Assembly: GCA_977016875.1 (NCBI GenBank)
Contig: CDRNST010000056.1
Span: 1,178,001-1,242,000, forward strand
Length of the DNA: 64,000 bases
Source of the DNA: Pavona decussata
Taxonomy: Eukaryota
Reading direction: 5' to 3'
Both the position numbers and the translations under genes were made by a program. The notes under the pieces were generated by a model. It did no database searches. It worked only from the letters and a program-made list of their open reading frames with translations, and was not told the DNA's origin. Below, piece by piece: positions 1 through 64,000 of the stretch (positions are counted from its first letter, which is position 1; every line of letters starts with the position of its first letter).

Positions 1-81
1 CAGCACTGTTCCTGAGATACCCGTTAATTAAAAAAAAAAAACCCACAAACTTATGTGCTCAGTGTTATATTTACTTACTAG

Positions 82-261
82 TGTTGGCCGGGGTCGACGA
101 CACACGCACTACTGATAACTCAATGAACACAACACAGTCTTTATTCCTCAGCCGCGATCGACCACGAGGGATTTCTACAATGACAACCGCAACTGCGGGT
201 TCTGGGTAGCCCGGATGAAGTTTCCCTCAGAGAGGGTCTGAGTACAAGCAATGGGCCAACA
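82..261 (-). repeat. 3' LTR (180 bp)
   Basis: Begins TGTTGGCC, ends GGCCAACA; matches 5120-5311 except about 8 substitutions and two indels (7 and 5 bp). Confidence 0.95.
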
Positions 262-262
262 T

Positions 263-280
263 ACCCCCCCTCCCCCCCTC
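263..280 (-). other. Polypurine tract
   Basis: Minus strand GAGGGGGGGAGGGGGGG lies immediately upstream of the 3' LTR. Confidence 0.85.
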
Positions 281-402
281 TTTGAAAAGAAAAGGAAAAA
301 TAAACGGGATAGTTCTAAGGGGCACAGCATTTCTAGTCGGTTGTGACTGCTATTGGAGTCGGTTGTGACTGCTATTAGAAAGGTTACTGTGTAGCCCAAA
401 TT

Positions 403-1866
403 TTAATAGCGAGCATTACTTGAGTTCATAGTGTTTAAACCTAGTTGGTGGTTTGATGAGTCTTGTGCGTGTCCCCACGTCGGGATGGTGATCCCTGACC
501 TGATCCTGGGGTGTGTTAGTGGACAGCTCACTAGTACCCATGTCAGGTGTGCTTGCTTCTTGTTTTGGTGGTGGGGCGGGGGGGGGGGGGGGGATATGTC
601 GAGACCCGGGCCACTATTAATTGTTTCTAACTTGGGTAGTAGCTGCTGTGGAGGTTGGACAATGGGCGTGGTCAGCAGTGATCCTTGGGGATGGAAGGGA
701 GGCGCCAAGTTGTGTCCCGTTGTAAGCAGGAGTGTAGGTGAAGTGTAGGGTGATGTAGGAGGGGGAGGCGCTGCACGCCTGATGTGTATCCGATTTCTTC
801 GAATGGAGCTGCTTGGCGTTTTTATGGTGTATGACCTGGAATGGCGTTCTTCAGTTACACGGCCATATGCCCATGGGGTGCCTGGTTTACTAGTCGGCGG
901 ACGTGCATACACAAATTCACCAATGTTGATAGCATTGTGCTCTGGGCTGGCAGTCTTGTCGTAGTAGGCTTTACTGGCGTTGCGTTTTGCCTTGATATCT
1001 GTTGATATGGTGTCGCGGTTGATCGACATTGGTTCCAAAAGGTGGTCAGCCGTTGGGAGTGATGTTCGTGTCCGACGGCTCACCATACGTTCAGCAGGAG
1101 AGTAAGTGTGGCCTTTTTGGGATGTGTTCCTATAGTTAAGCAAGGCGATTTGGAAGTCATCTGATTTCTTTAGCATGGACTCCGACACTTTCACTGCCGC
1201 TTCCGCTCGACCGTTGCCTTGGGAATGGTAGGGGCTGGAGGTGGTATGTGTGAATCCATATTGAGAAGCAAAGTCCATGTAGTCCTTGCTGACAAATTGC
1301 GGACCGTTGTCTGTGTGACAGATACGGGGAAAGCCGAACCCGGCAAAGCGAGCTTTGGTTTTGCTGATAACTGTTGTGGCTAAGATGTCATCAAGTTCAT
1401 TCACTTCAATCCAATCAGAGAAGTGGCATACTGTTACGAGGTAGGCTTTCTGTCTGTGTATGAAGATGTCTTGGCTTATGATCTGCCGTGGTAGTGTTGG
1501 GATCGGGAGCGATCTCAAAGGTTCTTTTGTTGACGTCGAGCCATACTGTGCACAGGTACTACAGTTGTTGCACATATCAAAGACTGCTTGTCGCATCCCC
1601 GGCCAGAATAATACTTCCTGTGTCATGCGTATATTTGACTCAGGACCAAAGTAGTTTGCATGGTTTTTGAGCAGCATCTCAGCTTGCATGGATTGTGGTA
1701 TCATCACTTGTGCTCCTTTGTAGATAAGGCCATTGTCGATCGTTAGCTCATCCCGGTAAGGCCAGTATGGCCGTAGTGGTTGTGGAACCTGGTTTCTGCT
1801 ATCCGGCCAGCCTTGAACGATTGTGGTCATTAGTTTGGAGAGGTGTTCATCCTTTTTTGGTCTCAT
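403..1866 (-). pseudogene. Gypsy integrase (zinc-finger region and DDE core) with Pro-rich tail, frameshifted from RT/RH
   Basis: Motifs FWPGM..CxxC, SQDIF, TDNGPQF, SPYHSQGNGRAEAAVK. Confidence 0.9.
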
Positions 1867-3360
1867 CGCGTAAGCGAGATTCGGTGGTTTCTGTCAGACG
1901 TGGGTTGTGTGTGCCTGAGTCCTCTGTGAGTTCAGCCCTGAAGACTTCGAAACCTGTGACGCGGGCGTATACTGGGGTAGGCAGTGCGGCTCTCGAAAGG
2001 GTGTCAGCCGAGTGGAGTGAGATTCCCTGGTTGTATTTAATGGTGAAGCGGTATCTCTGCAGTCGCATGAGCATTTTCTGTAACCGCGCTGGTGCTTTGT
2101 GCTGGGGCTTTTTGCAGATGGTCTCAAGTGGCTGATGGTCGTTGTGGACCTCTTTGTCTGATTTTCCATACAGCCAGTGGTCGAATTTTCTGAATGCGTT
2201 GCAAATGGCTAAGCACTCTTTCTCTATTTGTGAGTATCGTTGTTCGGTGGCGTTGAGGCTGTTTGATGTGTATGCTACAGGTTGGAGGCGTCCTTTACTA
2301 TTCGGCTGGAGGAGGGCAGCGCCCGCGCCAACCTCACTTGCATCAACTTGAAGTGTCACCGGTTTGTTGAGGTCATAGTATTGGAGCACTGGTGCAGTGG
2401 AACTGAGGTGTTTAGCTTTCTGAAATGCGTCATCTTGTGCTTGTGCCCACATAAAGGGGGTATCTGACTGGGTGAGTTGGGTGAGAGGCCTGATAGTGTT
2501 GCTGAGGTTGGGGCAACAGTGTGAGAGGTAGTTGGCCATCCCCACGAATCTCTGTACGCCTGCTTTGTTTTGGGGTGGGGCCATTGTCGTGATTGCTGCT
2601 ATCTTGTCTGGGTCTTCTTGCGTTCCTTGGTCAGTTATGATGTTGCCCATGAATTTGACTTGTTTCAGTTTGAACTGTAGTTTGTTCTGGTTTAGTTTTA
2701 TGTTCTTGTTTGAGCAGCGCTCCATAAGGGCAACAAACCGGCGGTCATGGCCTTGCTCGGCTTCTTGGTAGTTTGAACCTTCTCCAAAGACAAGGATGTC
2801 ATGATCATCTGCCATACACAGGATGCCTTCAGGGCCCTCTAGAGCTGACATCAGGCGTTTCTGAAATTCCGCAGGGGCACTTGAGACACCAAATGGCAGC
2901 CGTAGCCATCGGTATCTCCCGTAGGATGTATGCATTGTTGTCATGAGTGACGATGCTTCATCAAGAGGTACGTGTAGGAAGCCTTCTCTAACATCGACTA
3001 GTGAGAAGCATTTGGCATGGCAGAGTTGGTGAAGTTGCTCAGACAGTGTTGGCATCTGGTATACTGGTCGCAGAATGCCCTTGTTAATTGTTTGACTGGG
3101 GTCAATGCAAAGCCCTGTTTTCTTTGGTGTCTCTTTAATGACCTCGTTGGAGCACCATGAGGTCGGTTCCTCTACTCTCTTTATGATGCCGGCTGCAGCG
3201 TATCTGTCAAGGGATTCCTTTTCTTTGATACGTTTGGCTACTGGAACTCAATGGATAGGCATCTGTACTGGTGAGACGTCGGCTTTTACTTCAAAGTGAA
3301 CTGGGGGTCCCAAGTAGCCAAGGCCTTCAAAATTCTCAGGATACTGTTGTAGTACGTTCT
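1847..3360 (-). pseudogene. Gypsy reverse transcriptase and RNase H
   Basis: GRYRWLRLPFGVSSAP; catalytic motif altered to MADDHDIL; RNase H motifs LQVDAS, YSQIEKECLAI, DHQPL; N-terminal part interrupted above 3055. Confidence 0.9.
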
Positions 3361-3395
3361 CTTTTGTGAGCTCCCCAGGTGCGGCCAGACGTCTT

Positions 3396-3975
3396 TTAGA
3401 AGGGATCATTATGGGTTTTGAGGGTGAGGGCGTTGTGGGTTCCCCGCACTGTTTGTCCTGGTTGGGGTGGTCCAGATGGCAGCCTGTGGCTTCCTTGGGT
3501 GTGCCGTGGGTGTTCGCTGTTGGGCTGCCTGAGGCTTGGCTGGTATGTGACGAGCTGGCTTGGTAGGGGGGGGGGGGGGGGGGCTCTCTTTCCTGTGGAT
3601 TCTGTTACTGCTGTTATGAGGGAAAATAGTTCGTCTGCTTTGATGATGATGAGCCCCAGCGTCTCACAGTCGGACCCAGAGAGAAGGGCTGGTTTGGCCA
3701 ACATGACGTCTCGAGGGATTACCTGGAATGTGAGTGTTTCGTATCTTCTGTTTCGTTCGCATAGGAGGTCGATCTGCCCCAATGGTTTCAGTGGCTGGGC
3801 GTTGTCGTAGGGGTGGAGGAGGTAAGGTGACTTTGTTAGCTTCATTTTTGGCATCAGCCTGAGAAGGGTGTTTTCAGACAGGGTATTGCAGGTGGCGGCG
3901 GTGTCTATCTGAAATGTCATTGGGATGAATTTGTTCCCAGTTGCAGATATTGGCAGGGTAACAAAGTGCTTTTTC
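3396..3975 (-). pseudogene. Gypsy aspartic protease region
   Basis: FQIDTAATCN (D-T/S-G-like) and ALLSGSDCETLGLI. Confidence 0.8.
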
Positions 3976-4199
3976 TTTGCGGCGTCTGTGCGGACACTGT
4001 GTAGTTGCCGTGTTTCCAGGGAGTAGCACTGTTCTTGGTAGTCATCAGTGTAGTATTCTACAATGAGGTGATCATTGGCGGTGTGTAGCAGATGTACGTT
4101 CTGTTTGTGGGGGGTACCGGTTGGGGCCGATCACGAGGGGTTCTGTCGCCGCGGCCTCTGCCCTGAGGTTGCCATTGGGTAGTTTTCCGCGGTTGTGCT

Positions 4200-5014
4200 T
4201 GTTGGGGGGAGGGCCCTGTTTCAAGACAAACTCTGGAGAAGTGGTCGTTAATCCCACACTTTGTGCACGTTTTGTCATTGGCAGGGCATGTTTTCCAGGA
4301 GTGGGGTGCTCGTCGGTCCCCGCACCAAAAACAGGTTCCGGGCTCCCGCTTTTATTTCATTTGTTTGTGGCTAGTCCAGTTCACTTGTTCTTCAATTCCT
4401 TTTGTGGCGTCTGTAATGAGTTTGTTCGCTTTCTGAGCCGACTCATGGGCCTTGGCTTCGGCTACGACGTCTTGCATGCTCTTGGGCGTTCCATCCGACT
4501 TTAAGTGCGTTTTCAGTAACTCAGCTCTCATTGTGTCATCGTGTAGCCCAAACACGAATTTATCGCGGCACATTTCGTCTGTCGACGTGTTGTAGGAGCA
4601 AGGCTGCCTGCCTGTCTGACTTTAACCTCCCATTCTTGAACGGATTCATGTGGGCTTTGTTGAGCGTGCCAGAATTTGAATCTGTCTGCCAGCAGAGGGC
4701 TTCCGATAGATCCAGTGTAATGAAGTCGTAACTTGTCCATCCAGACCCCATGGTTTTCCCCTATCATCAGCTGGGATCTGCAGTTCAATGGTGTAGCGGA
4801 TCACCTGCAAAGCTTCGTCTGGCATTGCCGATCGTAACGGCGATATTTCTAGCAAAGCTTTCTTGTAATAATCCGCTCTCTCCGTGACCGGGTTTTTCGC
4901 CAGGTTTCTGTAGTCTGCTTGGTTGCAGTAATCGTGAAATCTAACTTCAAAGTTCTTGAAATTTTCGGGTATATTCCCGCCGAGTTTCAATTCAGGTCGT
5001 TTGAGGTTCGCCAT
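4200..5014 (-). pseudogene. Gypsy gag, split across three frames
   Basis: Consecutive ORFs 4646-5014, 4528-4788 and 4352-4573 read as one gag (DRFKFWHAQQSPHESVQEW, RDKFVFGLHD). Confidence 0.8.
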
Positions 5015-5100
5015 CTTTGTTTGACGAGTTGTCTGCGATGGTATCGTTTGGTGTGCGTTTAACCTCCGTGAATGTTTCCTTTGTCGATTTGTCGGGCCGA

Positions 5101-5119
5101 TCTCACTATTCTGACACCA
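5101..5119 (-). other. Primer-binding site, tRNA-Leu-like
   Basis: Minus strand TGGTGTCAGAATAGTGAGA directly follows the 5' LTR; resembles the complement of the tRNA-Leu 3' end (TGGTGTCAGAAGTGGGAT). Confidence 0.75.
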
Positions 5120-5311
5120 TGTTATTAATTGGCCGGGGTCGACGACATACGCCTTACTGATAACTCAATGAACACAACACAGTCTTTATTCCTCAGTCGC
5201 GATCGACCACGAGGGATTTCTACAATGACAACCGCAATTACCGGTTCTGGGTAGCCCGGATACGATGAAGTTTCCCTCAGAAAGGGTCTGAGTACAAGCA
5301 ATGGGCCAACA
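5120..5311 (-). repeat. 5' LTR (192 bp)
   Basis: Direct repeat of 82-261. Confidence 0.95.
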
Positions 5312-6166
5312 CTAGCTGGCATTAACCTGGAGCAGAAATTAATAGTTAATAGTCGAGAAACATTTCAAATTTTAAATTTCATGTAACTCCCCAGGCTAGA
5401 AGCTTACTGATGTAATCGTATAATGCATTGCTGAGGGATTGAAACAAATCCGGTAACCTTTTAATCTCTGACATAATCAGAAATAATTTTGCTGCCATAA
5501 ACCCGCCTTCTCGTTTATAGTTCAATCACGAAGAGGCTCTTATATTAACACCGGTGAAATTGTTCAAACTGTATATCATATAGGGTAACAGGAAGGCAGA
5601 ATTGTTAATGACTGGTACAAAAAAAAAAAAACTAAAACGGCTTATGTGCCTTTTCTTGCCAGTCTTGGAAAGCTAGCCAAAATAATTATTGAGTTCCAAT
5701 TTGGAGGTGAAATGTTTCCAACACACACTTATGTGCTTTGTGTTATATTTACTTACTAGCTGGTATTAACCTGGAGCAGAAATTAATAGTTAAAAGTCGA
5801 GAAACATTTCAAATTTTAAATTTCATGTAACTCCCCAGGCTAGAAGCTTACTGATGTAATCGTATAATGCATTCCTGTGAGGGATTGAAACAATTTCGGT
5901 AACCTTGCAATCTCTGACATAATCAGAAATAATTTTGCTGCCATAAACCCGCCTTCTCGTTTATAGTTCAATCATGAAGAGTCTCTTACATAAACACCGG
6001 TGAAATTGTTCAAACTGTATATCATAAAGGGTAACAGGGAGGCAGAATTGTTAATGACTGGTACGAAAATAAAATTGAAACGGCTTATGTGCCTTTTCTT
6101 GCCAGTCTTGGAAAGCTAGCCAAAATAATTATTGAGTTCCAATTTGGAGGTGAAATGTTTCCAACA
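5312..6166. repeat. ~440-bp tandem duplication; unit 1 = ~48-81 plus 5312-5722, unit 2 = ~5723-6166
   Basis: Near-identical blocks from ctggYattaacctggagcagaaatt to aatgtttccaaca. Confidence 0.92.
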
Positions 6167-6797
6167 AAAAAGTCTTTACGATTGCAAAGAAATACGCTCA
6201 AAAAAAAATTTCAGCTCTCTTTTCAGCTCAATTTTTCGCAATAAGACTTTGAAATACTTTTATCTGAGAATGATTGTGCCGAAATCAGCTCTTTAATAGA
6301 TACCCTCTCTCGGAGTCTCTTTTTTCTTGGCAATCGCCATATATCCTTTTTGAAACTCTGCCTTTTGTTAGGCTAAGTATACGCCGCATACGTGGGAGGA
6401 ATGTTTCATGAAACCCATATTATATGTGGGCCAAGTATATATACTTGTGTTTGTACGTAATTTTTGTAAATTTCTTTCCATGCAGTTTTGCCTCCCGCCT
6501 CAACCTAACCTATGCTAATAGCGTCATAGCGAGTTGTGAATTTTTCCTACAACCAGAATATTAAAAAATAAGCCGGGTCATTGTTGTGAGCATTTGTTCG
6601 CCGAAGTCACCAGTTTTCATTAACCTCCTCAAACACAATTAGAACGCATCCGGCGCCCTGCCAATTCGTCATCAATTATGCATTAGATAATATTGATAAA
6701 GAGAGGAAGAATAAGAGAAAAGTAACAGTTCTCGAAACGCACCCTGGCCAGATTTCTTGTCCGCGTACAATTGCAAAGAGAAAAGCCAACTGAGATC

Positions 6798-8042
6798 ATG
6801 CCGTCTTTTTCTACCGTCTTTAATATGTGTTTATTCTACCATTTTGCTTTCCTAAACGAAGCGAAAGAGGTTTGGTTTGAATCTGCCGATACGTTGATTC
6901 AATTCGACAATTTCGTGGAACACAAGTTTCACTATCTGGCAGTGCCGAACAAGATAGGAACAATTAAAGTTCCTGAATTAACCGACTGCGTATTACAATG
7001 CCTGACAACCTCAACGTGTTTTTCGCTGAATATAGCTTCTACGTCAGACGAAAAAGGAATATTTTGGTGCGAGTTGTTGTCTGCTGACATGTTTAACATT
7101 TCCCATAGTTTCAGAGAAAACGCATCTTCCCATCATCTCTCCAGATGGGTAAGTTAGCAGACTTTGTTATTAATTGATGTCCATGTTATCCACGAGACTA
7201 CGCGAAAGCGAAAATTTATCGTTAAAAAGAAAACAGTCATTTTTAATATTGGTCAACTGGAAGAAATAAGTTTCGGCAAATTCGCAAATGTTAGTGTCGC
7301 AAGTGCCTCATTCAAAAGACGAGAACTAAAGTTGTGTAGAAAGTTTTCTCTAACAAAGGTACCAACCACATTGTCAATAAAATTTCACTCGGTAGGTATA
7401 AGTAATTTCACGACCATGACATACTGAAGCAATTTCGCGTGGATTAATGTACGATTTGCCATTTTAGGTGAAGGTAAACTCGAAAGGAATTTACTAGTCA
7501 GCGAAAACGAATATCGTTAGTAAAGATTTGCTAATACACACAAACATCATCACATGAGCCTAGTGAGTTAACTATATCCCACGAATCTTCTGTTGCTCAG
7601 TGGTACGTAGAGCATCCAGTCGAACTACAAGGTGCAAAGGTTGGAATCCTGCTGGGAGAACTCGGATTTTCTTATCCAAGTATGTTTGTGTCACTGACTG
7701 AATAAACACATCTATCATCATTTATCATTGTTTAATCTGCGCTGGGAAACAACCACGTACTCAACATTAGAGCTTTCAATGGAGAAGGAATATTAGTGGT
7801 TCGCTCGATTTACTATCCCTATGAATAATAACGGACTGCTCTCATGATCGCAGTATACTCGTCCCAAGCTGCCAGTGCACCTCGTGATGCGTTCGACTAA
7901 TGAGAGGCGCCTGGAGTAGCCTGTGAACAGGCTCCCGTAGCCGGATAGGGCGAAGAAAATGGCGAAGGAAAAGGCCGCTAGCGAAGCGAGCCGAGTGAAG
8001 CTGGCCGAGGGGGTCCCTTCTCCTCCCCCCAGGCTTTTTGTT

Positions 8043-8081
<39 letters not shown>

Positions 8082-9752
8082 GAAAATCACTCTTGCGTTT
8101 TAGATTATTTACGACTCACCTTAGTTTGTTTTTCGTAAGTTTTTTTTTTAATATTTTGTTTTTGTATTACTTGATATGGATTTAATTTTCACAATTGTTA
8201 TTTACACTATTTCAGACACCTTGCTTGGAAAAACCGTGTCAGAACGGAGGTTCCTGTATTGCAAATTACGACGATGATTCCTACAAATGCCTTTGTGCAT
8301 CAGGAGCTTATACCGGAAAACATTGCGAAAGTAAGCAAACTATGAAATTTGTCAAATTTCAGTCTGTAGTTTTAGGAAACTTGTTTGTTTTTGAATGGCA
8401 CTGCAGTCTTGGTTCTCTCACAATATTTCATTGGTTTGGTTGGGCAAAGGATATTAACATAGGTAGGCTTTTATGCTATTTTTGTATTACATTTCTTATT
8501 GTAATGACATCGTTATTAACGAAAATATATCGCCAATTATGTTATACTTAAACGTTTTGGGCGTTCTGACCTTGATAAGGCTTGATCCTATGAACAGAAA
8601 AGATTGGCACGGAAAAAAGACATTGGTCCTCTTAACGTACCTTGAACATTTCCTGTAATCTTTTAAAGGAATGAAGAATGTCGGAACAGCAAAAGGAACA
8701 GCAAAACATGGTTTTCCGAGAAGTTCAACAAAGTTTTTATTAATTCATTTGTTTCTTTGTTTCTTCTTTTGGATGAGATTAGTATGGGACAGAGGATTGC
8801 CTCACCCTACCGTTTTGTGAAAAATGAACCTTAGTTATCTTCCCAGCAAGTCACAGTGCATATCCCGCCTGTAACTCTTCACATAGTGCCGGATCGGCCA
8901 CGGCGACTCCTCTTTTTAGCTATTCATCACTTTCTGTGTGGCTGCCCGTAGCCGTCGCTGCCACGAACACCAAGATTAGACGCCACAGGATAAATGCACT
9001 TTTTAAAATACAAAATGGAATACGAACGAAGATGGACAGATTACAAGTTATTTACAGTGACATTAAACAAAGTCGAAATTAGAAATACGCAAGAAAGAGT
9101 AAAATGAAAAAGAAAACACGCAAAACAACGCGAAATGAACAAAGCCAAGTTGGTCTGATGGCAGATCATTGTTCCATCGCTTAGCGGTCTAATTTAGGTT
9201 ATTGATTTAGTCACCGGGACGAGAAGAAAGGAAACGGTGGCAAGCTTGCGAATCCCTGGCCAATAACAGCATTGTACAATCCAAAAGGGTCATAGGCCTC
9301 TCTCTTTATGTAACATCTCCTCACCGAACTAACTTAACTTTCACCTTACAGCTCCAGCTTGCAACCTGACAGACGGATGGAGGTGGTTCAACAACCGCTG
9401 TTACAAATTTGTCGAGACTAAAGCGACATGGCGGTCGGCCAAAGCGCACTGCGACAGCCTGAGTTCCCAGCTGGCAACCATTCATTCAAAAGAGGAGAAT
9501 GACTTTGTCCACTCGCTCACCTCTGCCTCAGGGAATAAAACATGGATAGGAGGAAACGACATCGCCAAAGAGGGAAGATGGGTCTGGGTGAACGGAGAGA
9601 CCTGGGGCAAGTACACGGCCTGGTCTTCTAATCAACCTAATGGCGGCGTTAATGAGCAGTGCTTAATGATGTATCATACCAGTGGTAAATGGAACGATTC
9701 CAAGTGCAGTCGATCGTACTTTTTTGTTTGTAAAAAACGAAGTCGGAATTAA
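6798..9752 (+). CDS. PAN/Apple-EGF-C-type lectin protein, 3 exons: 6798-7148, 8216-8330, 9352-9752
   Basis: GT-AG sites with compatible phases (0, 1). Exon 1: hydrophobic N-terminus and DCVLQC..CFSLN..WCELL (PAN-like). Exon 2: PCLEKPCQNGGSC..YKCLC..YTGKHCE (EGF). Exon 3: WRWFNNRCY, WIGG, QPN, EQC, WND, C..FVCK, then TAA. Confidence 0.88.
7583..7720 (+). mobile_element. Decayed tRNA-derived SINE in intron 1
   Basis: A-box-like TGCTCAGTGG and B-box-like GGTTGGAATCC followed by a non-tRNA tail. Confidence 0.55.
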
Positions 9753-10659
9753 ATCTCAGGGTTCATTTTGTCCTGTGACAGTGAGGAGCTAGTGAAAGTG
9801 GGTGATTTTCAATATAATGTTTTAAAATTGGCGAAATGCCTACAAACATTTTCTAAGACTATTACAAGCTAGTGACAAAATGTTACAGTTTCCATAATCT
9901 AAATAACTGACAGTTACTTAATTGACGTCTCGAGGTTCACTCTCAAGTTGTGCGGGGAAACATCCACATATTTTCCACTCATAAAGCAGTGAACGATACC
10001 CCATACTTTTTATGCCTAAAAAGCCTGGTGTAATCTCAGAGGACCGTGATTGTTTTGTAACAGTGTGGGAATTAATATTCTCCGGTCGAATACTGTCTTT
10101 TTCAATACGTTTGAGCATTTTATGTTTGTGTCAGGTAGTAGCCTCATGAAAAACCTCCCACGGACAATTTATTAACATGGTTTTAAAAAATAGTCAGGCG
10201 CACGGGCGCAGTTGCTCGGGGGAAATATCTCCGGGTGCTGGACAAACTCTTTTTTAAAAGTATTCTTGGATTAATCATGTCTTAAACTTAGATTAAAAAA
10301 CTTCATTTATCGTTTAATTACCTTAAATCTAAGTCCAGTACTCATTTAAGTAATCTTAAACTTAAATTAATCATGTCTTAAACTTAGGTTAAATAAGTCT
10401 AGGTTAACGTTAAAGGCACTTAAATCTAAGTTTAGTACAATTTAAGTTAGCCTAAGCCAGGTCTAAATATTTCATTGAATTTAATGTTATGGTTAAGAGA
10501 GCTTTAATACCTTTACTCCTCTATTAAACATGACTTAAACCAGCGAAAATTTTAAAAGGGATTTAATATGCTTTTGAGAAAACTTTTAACTTAACGGTTC
10601 CAGTCTCTTCTGGCGACCTATCGCTGGAAAAAGAGTTGATGACTCTGGGTACGAGATTG

Positions 10660-10950
10660 AGTTTGACTGTAGTGGTTATGAATACCGCGCTGATCTAAGT
10701 CCCTTTGTGGATATTTAAGAAGGAGAGCTTAATTAAAAAATGACGCGAATCCACGTGAGCAAAAAACCACCCTAACTGGGTTCTTTCTCCCTCCCATTCG
10801 AATATTTAGAAAGGGACTATAAGCAGTCCCCTGTATAAGAGGCATTTCACCAGGCAATCACTTCTGAAATGATCTGAATCACTGATCACGACGACAGTCT
10901 AACCTTCAGGAGGTCGTTCTATCAAGACCACAATTCTGAAACCTGGAATA
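10660..10950 (+). repeat. Partial copy of the TRIM upstream region (matches ~12580-12880)
   Basis: Shared tgtagtggttatgaataccgc...caagaccacaattctgaaacc; ends at the MITE starting 10951. Confidence 0.85.
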
Positions 10951-11929
10951 CAGTTGAACCTCCCCACAACGGCTACATTGGGGACATAAGAAAGTGGCCG
11001 TTGTTGAGAGGTGGCCGTTATTGGGAGGTAGAAGTGTGTAATATGACACCTTTTTTCGGGAAGTGCAGCATGTTTATTGTGCCAAGTTCATGCTTAATGT
11101 AGCCTATAATGGTAATCCAATCTTAAACAATACATATTTAGATAAAATACACAATAAAACGTTTATAATTTTTTGAATCAAAATGTTAACAAGACGAAAC
11201 CAGTAAGGTTGGCAACATTCGTTCTAAGTACTGTAGTCCTGATTGTAGACAATTTATGCTTATATACTGCAGCATGTAAATGGAACACAATCAAAATACA
11301 TATACCATTAAAATGGATACAATGGTATCAAGCTGCTTGTCAAATGCTTGTGCGACTTGCACTGGTGCCGCGAACATGATGTCCCTCCAACCAACTTGAA
11401 AATAATATACGAAAAACAACAACAACAACAACAAAAATAAACAAACGAACAATTTAAACTGCGAGTACAGTCGATAATTTTGTCCATTTTTATTTCCCTC
11501 GCGACACGTTTCCTCGCGGAAGGTGACTCTCTAGCGCGCGCTTGTATTCGCCGGATAAAACTCTCCAAAATTAGCGACTACTACTCGTAGTGTTCTCAAC
11601 TGACTCTCAGCCTGACGTATGTTCTAAATATGTTCTAGAGAAGGTTCTTACAAAAAAGTACTGTATTTGCATTTAATTTTTGTTGAATTGAAAGACTTGC
11701 TGCGATTAATCATTGACGCCCCAAACGGATCAAAATTCGTGACCATTCTTGACTTTTTCGTCAGTCACTGAAAAGACTGGCCGTTGTCGAGAGGTTATTT
11801 TGGCAGTTGGGGACGCGCTTAAGTGGCCAATGCCGTTGTAGAGAGGTTTAAACAAGAGCTAATATATGGACTGTCCGGGACAAAAAAGGGGCCGTTGTGG
11901 AGAGGTGGCCGTTAGAGGAGGTTCGACTG
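10951..11929. mobile_element. Non-autonomous Tc1/mariner (pogo-like) element
   Basis: TIR CAGTTGAACCTCC / GGAGGTTCGACTG with TA on both sides; subterminal ggccgttg repeats. Confidence 0.8.
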
Positions 11930-13040
11930 TATCTTGCTTATGATTTCCAAAAAGTTAAATATCAACTCAGTGATACAAAAGGAAAAAAAAAATACAAAGC
12001 ACTATCAACCTTACCTTGCATGCTTCGAACACTCGTGCAAAATTCTTACTGCGTCGATTCCAACGTTTTTATAATTATGAAATCATCGCTGACCAACTCC
12101 ATTCCCCATTCCCCCTTTCCTTTAGTAACGCCCTTTTATTTCTCTGGAGTGTTTTATTTTGTAACACGAAGCTTCGCAAATCGCGCTAAATTTCATACTC
12201 AAAAACACGGCATTTTCACAGAATTCTGTTATTATCGATTTTCTGGAAAGTGAAAATGTACCGAATGATAGTTTGAAAATGTTTGATTTTGGGCAACATT
12301 TGCCCTTAATATATAAAACGCGGGGTGTGGGGGTGGGAAAAGCAATCACTTTCTTTTCAATCAATCATCCTCAGAAAACAGGCATCACAGGGTCAAACAT
12401 GTGATACCCTTGTCGTTGATCAATATGTTTCATGCCTTTGCATTTTGAGGTTAATTTATGCCAAATCGTGATGAAATAGGTTACGCCTTAGCTCATTTCT
12501 CAGAAAACACTTGAATAAGTCAGTTGACCTGCGTCAAATCACGTCAAATCACGACAAGTCACTGGCTCAATGCAGTCTCAGACTGTAGTCATGTGTAGTG
12601 GTTATGAATACCGCTGATCTAAGTCCCTTTGTGGATATTCAAGGGGGAGAGCTTAATTAAAGAATGACGCAAATTCACTCGAGTAAAAAAAACCCCAATT
12701 GGGTTCTTTTTCCATCCCACTCGAATATTTAGGAAGAGACTACAACATTAGCAGTCTCCTGTACAAGAGGCATTCTATCAAGCTATCTTCTGAAGAGATC
12801 TGAATCAACTGATCATGATGACAGCCTAAACTTCCGGAGGTTATATTATTCTATCAAGACCACAATTCTGAAACCTTGAATGAACTTAGAAGTCAAAACA
12901 TCTTACATGGCGCTTTCTGATTGGTAGAAATCTTAACCATCCGCAGGGTTAAGTCGACAAGTCTTGTCAAGACCTCATTGTTTCAGTAAGACTTTAACTG
13001 GGTTACTCCAAAGCTTCTTCAGTACTTTCTTTCATTAATA

Positions 13041-15305
13041 ATGGATATTCAAACCTTGTTGAACAATCTTCATGAAGAAGTATCCTGTTCTGTTTGTATG
13101 ACCAAGTTCACTGATCCAAAGCAGCTGCCATGTTTGCACAGCTTTTGTCTTCACTGCCTGCAAAGGATTCAACGAACGAGCGGAAATCGAGAGACCATTT
13201 CATGTCCAGAGTGTAGGCAGAACTTCAGGATCCCTGAAGACGGTGATCTTAACGCTTTGCCGACAAACTTTCGAATCAATAGTTTGTTGGATGTGTTAGC
13301 CATAAAAGAATGCAACATGAGCGGCGTGAAGTGTGGAAATTGTGACAAAAGAAGCGGAGGAAGTAGTTCGTACTGCTTTCAATGTTGTTCCTTCTGGTGC
13401 GATGAATGCATCAGCTCCCACAATTTCATCAAAGTCTACAAAGAACATTACGTGCTGGCGCTGAAAGACTTCCAAGATCGAGACTTTGAGAACATTTTAA
13501 AGCGGCCAGCATTCTGCCAACAGAAGCACCATGAAAGGGAAGAGCTCAAGTTCTTTTGCACAGATTGTAAAGTTGCCATTTGCAATTCATGTGTTGCTAC
13601 AATTCACGAAGGTCACGCTAAAATGGTTTTGGAAGAGGCAGCTAATGCGCGAAAATTAGAACTGAAGTCAGCAATTGAATATCAGAAACTAGAGGCACAG
13701 AACATGATGGCACAAATCGAAAAACTGGATGAGAACTGTGTGACAGTTCAAGAACAAGCTGCTGGAGCTAAAAGGGACCTGCAGCAGTTTGTTGACAGCA
13801 TGACTGCAATTATGGAGGCAAAAAAGATGAAATTCTGTGATGGAGTGGAGAACAAAGTGGAACAATATCTCAAGAGAGTGGGAATGCAAAAGCAAGAGAT
13901 TGAACAACAAGTAAAAATGCATGAATCATCAATCGAGAAAAGCGAAGTACTCTTGAAGCGAAGCACAAGCGCTCAAATCATGCAGCCAAATGAACTTCTG
14001 GACAAACCATTTAGGAGGCAAGGCGACCAAGTACGAGACACATTTGACCCTGATAAGTCTGATAACATAACTTCTCCTTTGTTTCATTTCGTAAAAAATG
14101 AAAAGTTGTCCGATCATGTAAGCGTCGAACAACTCGGCAGTTTCAAATGTTTTCTCACTAATTCTATTCCACAACAATCAAGTGCAACAGGGAAAGGGAT
14201 CAGTGAAGCGACTGTTGGACTTGAAGCACAGATTGTCGTGACAACAAGGAACGCTCAAGGAGAACAACGTTACGAAGAGCGTGACTGCATAACATTGGAA
14301 ATCACAAATCGTCAAGGCCATGACTGTGTGACTCAAGCGCAAGTCCAAGATAACAAAGATGGCACTTACAAGATCAACTACTTTGCCAAAGAAACCGGGA
14401 CGTGCCAGGCATCAGTGAAGGTAAATGGAGAATATGTTCGTGGCAGTCCTTTTCAAGTTCAAGTCAAACCCAGACAGTTCAGACCCATGCTATCTTTTGG
14501 ACTGAAAGGTTCGTCTGCTGGAATGTTTAGCAACCCTTGGGGGGTAGCAGTGAACGAAGGAAATGAGATTGCAGTGACTGAGACTGGTAATCATAGGATC
14601 CAGGTATTTAGTAGTAATGGAACCCATTTGAGGTCTTTTGGTAAAAAAGGTGATCAGCAGGGAGAGTTTGACTGGCCTGCTGGGATAGTTTTTCTTAATG
14701 ACAGTATTATTATAGTGGCTGATTGTAAAAACCACCGCGTTCAACTCTTTAGTGGTCAGGGTGAATACCTTGGACAGTTTGGAGTAGAAGGAAGTCTTGA
14801 TCACCAGCTTAAGAATCCTCATGGTTTGTCCATTGACAGTGATGGCAACATTATTGTTGTTGATAGAGGAAATAAATTAGTTAAGGTCTTCTCGCATGAT
14901 GGTCAGGTTTTTTGCCACATTGGCACAAAGGGGTCTCTCATCGGCCCATTTCACTGTATCCAACATGATAACTTTCTTATAGTATCAGACCGAGGTGATC
15001 ATTGTGTCAAGGTGTTTAACAGGGAGGGGAAATTTCTTTATAAATTCGGAGAGAAGGGGGATGGGGACGGGGAGTTTAATGACCCTAGTGGTCTGTCAGT
15101 AAACAAAGCAGGTAACCTGATGGTTTGTGATACCAGCAATCACAGAATTCAGGTATTCGAACTGAATGGAAAGTTGGTCACCAAGTTTGGAACAAAGGGC
15201 AGTAAAATGGGAGAGTTCAACCGACCACTCTCTGTAGCAGTCATGAACGATGGTAGGATAGTTGTGTCTGACAATCTCAATCATCGTATTCAGGTGTTTG
15301 CATAG
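13041..15305 (+). CDS. TRIM-NHL E3 ligase paralogue G1 (TRIM71/TRIM2/3-type architecture), 754 aa
   Basis: C3HC4 RING (CSVC..PCLHSFC..C..CPEC), two B-boxes, coiled coil, filamin (DNKDGTY..GSPF), six NHL repeats; single open exon. Confidence 0.95.
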   Translation: MDIQTLLNNLHEEVSCSVCMTKFTDPKQLPCLHSFCLHCLQRIQRTSGNRETISCPECRQNFRIPEDGDLNALPTNFRINSLLDVLAIKECNMSGVKCGNCDKRSGGSSSYCFQCCSFWCDECISSHNFIKVYKEHYVLALKDFQDRDFENILKRPAFCQQKHHEREELKFFCTDCKVAICNSCVATIHEGHAKMVLEEAANARKLELKSAIEYQKLEAQNMMAQIEKLDENCVTVQEQAAGAKRDLQQFVDSMTAIMEAKKMKFCDGVENKVEQYLKRVGMQKQEIEQQVKMHESSIEKSEVLLKRSTSAQIMQPNELLDKPFRRQGDQVRDTFDPDKSDNITSPLFHFVKNEKLSDHVSVEQLGSFKCFLTNSIPQQSSATGKGISEATVGLEAQIVVTTRNAQGEQRYEERDCITLEITNRQGHDCVTQAQVQDNKDGTYKINYFAKETGTCQASVKVNGEYVRGSPFQVQVKPRQFRPMLSFGLKGSSAGMFSNPWGVAVNEGNEIAVTETGNHRIQVFSSNGTHLRSFGKKGDQQGEFDWPAGIVFLNDSIIIVADCKNHRVQLFSGQGEYLGQFGVEGSLDHQLKNPHGLSIDSDGNIIVVDRGNKLVKVFSHDGQVFCHIGTKGSLIGPFHCIQHDNFLIVSDRGDHCVKVFNREGKFLYKFGEKGDGDGEFNDPSGLSVNKAGNLMVCDTSNHRIQVFELNGKLVTKFGTKGSKMGEFNRPLSVAVMNDGRIVVSDNLNHRIQVFA

Positions 15306-15375
15306 GTGAACATGAGTTGTATATTCAGTCCTCTGGATATGACGTCTCTAAAGGGGCATCTTTTAGTTGTTTTAA

Positions 15376-15759
15376 AGGGGCACTGTCGCTGAGACTTTTG
15401 CTGCCGATATTTGATCAAAGCTACTCAAATATTTAACACAGGACCTTTTCTCTAACATGAAATTGTCTGTAGAGCAAAAAAGAGGAAAGTATAAACCGAT
15501 TTCTTCAAGGAAGAACAAAGTATGAATAAGTTTTTTGCAGTTTTTCAAAAATACGCATGAACAACTTTAAAAAATTGGCCATTTTTTTTTCAAGTTGTAA
15601 TCCATTTCCATCCAAGCCATCCGCAGCAAACGATTATAAATACTAGCTTATTTAATTACTCGTAAGGTAATTGTTAACATTACTGAATCATTATTTTAAC
15701 ATATCCATCGATACAAATGTTTATTTAAAGGCACAATAAATATGGGTGACACTGCCCCT
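15376..15759. mobile_element. TTAA-flanked MITE (Kolobok-like); same family as 30621-30996 and 48954-49329
   Basis: ttaa|AGGGGCACTGTC...GACACTGCCCCT|ttaa. Confidence 0.75.
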
Positions 15760-15851
15760 TTAAATGTCTAAATTTATGTGCGAAACTTTACTTGAAAATA
15801 AATATCACATCTAAGTACATTCACTGAATAATAAATCATTTTAATTATTAA

Positions 15852-16264
15852 AGGGAGGGGTTCATGGTTCTGCGCATGTCCATGAGTCAAACTACTCTTT
15901 TGCCTTTGCTCGCTACGATCCAAGCCTGTTTTTAATTTAATTCATTGTTTTTGAACCATTCGGAAGGGAATAGGTAACTCGGGTGGTAATTTGTTCATAT
16001 GATTGCGTTATTTCGCATGCAAATAACTGTAAACACATCAACCGTGGAATAAATCCTACAGGTCAACGCTAAATTATCGACAATATGAGTACAATCCACA
16101 AACATTTTCTGTGAATTTTGGTCATCAGTCATTTTGCTTGGACTAATTATAGAGTGTGATTACTGAAGTACATGTAAGTGGGATTTTTAAGGCCATAACG
16201 TTGATAAGAAAGAGAAAAAAGCATTTAAATTCATGCACATGCGCTGAAATCTGAACCCCTCCCT
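15852..16264. mobile_element. TTAA-flanked MITE (Kolobok-like)
   Basis: ttaa|AGGGAGGGGTTCA...TGAACCCCTCCCT|ttaa. Confidence 0.78.
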
Positions 16265-16421
16265 TTAAAGTCATAGGAATACCGTAGCTCCGGGGCAACC
16301 AACGGTTCGTTTCTGTGAAGTATCTGTTCGGAAAGATATTACCCGCCTCACAAATTCAAGTTAAATTGTGAAAAAAAAAAAGAAACGTTTTCTTTAGCGA
16401 CAGGTCACTGAAACTTTCGCA

Positions 16422-16975
16422 ACAATTCAATTCAATTCCATTCAATTCAATTTTATTCACACTTATTACAACGAAATACAATATATTTTATAGTAAGAAA
16501 AAATTAAACGTGCAGAGCAGTTTATTGAATGATTTTACCTTCTACGGAAGAAGTGCGTAGTGGCCAAAGGAGCAAGGCTTTCGTGTTGGCCACTACCTCT
16601 GTGCATTTAAATAAAATAGGGGGAAGTAGAACTGAATTTATAATACTGGTCGAAGAGCTACAGTAAGGAAAAAAGTGTTTACAGCAAATATATAAATAGT
16701 ATACGTTATTTTTTTTATATTATTTATGTTTGGCTATCAAGTAGAAAAAGTTTGTATTCCTTCTTAAAAACATTGTAAGGCAGACACTAAACTTCCATTG
16801 GAATTGTTTCCCAGGTTTGTGATGCCACTACTCTAAACCGTGCTAAACCATAATTAGTTCTAAAAAATGGTCTCTACAGGTTTTGACTAGTGGCAAATCT
16901 GGTATTATATTTATGGATATCAGAAGCTAGGGAAACAAGATCATGGAGTGCAGGGGGTTTTTCTTTCAACATTGA
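16422..16975 (-). mobile_element. 3' end of a CR1/L2-group LINE
   Basis: (TTGAA)n tail, GTGGCCAA/TTGGCCAC hairpin, ORF2 C-terminal relic HKYNTRFA..RTNYG..RF..SQTWETIP. Confidence 0.72.
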
Positions 16976-17786
16976 AAAGCTAATTCGTATTGTTTTCGTT
17001 GTTAAAAGGGCGGAAAATGACCAGCTATAGAATTTTCGGGAATGAGATTCTGTTCCATAAGATTAGTCGGGCAGGTCACACTGTGTTAGCCTACACAACG
17101 GAGAGTCTTTGTAAGTACTTTTGGAATGAAAGGGCGCGCGAGGTCATACGGGCACTATGATGCGCAGCAATACTTGCTTTCAGAAGTATTCTAGAGCTGT
17201 AAAATGAAATATATTAGTTAATTTAGGGAAATTCCATTGCCAGTATTTTCTTTCTAGTTGTCGTCGGTTTTTAGCTAGAAAGGAACGGGTGAAGTAAATA
17301 TTCAAATACCTTACACTTTTATTAGAAAAAACTTTCTTGTAATGGATTATATTCAAACTGACGCAGATTGAAACAGGGTATTAAAGTTTAATTCAACTGT
17401 AACCTTTTTTCTCTGACCTTGGTTTTATATTAGAATGTTCCGTTGCAGTAAACTAATGTGGGTAAACACTCGTTTATTTTATTGATTTTCATGTCCGATC
17501 ACTAAACAGCTACCGCCGGAGCGCCTTGTCGAGTTATTGTTAACTTCGACGCGCGACAGACAGTCTGACAGACAGACAGACTGACAGACAGACTGAGTGA
17601 TAGTAAGAAAGAGAAACTTTATCATACCTCGTGACGTCACATTTAGCATAAAGGCAAACTGTTTGTTGTTGTTTCTTAAGAAGTAAAGAGATAGTTGGAA
17701 GGATGGCGAGACCAAGCAGCATTGAGTCATTTTAGCTTGCGTAGCCGACGGTTTGTTGACTCCAAGGCAAAATAAACCCTTATACC

Positions 17787-17985
17787 ATCGTCGGAGACCC
17801 AGGGGCAGTTAGTCGGGTAGCAGTCGGGTAAACTTTTCTGGCCAATCAAAAGCGGGGAATTCAAATGCTTCTGGAACTGGTTCGGTAAGAGTAATTGCCC
17901 AGGGGCTCTCCCGTTCTTACAGTAAACTTTCGCCCACGAAAATCCCTGCTACCCGACTATAACTGCCCCTAGGTCTCCGAGAATG
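17787..17985. mobile_element. Hairpin MITE
   Basis: Arms tcggagacccaggggcagttagtcgggtag / ctacccgact..aactgcccctaggtctccga. Confidence 0.7.
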
Positions 17986-18313
17986 CCCTTATACACGACT
18001 AAATTTTCTTTGCGGTTAGTAGCTGGTTAACGAATTTCCCCTCTAATAAAAAGAAAGCAAACAAAGCTAGACCAAGAAAGTAGTGCACTCTTTCAATTTC
18101 TTCAACTTGAATAACCACCCCAAACTTTCACTATACATGCGTTGTGAAGACCACGTATAAGGAAAAAAGACATTGCCGTTAACATTTTGCCCGCCAAGAG
18201 TATAGGTTCTATTCTATACTTTCTTGCCGGTGTCCTGTGGACGCAAAAAGATGGCGCTTGAGTGGCAGGTATTATGGGTAATACTCCTTCAACATCCGTT
18301 TTCTCATTCGTGT

Positions 18314-20963
18314 CCATTACTACTAAATACCTGGATCCCATGGTTACCAGTCTCAGTCACTGCAATCTCATTTTTTTTTCATTCACTGCTATCTCCCAAG
18401 GATAGCTAAACATTCCATCAGACGAAACTTGTTGTCCAAAAGATAAAACGGGTCTGAACTGTCTGGGTTTGATTTGAACTTCAAAAGGACTTCCACGAAC
18501 ATGCTCTCCATTTACCCTCACTGATGCCAGGCATCTTCATTTTCCGGTTTCTTTGGCAAAGTAGCTGACCTTGTAAGTGCCATCTTTGTTATCTTGGACT
18601 TGCGCTTTAGTTGCACAGATATGGCCTTCACGATTTGTGATTTCCACTGTTACGCAGTCACGCTCTTCATAAAGTTCTCCTTGAGCGTTCCTTGTTGCCA
18701 CACCAATTTGTGCTTCAAGTCCAACAGTCGCTTCGAAAATTGCTTTCCCTCACGCACTTGATTCCTTCGGTCTGGTTTTGGTTGGGAAATTAATGAGAAG
18801 GCCGATTTGTTCAGCGCTTACATGATGGAACAACTGCTGATTTTTCACGAAATCAATCTCCGGCGAACTTTAGTCGTCACGGTCAGCTGGCCTTTTTGAT
18901 AACCTTGTATCTGAAATGGTTTGTCCACAAGTTCATTTGGCTGTACGATTTGAGCGCTTGTGCTTCGCCTTAAAAGTATTTCGCTTTTCTCGATTGTCGT
19001 TTCGTGCATTTTGAGTTGTTGTTCAATCTCTTGCTTTTGCACTCCCAGACGCTCGAGATATTCTTTCACTTTGTTCACCACTATATCAAAGATTTTCACC
19101 TTTCTTGCATTCATGATTGCAATCATTCTGTCAACAAACTGCTGCTTGCACGTCACCTTTCCCTCTAGCGGATTGTTCTTGAAGTTTAACACAATTTTCA
19201 TCAAGTTTAACGATTTAATTGTGCCATCTTGTTCTGTGCCTCTTGATTGCGATATTCAATTGTTGACTTCAGCTTTAATGGTCGCTTATTTGCCGCATCT
19301 TCCAGAAGTGTTTTGGCGCGTCCTTCGTGAATTGCCGCGATACATGAACTGCAAATGGCAACTTTACAGATCTTTAACTCTTATTTTTCGTGGTGTTTCT
19401 GTTAGCAAAACGCTGGCCGATTTAAAATGTTTTCAAAGTCTCGATCTTAAAAATCTCTTAGAGCCAGTGCGTAATATTTTTCGGGATCCGGGATTTGGCT
19501 CATTTTAAGACAGGGATTCGGTATTTTGGAGGAAAAGGGGAGCGAGATTCGGTATTGTAGTTATAAACAGGACACGGGATCAGGCGATTTTACGAAACGG
19601 GATTCGGCAAATGTTACTTTAAGAACCGAGATTTGCTTCGGACGGGTCATATTGCCACTCAGAATAGAGGGAAACACATCTGAGGGGCATGAATTTTTGA
19701 AATAATCTAAAAAAAAAGACGAGGGTGATTTTACGATTAGGGTAATATATTTTTCCAATATTTCGAAAGGCACGGCCTTTCTCGGCTTAAGGGTATGTTT
19801 GAGACACCCTAAATAAGAGAGGCCTTGCCTTTCGAAATATTGCAAAAATATATTTCCCTAATTGTAAAAGCAGTAGACTGTTCACAGCCCCCCTATTTTT
19901 CCGTGGGATTCTCGAGACCGGTACGCTTCGATGGAACCGCCGCCATCTTGGTTTGTAATAGGGAGCGCGATCTTCCCCTCCCCCACTATACTAACACCCA
20001 CTCCCGCTCCCCTCGGTAGTTTAGACACTCTCCCCAGATCGCGCTCGCTTTTACAAACCAAGATGACGGCGATTCCATCGAAGCGTACCGGTCTCGAGAA
20101 TCCCACGGAAAAATAGGGGGACTGTGAACAGTCTATAAAATCAGCCTCGCTATTTTTTAGATTATTTGTTCTACAATTTGTTGCTGATTAGATCCTTTAC
20201 TGCAGGATACGGTACTTTTGTCTTGTCGCGGTAGTCCTTCCAAACACAGTTACTGGTTTTTATTCAATTTTTCAAAATTTTCGAAGGGAGCATGCCCCCA
20301 GAAACCCTTAAAAAAGTAGATCTTTTCCTCATCCTAACCCTTCCGCAATTCATTTCAAACTTTCTGTGTTTCGGTCTTAAAGCGAGGGAATTTGGACAAG
20401 CCAAGGAAAAGGAAATTTTACCTTTGAAGGAAAGGACTTTTACAGATTCATGACCAGGATCGGGATTAGCCCATAAAAGCAAACGGGACTCAACGGGATT
20501 GGGGGAAATTTTTGGTCAGGATGGCGGGATTGAAGAACCCTATTGTGGACCCGCTTCTTTGTTAGCTTAAATGCCATTATGGAAACTGATACAATTACCA
20601 CACCAAAAGGAACAACACTGGAAGCAGCATAAAGAGTTTCCCCTTCTTTCGTCGCAATTACCACACTTCACGCCGCTTGCATGTCATATGTTGCATTCTT
20701 TAATGGCCAACACATTCAACAAACTATTAATACGAAAATTTGTGGACAAAGCGTTAACATCACCATCTCCCGGGATCCTAAAGTTCTGCCTACACTTTGG
20801 ACATGAATGTTCTCTCGAATCCGCTCGTTCGTTGAATCTCTTGGAGGCAGTGAAGGCAAAAGCTGTGCAAACATGGCAGCTGCTTTGGATCAGTGAACTT
20901 GGTCATACACACAGAACAGGATACTTCTTCATGAAGATTGTGCAACAAGGTTTGAATATCCAT
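18314..20963 (-). pseudogene. TRIM-NHL pseudogene G2, closest to G1 and inverted relative to it
   Basis: ATG at 20963 ([16 protein letters not shown]..); frameshifts; ~1.08-kb insertion at ~19477-20554; coiled coil EIEQQLKMHE..RSTSAQI matches G1; homology ends in the first NHL repeat. Confidence 0.9.
19477..20554. mobile_element. Composite nested non-autonomous DNA elements inside G2
   Basis: Outer element rich in cgggatt motifs ending gaaccctattgtggaccc; inner palindrome ~19700-20170; innermost hairpin MITE 19874-20135 (tagactgttcacag...ctgtgaacagtcta). Confidence 0.75.
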
Positions 20964-21115
20964 GATTAATGAGCGAAAACACTGAAAAAGCTTTGGGGCT
21001 AAACACAAACACGCCAAAAAAAAAAAAATAAACGAAGTCTTAAACAATGAGGTCTTGTTACTTAGCCCAGGAGATGTTGAACTTTAAATGCCTACCAGTC
21101 ACAAAGTGCTACTTA

Positions 21116-24100
21116 AGATGTTTTGACTTCTAAGTTATTGCTCTCATAATAGATTGACCTCTTAATAGATTGACTTTCGAAAGTCTAGGCTACAGTCTTG
21201 AGTCAGATCTTCAGTTTCCAGTGCTTGGAGCTTGGTGAAATACTTCTATTACAGGAGACTGCTCACTGTCTCTTTCTAAATAGTCGAGTGGGAAGGAGAA
21301 AAAACCCTACTGGGGTGTTGTTTAGCTCACTCGCGTCTTTGTTTAAGCTCTCCCGTTTGAAACTCCACAAAGGGACTTCAAGATCAGTAGAATTCATAAC
21401 TACTACAGTCTGAGTCTTTGGAAATTGGACAATGATTGAGCCCGTCACTTGTCGTGATTTTGCGTGTCGCAATTCAATTTGCAGCCGGTTAACTGAACCA
21501 AAACATTAGTTTTTTTTGAAGTGTTTTCTTAGAAATGAGATGAGGCTACAAGCTATTTCACACGCAGGATTTAGCATAAATGAACCACAAAGTGCAAAGG
21601 TATCTTCTAACAACATCAACACTGATCAACCACAAGCTTATCACATGTTTCAGTGACCCTGTGATGCCTGTCTTCTAAGAACGATTGATTGCACAGGAAA
21701 AAAAACATCCTGATGTTTTGAGAATTGCGATGAAAAAAGCGCGACGAGTATGTTTTTAGTTCATTCACTTTAAACAGAGTCGAAGAAACGAAATGCTCTC
21801 TTAGGCTCTATTGATGAGAATTTTTTCGCCAACTTAGTAAAGAAATCAACACTATGAACATAACGGGAAAATATAAATGGCTGAAATAGCAAAAGTAATT
21901 GTTTCTGCCCCTCCGGCCCTCCGGCAATCGGTCGTCCATAATTCGTAGTTGCTAAAGTGAATTCGATTCGCTTTCGCTAAACTTTATTCGCTGTCGCTGA
22001 TAAGTTGGATTCGTTATCGCTAAATATCAATTCGCTGTCGCTAATTTCAAAACTGCTGACTTTAACCATGGGAAAATCGATTCACCGAGGAAAAATTTAC
22101 CCGAAATTTATCTTGCGTTTCACTTTCCCTCGTTGAAAAGGTCACACGTATTGCCTCAGGCGGCTCTTCTTTGGGATTCAGGCTGTTTTTGGAACAAAAA
22201 TAAATATTTTGATTAGGAAAAAATCAGATAGATTACGAAATGAAGAAAGAAAATCGTGGAATATTCAGGAAATTGAGGATTCAAAAGCGAATTATACTCA
22301 CATGATAGCTCTAAATCGCGCCATCTAAGCCGCGTGCACGTCAAAAATGCACTTTTGCTTTACTTCAGATGGATTAAACTGAATAGTTTCACAACACGAT
22401 ATAATTCCAGATCTGTCAACAACGTACATGCCGACAAGCGCCGATTGGTTTATTTGCATGCATATGATTTCCTGTTTCACCCATTCTGCTAGCTGTGATG
22501 AGCAAATCTTTTGTTCTCTTGACGGATCCCATCTCCGTTAGGCGAAATGTAATTTACATCTCGGGAAAAATTCGTTACACTGACAAATTCAGGTTTCCCG
22601 TGAGTAGAGTGTCATCAAGTCACCTTCCCCCTGCCTTGATTGGAATGAATGTATGTCAGGACTTCAATTAACTTTGTGCACCTCTTCCCTGTGCTATTAT
22701 GATTATTGGCAAGACGACAAGGGCCATGAGAATGTGTTTTGGCGAATCGTTAGGGGAAAGTGCAAACCCAAGGATGGGAAGGGGAATGGAGGTGCTGTAG
22801 GAATGCAATCGATTCTTCTCATTCTAGATGAACCGAAGCTACGGTGCCGGTCCTGATGTTTGATATGGCCAGCTCAATCTATTCCTGCCATACAAAGGCT
22901 GACCTCGCAGTAAAAGCGGCAGTCAACACTGGTTTTCATACAGGTCATCCAATGCCTCCTCCACAAAAGTAACACTTCGACTAAATAAAAATAATACTTC
23001 ACGTCATGCTAAACATTTCCTTGTGCCTAATTTAATGCACACTAGCTTCATGTAATTTCTCCTCTTCGGCACAACCAATTTAATACAGAACGATATTTAC
23101 CTGTAGATCGACTGTCGCCGGCGTACGCTCGCACACTTGATTCTTTGTGAGGGGCTCTATTGTCTCGCACTTCTCCCAGACACTCTCAGTTGTCGAAAGC
23201 AAATGCGCTATGAAAAGTTTCCGTCGTGTCCCATTTGGCATTTTTGTTACAGCGCTTTTCCTGTCGCATTCTTTAAAACTAAGTCTTGATTAGCTACAGC
23301 AAGCTTCTCAGTTGCCGAATAAATGAATGAAATCAATTATGGCTTCAAGCTCTTGCTTTAATTCAGTTTCACTGAGTTAATGCTGAAAATATTATGATAT
23401 ATTTGCACCTTTCTATGCTTTAATCCTCCCAAATGTAACTACAATTAACAAAGTAACTGTTACAAAATTGTTTGAATGTTACGGAATTGATATACATCAC
23501 AGCTTACTAGTTTAATTAAGGCTATAACTCATTAATAAACAAGACTCCTGTCACAGGATTTCATTGACCCTTCGCGCTCTTTCACTTTTACAGCTCAGAG
23601 TAGATTATGGAACACAATGCCAGCTATACTCCTTTAAAGGCTTTACAAAGTTACTTTGCCAACGCTACGATGAAATATACTATAGATCATTTAAGTTTCT
23701 TGCGATAACGATCTACTTTCTTTCGCTTATCTTTTTACGAGTAGTTTGGGAGGGCCACTAGTCAAGCAGTCAGTTGATTAAATAATAAAAGACCAAATAA
23801 TAAAAGCTTTCTTTCCGTGAACCAAACTGATATATTTTTCAACTCATTGTCCAGTAAATTAAGACCAAACAGTTTCGAATATCTTTGGTAATAAAAGGAC
23901 GTTCTGAGCGACTATACCTAGCTCCTTGAATTGTTCTCAGCAGAGATTCAATGTCTCAGTCTAGGCACATATAATTCACTTTTCAAGTGGTTTCAGTCTT
24001 AGAGAATCGCCTACAACAAAACTTTGCTGACCATCTGCCTTGGAAAGCCTTTCAACACAATCCTCGAACAATGAGTTGAAAAATACTTCTAGTTGTTCTC

Positions 24101-24687
24101 AAGTCTTTAAAGTAACCCTTTAATGCCTTTGACCCTTCGTTCTTGACGATTTCACAAACTTTCTCCAGGACATGAGTCGCATTGTAGTCGATTAATTTTA
24201 CAGGACATTAAACCAAGAAGGCACTTTGGACGCTAGTCGATGGTTAAACGGTGACTCGATTTCTGCTTATGTAATTGATTGAAATTAACTGTCCCATGGA
24301 GAATTATTATTACATCCCGCGGAACCATCTTCTAAAATAACAATGACCTAAGACATCTTTGTTTGCAACATGGAGCTTCAGACATATCTCCACAATTATT
24401 GCAAATTCATATTAAAACATACTGTTAAAACAATGGGAAAATGGAATGTAAATAAATGGACGACCCTTTGTCGTAAACAATGGTGGAGACGTTTCTACGG
24501 ATTTTGAACCATGCTTGAAAACGTATAACTATGTTACTATCCCTGCCATACCACTAAATATAACAAGTAATATTGACAAGGGTGCAAATCTTCGATTGAT
24601 GTGATCTTTTATAGGATTGATACCGTCCCAGCTTTTTGCAATACGACCAAGACACTCCAGCCGGCGGTGCTCGGACCAATACCACAT
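21116..24687. repeat. Segmental duplicate of ~31530-34534
   Basis: Collinear high-identity match; this copy has ~510 extra bp at ~21697-22205. Confidence 0.9.
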
Positions 24688-26937
24688 CTATTCAAAAATC
24701 TGGACCTGATAGTTATTGAGGTCGGATACAACTATCCTTCCATCACTAAGGACCGCTATGGAGATTGGACAGTTAAACTTTCCTCTCCAGCTGCCTCCTG
24801 ATCTAAATTTTGTCACAAACTTTCCGCTTAGCTCGAAAACCTGAATCCTGTAATTCATTTTATCACAGACCATCAGCTGTCCGGCTTTGTTTACTAACAA
24901 GCAACGCGGTTCATTGAACTCCCCGTCTCGAGCCCCCTTCGTTCCAAAGCTGTGCATAAAATTTCCCTCCCCGTCAAAAATTTTTATGGAATGATCACCA
25001 TTGTCTGAAACTATAAAGAAGGTCCCATATTGAATACAGTGCATTGGGTGTAGCAGAAAGCCCATTGTGTCAATTTTACGAACACATTGGCCACTATGCG
25101 AAAATATTTTAATTAATTCGTTTCCTGAATCAGCGACAATGATTTTGCCATCACTGTCAATAGATAAACCATAAGGGGCCCTTAATTGATGATCGAGACT
25201 TCCTTCTCCTCCAAACTGCCCAAGGTATTCACCCTGGCTACTAAAAAGTTGAACTCGGTGGTTAAGAGTGTCCGCCACTATAATGTTATCGTTATGAAAA
25301 GCTATCCCACGAGGATGGCTAAACTCTCCCTGTCGATGACCTTTTCTACCAAAAGATCTTAAGTGGGTTCCATTACTACTAAATACCTCGATCCTATGGT
25401 TGTAAGTATCAGTCATTGCAATCTCATTTTTTTCATTCACCGCTACTCCCCATGGCTTGCGAAATGTTCCAGTAAGCCAGCCTTTCTGTCCAAAAGATAG
25501 CACGGGTCTGAACTGTCTGGGTTTGACTTGAACCTCAAAAGGACTGCCACGAACATGCTCTCCATTTACCTTCACTGATGCCTGACATGTTCCGGTTTCT
25601 TTGGCAAAGTAGCTGATCTTGTAAGTGCCATCTTTGTTATTTTGGACTTGTGCTTTAGCTGCTTTGGTTGCACAGTCATGGCCTTGACGATTTCTGATTT
25701 CCACTGTTACGCAGTCACGCTCTTCGTAGCATTGTTCTCCTTGAACGTTTCTTGTTGTCGCAACAATTTGTGCTTCAAGTCCGACAGTCACTTCGCTGAT
25801 TCCTTTTTGACTGGCACACGATTGATCCGCTTTGGTTTGGCTAAGACAAGTTCTGAAAGTTCCGATTCCTTCAGAGTATGTTTTTTGCATCAATGCTCCG
25901 TTTTCGATGAAACTTAAGTGACGAAGGCCTTGAATGTCACTATCGAGTTGCTCTTCGGCTTCATCAACGATTCCTTCCGGAAAAGATATGTCTGAACGTA
26001 AAATATCAATGTTCGTGCTTCGTTTCAACAAGGTTTTCTTTTTTTCGATACCTTCCTCAATCGCTTTTGCTTGATCTTCTTCTTCGCGCTGTTTAATTTC
26101 CAGACGCTCCAGTAATTCATTCCCTTTGTTTTCTAACGCAAGAATTATCTCGTTTTTGTGCGTTTCAATGGCTGTGATCATTTTGTTTGCAAACTGTTGT
26201 GCATTTTGTTTCTCACTATCTAGTTGTGCTTTAATGCTGACACAGTCATCTTGTAGCTTAATGATTTTGTTTATCTTCTGAAGCAATATTTGCTCCTCAA
26301 TTTCGATCGCAGACACAACTTGCATTCTCCTGTCTTTCGCTCCTTCGTCCACAACTATCTTTGGGTGAGCTTCGTGAAGTGTTGCACTACATGAATAGCA
26401 AATGGCAACTTCGCAGCTCATACAAAAGAACTCTAATTCTTTCTTCTCGTGGCCTACCCTTCCACAAAACGTCGGCCTCTTTAAAATGTTCTCAAAGTCT
26501 TGATCTTGAAAGTCTTTCAAGGCCAGTGCGTGGTGTTCTTTATTGGCTTTCATGCCATTATGCAGACTGATGCAGTCATCACACCAGAAGGAGCAACACT
26601 GGAAGCAGTAACAGCTTTGCTCGCTTCTTTTGTCGCAATTTCCGCACTTGACGCCGCTTGTATCGCACTCTTTGATGGCCAACACATCCAACAAACTGTT
26701 TATGCGGAAGTTTGTGGGCAGAGAGTTAAGATCACCGTCTCCAGGGATCCTGAAGTTCTTCCTACACTCTGGACATGAAATGGTTTCTCGAATTCCGCTC
26801 GTTTGTTGAATCCTTTGCAGACAGTGAAGGCAAAAGCTGTGCAAACATGGCAGCTGCTTTGGATCAGTGAACTTGGTCATACACACAGAACAGGATACTT
26901 CCTCATGAAGATTGTGCAACAAGGTTTTAATATCCAT
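24688..26937 (-). CDS. TRIM-NHL paralogue G3 (749 aa from MDIKT), probable G5/G4 chimera
   Basis: Intact RING-B-B-CC-filamin-NHL ORF; ATG 26937 aligns with the other paralogues. Confidence 0.95.
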   Translation of the reverse strand: MDIKTLLHNLHEEVSCSVCMTKFTDPKQLPCLHSFCLHCLQRIQQTSGIRETISCPECRKNFRIPGDGDLNSLPTNFRINSLLDVLAIKECDTSGVKCGNCDKRSEQSCYCFQCCSFWCDDCISLHNGMKANKEHHALALKDFQDQDFENILKRPTFCGRVGHEKKELEFFCMSCEVAICYSCSATLHEAHPKIVVDEGAKDRRMQVVSAIEIEEQILLQKINKIIKLQDDCVSIKAQLDSEKQNAQQFANKMITAIETHKNEIILALENKGNELLERLEIKQREEEDQAKAIEEGIEKKKTLLKRSTNIDILRSDISFPEGIVDEAEEQLDSDIQGLRHLSFIENGALMQKTYSEGIGTFRTCLSQTKADQSCASQKGISEVTVGLEAQIVATTRNVQGEQCYEERDCVTVEIRNRQGHDCATKAAKAQVQNNKDGTYKISYFAKETGTCQASVKVNGEHVRGSPFEVQVKPRQFRPVLSFGQKGWLTGTFRKPWGVAVNEKNEIAMTDTYNHRIEVFSSNGTHLRSFGRKGHRQGEFSHPRGIAFHNDNIIVADTLNHRVQLFSSQGEYLGQFGGEGSLDHQLRAPYGLSIDSDGKIIVADSGNELIKIFSHSGQCVRKIDTMGFLLHPMHCIQYGTFFIVSDNGDHSIKIFDGEGNFMHSFGTKGARDGEFNEPRCLLVNKAGQLMVCDKMNYRIQVFELSGKFVTKFRSGGSWRGKFNCPISIAVLSDGRIVVSDLNNYQVQIFE

Positions 26938-27260
26938 GATTGATGTAGAAGAAAAAGCCTTTGGAGTTGAACACACCTTGAAACAACTGAAGTCTAAGTC
27001 ATGAGAACCGTGACCTTACTCCGAAATGCTGAAAATATCTGCCAATCAGAAAGCGCTTTTTGAGGTGTTTTGATTTTTGATGACAAGTGTTGCGAAACTA
27101 CTGTATCCAACATTTCTAAGAATTGTTTGGGATATTTTCACCTCCGGAAGTACTGTCATAGAGTGTTCAGATATTTTCAGAACAAACAGCTTGGTGAAAT
27201 GTTCCTTGTATTATATTGCCAAATGTCTGCGGTACGTAAATCATAGCTGGTATTTATGCT

Positions 27261-28244
27261 TATTTTTCAGTTGGCTCGGTTTCCTTTGTTCTTTTCGGTT
27301 GAATATATTCAATAGCCCCTGTTAATTACAAACTGTCTGAAAAGCTGGGTGCGGCTTTGGTTGTAAAAGGGGAGGGCGGGGCTAAAAACAATAGCTGATA
27401 ACAACGGACGAGGGGATTATGACGAGAGGGAGGGAAATATATATTCCCCCCCCCCCCCTCGCCATATACCGCTCGACTTATTCCCCTTATTTAGTAATCT
27501 CAAACATTTCAACGAGTTCTTAAGCGTTTATTATTAAAGCAAAAATGAACAACATAACTTTTACTACTACTACTACTAGTTATTCAATAACAGGCGCAAC
27601 AACAAACTCAAACTCATCTTCTTGTCGACTACTAGTTGGAAGGGAGGTTCTTTCATCGGCGACCACTCATTCCATACTCGTACTGTCCCACTGGTAGCTT
27701 TCTTTACATTTGCAGGAATACGACCACTAATCCGTTCAGCAACGGACAGTGTAAGAAGTTTTCGGTTAAAAAGACTTCATTTTCACAATCGCTCATCGTT
27801 GTTTCCACACGGAACGATAGCCGACTGTGCACTATTTCCAAAATGTAACAGCAGCCGCTCAACAACGTATAGTGTACTGAATGCAGTGATTATGCAAGAG
27901 TGACAAACATGTTTACCACGCATACCAGCAGACAAAAGCAATTGTTTATACAAATTGTTGTGTGAATAATCCAAAGTTCAGAAAACAGTTGAGAAAAACA
28001 TCTTTACGGCCGAAATCTCACTCCCTACTACTGCCATTAAAAAATGTTATGTATTAGACTTCCACCTGGTATAAAATAAGCATTTAATTATTTAAGGTCC
28101 TTGTTTCTATTAGGAATCCTCACCAACCGAAAAAATAAGCATGTTATTGACCTGTCCCTCGGGGATATGTGATATATTTCCCTCGTGGCGTGCCCGAGGG
28201 AAATATATCACATATCCCCTCGTTCAAGGCCAATAACCCTTACT
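27261..28244. mobile_element. ~1-kb insertion absent from the G5 upstream copy, ending in a ~95-bp hairpin
   Basis: G5 copy reads tatttatgc-taatcagtttt without it; arms ggggatatgtgatatatttccctcg / cgagggaaatatatcacatatcccc at ~28143-28238. Confidence 0.6.
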
Positions 28245-28609
28245 TATCAGTTTTGGAATTAGGACCATTTGGACCTGTCATGAGTGTGGTTTTGGACACG
28301 AATTGGAGCTTGTGTGTCAGCGAGCTGTTAGCTTGAGTGGTCCTACATGTGAGATGTTTTTTATATGACCTATGGGCAAGCTTATTCATGTCTTGCGAAA
28401 GCCCTTGTTATCGGTACAAATAAATACTACTTATCCAATCACCGAGTAAATATAGTATCTTTGACCCGTGATGTTAGATTTCTACGGATAATTGGTGTAG
28501 GAAAACATCTTGGATTTCTTAGAATTATGCTATAAATAGCTTGACGTATATCTTTTCAGTTTATCCAGTTTCATTCAAAGCCGATGAAATGAAACGCTAG
28601 TTGGCAAAG

Positions 28610-28805
28610 AAAGAACAGCCCCCAGGAAGAGCACGTGGTCACATTTCGTGCGACCTAAGAACACTGTCGACCCGGCTAAACAAGATGGCGTGGTTTACAG
28701 GTTTCCCTGTGAATGCAGTTAAGTCTACATTGGGGAGACAGGGAGATCTATGCACGAGCGAATCAAAGGGCACGACAGGGATATACACTCAATGTATAGC
28801 ACAGG
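28610..28805 (+). mobile_element. Internally deleted copy of the Penelope-like relic at 46345-47070
   Basis: Shared aagaacagcccccaggaagagc and caagatggcgtggtttacagg. Confidence 0.75.
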
Positions 28806-29175
28806 ATACAACAATTGGTTAGCAAAACGCTAACCAGTTTAATCAGCGATTTATCAAGCAGTGAGAAGCGAAAGCAAAACCCATGGCCAAATGCACGTGC
28901 GTATTCACCGCGCTTGACATCATTTACGGTATCTGCCTCATACTGTGAGTGGTTTATTGCAGTATCTGGTTTTACGACGCCCAATTGAAAAGCATTCTAG
29001 CGCTGTTCAATACTAAACCTCGGTTAAAAAAAAATGGGTGAAAATCGGTCATCGTAAATACATCCGGCTCCTTATCTAGTCGATCAATCGATGTCAATTA
29101 TTTATTTAGTGGTGCTGCGATCGATAATCACATTCTAATTGTAACAATTTTTATCGGTGTTCTTTTCAAAGCAGT

Positions 29176-29498
29176 GTGGAGGCGCCGTGGTGTCAGTAGT
29201 GGTTAGCGCGTCAAACTTTCAATCGGACAGTCGGAGTGTCGGTGTTTCGAGGCCAGGTTGGTCTCTTCATTGCTGTGCTGTTTCCGTACACAAGAAACTT
29301 TACTCCACATTGTCTCTATTCACCCCGGGGCATACTGGGTACCGCTGGCGGTAACCCTCCGATGGACTAGCATCCTATCTTGGGGGGAGTAACAATACTC
29401 CTAGTTTTTTCATGTCACAGCAACCGGCCGCGGGCTAAGCTCCGGCCGCGTGGGCCACTTATAATTAGGCGCGTAGTGCGACTTTACCTAACTTTTCT
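29176..29498 (+). mobile_element. tRNA-derived SINE (paralogue of 47309-47632)
   Basis: tRNA-like head gtggttagcgcg..ttcgagg, shared body acaagaaactttactccacattgtctct, tail gactttacct. Confidence 0.75.
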
Positions 29499-30620
29499 TC
29501 AAAGCAATTAGTGTTTAATCGTTGGTACCGATTTCGCTCCGATCCATATATCAATTTCCTCCAGTTCCCCTCAAACGCAGTGACCAATTTTCCAGTTGAA
29601 CCTTCCTCATAGCCCATTTGTCCCCAATGCAAAGCGCAGAATTCCAAGCAATTTCTTTGCTACCCTTCTATGTCCCACATCAAACCTATGAAGCTAGACT
29701 TGCTACAAGTCGACTTCTGAAGCCAAGTCAAGTAAACTGAGTGATGGCTTGGGACAAAATTAAAACAGGAGCAAGTTACGGCAAAAACGGATTTGAGAAG
29801 GAGGCCGCGGAGAAGGCGCAGTGATATTGTAGTGACACGCAGTGGTGTGGTCATTAACGTGTTAGACATGAGCATCAGCGGAAGGTTGGCGGTTCCACGA
29901 TTTTGCTATCGCTTTGTTTCGCGGATCCTCAGACAGTCAACTAAATGCTTCTTGTTACCTCTCTTCTCCCAGGTGTATAAATGGGTACCGGCTAATGACA
30001 TAATGCTGGGGTAATATAAGCCAGTGATGGGGTACCATCTTATCCTGTGGGTGGGGGTATAATTCTAGTTACTGAATGAGAAGGAAACCAAAATAAGTTT
30101 CGGCCTTGTACCACCTGTGGGTAGTGTGTGACCTACTAAAAGGCCGTTATAAACTTACAAATTAGCTAAATTACGACTAAGAGAAACTGAAGTCCGTTTT
30201 GTTGCTTTTATTCCACCATTTTGATCTCTATGCATTCGAATCTCAACTACACGTGTTAATTATTTCATAGCCTGCGAATAAATCCGTCTCTCAGGGCCGG
30301 ATGCGATGAATGGCGGCCGTACTCGCAAGCTAATTATTCCAGTCTTCTTAAAGAAGAAATAAAGAAGATAGTTAACTAACTAACTGTTGATTGCCGCACT
30401 ACTGAAATGTGTGTATTACTTTGGACATGCTTTCTATCCGAAAGTGCTAAGAGACGTATATATCTTTTAAGCGCTTAGAAACTTCCTTTACGCTCACACA
30501 GTGATAATGCAGATTTTTACGTAAAGTGGCTAAAAGAGATCACTCAAAAGGATCCACAAAGGATAAAAGGCTTAAGATTTATACCACCGAGCGTTTCAGT
30601 GCCTGATGACAACATCTTAA

Positions 30621-30996
30621 AGGGTCACTGCCACGACGATTGTGCTGTATTTTATCAAAACTGCTGAAATATTTGACAAAGAACCGTTCTGCTAGTTAAC
30701 ATGAAATTGATCCTAGAGCAGCGGCAAGAAAATATCAAGTGATATCTCCTGGAGAGAACAAACTATAATCATTTTTAGCGACTTCCCTACAATACACAGG
30801 AAGAACTTGAAGAATTTGGCCATTTTTTTCAAGTTACGATCCATTTCCATCATAGCCATCCACAGCCAAACATAATTAGTTTCTGTACCAGAAGGGCTAT
30901 TGTTAATTAAAATGAACCATTATTTTAATGATTCCATCGATTCAAATTAGGTCTTTGGCCATTGAAAGTGACACTTAAATAGGTTACATTGCCTCT
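30621..30996. mobile_element. TTAA-flanked MITE
   Basis: ttaa|agggtcactg...cattgcctct|ttaa; internal similarity to 15376-15759. Confidence 0.7.
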
Positions 30997-33900
30997 TTAA
31001 GTCAAGGGCGTGTGGTTTTAAGCCTGTCTACTGATTCAACAATCATTCCATGAACTCGTTATCATTATCATTATCCTTCGACCAATTTATGATGGCATCG
31101 ACTTAAGTTGGGCAATCGATAAAATGGAGTCGTATATAAACGGCTTGTTTCAATGAAATAAATAACATACTCAACATAAATAACATACAATAACATACTC
31201 AACCACAATATAAAATGGTAATGATTCACCGTAGAAAAATGAGGAAACTGGGCAAGAGAAAAAAGTGCTATTTTCTTATCTCTGTGTTTTACCGCGAAAA
31301 ACATCACGGGAAGCCCTGACGCTGACACACTTTAATTGCCTTATAGCACTAATGCAGGTGATAGAATTTCATTTGAAAAACCTTTCCTGTTGATAATTCG
31401 CGCACGCCTCGAGATTTGTAGTATATATATTTTATTTGAAAATGAAGCGAGACTAGTAATGTTAAATTTGGCCTCAAAATTTTTTTTTGGCAAAATAAAA
31501 ACGACTCTCGAAGGTATCCGGTAACCTAAAGATATTTTAACTTCTAAGTTATTGTTCTCATAAAAGATTGACTTCCGAAGTTTAGGCTGTCGTCATGATT
31601 CAGATCTTCAGTTCCAGAATTGATTGCTTTGTGAAATGCTTCTATTACAAGAGACTGCTCACTGTCTCCCTCTAAATAGTCGAGTGGGAAGAAGAAATAC
31701 CCTACTGGGGTGTTGTTTAGCTCACTCGCAGCTTTGTTTAAGCTTTCCCTTTTGAAACTCCACGATAGGACCATTTGTATTTGGAATTGGACCATGATTG
31801 AACCAGTCACTTGTCGTGATTTGACGTGTCCCAACTTGCAGCAGGTCAACTGAGTCAAAACATAATTTTTTTTGAAGTGTTTTCTTAGAAATGAAATGAG
31901 GTTACAACCTATTTCACAGGCAGGATTTTGGCATAAATGAACCACAATGTGCAAAGGTATCTTCTGACAACACCAACACTGATCAACCACAAGGTTATCA
32001 CATGTTTCAGTGACCCTCTGATATCTGTCGTTTTAGAATTATTTATTGCACAGGTATTTTGATTAGGCAAAGATCGGTTAGATTACGAACTGAAAATCGT
32101 GGAATATTCAGGAAATTTAGGATTCAAAAGCGAATTATACTCACCCTGATAACTCTGAATCACGCCATCTAAGCCGCATGCACGTGAAAAAGGCACTGTT
32201 GCTTTACTTCACACGGATTAAAAATAGTTTCACAACATGAAATAATTCCAGATCTGTCAACAACGCACATGCTGATAAGCGCCGATTGGTTTATTTGGAT
32301 TTCCTGTTTCCCATTTTGGTAGCTGTGATGATCAAATCTTTTGTTCTCTTAACGGATCCCACCTCCATCAGGTGAAATTTCAGACTGATTTCCCCGAGGT
32401 AAATTATATCTCGGGGGAAAATTCGTCACACTTGCAAATTCAGGTTTCTGGCGTGCGGAGTGTCATCAAGTGACCTTCCCCCCTGCCTCAATTGGAATGA
32501 ATGTATTAATTTTGTGCACCTCTTCCCTGTGCTACAATGATTATTGGCAAGACGACAAGGGTCATGAGAATGAGTATTGGCAAATCGTTAGGGGGAAGTA
32601 CAAACCCAAGGAGGGGAAGAGGGATGGAGGTGCTGTGGGAATGCAGTCCATTCTTCTCATTCTAGATGAACCGAAGCTACGGTCCTGATGTTTGATATGG
32701 CCAGCTCAATCCATTCCTGCCATACGAAGGCTGACCTCGCAGTAAAAGTGGCTGTCAACACTGGTTTTCATACCGGTCATCCAATGCCTCCTCCACAAAA
32801 GTAACACTTCATTGTCAACTAAATAAAAATAATACTTTACGTCAGGCTATTAAACATTTTCTTGTGCCTAATTCAATGTACATTTCATGTAATTTCTCCT
32901 CTTTGGCACAACCAATTTAATACAGAACGATATTTACCTGTAGATCGACTGTCGCGTACGCTCGCACACTTGGTACTTTGTGAGGGGCTCTATTGTCTCG
33001 CACTTCTCCCACGACACTCTCAGTTGTCGAAAGCAAATGCCCTATGCCGTGTCCCATAAGGCATTTTTGTTACAGCGCTTTTCCTGTCGCACTTTAAAAC
33101 TAAGTCTTGATTAGCTACAGCAAGCTTCTCAGTTGCCGAATAAATGAATGAAATCAATTATGGCTTCAAGCTCTTGCTTTAATTCAGTTTATTAATGCTG
33201 AAAATATTATGATATATTTGCACCTTTCTATGCTTTAATCCTCGCAAATGTAAGTGCAATTAACAAAGTTACTGTTACAAAATTTGTGTTAATGTTACGG
33301 AATTGATATACATTGCTGCTTACTAATTTAATTAAGGCTCTAACTCATTAATAAACAAGACTTCTGTCACAGAATTTCACTGACCCTTCGCGCTCTTTCA
33401 CTTTTACAGCCCAGAGTAGATTATGGAACACAATGCCAGCTATACTCCTCTAAAGGTTTTACAAAGTTACTTTGCCAACGCTACGATGAAATATACTATA
33501 AGATCATTTAAGTTTCTTGCGATAAAGATCTACTTTCTTTAGCTTATCTTTTTACGAGTAGTTTGGGAGGGCCTGAGTGAGTAGTCAAGCCTCAGTTGAT
33601 TAAATACCTTTTTTTTATCTAATAAAAACTTTCTTTCCGTGAACCAAACTGATATATTTATCAACTCATTGTCCAGTAAATTAAGACCAAAACAGTTTCG
33701 AAATCTATGGTAATAAAAAGACTTTCTGAGCGACAATACTTAGCTCCTTGAATTGTTCTCAGCAGAGATTCAATATCTCAGTCTGGGCACATATAAATCA
33801 CTTTTCAAGTGGTTTTAGTCTCAGAGAATCCGCTACAACAAAACTTTGCTGACCCTCTGCCTTCGAAAGCCTTTCCGGCAACACAATCGTCGAACAATGA

Positions 33901-35526
33901 GTTGAATAAAACTTCTAGTTTATCTCAAGTCTTTAAAGTGACCCAGCCTTTGATTCCTTTAACCCTTCATTCTTGACGATTTCACAAACTGGCTCCAGAA
34001 CATGAGTCACATTGTAGTCGATTAAGTTTACAGGACATTAACCCAAGAAGGCACTTTGGACGCTAGTCGATGGTTAAACGATGACTCGATTTCTGCTAAT
34101 CTAATTGATTGAAATTAACTGTTCAATGGAGAATTATTATTACATCCGGAAAATCTTCTAAAATAACAATGACCTAATAAACCTTTGATTGGAAAATGGA
34201 GCTTTCGACATATATCTCCACAATTATTGTAAATTCCCATTAAAACAGACTGTTAAAACAGTGGGAAAATGGAGTGTAAATAAATGGGCCACGTTTTGTC
34301 TTAACAATGGTGGAGACGTTTCTAAGGATTTTGAACCATGTTTGAAAACGCATAACTATGTTATTATCCCGCCATCCCACTAGATATAACCAGTAAAATT
34401 GACAGGGGTGCAAATCTTCACTTGATGTGATCTTTTATAGGATTGGTACCGTTGCAGATTTTGCAATCAGCCCAAGACACTCCAGCCCGCGGTATTCTGA
34501 CCAATACCACATTGTGAATACACTTTTATCACATCTATTCAAAAATCTGGACCTGATTGTTATTGAGGTCGGATACAACTATCCTTCCATCACTAAGGAC
34601 CGCTATGGAGATTGGACAGTTAAACTTTCCCCTGTTACTGCCTTTTGTTCCAAACTTTGTCACAAACTTTCCGCTCATCTCGAACACCTGAATCCTGTAA
34701 TTCATTTTATCACAGACCATCAGCTGTCCGGCTTTGTTTACTAACAAGCAACGAGGTTCATTGAACTCCCCGTCTGCAGCCCCCTTCGTTCCAAAGCTGT
34801 GCATAAAATTTCCCTCCCCGTCAAACATTTTTATGGAATGATCACCATTGTCTGAAACTATAAAGAAGGTCCCAAATTGAATACAGTGCATTGGGTGTAG
34901 CAGAAAGCCCCCTGTGCCAATTTTACGAACACATTGACCACTATGCGAAAAAATTTTAATTAATTCGTTGTCTGAATCAGCGACAATGATTTTGCCATCA
35001 CTGTCAATAGATAAACCATAAGGAGCCCTTAACTGATGATCGAGACTTCCTTCTCCTCCAAACTGTCCAAGGTATTCACCCTGGCTACTAAAGAGTTGAA
35101 CTCGGTGGTTAACACTGTCCGCCACTATAATGTTATCGTTATGAAAAGCTATCCCAGTGGGGTAGTTAAACTCTCCCTGTCGATGACCTTGCCTACCAAA
35201 AGATCTTAAGTGGTTTCCATTACTACTAAATACCTCGATCCTATGGTTATGAGTATCAGTCATTGCAATCTCATTTTTTTCATTAACTGCGACTCCGCAT
35301 GGCTTGCGAAGTATTCCAGTAAACCAACCTTTCTGTCCAAAAGATAACATTGGTCTGAACTGTCTGGGTTTGACTTGAACCTCAAAAGGACTGCCACGAA
35401 CATGCTCTCCATTTACCTTCACTGATGCCTGGCATGTTCCGGTTTCTTTGGCAAAGTAGCTGATCTTGTAAGTGCCATCTTTGTTATCTTGGACATGTGC
35501 TTTAGCTGCTTTGGTTGCACAGTCAT

Positions 35527-38500
35527 CAGGGGTGGATCCAGGATTTTACATGAGTGATTTTCCCCAAATTAACTAGGGGGGTTTGGGGGCATGCTCCCCC
35601 AAGAAAATTTGAAATTTAGTGCCCTCAGAATGCAATTTTCCTGCATTCTGAGAGCACTTCAAGCCATTCAGACACATCAACAGCACCTCCTCAGAAAGGC
35701 ATAATTCTGTACAAAAAATCATTTCTGTGTATTTACACAGACATACCAGAATAACATTAAACTAAGCCATAGAGTTAGACTGTATTTGACTAAGTAAAGT
35801 AACTTCTTTTTACATAAATTTGCCTTTCCGTGTCTAAGGAGTCTAGCATGTGAATTAAGATTTAGGGCTACCTTTGAAGATGTTAAGTAGATCTGCTGCC
35901 TGGATTGCTGTCTTGGATGCTTGTGGGAGTGGAAATAACTCTCCAATGGGAATCATCTCAGTAAGCTCATAGTGGGAATGGAGGAAAAAATATTACGATT
36001 AGTGAATATTAAGGAAACATCATTGTTATGAAAATGTAACAGCAAAAACTGAAAAGTTGGAATCATACTTGCCTTTTTCAGACTTATAGATCAGTGTATA
36101 AAGTGATGTGGTCCAATGAGCTCAGACTGAGAGAATATGTAAAAGCCATTTAAGCTTATTGAACACCCAGTGTCAGTGGAAACATAACTCTAAAAACTTA
36201 ATTGAAGAATGAGTTTTTGTCCAGATATTAGTACTTAAATTGTACCACAGACACCAGTTATGTATCTGTACTGTTCTCCATCAGTTTAAGGATTACATCA
36301 ATCCTGATGGAACATAACTCACAAGCACTCTAGAAACACTAGTGACTGACTGGTACAAAATTATTCATTTAAAATATTTTCCATTCTCATTCTTCTAGGA
36401 TGTAAATTAGCAAATAAATCTATAATTTGTTCAAGGTCTAATTCCATTTCTCTATGGGCATGCATCAGTGCTAATCCATTCAGTCTATCCTGGACCATTG
36501 TACTTCTCAAATAAGTCTTCAGATTTCGGAGGGTTGAGATGGACCTTTCACAAGATGCTGATGAAATAGGAATGGTTATCAGGATTTGAAGTATAGTATA
36601 GATATTGACATAAGCACCCTTGTCAATTTGTTCCAGGGTGGCATCTATACTGTCAGGGATGTCCTCTCTTCTATCATTTTTCCCCTTCCACATTGTTTCC
36701 CACAACACAAGCTCTGCTGGTAAACCTGCATAATTAGGGATATCATGTCTGTAATGGTTACAAAACTCCCTAACATTATCCTTCCAAATGGGGTTAGTAG
36801 CCAACAAAATAGAAGGAATCACTGAAAATCCTTTGTAGCACACAAAAACATCATCCTCAAATCTACTGTCCAGTTGTGCAAGAGCATGGTTAAGGAAGTC
36901 TGTTGTCAGATTGATCCTGTAATAGTCTTCAGGGGTTGGGGCTGGTGCATTGTTTCTGTGAACTTGCCTCTGAATTATTCTGGGCATGCTTGGCTGTACT
37001 GAAACACGCCTTGCTAGGGTAACAGCTTCTTCATAGAGAGCATGGTGCCTAGTATCAATGTCAGTTTGCATATCTGTTAAGGCTGATTTTAACAGAACAA
37101 TTTCCTCTTTTGCTTTGAGAAGATCCATTGCTTTCTTTTGTAGCCTGACTGTGAGTGGTCTGGTTAAGTCTAAAATGTGTCTGACAATAACAAGAGTAAC
37201 AATAAAGGAAAATGTGATTGCATTAATTAAGGCTTGTGCATCATTTCTACTGTTTTGATTCCAGTTGCCATGGCCAGGAGCATTTCTGTTCATTGAAATG
37301 TCTTCAAGTGTAGCCACAACTGGGTGAAGAAGCTCCACAATTCGGTCCATACCATCAATACGCTCAATCCACCTTGTTCGACACACATTTACCAAAACAA
37401 AGTGGTTGGCAGCAGGCATCAATACTCTAATCTTGCTGATCAAATGCTGTTGTCGTTTCGGGGAATTGTCAAAAAATTCTGAGAGCTTTCTTACAACATC
37501 CATCATGTGTCTAACAAGTGGTAATTGGCATGTGTCAGCAACACACAAGTTAAGCCTATGGTTCATGCAATGAACGTAAATAGCCTTGTCATGTTCAGCC
37601 CTAATAAGTGATGAAGCTCCATTCAAGCGCCCAGACATATTGCCTGCACCATCATAACACTGGCCACGACAGTCATCCATAGATAGTCCTAAATCAGCTA
37701 CAGCACCAATTATTAAATCTTTGATAGCTGCTCCTGTTGTTCCATCCTCACAAAGGTAGAATCCCACAAATTCTTCTCTGACTGTTTTGGTTGAATCAAG
37801 AAATCTGATCACCACTGAAAGATTTTCTTTATTTGATATGTCAGCTGCTTCATCAGACATAATAGAAAAATATTTGCTATCCCTGATTTCCTGTGATAAA
37901 TTATTCACTATGATAGCACCCACAGTTGTAATCATCTCATTTTGAATGGTTTTAGAGATATATGTCGCATTTCTGGGTGCAGTTTCCAAGTGATGTTTTA
38001 GTGTTTGGTCGCCGCTGTCAATTCGAAATTCTAACAGTGCCTGGAAATTACCGGCAAGACTAGCATTTTGTGGATCATCATCTCGTCTACCTCTGAGGGC
38101 TATGTTGTTTTTTCCACAGAAAATTATTGTTTTAAAAAGGGATTTCAGAATTTCACGATTTCTATTGATTTGCTGTTGGAGTAAGTTGTTGATCTGCTGA
38201 TCAATTGGGACCGCTTCTCTTCTCATATTTCTCAGAAAATTCTCCATTGCAATCACTGCAAAATTATGCATCTCACATTTTCCGCTCGCGTGTTTGCTAA
38301 AACGTGAAATGGCGGACGTCCAAAGTGTAAGTGGAGACTTGTACAATTTGTCTAGTTTATTCGTATTTCGCCCACACTGGACTCCAAAACAAACACACGG
38401 TAAACAAAATGCACCATCGAGATATTTAGAGTATGCTAGCCAGGGAAATCTTTTCAGCCAGCTCCACACAAAATGACGGTTAGAATTCGAACATTCCACT

Positions 38501-39227
38501 GACGCTGGGAAATCAAATAGCTCACCTGGTTTCCACACATTCTCTATGAACTTGAGCTTGTCCTGGTCCGAATATGAGCTGATTTCCTTGAAAACCAAGC
38601 CAACATCGTACTGAGAACAGTCCTCCTTTCGACAAACTGGATCGCCTCGAACCATAGCTTTATAATTTAAGTTCCCTTGTCTTCCTTCGTAGCAAGTAAA
38701 CGATGAACTCTAATCGGAGCAAGAACAAACGAAGGACGTTCGGGGAGATGCTTCCCTTTATATACGATTGTCAGTAGTTTCCACGGTAGTTTGTGGCCTG
38801 GATAACCAATCACAACCGAGTTTGAGTAGTTCGCAAGACAATGTGCGTGTTTCTGGCCAATCGAAGAGGGTTTTGAGTGATTTGTGAAAAGATCCATAAA
38901 CCATTCAGTCCCACCCTGTCCCACCCACTGCGTACAAATTTTGTCCGGTTGTACATACGAAATTTTTTCGTGTTGTACTCGGACGTCTCGACAAAAGACG
39001 AAAGCGCGCGAACGGAGACTCGTCTAATTCGCTCGGGTTGCTGTGGAATCGACGGAATAACGAAATATGATGCTTTTTTCTTTGTTTTACTTCATAATAA
39101 ACAATAAAACAAGAAGGATAATTGATTTCTTGAGCTACAAGAAAGAACCTGAGAAATAACAAACGTAGGTTTGGAAAAATTTGAGTGATTTCTGGAAATC
39201 ACTTGAACTACTCTGGATCCACCCCTG
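35527..39227 (-). mobile_element. Autonomous-looking hAT transposon, 3701 bp, 5-bp TSD (hAT5-like)
   Basis: Perfect 15-bp TIR CAGGGGTGGATCCAG / CTGGATCCACCCCTG; TSD GTCAT at 35522-35526 and 39228-39232. Confidence 0.95.
36361..38655 (-). CDS. hAT transposase (P52rIPK/ZMYM1-like: TTF-type zinc finger, DUF4371, hAT C-terminal dimerisation domain), 764 aa
   Basis: WLKRFPWLAYS..AFCLPC, FSIMSDEAAD, GQCYDGAGNM, YVHCMNHRLNL, TRW, PISSASCERSIS; catalytic D, D and E present; uninterrupted. Confidence 0.93.
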   Translation of the reverse strand: MVRGDPVCRKEDCSQYDVGLVFKEISSYSDQDKLKFIENVWKPGELFDFPASVECSNSNRHFVWSWLKRFPWLAYSKYLDGAFCLPCVCFGVQCGRNTNKLDKLYKSPLTLWTSAISRFSKHASGKCEMHNFAVIAMENFLRNMRREAVPIDQQINNLLQQQINRNREILKSLFKTIIFCGKNNIALRGRRDDDPQNASLAGNFQALLEFRIDSGDQTLKHHLETAPRNATYISKTIQNEMITTVGAIIVNNLSQEIRDSKYFSIMSDEAADISNKENLSVVIRFLDSTKTVREEFVGFYLCEDGTTGAAIKDLIIGAVADLGLSMDDCRGQCYDGAGNMSGRLNGASSLIRAEHDKAIYVHCMNHRLNLCVADTCQLPLVRHMMDVVRKLSEFFDNSPKRQQHLISKIRVLMPAANHFVLVNVCRTRWIERIDGMDRIVELLHPVVATLEDISMNRNAPGHGNWNQNSRNDAQALINAITFSFIVTLVIVRHILDLTRPLTVRLQKKAMDLLKAKEEIVLLKSALTDMQTDIDTRHHALYEEAVTLARRVSVQPSMPRIIQRQVHRNNAPAPTPEDYYRINLTTDFLNHALAQLDSRFEDDVFVCYKGFSVIPSILLATNPIWKDNVREFCNHYRHDIPNYAGLPAELVLWETMWKGKNDRREDIPDSIDATLEQIDKGAYVNIYTILQILITIPISSASCERSISTLRNLKTYLRSTMVQDRLNGLALMHAHREMELDLEQIIDLFANLHPRRMRMENILNE

Positions 39228-41099
39228 GTCATGGCCTTGACGATTTCTGATTTCCACTGTTACGCAGTCACGCTCTTCGTAGCATTGTTCTCCTTGAACG
39301 TTTCTTGTTGTCACAACAATTTGTGCTTCAAGTCCGACAGTCACTTCGCTGATTCCTTTTTGACTGGCACACGATTGATCCGCTTTGGTTTGGCTAAGAC
39401 AAGTTCTGAAAGTTCCGATTCCTTCAGAGTATGTTTTTTGCATCAATGCTCCGTTTTCGATGAAACTTAAGTGACGAAGGCCTTGAATGTCACTATCGAG
39501 TTGCTCTTCGGCTTCATCAACGATTCCTTCCGGAAAAATTATGTCTGAACGTAAAATATCAATGTTCGTGCTTCGTTTCAACAAGGTTTTCTTTTTTTCG
39601 ATACCTTCCTCAATCGCTTTGGCTTGATCTTCTTCTTCGCGCTGTTTAATTTCCAGACGCTCCAATAATTCATTCCCTTTGTTTTCTAACGCAAGAATTA
39701 TCTCCTTTTTGTTCGTTTCAATGGCTGCGATCATTTTGTTTGCAAACTGTTGTGCATTTTTTTTCTCACTATCTAGTTGTGCTTTAATGCTGACACAGTC
39801 ATCTTGTAGCTTAATGATTTTGTTTATCTTCTGAAGCAATATCTGTTCCTCAATTTCGATCGCAGACTCAACTTGCACTCTCCTTTCTTTCGCTTCCTCG
39901 TCCACAACTATCTTTGGGTGAGCTTCGTGAAGTGTTGCACTACATGAATAGCAAATGGCAACTTCGCAGCTCATACAAAAGAACTCTAATTCTTTCTTCT
40001 CGTGGCCTACCCTTCCACAAAACGTCGGCCGCTTTAAAATGTTCTCAAAGTCTCGATCTTGAAAGTCTTTCAAAGCCAGTGCGTGGTGTTCTTTATTGGC
40101 TTTCATGCCATTATGCAGACTGACGCAGTCATCGCACCAGAAGGAGCAACACTGGAAGCAGTAAGAGCATTGCTCGCTTCTTTTGTCGCAATTTCCGCAC
40201 TTGACGCCGCTTGTATCGCACTCTTTGATGGCCAACACATCCAACAAACTGTTTATGCGGAAGTTTGTGGGCAGAGAGTTAAGATCACCGTCTCCAGGGA
40301 TCCTGAAGTTCTGCCTACACTCTGGACATGGAATGGTTTCTCGAATTCCGCTCGTTCGTTGAATGCCCTCCAGGCAATGAAGACAAAAGCTGTGCAAACA
40401 TGGCAGCTGTTTGGGATGTGTGAACTTGCTCATACACACTGAACAGGATACTTCTTCATGAAGATTGTGCAACAAGGTTTGAATATCCATTATTTAGTAA
40501 TACAAAAGAAAAAGTCTTCAGTTGGAGTTGAACTGAAGTATTAAACAATGATGCTTTGTAATCTTAGCCCCGGGTATGCTGAATATATCTACCAATCACA
40601 AAGCGCTCGTTTTGAGATGTTTTGACTTGTGGCAAGTAGTGTGAAATTAAAGTACTGTATTGGAGATTTCTAAGAATTGTTTAGGGTAGTTTGACCTCCG
40701 GATGCATAGAGGGCTCAAAATTAATGGGTTAATGAAATGCTTCTGGAATAATACTTGACGTAGATCGTGACAAGTATGTTTTGATGCTTACTTAGGAATT
40801 TGGACCATAATGGAGAGAGTTGGCTTGAGTAATCTAAAATTTGACGAGCCCTAATTTGATGTAAGAAATTATATATTGCTCATGTTAGTGACAGTTGCGA
40901 AGCCTTGAAACAAATCTTGTTATCGGTATTAACGGTGATTGTCCACTGAATCAGTACATCTTTGACCTAGGATGTCCAGCATATCTAGGAATAATTGATC
41001 TCCAAAAAAAAATTCCAGTTATCATGAAGTTTGAAAATAGCTTAACGTGTATCATTTAAGTCCCTCCGGTTTTGACAACAGCCGATGCTTTCTTATGTT

Positions 41100-41320
41100 T
41101 TATCCTAGAACAGGAGCTCCTGCCTAGAACGTATGCTAGCGGACAAACTTTATCAATTACGTACCGCATACAACACTGTAATATACACAAATAGAACAAG
41201 AGAACCACACGCAAATGGACTGTTTGATATGGAAACAGAGAGACAAAAGAACAGCTTTATTCCACGAGCTTTTGTTATTATTCCCCAGTTGCATTCTTCA
41301 TTTTACATTTTTCTTGAATA

Positions 41321-41365
<45 letters not shown>
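41100..41365 (+). mobile_element. LINE 3' fragment ending in (ATT)n
   Basis: Relic peptide ETERQKNSFIPRA followed by an (ATT)n tail at ~41324-41364. Confidence 0.5.
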
Positions 41366-43466
41366 CAGTAAAACCACTGTACATTTTTTACGTAAGAATG
41401 GTTTTCATTAAAGCTTTATAAGAAAATTGCTCATCGTAATTCTGAATTCTGGTGTAAATTATTTATTTCGATACCGACATCGGCTGCCTGATGCCCAATC
41501 GATAATCCTATTATAATGGTATCGATTGTCATCGAACATCATTTCGAAGCAACAGAGCTGTATAAATGGTATCGATTTTTATTGTCATTTATTACCAATT
41601 CCTTGTTTCAGTCTTCATACCTAGTGACCTCTTTCTATTGAACTTACCTCAAAGCTCATTTGTTCCCAGTGCAAAAAGGCTGAATCTTAGTTCCTTCCTT
41701 TAAGGAACCTCAAATAAGTTTGGAAAAGTACAGTTAGTCAATAGAGCTTGCTTGACTAAGCTGCATACTACGTCCCTTATCAAACCTAAGAAGCTAGACT
41801 TCTGAGACTTGTTTTAAGTCGACTCCTGAAGCCAAGTCAAGTAAACTGAGTGATGGCCTGGGACAAAACTAAAACACGAGCAAGTTACGACAAAAATGGA
41901 TTTGAGAAGGAAGCCGCGGAAAAGGCGCATTAGGAACCACTGTTGGGGTGCAATAACTCGGACATTACTGATAACATGCTTGTTACTTCCCGGATTACGC
42001 GCCGTGATTGGTTTTCGTAGTTTCGGTAATCGTACGTACACTGACTCTTTGCAAGCTGTAGGCCATGGCCGCTAGGTGAGAGCAGGGATTTATCTACGGT
42101 TATTTCTGTTTCGTCCGTTGATATTTTACTAGTTTTCGCCGAGCGAAATTACCAAGAAAAGTGAGAGGACAGTTTTATGAGGACGACCACCTGATTTCTT
42201 GACTCTATGTTGTTACACGACGTTATAAGTAACTGTGTATTGCTTGGTAAAATCTCTTGCAGGACTGACAAAATATATTTTTGCCGCCGAATTCGCAGTA
42301 AATTCCAGTCTTTTGCTGACAAAACAGCCGAGGTGTCTACCGGGAAATATTCAAAATTGCCGAATTTTTTACCATTCGATGGTGAAAGCGTAGGAAAGAT
42401 GATTGCTCGCTTTCTTTAAGTTTGCTAATTTATTGACTGAACAGATTAAGGGTCACATTCCTCTAATCACTTGTGATTAGGGTACAATCTTATCAATCCT
42501 CTTTGGTGGTCGGTCACGTACCAAGAAATGAATGCCTAGGTAGTCGCCCCCTTAATGGATGTTCAACAGCATTTGTGGATATTCAAACGCTGTGTCCCTG
42601 TTACTAATAAAAGATATTATTAAAAACTGGATCATTATATAATGCTATTCCAGGGATTTGATTGGCTTAGTGGCCATGGTATATGAGCCATTATATCATT
42701 ATACCATGTCCAAGAAATAGCGACCATTAAATTCTTACAAAGCGAAAAGCAACATTTCTTTGTTTTTAATAAATCGCGCGAATCGGATATGACATGATTA
42801 ACAGGGAACCTACATCAAGAAATCGATATTCAGTAGGGTCCCATAAAAGTATACACCTGAATAACAAAATAATCACGGTTTATTTACATTCATTTACAAA
42901 AAATGTTTTTAGCGGCAAAACAGATGAACTTAGAATAAATTGATATTGTTAATTATGTAGTGTAAACGATATTAGGTCATTCTGGCCTACAGATGTTTCC
43001 AGTAACGTAATTGAGCTACAATACCAAAGTGACACGTAACTTAGAATTCCTAGAAAGGATCAAAACTGTTTCAATTTTTCAAAACCCAACTTGACATAAA
43101 TTTACAAACACTCTTTTTTTCATGAGAATTTATTTTATAAGAATATCGAGACTGATCGATACAGATCAGGACACCAAACACTTGTAATTGATACCCCAAT
43201 ACATTATAAAACGAAAATGTCATACGCTATAAACTTTCACGAGAATATTTTCAGCCTAACATCGGCAGAAAAATAAGAATAGTCAGCCTGGACCGAAAAA
43301 ACAATATTCTTATAAAAAAAAAAAGAGTGTCATAAGCTCCAAAATATAAAGCAATTGTTTTAATTCGTTAGTTGATGATAATTAGATGCAGTCAATTATA
43401 CTTCAATACACACACATATTACCTATATTATATCTCAGATAACTCTGAAGAAAATATCACTGGCAT

Positions 43467-45698
43467 CTACTCAAATATTTGGATGCGATGGTTGTTATAA
43501 TCAGTGACCACTATCCTGCCATCACTAAGCACTGCTGAACAGTTTGGCTTACGAAATTCCCCTCTCTTTACTCCTTTTCTTCCATACTTCCCTACAAACG
43601 TTCCGCTCAGTTCGAACACCTGCACTCTGTCATTACCATCATCACAGACCATGAGGTGGCCTGCCTTGTTTACAGACAGGCAACGAGGTCTATCGAAATG
43701 CCCGCCTCCGTCACCTTGTTTACCAAATGTAAATAGAAAAATCCCCTCTCTATCGAACACTTTGATGCAATCTTCATGACTGTCTGACACCAAAAGATAT
43801 TTATTATGCTGGATGCAATGAAAGGGAAAGGTTAAAGAACCGTCTCCGCCGACTTTACGCACTAATTTTCCGCTGCAAGAAAATACTTTGATCTGTTTGT
43901 TTCTTGGATCAGCAATAATAATGTTATTGTCACTGTCAATGGATAAACCCAGAGGAAGATTTAACTGATGATCAAGAAAACCTTCTCCGCCAAACTGTTT
44001 GAGAAACTCACCCTGCGCACTTAAAATTTGAAGTCGGTGGTTATTACGGTCTACAACTAAAATGTTATCATTCAGGAACGCTATCCCAGTAGGTTCGTTA
44101 AATCTTCCAGGTTGATCACCTTTTTTGCCGAAAGATCTTAAGTGAATTCCTGCACAACTAAAGACCTGAATTCTATGGTTATCTCTATCAGTCACTGCTA
44201 TTTCATCATGTTCATTGACTGCCACACCCCACGGACTGTTGAGCTTTCCAGCAGACGAACCTTTTTGTCCAAAAGATAACACGGGTCTGAACTGTCTGGG
44301 TTTAACTTGAACCTTAAAAGGACTGCCACGAACATGTTCTCCATTTACCTTCACTGATGCCTGGCATGTTCCGGTTTCTTTGGCAAAGTAGCTGATCTTG
44401 TAAGTGCCATCTTTGTTATCTTGGACTTGCGCTTTAGTGGCACAGTCATGGCCTTGACGATTTGTGATTTCCACTGTTACGCAGTCATGCTCTTCGTAGC
44501 ATTGTTCTCCTTGAGCGTTCCTTGTTGTCAAAACAATCTGTGCTTCAAGTCCTACAGTTGCTTTACTGATCTCACTGGCACTCGATTGAACGGCTTCAGT
44601 TCGGCTTAGGAATGTTCTGAAAGTTCCGGTTCCTTCAGAGTTTGTTTTGTGCATTAATGCTCCGTTTTCGACGAAAATAAAGCGACGTAGGCCTTCAATG
44701 TCACTATCAAATTGATTTTCTTCATCACCGACCGCTTCCCCAAAGGACGTGTCTAAATATAAAATATCAGCGTTTGTGCTTCGCTTTAACAAAGTTTTCT
44801 TTTGTGCAACAGCTGTCTCAATTGCTTTTGCTTGATCTTCCACCTCGCGCTGTTTGTTTTCCAGATTCTCAAGTAGTTCGTTGCCTTTCTTTTCTACGGC
44901 GAGAAAGATCTCCTGTTTGTTTGCTTCAATCGCTGCAATCATTTTATCTGCAAACTTCTGGGCACTTTCCTTCACATTCTCGATCCGTGCTTTAACATTG
45001 ACGTAGTCACCTTGAAGCTTGACGACTTTGTTTCTCTTCTGGAAAATTATTTGTTGCTGAAACTCAATCGCAGACTCAACTTGTATTTTCCTTTCATTCG
45101 CTGCCTCGTTCAAAAGTATCTTTGGGTGACCTTCATGAAGTGTTGCAATACAAGAATAGCAAATGGCAACTTCGCAGCTCTTACAAAAGAACTCTAATTC
45201 CTTCTTTTCATGGCCCGGCCTTCCACAAAATACCGGCCGCGTTAGAATGTTTTCAAAGTCTCGATCTTGAAAGTCTTTCAAAGCCAGCGCATGATGTTCT
45301 TTATTCGCTCTGATGCCATTGTGCAGACTGATGCAGTCATCGCACCAGAAATAACAACATTGAAAACAGTAGTAGCTTTCTCCGGTTCTCTTGTCGCAAT
45401 TTCCACACTTGACGCCGCTTGTATTGCACTCTTTGATGGCCAACACATCCAACAAACTGTTGATTCGAAAGTTTGTCGGCAAAGCGTTAAGATCTCCGTC
45501 TCCCGGGATCTTGAAGTTCTGCCTACACTCTGGACATGAAATTGTTTCTCGAATTCCGCTCGTTTGTTGAATCCTTTGCAGACAGTGATGGCAAAAGCTG
45601 TGCAAACATGGCAGCTGCTTTGGATCAGTGAACTTGGTCATACACACAGAACAGGATACTTCCTCATGAAGATTGTGCAACAAGGTTTTAATATCCAT
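43467..45698 (-). CDS. TRIM-NHL paralogue G5 (743 aa from MDIKT)
   Basis: Intact RING-B-B-CC-filamin-NHL x6 ORF. Confidence 0.95.
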   Translation of the reverse strand: MDIKTLLHNLHEEVSCSVCMTKFTDPKQLPCLHSFCHHCLQRIQQTSGIRETISCPECRQNFKIPGDGDLNALPTNFRINSLLDVLAIKECNTSGVKCGNCDKRTGESYYCFQCCYFWCDDCISLHNGIRANKEHHALALKDFQDRDFENILTRPVFCGRPGHEKKELEFFCKSCEVAICYSCIATLHEGHPKILLNEAANERKIQVESAIEFQQQIIFQKRNKVVKLQGDYVNVKARIENVKESAQKFADKMIAAIEANKQEIFLAVEKKGNELLENLENKQREVEDQAKAIETAVAQKKTLLKRSTNADILYLDTSFGEAVGDEENQFDSDIEGLRRFIFVENGALMHKTNSEGTGTFRTFLSRTEAVQSSASEISKATVGLEAQIVLTTRNAQGEQCYEEHDCVTVEITNRQGHDCATKAQVQDNKDGTYKISYFAKETGTCQASVKVNGEHVRGSPFKVQVKPRQFRPVLSFGQKGSSAGKLNSPWGVAVNEHDEIAVTDRDNHRIQVFSCAGIHLRSFGKKGDQPGRFNEPTGIAFLNDNILVVDRNNHRLQILSAQGEFLKQFGGEGFLDHQLNLPLGLSIDSDNNIIIADPRNKQIKVFSCSGKLVRKVGGDGSLTFPFHCIQHNKYLLVSDSHEDCIKVFDREGIFLFTFGKQGDGGGHFDRPRCLSVNKAGHLMVCDDGNDRVQVFELSGTFVGKYGRKGVKRGEFRKPNCSAVLSDGRIVVTDYNNHRIQIFE

Positions 45699-46344
45699 GA
45701 TTGATGTAGAAGAAAAAGCCTTTGGAGTTGAACACACCTTGAAACAACTGAAGTCTAAGTCATGAGAACCGTGACCTTACTCCGAAATGCTGAAAATATC
45801 TGCCAATCAGAAAGCGCTTTTTGAGGTGTTTTGATTTTTGATGACAAGTGTTGCGAAACTACTGTATCCAACATTTCTAAGAATTGTTTGGGATATTTTC
45901 ACCTCGGGAAGTACTGTCATAGAGTGTTCAGATATTTTCAGAACAAACAGCTTGGTGAAATGTTCCTTGTATTATATTGCCAAATGTCTGCGGTACGTAA
46001 ATCATAGCTGGTATTTATGCTAATCAGTTTTGGAATTAGGACCATTTGGACCCGTCATGAGTGTGCTTTTGAACACGAATTGGAACTTGTGAGTCAGCGA
46101 GCCGTTAGCTTGAGGGGTCCTAAATGTGAGATGTTTTTTTTTTTATATGACCTATGGGCAAGCCTATTCATGTCTTGCGAAAGCCCTTGTTATCGGTATA
46201 AATAAATACCACTTATCCAATCACAGAGTAAATATAGTATCGATCTTTGACCTGTGATGTTAGACTTCTACGGATAATTGGTGCTGATAAAACATCCTGG
46301 ATTTCCAAGAATTACGCTAAAAATAGCTTGACGCATATCTTTGT

Positions 46345-47070
46345 CAAGGCAAGAACAGCCCCCAGGAAGAGCCCGTAGCAGAATTCAAATCTACTACTGT
46401 TTTACCCTACAGGGAGTATCGGAGCCTCTTCGCCGCTGCCTAGAACAAACAAGGCATTCGCGCCGCCTTCAAATCTGAAACGACGCTTAGGTCACATTTG
46501 GTGCGACCTAGGGACACTGTCGATCCGGCTAAACAAGATGGCGTGGTTTACAGGATTTCCTGTGAATGCGGTAAAGTCTACATCGGGGAAACAGGGAGAT
46601 CTATGACGGAGCGAATCAAAGGGAACGACAGGGATATACGACTAGCCCGTATCCAGAATTCCGCCGTTTCTGAGCACGCCAACGAGACCGGCCATTATCC
46701 ACTTTGGAACGTGGTAAAGTTTATTGATCGAGACTCTCACTGGTACACCCGTAGGGTCAAGGAAACTATCCATATAACATTTCACTCTAATAACATCAAC
46801 AGGGACAGCGGAATTGAAATTCCCGAAGCGTGGATCCCTACGATCAAGAAACACAACAGGAGAGTGGTAGAACAACGGACCGCTGAGGGAGCAACTTCTC
46901 GCCGAAACAGTGGGGATCGAAGTGCACCAATCACAGCCGACTATCGTAATATAAATGGTGCCGCGTAACCAGTCGACCTCATCGCCTGATGAAGACTAGC
47001 AGTAAGCAGTCGAAACGTCGCGATTTACTGTGATCTCAAAGTGATGTGACTATATCATGAGACAAACGAT
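46345..47070 (+). mobile_element. 5'-truncated Penelope-like retroelement (end of RT linker, GIY-YIG endonuclease, pLTR part)
   Basis: ORF 46498-46968: GVVYRISCECGKVYIGETGRS..SAVSEH..RRVKETIHI..NINRDSG. Confidence 0.88.
46981..47024 (+). ncRNA. Minimal type I hammerhead ribozyme (PLE-associated)
   Basis: ATCGC-CTGATGA-A-GACT-loop-AGTC-GAAA-CG-TC-GCGAT; complete core, stem I ATCGC/GCGAT, stem II GACT/AGTC, loopless palindromic stem III, GUC cleavage triplet. Confidence 0.85.
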
Positions 47071-47308
47071 GATACGAATGAATGAATGAAATGGTATATC
47101 ATGAATGTTTTTAGGACGCTCAATTGAAAAGCATTCTAGCGCTGTTCAATACTATAGCTCGGTTAAAAAAAAAAAATGGGTGAAAGTCGGTCATCGTAAA
47201 TACATCCGGCTCCTTATCTAGTCGATCAATCGATGTCAATTATTTATTTAGTGGTACCGGGATCGATAATCACGTAACAATTTTTATCGGTGTTCTTTTC
47301 AAAGCAAT

Positions 47309-47632
47309 GTGGAGGCGCGGTGGTGTCTGTAGTGGTTAGCGCGTCAGACTTTCGATCGGACAGTCGGAGTGTCGGTGTTTCGAGGCCAGGTTGGTCTCTT
47401 TATTGCTGTGTTGTTTCCGTAGACAAGAAACTTTGCTCCACATTGTCTCTCTTTACCCAGGTGTAAACTGAGTACCGGCGACACACTGCCGGCGGTAACC
47501 CTGCGATGGGCTAGCATCCTATCCTGGGGGGTCAGTAGCAATACTCCTAGTTCCTTCATGCCACAGAAACCGGGCTAAGCTCCGGCCGTGTGGGCCACTA
47601 AGGCGCGTAGTGCGACTTTACCTACCTTTTCC
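47309..47632 (+). mobile_element. tRNA-derived SINE with TSD
   Basis: tRNA-like head, conserved body, flanked by TCAAAGCAAT at 47299-47308 and 47633-47642. Confidence 0.8.
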
Positions 47633-47988
47633 TCAAAGCAATTAGTGTTTAATTGTTGGTAACGATTTCGCTCCAATCCATATATCAATTTCCTCCAGTT
47701 CCCCTGAAACGCAGTGACCAATTTTCCAGTTAAACCTTCCTCATAGCCCATTTGTCGCCGCTGCAAAAGGCGGAATCCCCAGCAATTTCTTTGCCTCTTC
47801 ATGTCCCACATCAAACCTATGAAGCAAGACTTGCTACAAGTCGACTTCTGAAGCCAAGTTAAGTAAACTAAGTGATGGCCTGGGACAAAATTAAAACAGG
47901 AGCAAGTTACGGCAAAAAGGGATTTGAGAAGGAGGCCTCGGAGAAGGCGCATTGATATTGTAGTGCACACGCAGTGGTGTGGTTGGAC

Positions 47989-48187
47989 CAAGAGACTATG
48001 ATTATGAGAGCGAATCTCTGTGCCCCATGATAATTATTTTCAATCTTTTTTTAGTTCGCGCCATGGTATAACTGACAAATAAGATGTCGACATTAAAATA
48101 GCAACGCAAACAAAAATAGATTGAAAAAAAATTCATAGGAAGAGGGGCATGTATGGGGGATTCGCCCTCTTACCTCATAGTCTCTTG
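47989..48187. mobile_element. P-element-like MITE, 7-bp TSD GTTGGAC
   Basis: TIR CAAGAGACTATGA / TCATAGTCTCTTG; absent from the paralogous site near 29860. Confidence 0.85.
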
Positions 48188-48953
48188 GTTGGACATGAGC
48201 ATCAGCGGAAGGTCGGCGGTTCCATGATTTTGCTATCGCTTTGTTTCCTTAGACAGTCAACTAAATGCTTCTTGTTATCTCTCTTCTCCCAGATGTATAA
48301 ATGGGTACCGGCTAATGACATAATGCTGGGGTAAGCCAGTGATGGGGTACCATCTCATCCTGTTGGTGGGGGTATAATTCTAGTCACTAAATGACAAGGA
48401 AACCAAAATAAGTTTCGACCTTGTGCCACCTGTGGGTGGGGGGTGACCTACTAAAAGGCTGTTAAAAACTTACAAATTAGTTAAATTACAACTAAGAGAA
48501 ACTGAAGTCCGTTTTGTTGCTTTTATTCCACTATTTTGATCCCTATGCATTCGAATCTCAACTACACGTGTTAATTATTGCATAGCCTGCGAATAAATCC
48601 GCCTCTCAGGGCCGGGAGCGATGAACGGCGGCCGTACTCGCAAGCTAATTATTCCAGTCTTCTTAAAGAAGAAATAAAGAAGATAGTTAACTAACTAACT
48701 GTTGATTGCCGCACTACTGAAATGTGTGTATTACTTTGGACATGAGAGGGTAGGAAATAAGAGAAGGGATACCTCATTCATGCTTTCTATCCGAAAGTGC
48801 TAAGAGACGTATATATCTTTTAAGCGCTTAGAAGCTTCCTTTATGCTCACACAGTGAAGTGGCTAAAAGAGATCACTCAAAAGAATCCACAAAGGATAAA
48901 AGGATTAAGATTCATACGACCAAGCGTTTCACTGCCTGATGACAACATCTTAA

Positions 48954-49329
48954 AGGGTCACTGCCACGACGATTGTGCTGTATTTTATCAAAACTGCTGA
49001 AATATTTGACAAAGAACCGTTCTGCTAGTTAACATGAAATTGATCCTAGAGGAGCGGCAAGAAAATATTAAGTGGTATCTCCTGGAAAGAACAACTTATA
49101 ATCATGTTTAGCGACTTCTCTAAAATACACAGAAAGAACTTGAAGAATTTGGCCATTTTTTTCAAGTTGCGATCCATTTCCATCACAGCCATCCACAGCC
49201 AAACATAATTAGTTTCTGTACCAGAAGGGTTATTGTTAATAAAAATGAACCATTATGTTAATGATTACATCGATTCAAATTAGGTCTTTGACCATTCAAA
49301 GTGACACTTAAATAGGTTACATTGCCTCT
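48954..49329. mobile_element. TTAA-flanked MITE (paralogue of 30621-30996)
   Basis: Same termini and TTAA flanks. Confidence 0.7.
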
Positions 49330-49872
49330 TTAAGTCAAGGGCGTGTGGTTTTAAGCCTGTCTACGGATTCAACAATCACTCCATGAACTCGTCATCACCA
49401 TCATCATCCTTCGACCAATTTATGATGGCATCGACTTGAGTTGGGCAATCGATAAAATGGAGTCGTATATAAACGGCTAGTTTCAATGAAATAACGATTT
49501 CATAGCATACTCAACCACAATAGAAAATGGTAATGATTAACCGGAGAAAAATGAGGAAACTGGGCAAAAGAAAAAAGTACTATTTTCTTATCTTTGGGGA
49601 AAATTCGACCCCTTCAAATAAGATAGTGGCGTGTATTGCATATGAAATACGCCTCGAGTAGAGAACCAATCAGATTACTGAGCTGTGATATCCTGTGGTT
49701 AATATATTATAAAACAAAGTAATCTTGGTTGTGTTTTATTCACTGCCCAAAATTAGGTAACATTCATAGTGGTAGTTTAGTGATTCCTTAGCTCAAATAC
49801 GCTTGCACTACAGACTAGCATTTATGGGGTATTCTTTCTCTCATGCCTCATCTTCCATTGTCTTCAGGAGTT

Positions 49873-52800
49873 CTATGGAAGGATTCTATAAACAGCATTC
49901 ACATTCGGTTCTCCGACTCCAAACTGGCATTTGGACTTATCAGCCACGCCCCAGCGATCGTAATCCACCTTAGATGTTTCGCCACTCCAGCATTCTCCAT
50001 AAAACTGCACGGCAAAAAACTGAAGGAAAAAACACGACAGAATCGAAAGTGTATTTGTTCATTCAGCAGATCAATCAATATAAAGAAACCACCAAGTTTT
50101 ATTTCCAAGAATATGGCAAAATAAACAACACTATAGAGTATTTCTGTTGAACAGCTTTCATTTGCAATTGATTGGTCATGCGCAAGAGACTATGAGGTAA
50201 GAGAGCGAATCCCCCCCTCTTCCTATGAATTTTTTGTCAATTTATTTTTGTTTGCGTTGCTATTTAAGTGTCGACAGCTTATTTGTCAGTTAGAGTGACG
50301 TCATTTAATTTTAAACTCAATGGCGGATTATAATTTCCCAAAATAGCATGGCTCGAACTAAAAAAAGATTGAATCAAAATAATTATCATGGGGATTCGCT
50401 CTCTTACCTCATAGTCTCTTGTCATGCGTTAGTATTTCACCCTGACTCAGTATCTATTTTTAGTGCCAATGAACTCAGTTGTACAGGACAATAAACAGCA
50501 CTACAAATAGACCTGCTTGATAGCTTTCACGTAAAAGGTCGCATGATCAATATTATCACTCTTTAGGATTGGCTACACAGACTTATTGAAAGTCACACCC
50601 ACCACTGATGATGAGCATAATATACACCACCTTATGAAAGTACTGTTCCGTGGCTTTCATTTATTCAGGGAATTAAAAGACAGGTGAGAGTTCAATTCAT
50701 ACTCAAAGGTTCGTTTCACTGCACTGTTCAGTAGCTTTCATTTAAATGGTCGCATTTTAAGAATTCTCACGTGTAGATCGAGAATCGAAGCACCTTGTGC
50801 AGCAAAATGATGCCAGAAAAAGTACCAATTATTATCGTTTATTAATTTGAATGGTCACACTTTAGAATTTTGTATAGACAATCAAAGAGTGTGATTAGAA
50901 CCACCACCTGTAAGGCACCATGTTACACACAAATTGAAAGTGCCACTCAGTAGGTCAGATACATTTGAATGGTCACATCTTTGGAAAAACGACTTCAAGA
51001 ACATCAGAACCGCAATACACTGAAAGGTTTTGTAGTGCGACTGAGAGAGTATAGCGTGACCCTCCCCCCCAAAAAAACAAACAAACAAAAATAGTCACAC
51101 TCAAAATGGATACACGTACGCAGGGTCAGTAAGGGGAAAGTGGGGGAGGGGGGGAGGGGGGTGTGGATTCGCTGAAGCCCTGAAACCCCAAATTTTTGTC
51201 CTGGAGCATGGAGTTCGAGTTGTTTCTCTCTCTACTTGGAAACCTTACAAAAAAAAAAAAGCTGATTGTGACTAAAATGGAGCACTGGGGTAAAGTCAGG
51301 GAAGCCTTCAGCTTCAAGTTTTCTATGGCCCAAGAACCCTTCATTTTCAGCCTTGCAGATCAGTTACAAGCTTCCACATCTAGTCAGTCGGTCCGTCAGT
51401 CTGTCCATCCAGTCAGTCAGTCTAGGTAGCCCACATGTAATTGCTCATTTGTTTCCCAATTTTCCAAAAACTTAATGACAAATTCGTTCGTGTCTCACCT
51501 CATAATTCCGTTGTTTGGAAAGCAAAGCGCATTTTTGCACCGTTTTCTCCAAGTGATACCAGTCTATCTCCGGACGCAGGTTTTTCACAAAATTCGGGAA
51601 CGCTCTCTCCTTGCTGTTGTCATTAAAGCAGCCCACCTTTTCCACTGTTAAGAGTTGAGATAATACTAGTTAGTTAAACTTTCTCGCAGAATTTTCTCCT
51701 AAAGAGTGGCTGGAAAAAACCTACTGAAATTATCAACTAACTTCCCTTGTTTCTGGAAATTATGCGTGATCAATTACCACCAAGAGACATAGTCTCTTGA
51801 TTACCACTGATGATGAAAGGATTGGACCAGGAAAAAAATTCAGATGGGATGACTGATATCAAAACTTACTGCACGGTCCGTCAGTAAAGCTGATGTCATC
51901 GAGTCCCATATCGCTTCGGAAACTGACCCCTCTCACTGCTTCAATCACCACCTGGAAAGGCAATAATTTATGGTGTCTTTTCCTCTTTTCTGTGACATTA
52001 TTTGTAAAGTTTACTGTTTAATACAACCTTAAATGTGTCGGACTCTGACTTGAAAAAACAACTTGAAAAGACGTTAAAAAAAACAAAAAAAACTTAAACA
52101 AAAAGACGTTTCGGCCGAAAATCTTCGGCCTTCTTTGGCTTAAAAAAGACAAAGAAGCAAACGCCTCTCTAACTGTTTTGTTTTACGAGGTGGAATGGAT
52201 TTGGAGCTCAAGAACATACGTTCACACAGTGTAGGTCATTGCTGCGGATACACAGAAGGAGCCAGCCAAGTCATCGTCAACTGTATACTGTAGCCTTGAT
52301 CGTGAGGCACTTGGGCTGAAGTGAAATCTATTAAGTACGTCGTCTCACCTGATAACTTAAGCTACTTGCGAGGAACACCTTTGCTTGGAACCATTTATCT
52401 CCTTTTTCGCCAGACTTGGACCAGACTAGGGTCGATTTATCATCCTTGTCCAAGATGTAAACATTAAGTGTTCCAGTTGATGAGCCATACATGTGGTACC
52501 AGAACGACAGGCACCGGCCAGCGGTTGCTGGAAATTGAGCGCTAAGTAACCTCCCCTTATCACCTTCTTGCGCGGGACTGGAAGCTTCAACGTAAAGGTA
52601 CTTCCCTAGAAGATGGAAAAAATACATTAACGGAAAATAAATTTCTCTTGATTAAGGAGAAAATGATACGAGTATAGCACTATGTTATATGAATTCGCTT
52701 TGAAAGAACGACTGTAAGATGTTTTAATTGCCGCTATTTCTGTGGCATTGTATGAACGGCTGATATCCCATGGGCGCTCATCCAATCAAAACTCAGGAAC

Positions 52801-53728
52801 TGTATTATTTAAAGATCCAGCTTTTAACAATAGGTTTTGTAAATAGTTCTTTCATATGGCGTACTGAATTTGAACTTGATTAATCTCCGCTCCTTGGCAC
52901 ACACACACACTCTCCGTAAAACAAACGCTTTGCATTACAGCCCGGTCAAGAGCCAACGTGAGAGCTGAATCAAGAATGATAATTCACCCAAATACACGGG
53001 AGAAATGACGGGAGAACTTTCAAGTGCCACGCCCTTCGAGCAGAAAGTCTCTCGAAATGAATCTCACGCAAACTAATGTACTTTGTACCTGAGCCACTCG
53101 TGTGGTCAGCGGAAGGACCAGTGCTACTACTAGGAGTCGGTCCAGACCCCAGCAACCACTGAAAGCTGGCACTGAGGGATGGGTCATTTGTCCAGTGGCA
53201 AAATCCATCGAAGTCAAAATCACAGTCATCAGCACCTGCAGCAAAGACAATACATCTATCCATGAACATGTTTGTGGAACTGGGAGATCCACGATATTTT
53301 AGTTCTGGAGCGCACAAGCTGTCACCGGGTATTTTGAGGAATGTCAATCAAAATTTGTCTTGCGAATAAACGAGCCCGTTTTCCTGCGTCAGTCAGGCGA
53401 ACGGGAAGAAAAGGTATCCCGTCCTTTTCGCTACGCTGTTAAGTAAGAAAATGTGATCATTTCTCGTTCTTCTTGTGAGGTCAGGTGAAAAATTATCTTA
53501 GTTATTTTTGCGTTGGCACTTTTAGCGTCAAATATTAGAGTATATGTCAATTTTAAAATGTAGCGAGTCGACTAAATTGCAGTGTAGCGAAACGACTTTT
53601 TAGCGAGACCACCGGTAAGCGAAAAAAAAAATAAACACCCTTCAGAATTAGCTCTAAATACACTATTTAGTACTTTTTCTCGTTCGCAAGGTCAAGTTAT
53701 TGTAAAAGTGAACGCCAATTTCAATTTA

Positions 53729-53760
<32 letters not shown>

Positions 53761-56700
53761 TCAACAACAGCAAAATCTGTATGTCAGTCAAAATAAGAGT
53801 TATTGAAATGGTGCCGCAAAGGCTGACGTTTTGGCTAGCTGTACTCGCCCTAAATGACAGTAAACCAGGACTAATGAGAAATTACTAGTTCAGGTGTTGA
53901 GAAATGTGCAGGAATCTAAGTTAGTTGTAGCTTTTATTGGTCTGTGGACACTTTCTGCCTGACAGCCTGTTGTTGTTTTTTTTTTTAACAGCAGCAGCCA
54001 ACATTTTGTTCTAGTAATTTTGTGATGCAGTGCTGTCACCCGACTTTTTTTTTTTAGCAACATACTGCCAAACACTCCTGTCTGTGATAAGATAGCGAGA
54101 TACGTTTGAGGACATTGCCATTGAAAGACATCTTCCTCGCTTCAACGTTCAGTTGTAAGCTAGTAAACATATAAAAGAATTTTGTTTTGTAAAAAGTGCT
54201 ATTAAATTAAATCGGCCGTTGGAAAGTACTACCTTGAATAACAGCTCTTTCTTGAATAACCGTATTTTCATGGATATTGCTAATTCTTGAAGGAAATTAA
54301 AAAAAATCTACTCCGAGTGTTAAGAAACACAAAACCTTTTATTTATAGTCATAACTTCTTACCCAAACCACATCTCCTAGCAGTACAAGCTTCTTGCTGT
54401 CTTTCATCCCCAGAACAGGGTTTTCCAGAATTGGCAGGTGGTGGATCATCACATTGTCGAGTTCTTATCTTAGTCCCATCACCGCATGTCGTGCTGCAGG
54501 TTGACCATGATGACCAGCGGCCCCAGTGACCATCTGTAGGTGCTGTCGGTATAAGCATAAATTGCCAAATTAAATTTCTCTTACATCATCTTGCTTTGGC
54601 ATAAATTATCGTAATTGTTACTTTAAAGCCCACCGCACACTAGCCGATTTTTTGTCGGCCGACGAAAAATCTTTACTTGTCGGCTAGTGTGCGGTGAATT
54701 CAGACAAGTCTGCGACGAGATCGGGGCTTGTCGGGCGTTATCTGACAGTGCTAGATCTCAAAACGTCTTGTCGCGCCTTGTCGGCTAGTGTGCGGTGGAC
54801 CAAGACAATTTGTCGGAGCTCGCGCGCGCCTCAACCAATTAGGAAATGTCACGAGAGTCACGTGAACAAGCGTCTTTTCCAACATGGCCGATATCGAAGC
54901 TGAGATCAGCGCGGAGATAGAGCAATGGACACCTGTAAAAGAGGACAATAAAGCGAGTATTTCTTGAAAATTTTCTTTAGATAAACGGAAGTACCACCGA
55001 AACCCAGTCAGATCTTCGTTCCCAAGTTCTTCAATTAGGTTGTTATATACACCCTGTTCATCTCGTCTGGTTATCCAGTTTTTAACTCATGTTGTTCTTG
55101 TGCTGCTCTTGCGACGCCTCTTTATCCTCCGTAGAAAAGTCGAGGTAAATAAAGCAAGTTTCAATTTTCGCCGCGTCAGTAGAATAGGCACCAACTTGAT
55201 TTTGGATGACTCTGCCCCAAGCCTTAACGCGGTTAGTCACGACAAAAAATCGGGTAGTGTGCGGCAAGCTGAAGGCCCGACAAAATTTAACCCGATTTGA
55301 CCCCGACAACAAATCTGCAGTGCTACGACAAAAAATTGGCTAGTGTGCGGCAGGCTTTAGGGTGTGTTTTGGGAGTCGATGGTGTTCCTTTAATCACTCA
55401 GCGGTGTACTTTTATATTTGCTATATTAATTTCGTAATCTTTAGAAGATGTCGAACATCTCCCTAAACTTCCTTAGTGGTTAGATTGGCAGTATAGCCAT
55501 TGTCATTCTTTCAAGTAACCTCATGCTCTAGTAAATAGGCTGTTTTCCAGTAGCTTTGAACCTCATTACGAAAGCGAGGACAAGTGCAAAGCTTTTCACG
55601 TGATAATTACTTTTGTTTATTTGCATACCAATGACAACTTATTATACCAATGACAACTTATTATCATAATAAAAACTATGTACGAAACCTCGCCTTCATT
55701 ACGAGGTTCAAAACATTTACTCGAAAATGGCCTATGAGAAATCTTTATTCGCTTACTTACCGTAACATTCCTTTGAGGGGCAAGCCAATTCTTCTGTCTG
55801 TATTCCGTAGGAGTGTCCGGGACAATCGACATCTTTATTTGAGGATTGACAATATCTCTGACGAATCTTTTTACAACTGGAACTGCAAGGCCCAAAGTCC
55901 GACCAACTGCTCCAGCCAGAAATGCCCATATCTTTACATAAAAAGACAGTATGATCAGCGACGAGTTACTGCACGTGTTGTTCGAGACTTGGGTCACGGT
56001 AGGTCATTCTGGTCGCATTCCATTTACTGGAATGTATTAGCTAGGCCATTTCCGAGTTGCTGTGAACCTCATTATGAAAGCGAGGCTAAGTGCAAATCTT
56101 CTTATGTGAAGATTAGTTTTGTTTGCATTTGAATGAAAACTAATTTTCATAATAAAAACTTTGCACCTAGCCTCGCTTTGACAATGAAGTTCAAAGCAAC
56201 TCGAAAATGGGTTTATTGAAGTCTCCAGAGAAATCTGGCCAAGTAAATCAGCATAATAACCTCACAGACGACAAGTAATACACTTTACTTTGACGGATAA
56301 ATGGCCTATTTAATTTAAAAGGAAGCCCACTCTCACAGCAAATGGAGGTCAAATTGTTTGGAACAACAGAAATATGGGACAAGTGTGCCAAAATTTGAAA
56401 GTTGCTATCGCCTATTTCCGCTTTTAAATTACAAGCATGGCGCCATTTTGGATTTTATGATGTCATACTTGTCGCTATCGTCACCAAGAAGAAATTCTTT
56501 TGTATGAAATATAAATTGGGCAGCTTTTGACGGCATCAAATCCAAAATAGCGGCGCGAAAGAAATTTGAAAGTAAAGAAAGGCGATGGTCAAATCAAAAT
56601 TTTGTCTTTCACTGAAATATTATGAGTAAGTTTTCCCCCCAGAGGCTCAGGTCATTTTTCTCTGTCGCTAAAAGCTCGAGACAAACTTAACAGACTCGGT

Positions 56701-59313
56701 CGCTTAATATTGGACTGAATAATCATGATTTACCGTTGCATTCATACAAAGAGTTTATTTCCTGTATATCCAGCTTAGTAAACCCATTCCTCTGGCCAAG
56801 TGATCTTCCAGCGTCCTTGATCGACCTTATAGTGACTTCGCCGTTTTTGGAGAAACTATCCATACCATAGTGCATGATACTATCATAGTCGTACGGAACC
56901 TTGAGTGTGTCGATCCTGCCGCGTTCGTATTTGTTGAAGTTGTGCGTCTCACCTGGAAGAAAAACGCATTTGTGATATATTTTGACTTTTTCCATGACCT
57001 GTAAAGCGTGGTTCGTAAACGAGTAATTTTTAAAGCGAGATATTACGTACTATGCGAAAATTTGGTTCGTGTGACCATGAGAAGCCGTTTCAGTAGCAGT
57101 GCGTATGCAGTTCAGTTCTTTAGATGATCTTCAAGTGCTACTACGACGAAAATTTTTTCATGTCCTTTTCTCCTCAGATTTTGAAAATAGACCTACTAAA
57201 TAGGTACCATGCCAATTTTTATCTCAAAATTCACACGAGAAGTCTGATATTTTTTTAAATTAGGTTTTCGCTGTCCGCTATTACTCGATTCGCAAATGGC
57301 CGGGAGCGAAGAAGAGGGTTGGGTCTAGCTGAAAAGCCTGGGATGTGACGTCATATGCGCAACGCTCAAAACTAACCTGGCTAATTTTCCTGTTTCGCTT
57401 CCAGAAGAACTAGAAGAAGAAGACAACGACAATGACATCTTAATTTCACTCCTTGATTGATTAACTTACTCTGACTATCAAACGCCATGAACGGATGCAC
57501 ACGAGCCAACTTTTGCGTGAAAACCGCTTATAAAATGATCACAGGCTTCTCTATTGCGAACCGAGTAATGGCGGCCAGATTTTTAGTGGTTTTGGCTGGC
57601 CATTTCCCGACCTATTTCGCTTCCGTTGTTCTAAAGACAAATGCGTTGTACTATTATGGACTGAATTGACGTTGAAAAAAGCCGGAAAGAAAAAAACAAA
57701 AATTTTCGTCCTAGTAGAACTTATAGAAAACCGCAATGAAGTCTCACTCAGTCTTCAAGCACTATTTTCTATGATGAAGCATTTAATTTACTACCCTTAA
57801 CATCAGAACTTACCCTCCTGTATATTTTCCCAAAGCACCTCTACATAAAGATTTCTATCCGGCCTTGACTGTTCGTGCCAGAAGCCGACTGCATGCATCA
57901 TCTCGTGCATAATAGTTCCTTTGTGGTTACAACCAGGTCCCAAAGAGAGCTCTTGCCCGTGGTCATACCTCCAATACTTCTTCCCTACACTAGACCAGCA
58001 CCTGAAAAAAAAAAATAAATAAAAAAAACGAGTTCATTTATCAGCAATTGTGAAATTACAGAAAGATTCAATGAAAGCAACGTTAACTTATCGTTACTGA
58101 TCAGTTCCTTGCTGTATTTTGTGTTACTATGTTACTGTGTTACGTGTCACTATTCCCTCTAGAATCCCCTCTCCTGCTCTTTGTTGTTTAATGCATCAAA
58201 GAAACATTGATATGCGGAATCCAAGTCTCATGAAACCTAAAATGAGTAATCGTCGAGGTTAGGTAAAGACCAGGGTGCATCCCTCTACTAATGCCGTAGT
58301 TTCGGGCGGGAAAGACATATGCTACAATTTGTTGCTTAAGCAATGTTACAATGGAAATGTAATGTAATGAAATGTCGGACTCTGTTATGTCTTTATAGTC
58401 TTACCACCGTATGTTAAAGAATTTCAATATAATGTCTTTACTGGTCTTAAAGTCCTAACATATCTCCGAGGAGACCTCTCAGTATAAGCCCGAGGGTTTC
58501 TTGAGGTCTCCTCGCCACTTCTTATTTCTTCCCTTACTATTATAATTCACTGTAAACTTGTGTAAGATCTTAGTCTGTTATTCATTGTAACTTTCTATGT
58601 TTGTATGTCGTGGTGAATAAAATAAATAAATAAATAAATAAAATAAATAAATAAATAAATACCGTAAGGCGCTGTTTAGTCCCCGGCACAAGGCATTTTT
58701 TCCTTAAAACGTGTGTCATAATTTTGATGCACCGTTGCAAGACAAGTTGCAAGAAGCCTTGCCTAGTGTAACATCCTGTGATATGAATATGGCTCGTGAC
58801 ACGGTAAGCGTTGCGAAAAGTAGAACCAAATTCTTCTTCGACTCGCAGTGTTTGCGGCAACCAAAAAAAAACATTAAGAGCTTGTTCTTTTCAGGGAATA
58901 AAGTCTCGTGCAACTTGTTTCGCAGCAAAATTGGAATGTCTCCTTGGTTTCATGTATTACTTACCCTGATTTGTGAACAAACAGAAGCCAGTTCTGTTGA
59001 TTGGTTCTTTCAACAAACCTCAGGCAAGTATGCTTGTGATATTCTGCAATAGCTTCTTTGACAGCGGTTTGATACGCGGCTTTAAAAAAAAAATCAAAAA
59101 GATAACAGCGCTCTTATAAATTAGGGTAGCCATTGCAAGTCTCCTCTAGTTTCGGCAAATCGTAACCCTTCTCTACATGTATAGGGTGTATGCAAAGACA
59201 CTGTGTGCGTTTCTGCTCCCAATTTTCTTTTATCATTCTGCTCAGGAATGATAAAGAAGCACTGGCGGAATTTTTGGAGGGTGCGACTAGGGAAAGAATT
59301 TGCAATTGTTATA

Positions 59314-59399
<86 letters not shown>

Positions 59400-62366
59400 C
59401 AATGTTTTAAGAGGAAGCCTCCAATCACCTGACGGTGGTTTTCAGGAGGGTCCTCTAAAATAAAGCTTAAAAATACATTAAAATAAAACTAAAATACAGC
59501 TAAAAAGTGGGACACAAATAAGGTTCAGTTAAAGATACTAACTGAAGTTAATTGTTTTATAAAATATAAAACTGAGTAGTTTGTGATTAAAATCGTTCAA
59601 ACTAAAAATTAAGATAATACTAACTACAGTTAAAAATGGGTAAGTTCATATTTTTAATTATAATGGATAATTTGTGTACTATGTTACACCATCTTACCGT
59701 CTGGCCGCCTTATACAGGAGAAATAGTATGATGCTTATCTCACCTGGGAGTCCTGCATCAAACTTGTAAGGCACGGTTCTGTCTTGCCAAAGAATCATTC
59801 TGTTGCGGTCAGCGTTCCTTTTTTGCCGACTCGGCTCCAGGTCCCCGTCCACATCCCCTTCCTCCCTTGTATCCACAAACTTCAAATCAAACGGGGACAG
59901 AACTATGTCGCCCTCAAACATGGATTTAGCGACGGCTGGAATGAAAAATAATAATACTCAGTATATTTAACCTACCCCCTGTCGTGTGGTCTCGTGTAGC
60001 TAGATAAAGCAATGTAAGGAAATTTGGAGAAAGATATTCAGGTTCTACGATAAACGTACGCCCTGCAAACACTTGGAAAGTAAGAATTACGAACATCTCG
60101 TATTTACATATACCGGTGAAGTTCCGGAAAAAAGAGTGAAAGAAACGACACCTTGATTTAGCGTTTGGCTTAGAAGTACGTTTGATCTGTGAATGAAAAG
60201 ATTTCAAAACTTGCCATGCTTGGCACGTTGGTACGCTTGGTTGCCAAAAAAAAAAAAAAAAGAAAAGAAAAAGAAAAAGAAAATGACAATGAAATTGACC
60301 TAACTTCTGTAACATCATCCTTAAGAACCAAAACATTTTATAGCCCTATCCATCGGAATAAAATATGAAACTTGAATAACCTATTGACTATAACACGAAA
60401 CTGGTTCTGAGTAGAAAAACGTTTGAATGAAGAGGTCCGCACAACGCTGGAATTAAACTTGCAGGTAATTTTGCCGGATCTCTCTTGTGAAAGACCTCGT
60501 GTCAGGCGTCACTTGAACGTGAAAATACAAAACTGAATGCAAGGCTGGCACTACGGCAAAGGGCAGATTTATTAGTGGCCAATATTTCGACTACTAGAAT
60601 TAGTCTTCATCAGGGCCAGAGCTATACTGAAGGAAAATTTAGTAACGGCTCATTAAAGTTTGAAAACATATATGGTAAAAAAATGATTGGCTAATACATG
60701 ACATGAAGACAGCGTACTTGTCTTATGAGGTAACAAAAATATAAAAGTGGTTCTGAGTGTCAGTAATTTGTAACCTAAGTATCTTGCAGACGCTGGTCCT
60801 CAAAATACATGCCCGCAGTGCGAACCATTTTTTATCACAGTATTTGACTTACCCTTATTAGCATCGTTGATATGTCTGGATATCCCCTTCACTTGCTCTG
60901 ACGACCCGTCTCTTTCTAAAAACAAAACAGTTGTGTGCAGTCACCACAATGTTTTTCCCACAGAATGTTAACGTCCAAAAATATGGCTCTCCCTTACTTG
61001 AATAAATCGTTCATTCAGTTATTAGGAGAGGGGCATTTGGAACCGATCGGCGATCGGCTCCAAATACAGTAACAAAAACAACAACCTTTATTTTCCTCAT
61101 GGTTAATTAGAGAGTGTTATAATTACATTCTTGTATAGTAAATTTTTTTTAAAGTTTATTTTGAATAATTTTGAGTTGGCGATTGAGGATGGAGGCCAAG
61201 ATAACTGTCCGATTTTCTAGTTGGCCTCCACACTTGATAAGCAGTGAAAGACTACACAGAAACTTTGAAATGCCTTCTAAGGTGCTGCTTTCCTAGACTG
61301 GGAAGAGGAGAATTGGCGCCAAATACCTCCTGTTGATTTTGTCTTGCCTGGTTTCACTATATTAAACCTTCTTGGTGGCTTTTTCATAGGCTGAGATTTT
61401 GCGCACATAAATACTGACTGAAGGGCGTGTATTATTACTGCAATGAACAATTGACAGAAAACGTTTAATCCATGGAGCGCCTTCAAAAGCTAATTTAAAC
61501 TTGTTTAAAACACTTTGTCATTGTTTTAATTTTGAACGTATGAATGCGGTACCCTCTCAAAACAGGCAGGTCTCCAGGGAAGTTCAATAAAGCTGGAAAT
61601 TGATTGTAACAGTATTATAATGATTTGTGTTTATACAAAGGTAAATGTCAACTCACCGAAAGGTAAATGGAAAAAAATTATTCCTAGGGTAGGGATAAAG
61701 TAAAAATAAAACAAACTATGAATAGGTTGAAAACCCGTTTCAAATCTTTCCTTCAAGCGAGTAGAAATGTCTTTTCTTCAGACGCTTAACAATGCATTTA
61801 AAAAAATTACAATGTAGTGAACGATCGCTTAGGAAGAGACAAGGTCGCCGCTAAAATTGCTTCTGATTACGGGGTAGTGAGTGGCCAACGCTGGCGAAAT
61901 GACGGAGAGCTCGAACATCAGTCACTTCAAGCTAGAAAGCCGGTCGACACAAAACCAACAGTGTGAACTTAGTAGCTCACCAATAAAGTACAATATAATT
62001 GAAATTAGATTTAACATCTTAGAGAGCTTAAGTGAGGCACTCCCCTTGTGAAATTCCCACAGGCTTCCTTATCACCAGTTAGTTGCCCGGGGAAGGTGCA
62101 AGTAGCTTGCCGTGGCACCCTATACACTAAATATAATTTCATTGTCTTTCAAACGAAACCATTGGGAACAACAAAACATTCGCTTGTTTTAATAACCAAA
62201 GAAACGACAAATCCGCCGGGGTCCAAAACAGTTGGCATCAGTATCAATTTTTTTACTAGCTCTCTACAAACTCACCTACGCCCGGAAATTTAACAGGAAT
62301 GGCAGCGCCGTCCAAGATTAAGCCCAAAGCCAGACAAGCAAAGGCGACACCTCTCGCGGCAGCCAT
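49873..62366 (-). CDS. Astacin (M12A) metalloprotease: signal-pro-astacin-TSP1-TSP1-MAM-WSC-like, 13 exons, ~665 aa
   Basis: Exons 62366-62276, 60915-60853, 59935-59744, 59079-58965, 58001-57814, 56952-56734, 55931-55761, 54542-54363, 53235-53089, 52605-52349, 51951-51870, 51644-51499, 50019-49873. All GT-AG and phase-compatible, 1998 nt total. Motifs: FEGDI, RQKR/NA, HEMMHAVGFWHEQSRPDR, SIMHY, WSSWS, CDFD..CHW..FWYHMYG..LDDI. Confidence 0.92.
50100..51000. repeat. Degenerate intronic tandem repeat (core tagctttcatttgaatggtcacactttag)
   Basis: Core recurs near 50150, 50520, 50650, 50730, 50845 and 50962. Confidence 0.6.
50183..50421. mobile_element. P-element-like MITE, 7-bp TSD TCATGCG; inverted relative to 47989-48187
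   Basis: TIR CAAGAGACTATGAGGTAAGAGAGCGAATC and its complement; TSD at 50176-50182 and 50422-50428. Confidence 0.88.
51781..51799. mobile_element. Probable excision footprint of the CAAGAGAC MITE family
   Basis: ATTACCAC|CAAGAGAC-ATAGTCTCTTG|ATTACCAC. Confidence 0.8.
53729..53769. repeat. (AAC)n microsatellite
   Basis: Direct reading. Confidence 0.9.
54626..55357. mobile_element. PIF/Harbinger-like non-autonomous element
   Basis: TIR aagcc..ccgcacactagccgattttttgtcg / cgacaaaaaattggctagtgtgcgg..ggctt; TWA-type flanks; internal repeats of tagtgtgcgg. Confidence 0.75.
55534..55735. mobile_element. Palindromic MITE, copy 1
   Basis: gaacctcattacgaaagcgagg / cctcgccttcattacgaggttc arms. Confidence 0.72.
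56042..56217. mobile_element. Palindromic MITE, copy 2
   Basis: taggccatttccgagttgc / gcaactcgaaaatgg arms; same family as copy 1. Confidence 0.72.
58460..58660 (+). mobile_element. LINE 3' UTR remnant
   Basis: Hairpin cgaggagacctc / gaggtctcctcg followed by an (AAAT)n tail. Confidence 0.55.
59312..59396. repeat. (AAT)n microsatellite, probably a retroposon tail
   Basis: Perfect run next to an imperfect hairpin at ~59411-59455. Confidence 0.9.
60576..60618 (-). ncRNA. Minimal type I hammerhead ribozyme in astacin intron 2, sense orientation
   Basis: Minus strand TGGCC-CTGATGA-A-GACTA-attctag-TAGTC-GAAA-TA-TT-GGCCA; intact core, both stems paired, AUU triplet. Confidence 0.8.
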
Positions 62367-63520
62367 GTTTTGTTGGTTAAAGATGCCTGTAAAGTGACTA
62401 CTTTGAAATAACCAGCGTTTTCCCTTTTTATTTCATCGAGCTTAGAAAACTTCAGATGTTCTCTTCCCAGGTTAATAAGAGTAAGCCTTAAAAGGAATTT
62501 GTAGAGCTCTAAATACAAGGTGACACTATTTCCTCACACTTGCCTCCGTTTCGCCGTGATTGGACGGTGGCAACGAAAAATAATTATCGCACGTTACATT
62601 GTAATTGTAGCCGAAGGACAATGGCGAATCGTCGTTACTGCGAGAATCGGCGAAAGTGAAACGATACCGTATCAAATTTCGTTAACCATGGTTACGTTAC
62701 GATTCGCTGAATATTTCGAACGGTATATTTAGAGAAAATGTAGGCCAAGAACATTATTTAAACTGAAGCAAAGAACTATTAATGTTTAGACAGACGTTTT
62801 CCATTAGCGACCTGATATCTAACACGTTTTATTAAAAACGACAACTCGATGCTGAAATTTTATGAAATCTCAACAAAGCGAACCAGTTTCAATTTCGTCA
62901 GCTTTGACAATTTGCTTTCAAAGCTTGTATTTGGTTAAGCACTTTTCCAAGCATCCTGCAGGAAATTTAGAACATTGGCTTCAATTTCCGTTCTCTCCAG
63001 AAAAGCCATTTAACACCGAAAGTGTTTCAATCAAAGACGGCGAGTAACGGAGGACAAAAATATTCAAAAATAGTGTGAAATGTAAGGTCAATGAACAAAC
63101 ATGGCATTTGTGTAGCCTGGCAACGTATTCAGAATAAGAAAATTATTTTGAATAGACCCCGTATCGTTGTAGCTTTTTCCAAAGTTTGTTTCTCGGCTTG
63201 TAGGCAGAAAACCATTGACTCTATCAGACATGAGCGAAATCTTTGAATTGAAGTTTTGAAGAGGCTAACTTAATTGTTGTACCGGTATAACACTAGCTGG
63301 GCTCAGTGAACTTTACTGGTATATTCTCACTGGATCGGTGACAAAATTTACACAGTTAGCCGGCAAACATTTTCTCTATGAAAACACGGTCAGCTGTTTA
63401 CACCCGGCCGATGAATATTTGACGACGGTAGGGATCCAAATCTGAACCGCTCCTGAAGCACGTACAAACCTTGCACGGCCTGACTGGCGACAAATATAGC
63501 AAAAATTCCTAATCTAAATA

Positions 63521-63695
63521 CAGTGGAACCCCGATTTTACGATCGTCGATCTAACGACGTTCCCGATTTCACGATCAACATTCTATGTCCCGGCAAAAGT
63601 TATTTATAAGTCCAGAGTTCGTTTACAACGATATCTCGATTTAACGATATGGTTTTGCTGTCCCCTTGCCATAACGTAAAATCGAGGTTCCACTG
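63521..63695. mobile_element. Tc1/mariner (pogo-like) MITE
   Basis: ta|CAGTGGAACCCCGATTTTACG...CGTAAAATCGAGGTTCCACTG|ta. Confidence 0.85.
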
Positions 63696-64000
63696 TAAAC
63701 GGTTTAATTTGTCACAAGAAAAGATGGCATAAGAATATTTATCCCATAAACCAGTAAGAGTTGTGTTGCACTTGCCTTAAAAACAAAAAAATATATACGA
63801 TTTTTAACACTTTTCCGAATTTTTTCGATAGTTCTCCCCAGTTACGTTCTTCGGACGTTTCCTATCATTCCCGAAAATGTCCGATGATTTCTGAGCTCTC
63901 CTGAATATTTTCCGAAAATTTCCGCAGATCGTCTCATGACCATTTTCCGAACTTTTCCAAAGCCGTTGCCGAGACCACTGAAGATTCTCACGGAGGATAC

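Follow-up and report, generated by a model that had tools for sequence, protein, structure and literature searches.

What kind of gene family has produced the cluster of TRIM-NHL genes in this coral locus, and what might its diversity serve? The window, the whole 64,000-nucleotide stretch of Pavona decussata DNA analysed, contains no N. By tblastn searches of the window with the copies as queries and a Pfam scan, exactly five intronless copies encoding RING, B-box1, B-box2, coiled-coil, filamin and NHL domains were located at positions 13041-45737 (Table 1), in agreement with the five single-exon paralogues in 33 kb of the original prediction. T1, T2 and T4 are intact, each coding sequence being a single unbroken ORF, T3 is split by a hAT transposon and T5psi has decayed. 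The C-type lectin gene predicted to adjoin the array was also identified, with its lectin exon 3.3 kb upstream of T1.

Table 1. Positions in the window of the TRIM-NHL copies, the neighbouring gene, the duplicated segments and the inserted elements
Feature	Position	Strand	Description	Evidence
Neighbouring gene	8195..9749	+	EGF exon 8195-8551; C-type lectin domain exon 9333-9749	Pfam Lectin_C E=2.4e-23, EGF 9.6e-8
T1	13041-15305	+	Intact intronless TRIM-NHL gene, 754 aa; RING, B-box1, B-box2, coiled coil, filamin, six-bladed NHL	ORF; Pfam RING, B-box, Filamin, NHL
Filamin-to-NHL junction of T1	14241..14480	+	aa 401-480	Suppressed synonymous divergence across the family
T5psi	18313..21008	-	Frameshifted, interrupted, 3'-truncated paralogue	tblastn pieces in different frames
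Insert inside T5psi	19483..20554		1072 bp with palindromic MITE-like repeats	
Tandem segmental duplication, copy 1	21112..31284		One gene, T2	Self-blastn
T2	24688-26937	-	Intact mosaic gene, 749 aa from ATG at 26937	ORF and Pfam; sliding identity against T3 and T4
T4-like tract of T2	26808..27263	-	Promoter and RING start	99-100% to T4
Dispersed repeat	27264..28242		979 bp, inserted 326 bp upstream of T2 ATG	
Tandem segmental duplication, copy 2	31526..49596		Two genes, T3 and T4, plus hAT	Self-blastn
T3 C-terminal piece	34538..35524	-	Filamin end and full NHL propeller	tblastn, 92% to T2; Pfam NHL x5
hAT transposon in T3	35525..39227	-	3703 bp	Pfam DUF4371 and Dimer_Tnp_hAT
T3 N-terminal piece	39228..40490	-	RING to mid-filamin	tblastn, 95% to T2
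T4	43467-45698	-	Intact, 743 aa	ORF and Pfam

A large family of the coral lineage

The host is a stony coral, and the array represents a single cluster within a very large family specific to this lineage. The genome-wide copy count gave at least about 130 separate NHL-bearing loci (150 NHL repeats scored of the 1046 initial-search matches), lying in many arrays, among them those on contigs C56, C90, C519, C91, C129 and C183; searches with full-length proteins returned 614 and 559 initial candidates. Databases contain more than 3500 relatives, for which the name used in Montipora, Oculina, Porites and Stylophora is “TRIM71-like”, and in the estimated tree the Montipora copies form one clade of their own and the Oculina copies another. 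The genes share an identical domain order with TRIM71/LIN-41 (class VII, which also includes TRIM2, TRIM3, TRIM32/Thin and Brat) and find their best sequence and structure matches there. However, the bilaterian genes are conserved and single or low in copy number, whereas the coral genes are intronless, lie in arrays and fall into species-specific clades. The comparison with low-copy bilaterian genes made in the original prediction had overlooked the coral host, in which annotated “TRIM71-like” copies are numerous.

Duplication, decay and recombination in the array

The cluster has evolved by tandem and inverted duplication, by the decay of T5psi and by a hAT insertion into T3. Self-blastn matched the two duplicated segments at ~89% identity in matching blocks, as expected from the predicted tandem duplication, and the predicted inversion is visible in T1 and T5psi, which are convergent and have an inverted upstream flank in common. 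The hAT element is bounded by 15-bp TIRs (CAGGGGTGGATCCAG) and a 5-bp TSD (ATGAC), the copies of which lie at 39228-39232 in the N-terminal piece of T3 and at 35520-35524 in the C-terminal piece. Its transposase ORF is intact (764 aa, 36361-38655), six further full-length copies with 97-99% identity are present in the genome, and the site is empty, with T3 intact, in three related assemblies (L022, L023 and L024). This insertion is very recent and the element is active. The short TIRs starting with CAG, the DUF4371 and C-terminal dimerisation domains and the multiple near-identical copies are those of the hAT superfamily, but the TSD is of 5 bp rather than the usual 8 bp; catalogued hAT subgroups include some with a 5-bp duplication.

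Of the two transposon knockouts predicted, that of T3 is borne out by these TIRs and TSD, but that of T5psi is not. A search of the T5psi insert for terminal repeats or a target duplication of its own found neither, and T5psi has further damage, a 3' truncation (homology stopping at T1 aa 527, tblastn) and at least four frame changes, so that any of these lesions may have been the first. Positions 392-653 of this insert gave 2356 initial-search matches genome-wide, on both strands, and its outer parts are unique; the pseudogene is also present in the related assembly L021. The dispersed repeat upstream of T2 has at least 40 near-full-length copies elsewhere in the genome (86-94% identity), but the corresponding position upstream of T4 lacks it.

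In the cluster, gene conversion or non-allelic recombination is frequent, generating mosaic genes such as T2 and, in cases like T4, transferring an entire propeller from one ligase scaffold to another. The predicted chimerism was found in T2, which is T4-like from -326 to +100 (99.8% identity over the promoter and RING start) and T3-like thereafter. Pairwise alignment with T4 from -300 to +100 gave 99/100, 100/100, 100/100 and 100/100 identities, falling to 82% by +300, whereas sliding identity with T3 is only 74-86% in this tract but 95-100% beyond +100. A tract of this kind is best read from the sequences as a recent gene conversion or crossover with T4. A further switch in T2/T4 identity was observed at about nt 1430. 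The domain trees are incongruent (AU tests, p=0.003 and 0.0006), the ancestry of the T4 propeller differing from that of T2 and T3 (p=0.003), although both trees and dS can be distorted by gene conversion. Median pS at the filamin-NHL junction is 0.09 versus 0.25 in the NHL body, with the lower value at the junction in each of 12 independent pairs (p=0.0005, Wilcoxon test), and this junction is a candidate recombination anchor. The birth-and-death array originally proposed thus displays duplication, a pseudogene, a transposon insertion that related assemblies lack and recombination among its copies.

Constant and variable domains

Among the modules, the RING is the best conserved (88-95% amino-acid identity among copies), and its eight zinc ligands and both B-box motifs are retained in 24 of the 24 copies compared. 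It is not, however, invariant (it had been described as nearly so), and the filamin domain (81-88%) is almost as conserved; the predicted divergence of the coiled coil (28-65%) and NHL (61-68%) was observed. Synonymous divergence in the RING is low among copies, which suggests that its constancy results in part from gene conversion, beyond protein constraint alone. An AlphaFold2 model of the T1 filamin-NHL region (pLDDT 88.5) has six four-stranded blades, and its best solved matches are the zebrafish Lin41 filamin-NHL (E=6e-35 by sequence) and the human TRIM71 NHL (TM 0.94, rmsd 1.6 A, 38% identity).

With the top face of the propeller defined after PMC6107167, omega values from Nei-Gojobori counts on sequence pairs were 0.61-0.72 for top loops, 0.29-0.34 for bottom loops and 0.25-0.27 for strands (Fisher p=1e-4). 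Cross-validation identified 36 hypervariable NHL sites, 27 of them in top loops (p=4e-8); this distribution, together with the retained zinc ligands, supports the proposal of a variable receptor joined to a constant ligase. Sites selected in one set of clades had omega values of 1.0-1.3 in the other set, versus 0.27-0.34 for the remaining sites (p=2e-14). The hypervariable-site values are not significantly greater than 1 (binomial p=1.0), and no domain has an omega above 1 (per-domain range 0.14-0.39). Relaxed constraint on surface loops and diversifying selection account equally well for the hypervariable sites. Purifying selection acts on close orthologues. T1 has an intact orthologue (omega 0.23), with one nonsynonymous and two synonymous changes at hypervariable sites, and T4 has orthologues with 97% and 92% amino-acid identity (omega 0.29-0.37). 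This purifying selection includes the NHL domain of T1 (omega 0.17).

Proposed recognition by the propeller and competing explanations

We favour, with a probability of about 0.65, the view that these genes are intronless class-VII TRIM E3 ligases specific to the coral lineage, evolving by birth-and-death and recombination, with a constant ligase and a diversified NHL face. That such a face serves immunity, as originally proposed, is possible but not probable. By analogy with the multigene families of immune TRIMs whose B30.2 domain varies, the primate TRIM5 cluster and teleost finTRIM (PMC3137616), with NHL replacing B30.2, the copies might be germline-encoded intracellular sensors of non-self, the NHL faces binding RNA or protein from viruses, microbes or symbionts and the RBCC ubiquitinating or signalling. 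The likeness extends to tandem arrays in which genes are gained, lost and turned into pseudogenes, to an RBCC effector that stays constant, to the concentration of variation in loops on the surface of the C-terminal ligand domain and to recombination between paralogues. The size and species-specific clades of this lineage-specific family and the restriction of hypervariability to the ligand face are consistent with such a role, as are the 10 nonsynonymous versus two synonymous changes at T4 hypervariable sites against a related species. A scleractinian-restricted NHL-domain gene with Ka/Ks >1 was, moreover, reported to be induced at native-symbiont uptake by Acropora tenuis larvae (PMC7783167). 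Neighbouring genes encode C-type lectin/EGF and MAM/TSP1 domains, but the lectin gene is linked by position only, not function. Unlike the TRIM5 and finTRIM genes, the coral genes belong to a cnidarian and vary in an NHL propeller rather than B30.2/SPRY; omega is about 1, with positive selection not demonstrated, orthologues are under purifying selection, and antiviral or inducible behaviour is not known for them. That selection on orthologues would suit post-transcriptional regulators of the LIN-41/Brat type, subfunctionalised rather than defensive, each acting on a set of host mRNAs, whether in gametes, in embryos or at settlement. The nearest solved structures, those of TRIM71/Lin41, are RNA-binding, and “TRIM71” transcripts rank with the most strongly egg-enriched ones of Montipora capitata (PMC7441918), increase at settlement in Acropora (PMC12924552; bioRxiv 10.64898/2026.05.09.724056) and follow a daily cycle in Euphyllia (PMC9481131). 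Nevertheless, we judge this role unlikely: by a crude count, the copies carry net top-face charges anywhere from -11 to +4, differing from TRIM71/LIN-41 and not uniformly positive as expected of an RNA-binding NHL domain; well over 100 fast-turnover copies with pseudogenes would be unusual for developmental regulators; and one-to-one orthology with bilaterian members is doubted in the literature, the cited papers themselves leaving strict TRIM71 orthology unconfirmed (bioRxiv 10.64898/2026.05.09.724056).

Genome defence, in which the family would track products of transposons or endogenous viruses in an arms race of the KRAB-ZNF/TRIM28 kind, would, if true, explain why the copies are so many and why their surroundings are rich in transposons. 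The array and its vicinity contain active hAT, MITE-like, 979-bp dispersed and LTR elements, and a hypervariable binding face on conserved effector modules would suit this function, but it is improbable, there being no direct link between copies and elements, and transposon insertions into genes are also expected by chance in a repeat-rich genome of 602 Mb. There is similarly little chance that a recombination-prone region has simply kept duplicating an intronless gene, with top-face loops merely unconstrained and most copies redundant. The omega of about 1, and no higher, at variable sites, the death of two of the five copies here and the frequency of gene conversion fit such neutrality; however, intact copies retain ORFs of 743-754 aa with orthologue omega values of 0.23-0.37, most full-length genome matches have no internal stop, and variability recurs at the same positions from one clade to another.

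In the preferred reading of a constant ligase with a diversified NHL face, the RING and B-box part would be the constant ubiquitin-transfer module, and the coiled coil, as the most divergent part, would probably decide which copies pair, perhaps favouring homodimers. Binding by each paralogue would be set by about 30-36 top-face positions, predicted to recur in each blade as the x of F-x-x-P-x-G (D-A loops) and of D-x-x-N-H (B-C loops). Because the ligase part is constant and these positions would set binding, each copy may point the same ligase chemistry at a different RNA or protein ligand. Existing copies are retained by purifying selection. The differences between copies, lying mostly on the ligand-binding face, fit a diversified recognition repertoire, the ligands of which may be foreign (virus, microbe or symbiont), transposon-derived or endogenous mRNAs.

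Copies and domain architecture of the array

The window lies within a 602-Mb assembly of 1180 contigs and contains no N. ORF listing, Pfam scans and tblastn of the window confirmed the five single-exon TRIM-NHL paralogues of the original prediction (T1, T2, T3, T4 and T5psi), all coding sequences consisting of one uninterrupted frame each, with the domain order RING, B-box1, B-box2, coiled coil, filamin and NHL. No further copy was detected in the window by tblastn of the copies against it. The N-terminal C3HC4 RING was matched by Pfam zf-RING_UBOX and zf-C3HC4 in T1, T2, T4 and the N-terminal piece of T3, and the RING ligands (C-C-C-H-C-C-C-C) were retained in 24 of the 24 copies compared. 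B-box2 was matched by Pfam zf-B_box; B-box1 received no Pfam call, and the alignment shows conservation of a B-box1-type pattern of cysteines and histidines (T1 aa 97-135). The putative coiled-coil segment (aa 201-375) is of suitable length and is placed as expected for a TRIM protein, its sole match being a weak, sub-threshold one to Pfam TRIM_CC in T4 (E=0.006). The Pfam scan found no SPRY (B30.2/PRY-SPRY) domain at the C-terminus, which instead carries a Filamin/Ig domain (Pfam Filamin, 1.6e-19) followed by an NHL beta-propeller (Pfam NHL, 8.9e-47). The AlphaFold2 model of the filamin-NHL part of T1 (pLDDT 88.5) has six blades of four strands each, and its predicted propeller matches the TRIM71 NHL domain with a TM score of 0.94. 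By predicted structure and by sequence, the array proteins are class-VII TRIM-NHL proteins, closest on both counts to TRIM71/Lin41, and then to Thin/TRIM32, TRIM2/3 and Brat.

Two genes for domains of extracellular recognition type flank the ligase array, an EGF/C-type-lectin gene on the near side and a MAM/TSP1 gene on the far side. MAM exons of the latter are present in the window, and TSP1 exons were seen in a related assembly (related-assembly coordinates: L023 2038-2322; L022 776-985). The window also contains a Ty3/gypsy-type LTR retrotransposon with a GC content of ~50%, versus ~40% around it, directly followed by a 412-bp tandem duplication.

Features of the window (coordinates in nucleotides of the window)
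Feature	Coordinates	Strand	Description
T1	13041-15305	+	754 aa, intact
T5psi	21008..18313	-	broken
T2	24688-26937	-	intact
T3	40490..39228 and 35524..34538	-	two pieces
T4	43467-45698	-	intact
hAT element in T3	35525-39227		3703 bp; 15-bp TIRs (CAGGGGTGGATCCAG), 5-bp TSD ATGAC
Duplication unit 1	21112-31284		one gene, T2
Duplication unit 2	31526-49596		T3, T4 and hAT
Dispersed repeat upstream of T2	27264-28242		979 bp, at least 40 copies
Filamin-NHL junction, low-pS tract	14241-14480 (T1)		homologous in all paralogues; pS ~1/3 of that of neighbouring coding sequence
Repeat of ~390 bp	15372-15763; 30617-31000; 48950-49333		3' flank of T1; far upstream flanks of T2/T4; 68% identity
Ty3/gypsy-type element	84-5311		LTR-like repeats 84-261 and 5129-5311, 93% identity
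Ty3/gypsy-type element ORFs	403-3055	-	RT, RNase H, integrase
Tandem duplication	5311-6166		412 bp
Far-side flanking gene	52970-53347	-	MAM exons

Duplication, mosaicism and broken copies

Self-comparison of the window revealed a tandem segmental duplication with ~89% identity between its two units, and the far upstream flank of T2 resembles that of T4 to the same degree (~89%). T1 and T5psi are convergent and have a common inverted upstream flank, indicating an inverted duplication. The identity of T2 switches between T3 and T4: numbered from the ATG, the stretch from -326 to +100 matches T4 at 99-100%, the stretch from ~+131 to +1400 matches T3 at 95-100%, and the 3' third of the gene, together with 2.5 kb of downstream flank, matches T3 at 88-97%. 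Judged by these switches, T2 is a mosaic gene. The tract common to T2 and T4 was measured by pairwise alignment, which supersedes a multi-sequence alignment of the 5' regions that understated it because its window reached ~40 bp beyond the 5' end of the tract; this end, at -326, is the insertion point of the 979-bp repeat in T2. Tandem duplication, inversion and chimerism, all proposed originally, are therefore borne out by the self-comparison and by the identity switches of T2 relative to T3 and T4. T3 and T4 are only 74-81% identical, much further apart than the two duplication units, and the simplest history would thus begin with a two-gene unit being duplicated; unequal recombination would then have removed the T3'/T4' interval from one copy, and short conversion tracts would have come later. 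Within the tract, T2 is nearer to T4 of the same genome than is the orthologue of T4 (~96%, multi-sequence 5' alignment), so the last T2/T4 conversion probably post-dates the split from the lineage of that orthologue.

T3 is interrupted by a hAT element, the single-copy target of which is visible in the uninterrupted T2 sequence. The usual hAT target-site duplication is 8 bp long, and the 5-bp ATGAC duplication in T3 is therefore atypical. The site is empty in three related public assemblies (L022 and L023, ~98% identity; L024, ~90%), in which the T3 orthologue is an intact ORF of 749 or 745 aa; this proves the insertion and indicates that the knockout of T3 is very recent, and private or polymorphic. 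T3 differs from an intact orthologue at 27 nonsynonymous and seven synonymous positions, a near-neutral ratio. The transposase of the element is intact (764 aa, with DUF4371 and the hAT dimerisation domain Dimer_Tnp_hAT in Pfam scans) and six more full-length copies, 97-99% identical, are present elsewhere in the genome, so the hAT family looks currently active.

By tblastn, the reading frame of T5psi changes at least four times. Its homology stops abruptly at T1 aa 527, and it carries a 1072-bp insert with a core consisting of a palindromic MITE-like repeat, for which thousands of first-look matches were obtained. The insert is repetitive in its core only and its ends have neither TIR nor TSD; its interpretation as a simple transposon was therefore rejected. 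Hence, of the two transposon knockouts originally predicted, that of T3 is certain, with its TIRs, TSD and empty site, and that of T5psi is only possible. T5psi is also present in the related assembly L021, and the pseudogene therefore predates that split. Taken together, the duplication, the pseudogene, the hAT hit in T3 and the empty site in relatives bear out the rapid turnover attributed to the array. Its structure also differs between close relatives: T1 and T4 are ~47 kb apart in the L022 assembly and ~28 kb apart in the window, and a Pao/BEL-type retrotransposon ORF (L022 19901-22232, ERZ25073805 contig), just downstream from the T3 orthologue, occupies the place of the downstream flank of T3 in the window.

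Selection on the propeller face and module histories

Omega values were obtained as pairwise counts, with paralogues compared in phylogenetically independent pairs. Domain-wide values were all below 1 (RING 0.16, B-box1 region 0.14, B-box2 0.25, coiled coil 0.39, filamin 0.36, NHL 0.28). Conventionally, the propeller's top face, comprising the B-C and D-A loops, is the usual binding site (PMC6107167). In 12 independent paralogue pairs, omega was 0.61-0.72 for these top loops, versus 0.29-0.34 for the bottom loops (Fisher p=1e-4) and 0.25-0.27 for the strands. The variable positions are the x of F-x-x-P-x-G and D-x-x-N-H, in all six blades. The 36 most variable NHL positions were picked exclusively from copies on five other contigs (C90, C519, C91, C49 and C45) and measured in pairs of the C56 clade (C56 being the contig of the window), site choice and measurement being kept in separate copies to avoid circularity. 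Omega at these sites was 1.01 in seven pairs and 1.31 in the five closer ones, the remaining positions having values of 0.27-0.34 (p=2e-14). Of the 36 sites, 27 belong to top loops, an enrichment with an odds ratio of 8.2 (p=4e-8). Omega at the 36 sites did not exceed the neutral expectation in the C56-clade pairs (p=1.0). An electropositive, RNA-binding top face of the NHL domain is the feature expected of a TRIM71/LIN-41 orthologue; by residue count only, the top loops carry net charges of +1 in T1 and +4 in both T2 and T4, the lowest value among the other paralogues being -11.

Comparisons with orthologues gave whole-gene omega values of 0.23 for T1 (L021, dS 0.06; NHL 0.17, hypervariable sites one nonsynonymous to two synonymous changes), 0.37 for T4 against its L022 orthologue (dS 0.03) and 0.29 for T4 against its L024 orthologue (dS 0.13; hypervariable sites 0.92 versus 0.29 for the rest, p=0.10). 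These values indicate that the intact copies are functional genes under constraint. The ligand face appears to be free, or driven, to change as copies diverge, any positive selection being putative. The logic of a constant ligase with a variable propeller, as initially put forward, is supported by the retention of the zinc ligands in all copies compared and by the concentration of hypervariability in the NHL top loops.

Domain trees constructed from the window copies and 20 further intact paralogues from the same genome conflict with one another. T2 and T4 are sisters in three of the trees (RING/B-box part, 93; coiled coil, 100; filamin domain, 90), but the NHL tree places T4 in neither the C56 clade nor the C90 clade, and the NHL data reject the groupings T2+T4 (AU p=0.003) and T2+T4+L010 (AU p=0.0006). 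The identity between T2 and T4 switches at ~nt 1430, which is the filamin-NHL boundary. Median pS over the 80 boundary codons is 0.09, versus 0.25 for the NHL body and 0.26 for the coiled coil, and pS was lower at the boundary in 12 of 12 independent pairs (p=0.0005 and 0.005). This tract may be either a hotspot of gene conversion or an element at the nucleotide level. A family-wide target site of microRNA type in the coding sequence was also considered and dropped, as no run of at least 14 nt is at least 95% conserved. The pS of the RING is 0.14-0.26, even where other domains reach 0.5-0.7, and amino-acid identity is 88-95% for the RING and 81-88% for the filamin domain; such low synonymous divergence suggests that homogenisation, besides protein constraint, contributes to the constancy of these two domains. 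The evidence for module shuffling supports an extension of the design, in which whole modules are exchanged in addition to the propeller varying on a constant ligase.

Family size and possible recognition function

Searches of the genome with full-length proteins returned 614 and 559 first-look candidates. The ~60 scored full-length candidates, nearly all stop-free open frames of 690-850 aa, sit in arrays on six contigs (C56, C90, C519, C91, C129 and C183). With an NHL profile, 1046 first-look repeats were obtained, of which the 150 scored represent ~130 separate loci; the genome-wide copy count is thus at least ~130 NHL-bearing loci, with arrays on several contigs, all family copy numbers being lower bounds. 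Database relatives of the array proteins are "E3 ubiquitin-protein ligase TRIM71-like" sequences from stony corals (Montipora, Oculina, Porites and Stylophora), with 62-64% identity, which places the source organism within or very near the Scleractinia and apart from these annotated species. In a tree with named proteins, in which only best hits were sampled, the seven Montipora and four Oculina sequences formed one clade per genus, a pattern that fits independent expansions. Short ENA contigs rich in cluster members were considered as transcripts and rejected, being Porites-type assemblies with no sign of RNA. A full-text literature search identified passing mentions only, and no paper analysing the coral TRIM-NHL family as such. 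Expanded NHL and B-box orthogroups have been reported in merulinids (PMC11639872), as have a high dN/dS for a TRIM71 orthogroup in Montipora and Acropora (PMC9145168) and, in Acropora, an NHL-domain gene restricted to scleractinians that has a Ka/Ks >1 and is induced by native symbionts (PMC7783167).

One-to-one orthology of the array proteins with bilaterian TRIM71 is, on indirect grounds, made less likely by the presence of at least ~130 paralogues, by the species-specific clades and by the doubt already expressed in the literature as to strict TRIM71 orthology of the coral copies (bioRxiv 10.64898/2026.05.09.724056). The closest analogue in logic is provided by the immune TRIM arrays in which B30.2 is the variable domain (TRIM5/finTRIM; PMC3137616). 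Like the coral array, these consist of clustered paralogues with gain, loss and pseudogenes, and their C-terminal ligand domain has hypervariable surface loops. The coral genes lack B30.2 and are therefore not members of that group. An immune function of the array is a reasonable hypothesis. We assign a probability of about one in four to the broader reading that stony corals possess a germline repertoire of ~150-200 intracellular TRIM-NHL ligases for diversified recognition of non-self (virus, symbiont or transposon). Its specificities would arise through point changes at ~30 top-face positions and through shuffling of whole propellers and coiled coils among ligase scaffolds, with crossover at two nucleotide-conserved anchors, the RING start and the filamin-NHL junction.

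Coral studies have equated "TRIM71" matches with the single developmental regulator LIN-41 (PMC12924552; bioRxiv 10.64898/2026.05.09.724056). These matches are members of a well-over-100-strong, fast-turnover family of paralogues differing on the ligand face, and expression results given under the name "TRIM71" in coral work on stress, symbiosis and development should therefore be interpreted separately for each paralogue. The presence or absence of the hAT element and the mosaic T2 provide ready markers of copy-number and structural variation among colonies. If the recognition of foreign or symbiont ligands holds true, the family would constitute a new arm of cnidarian innate immunity, and a second, independent design combining a constant TRIM ligase with a variable C-terminal sensor, in this case an NHL propeller.
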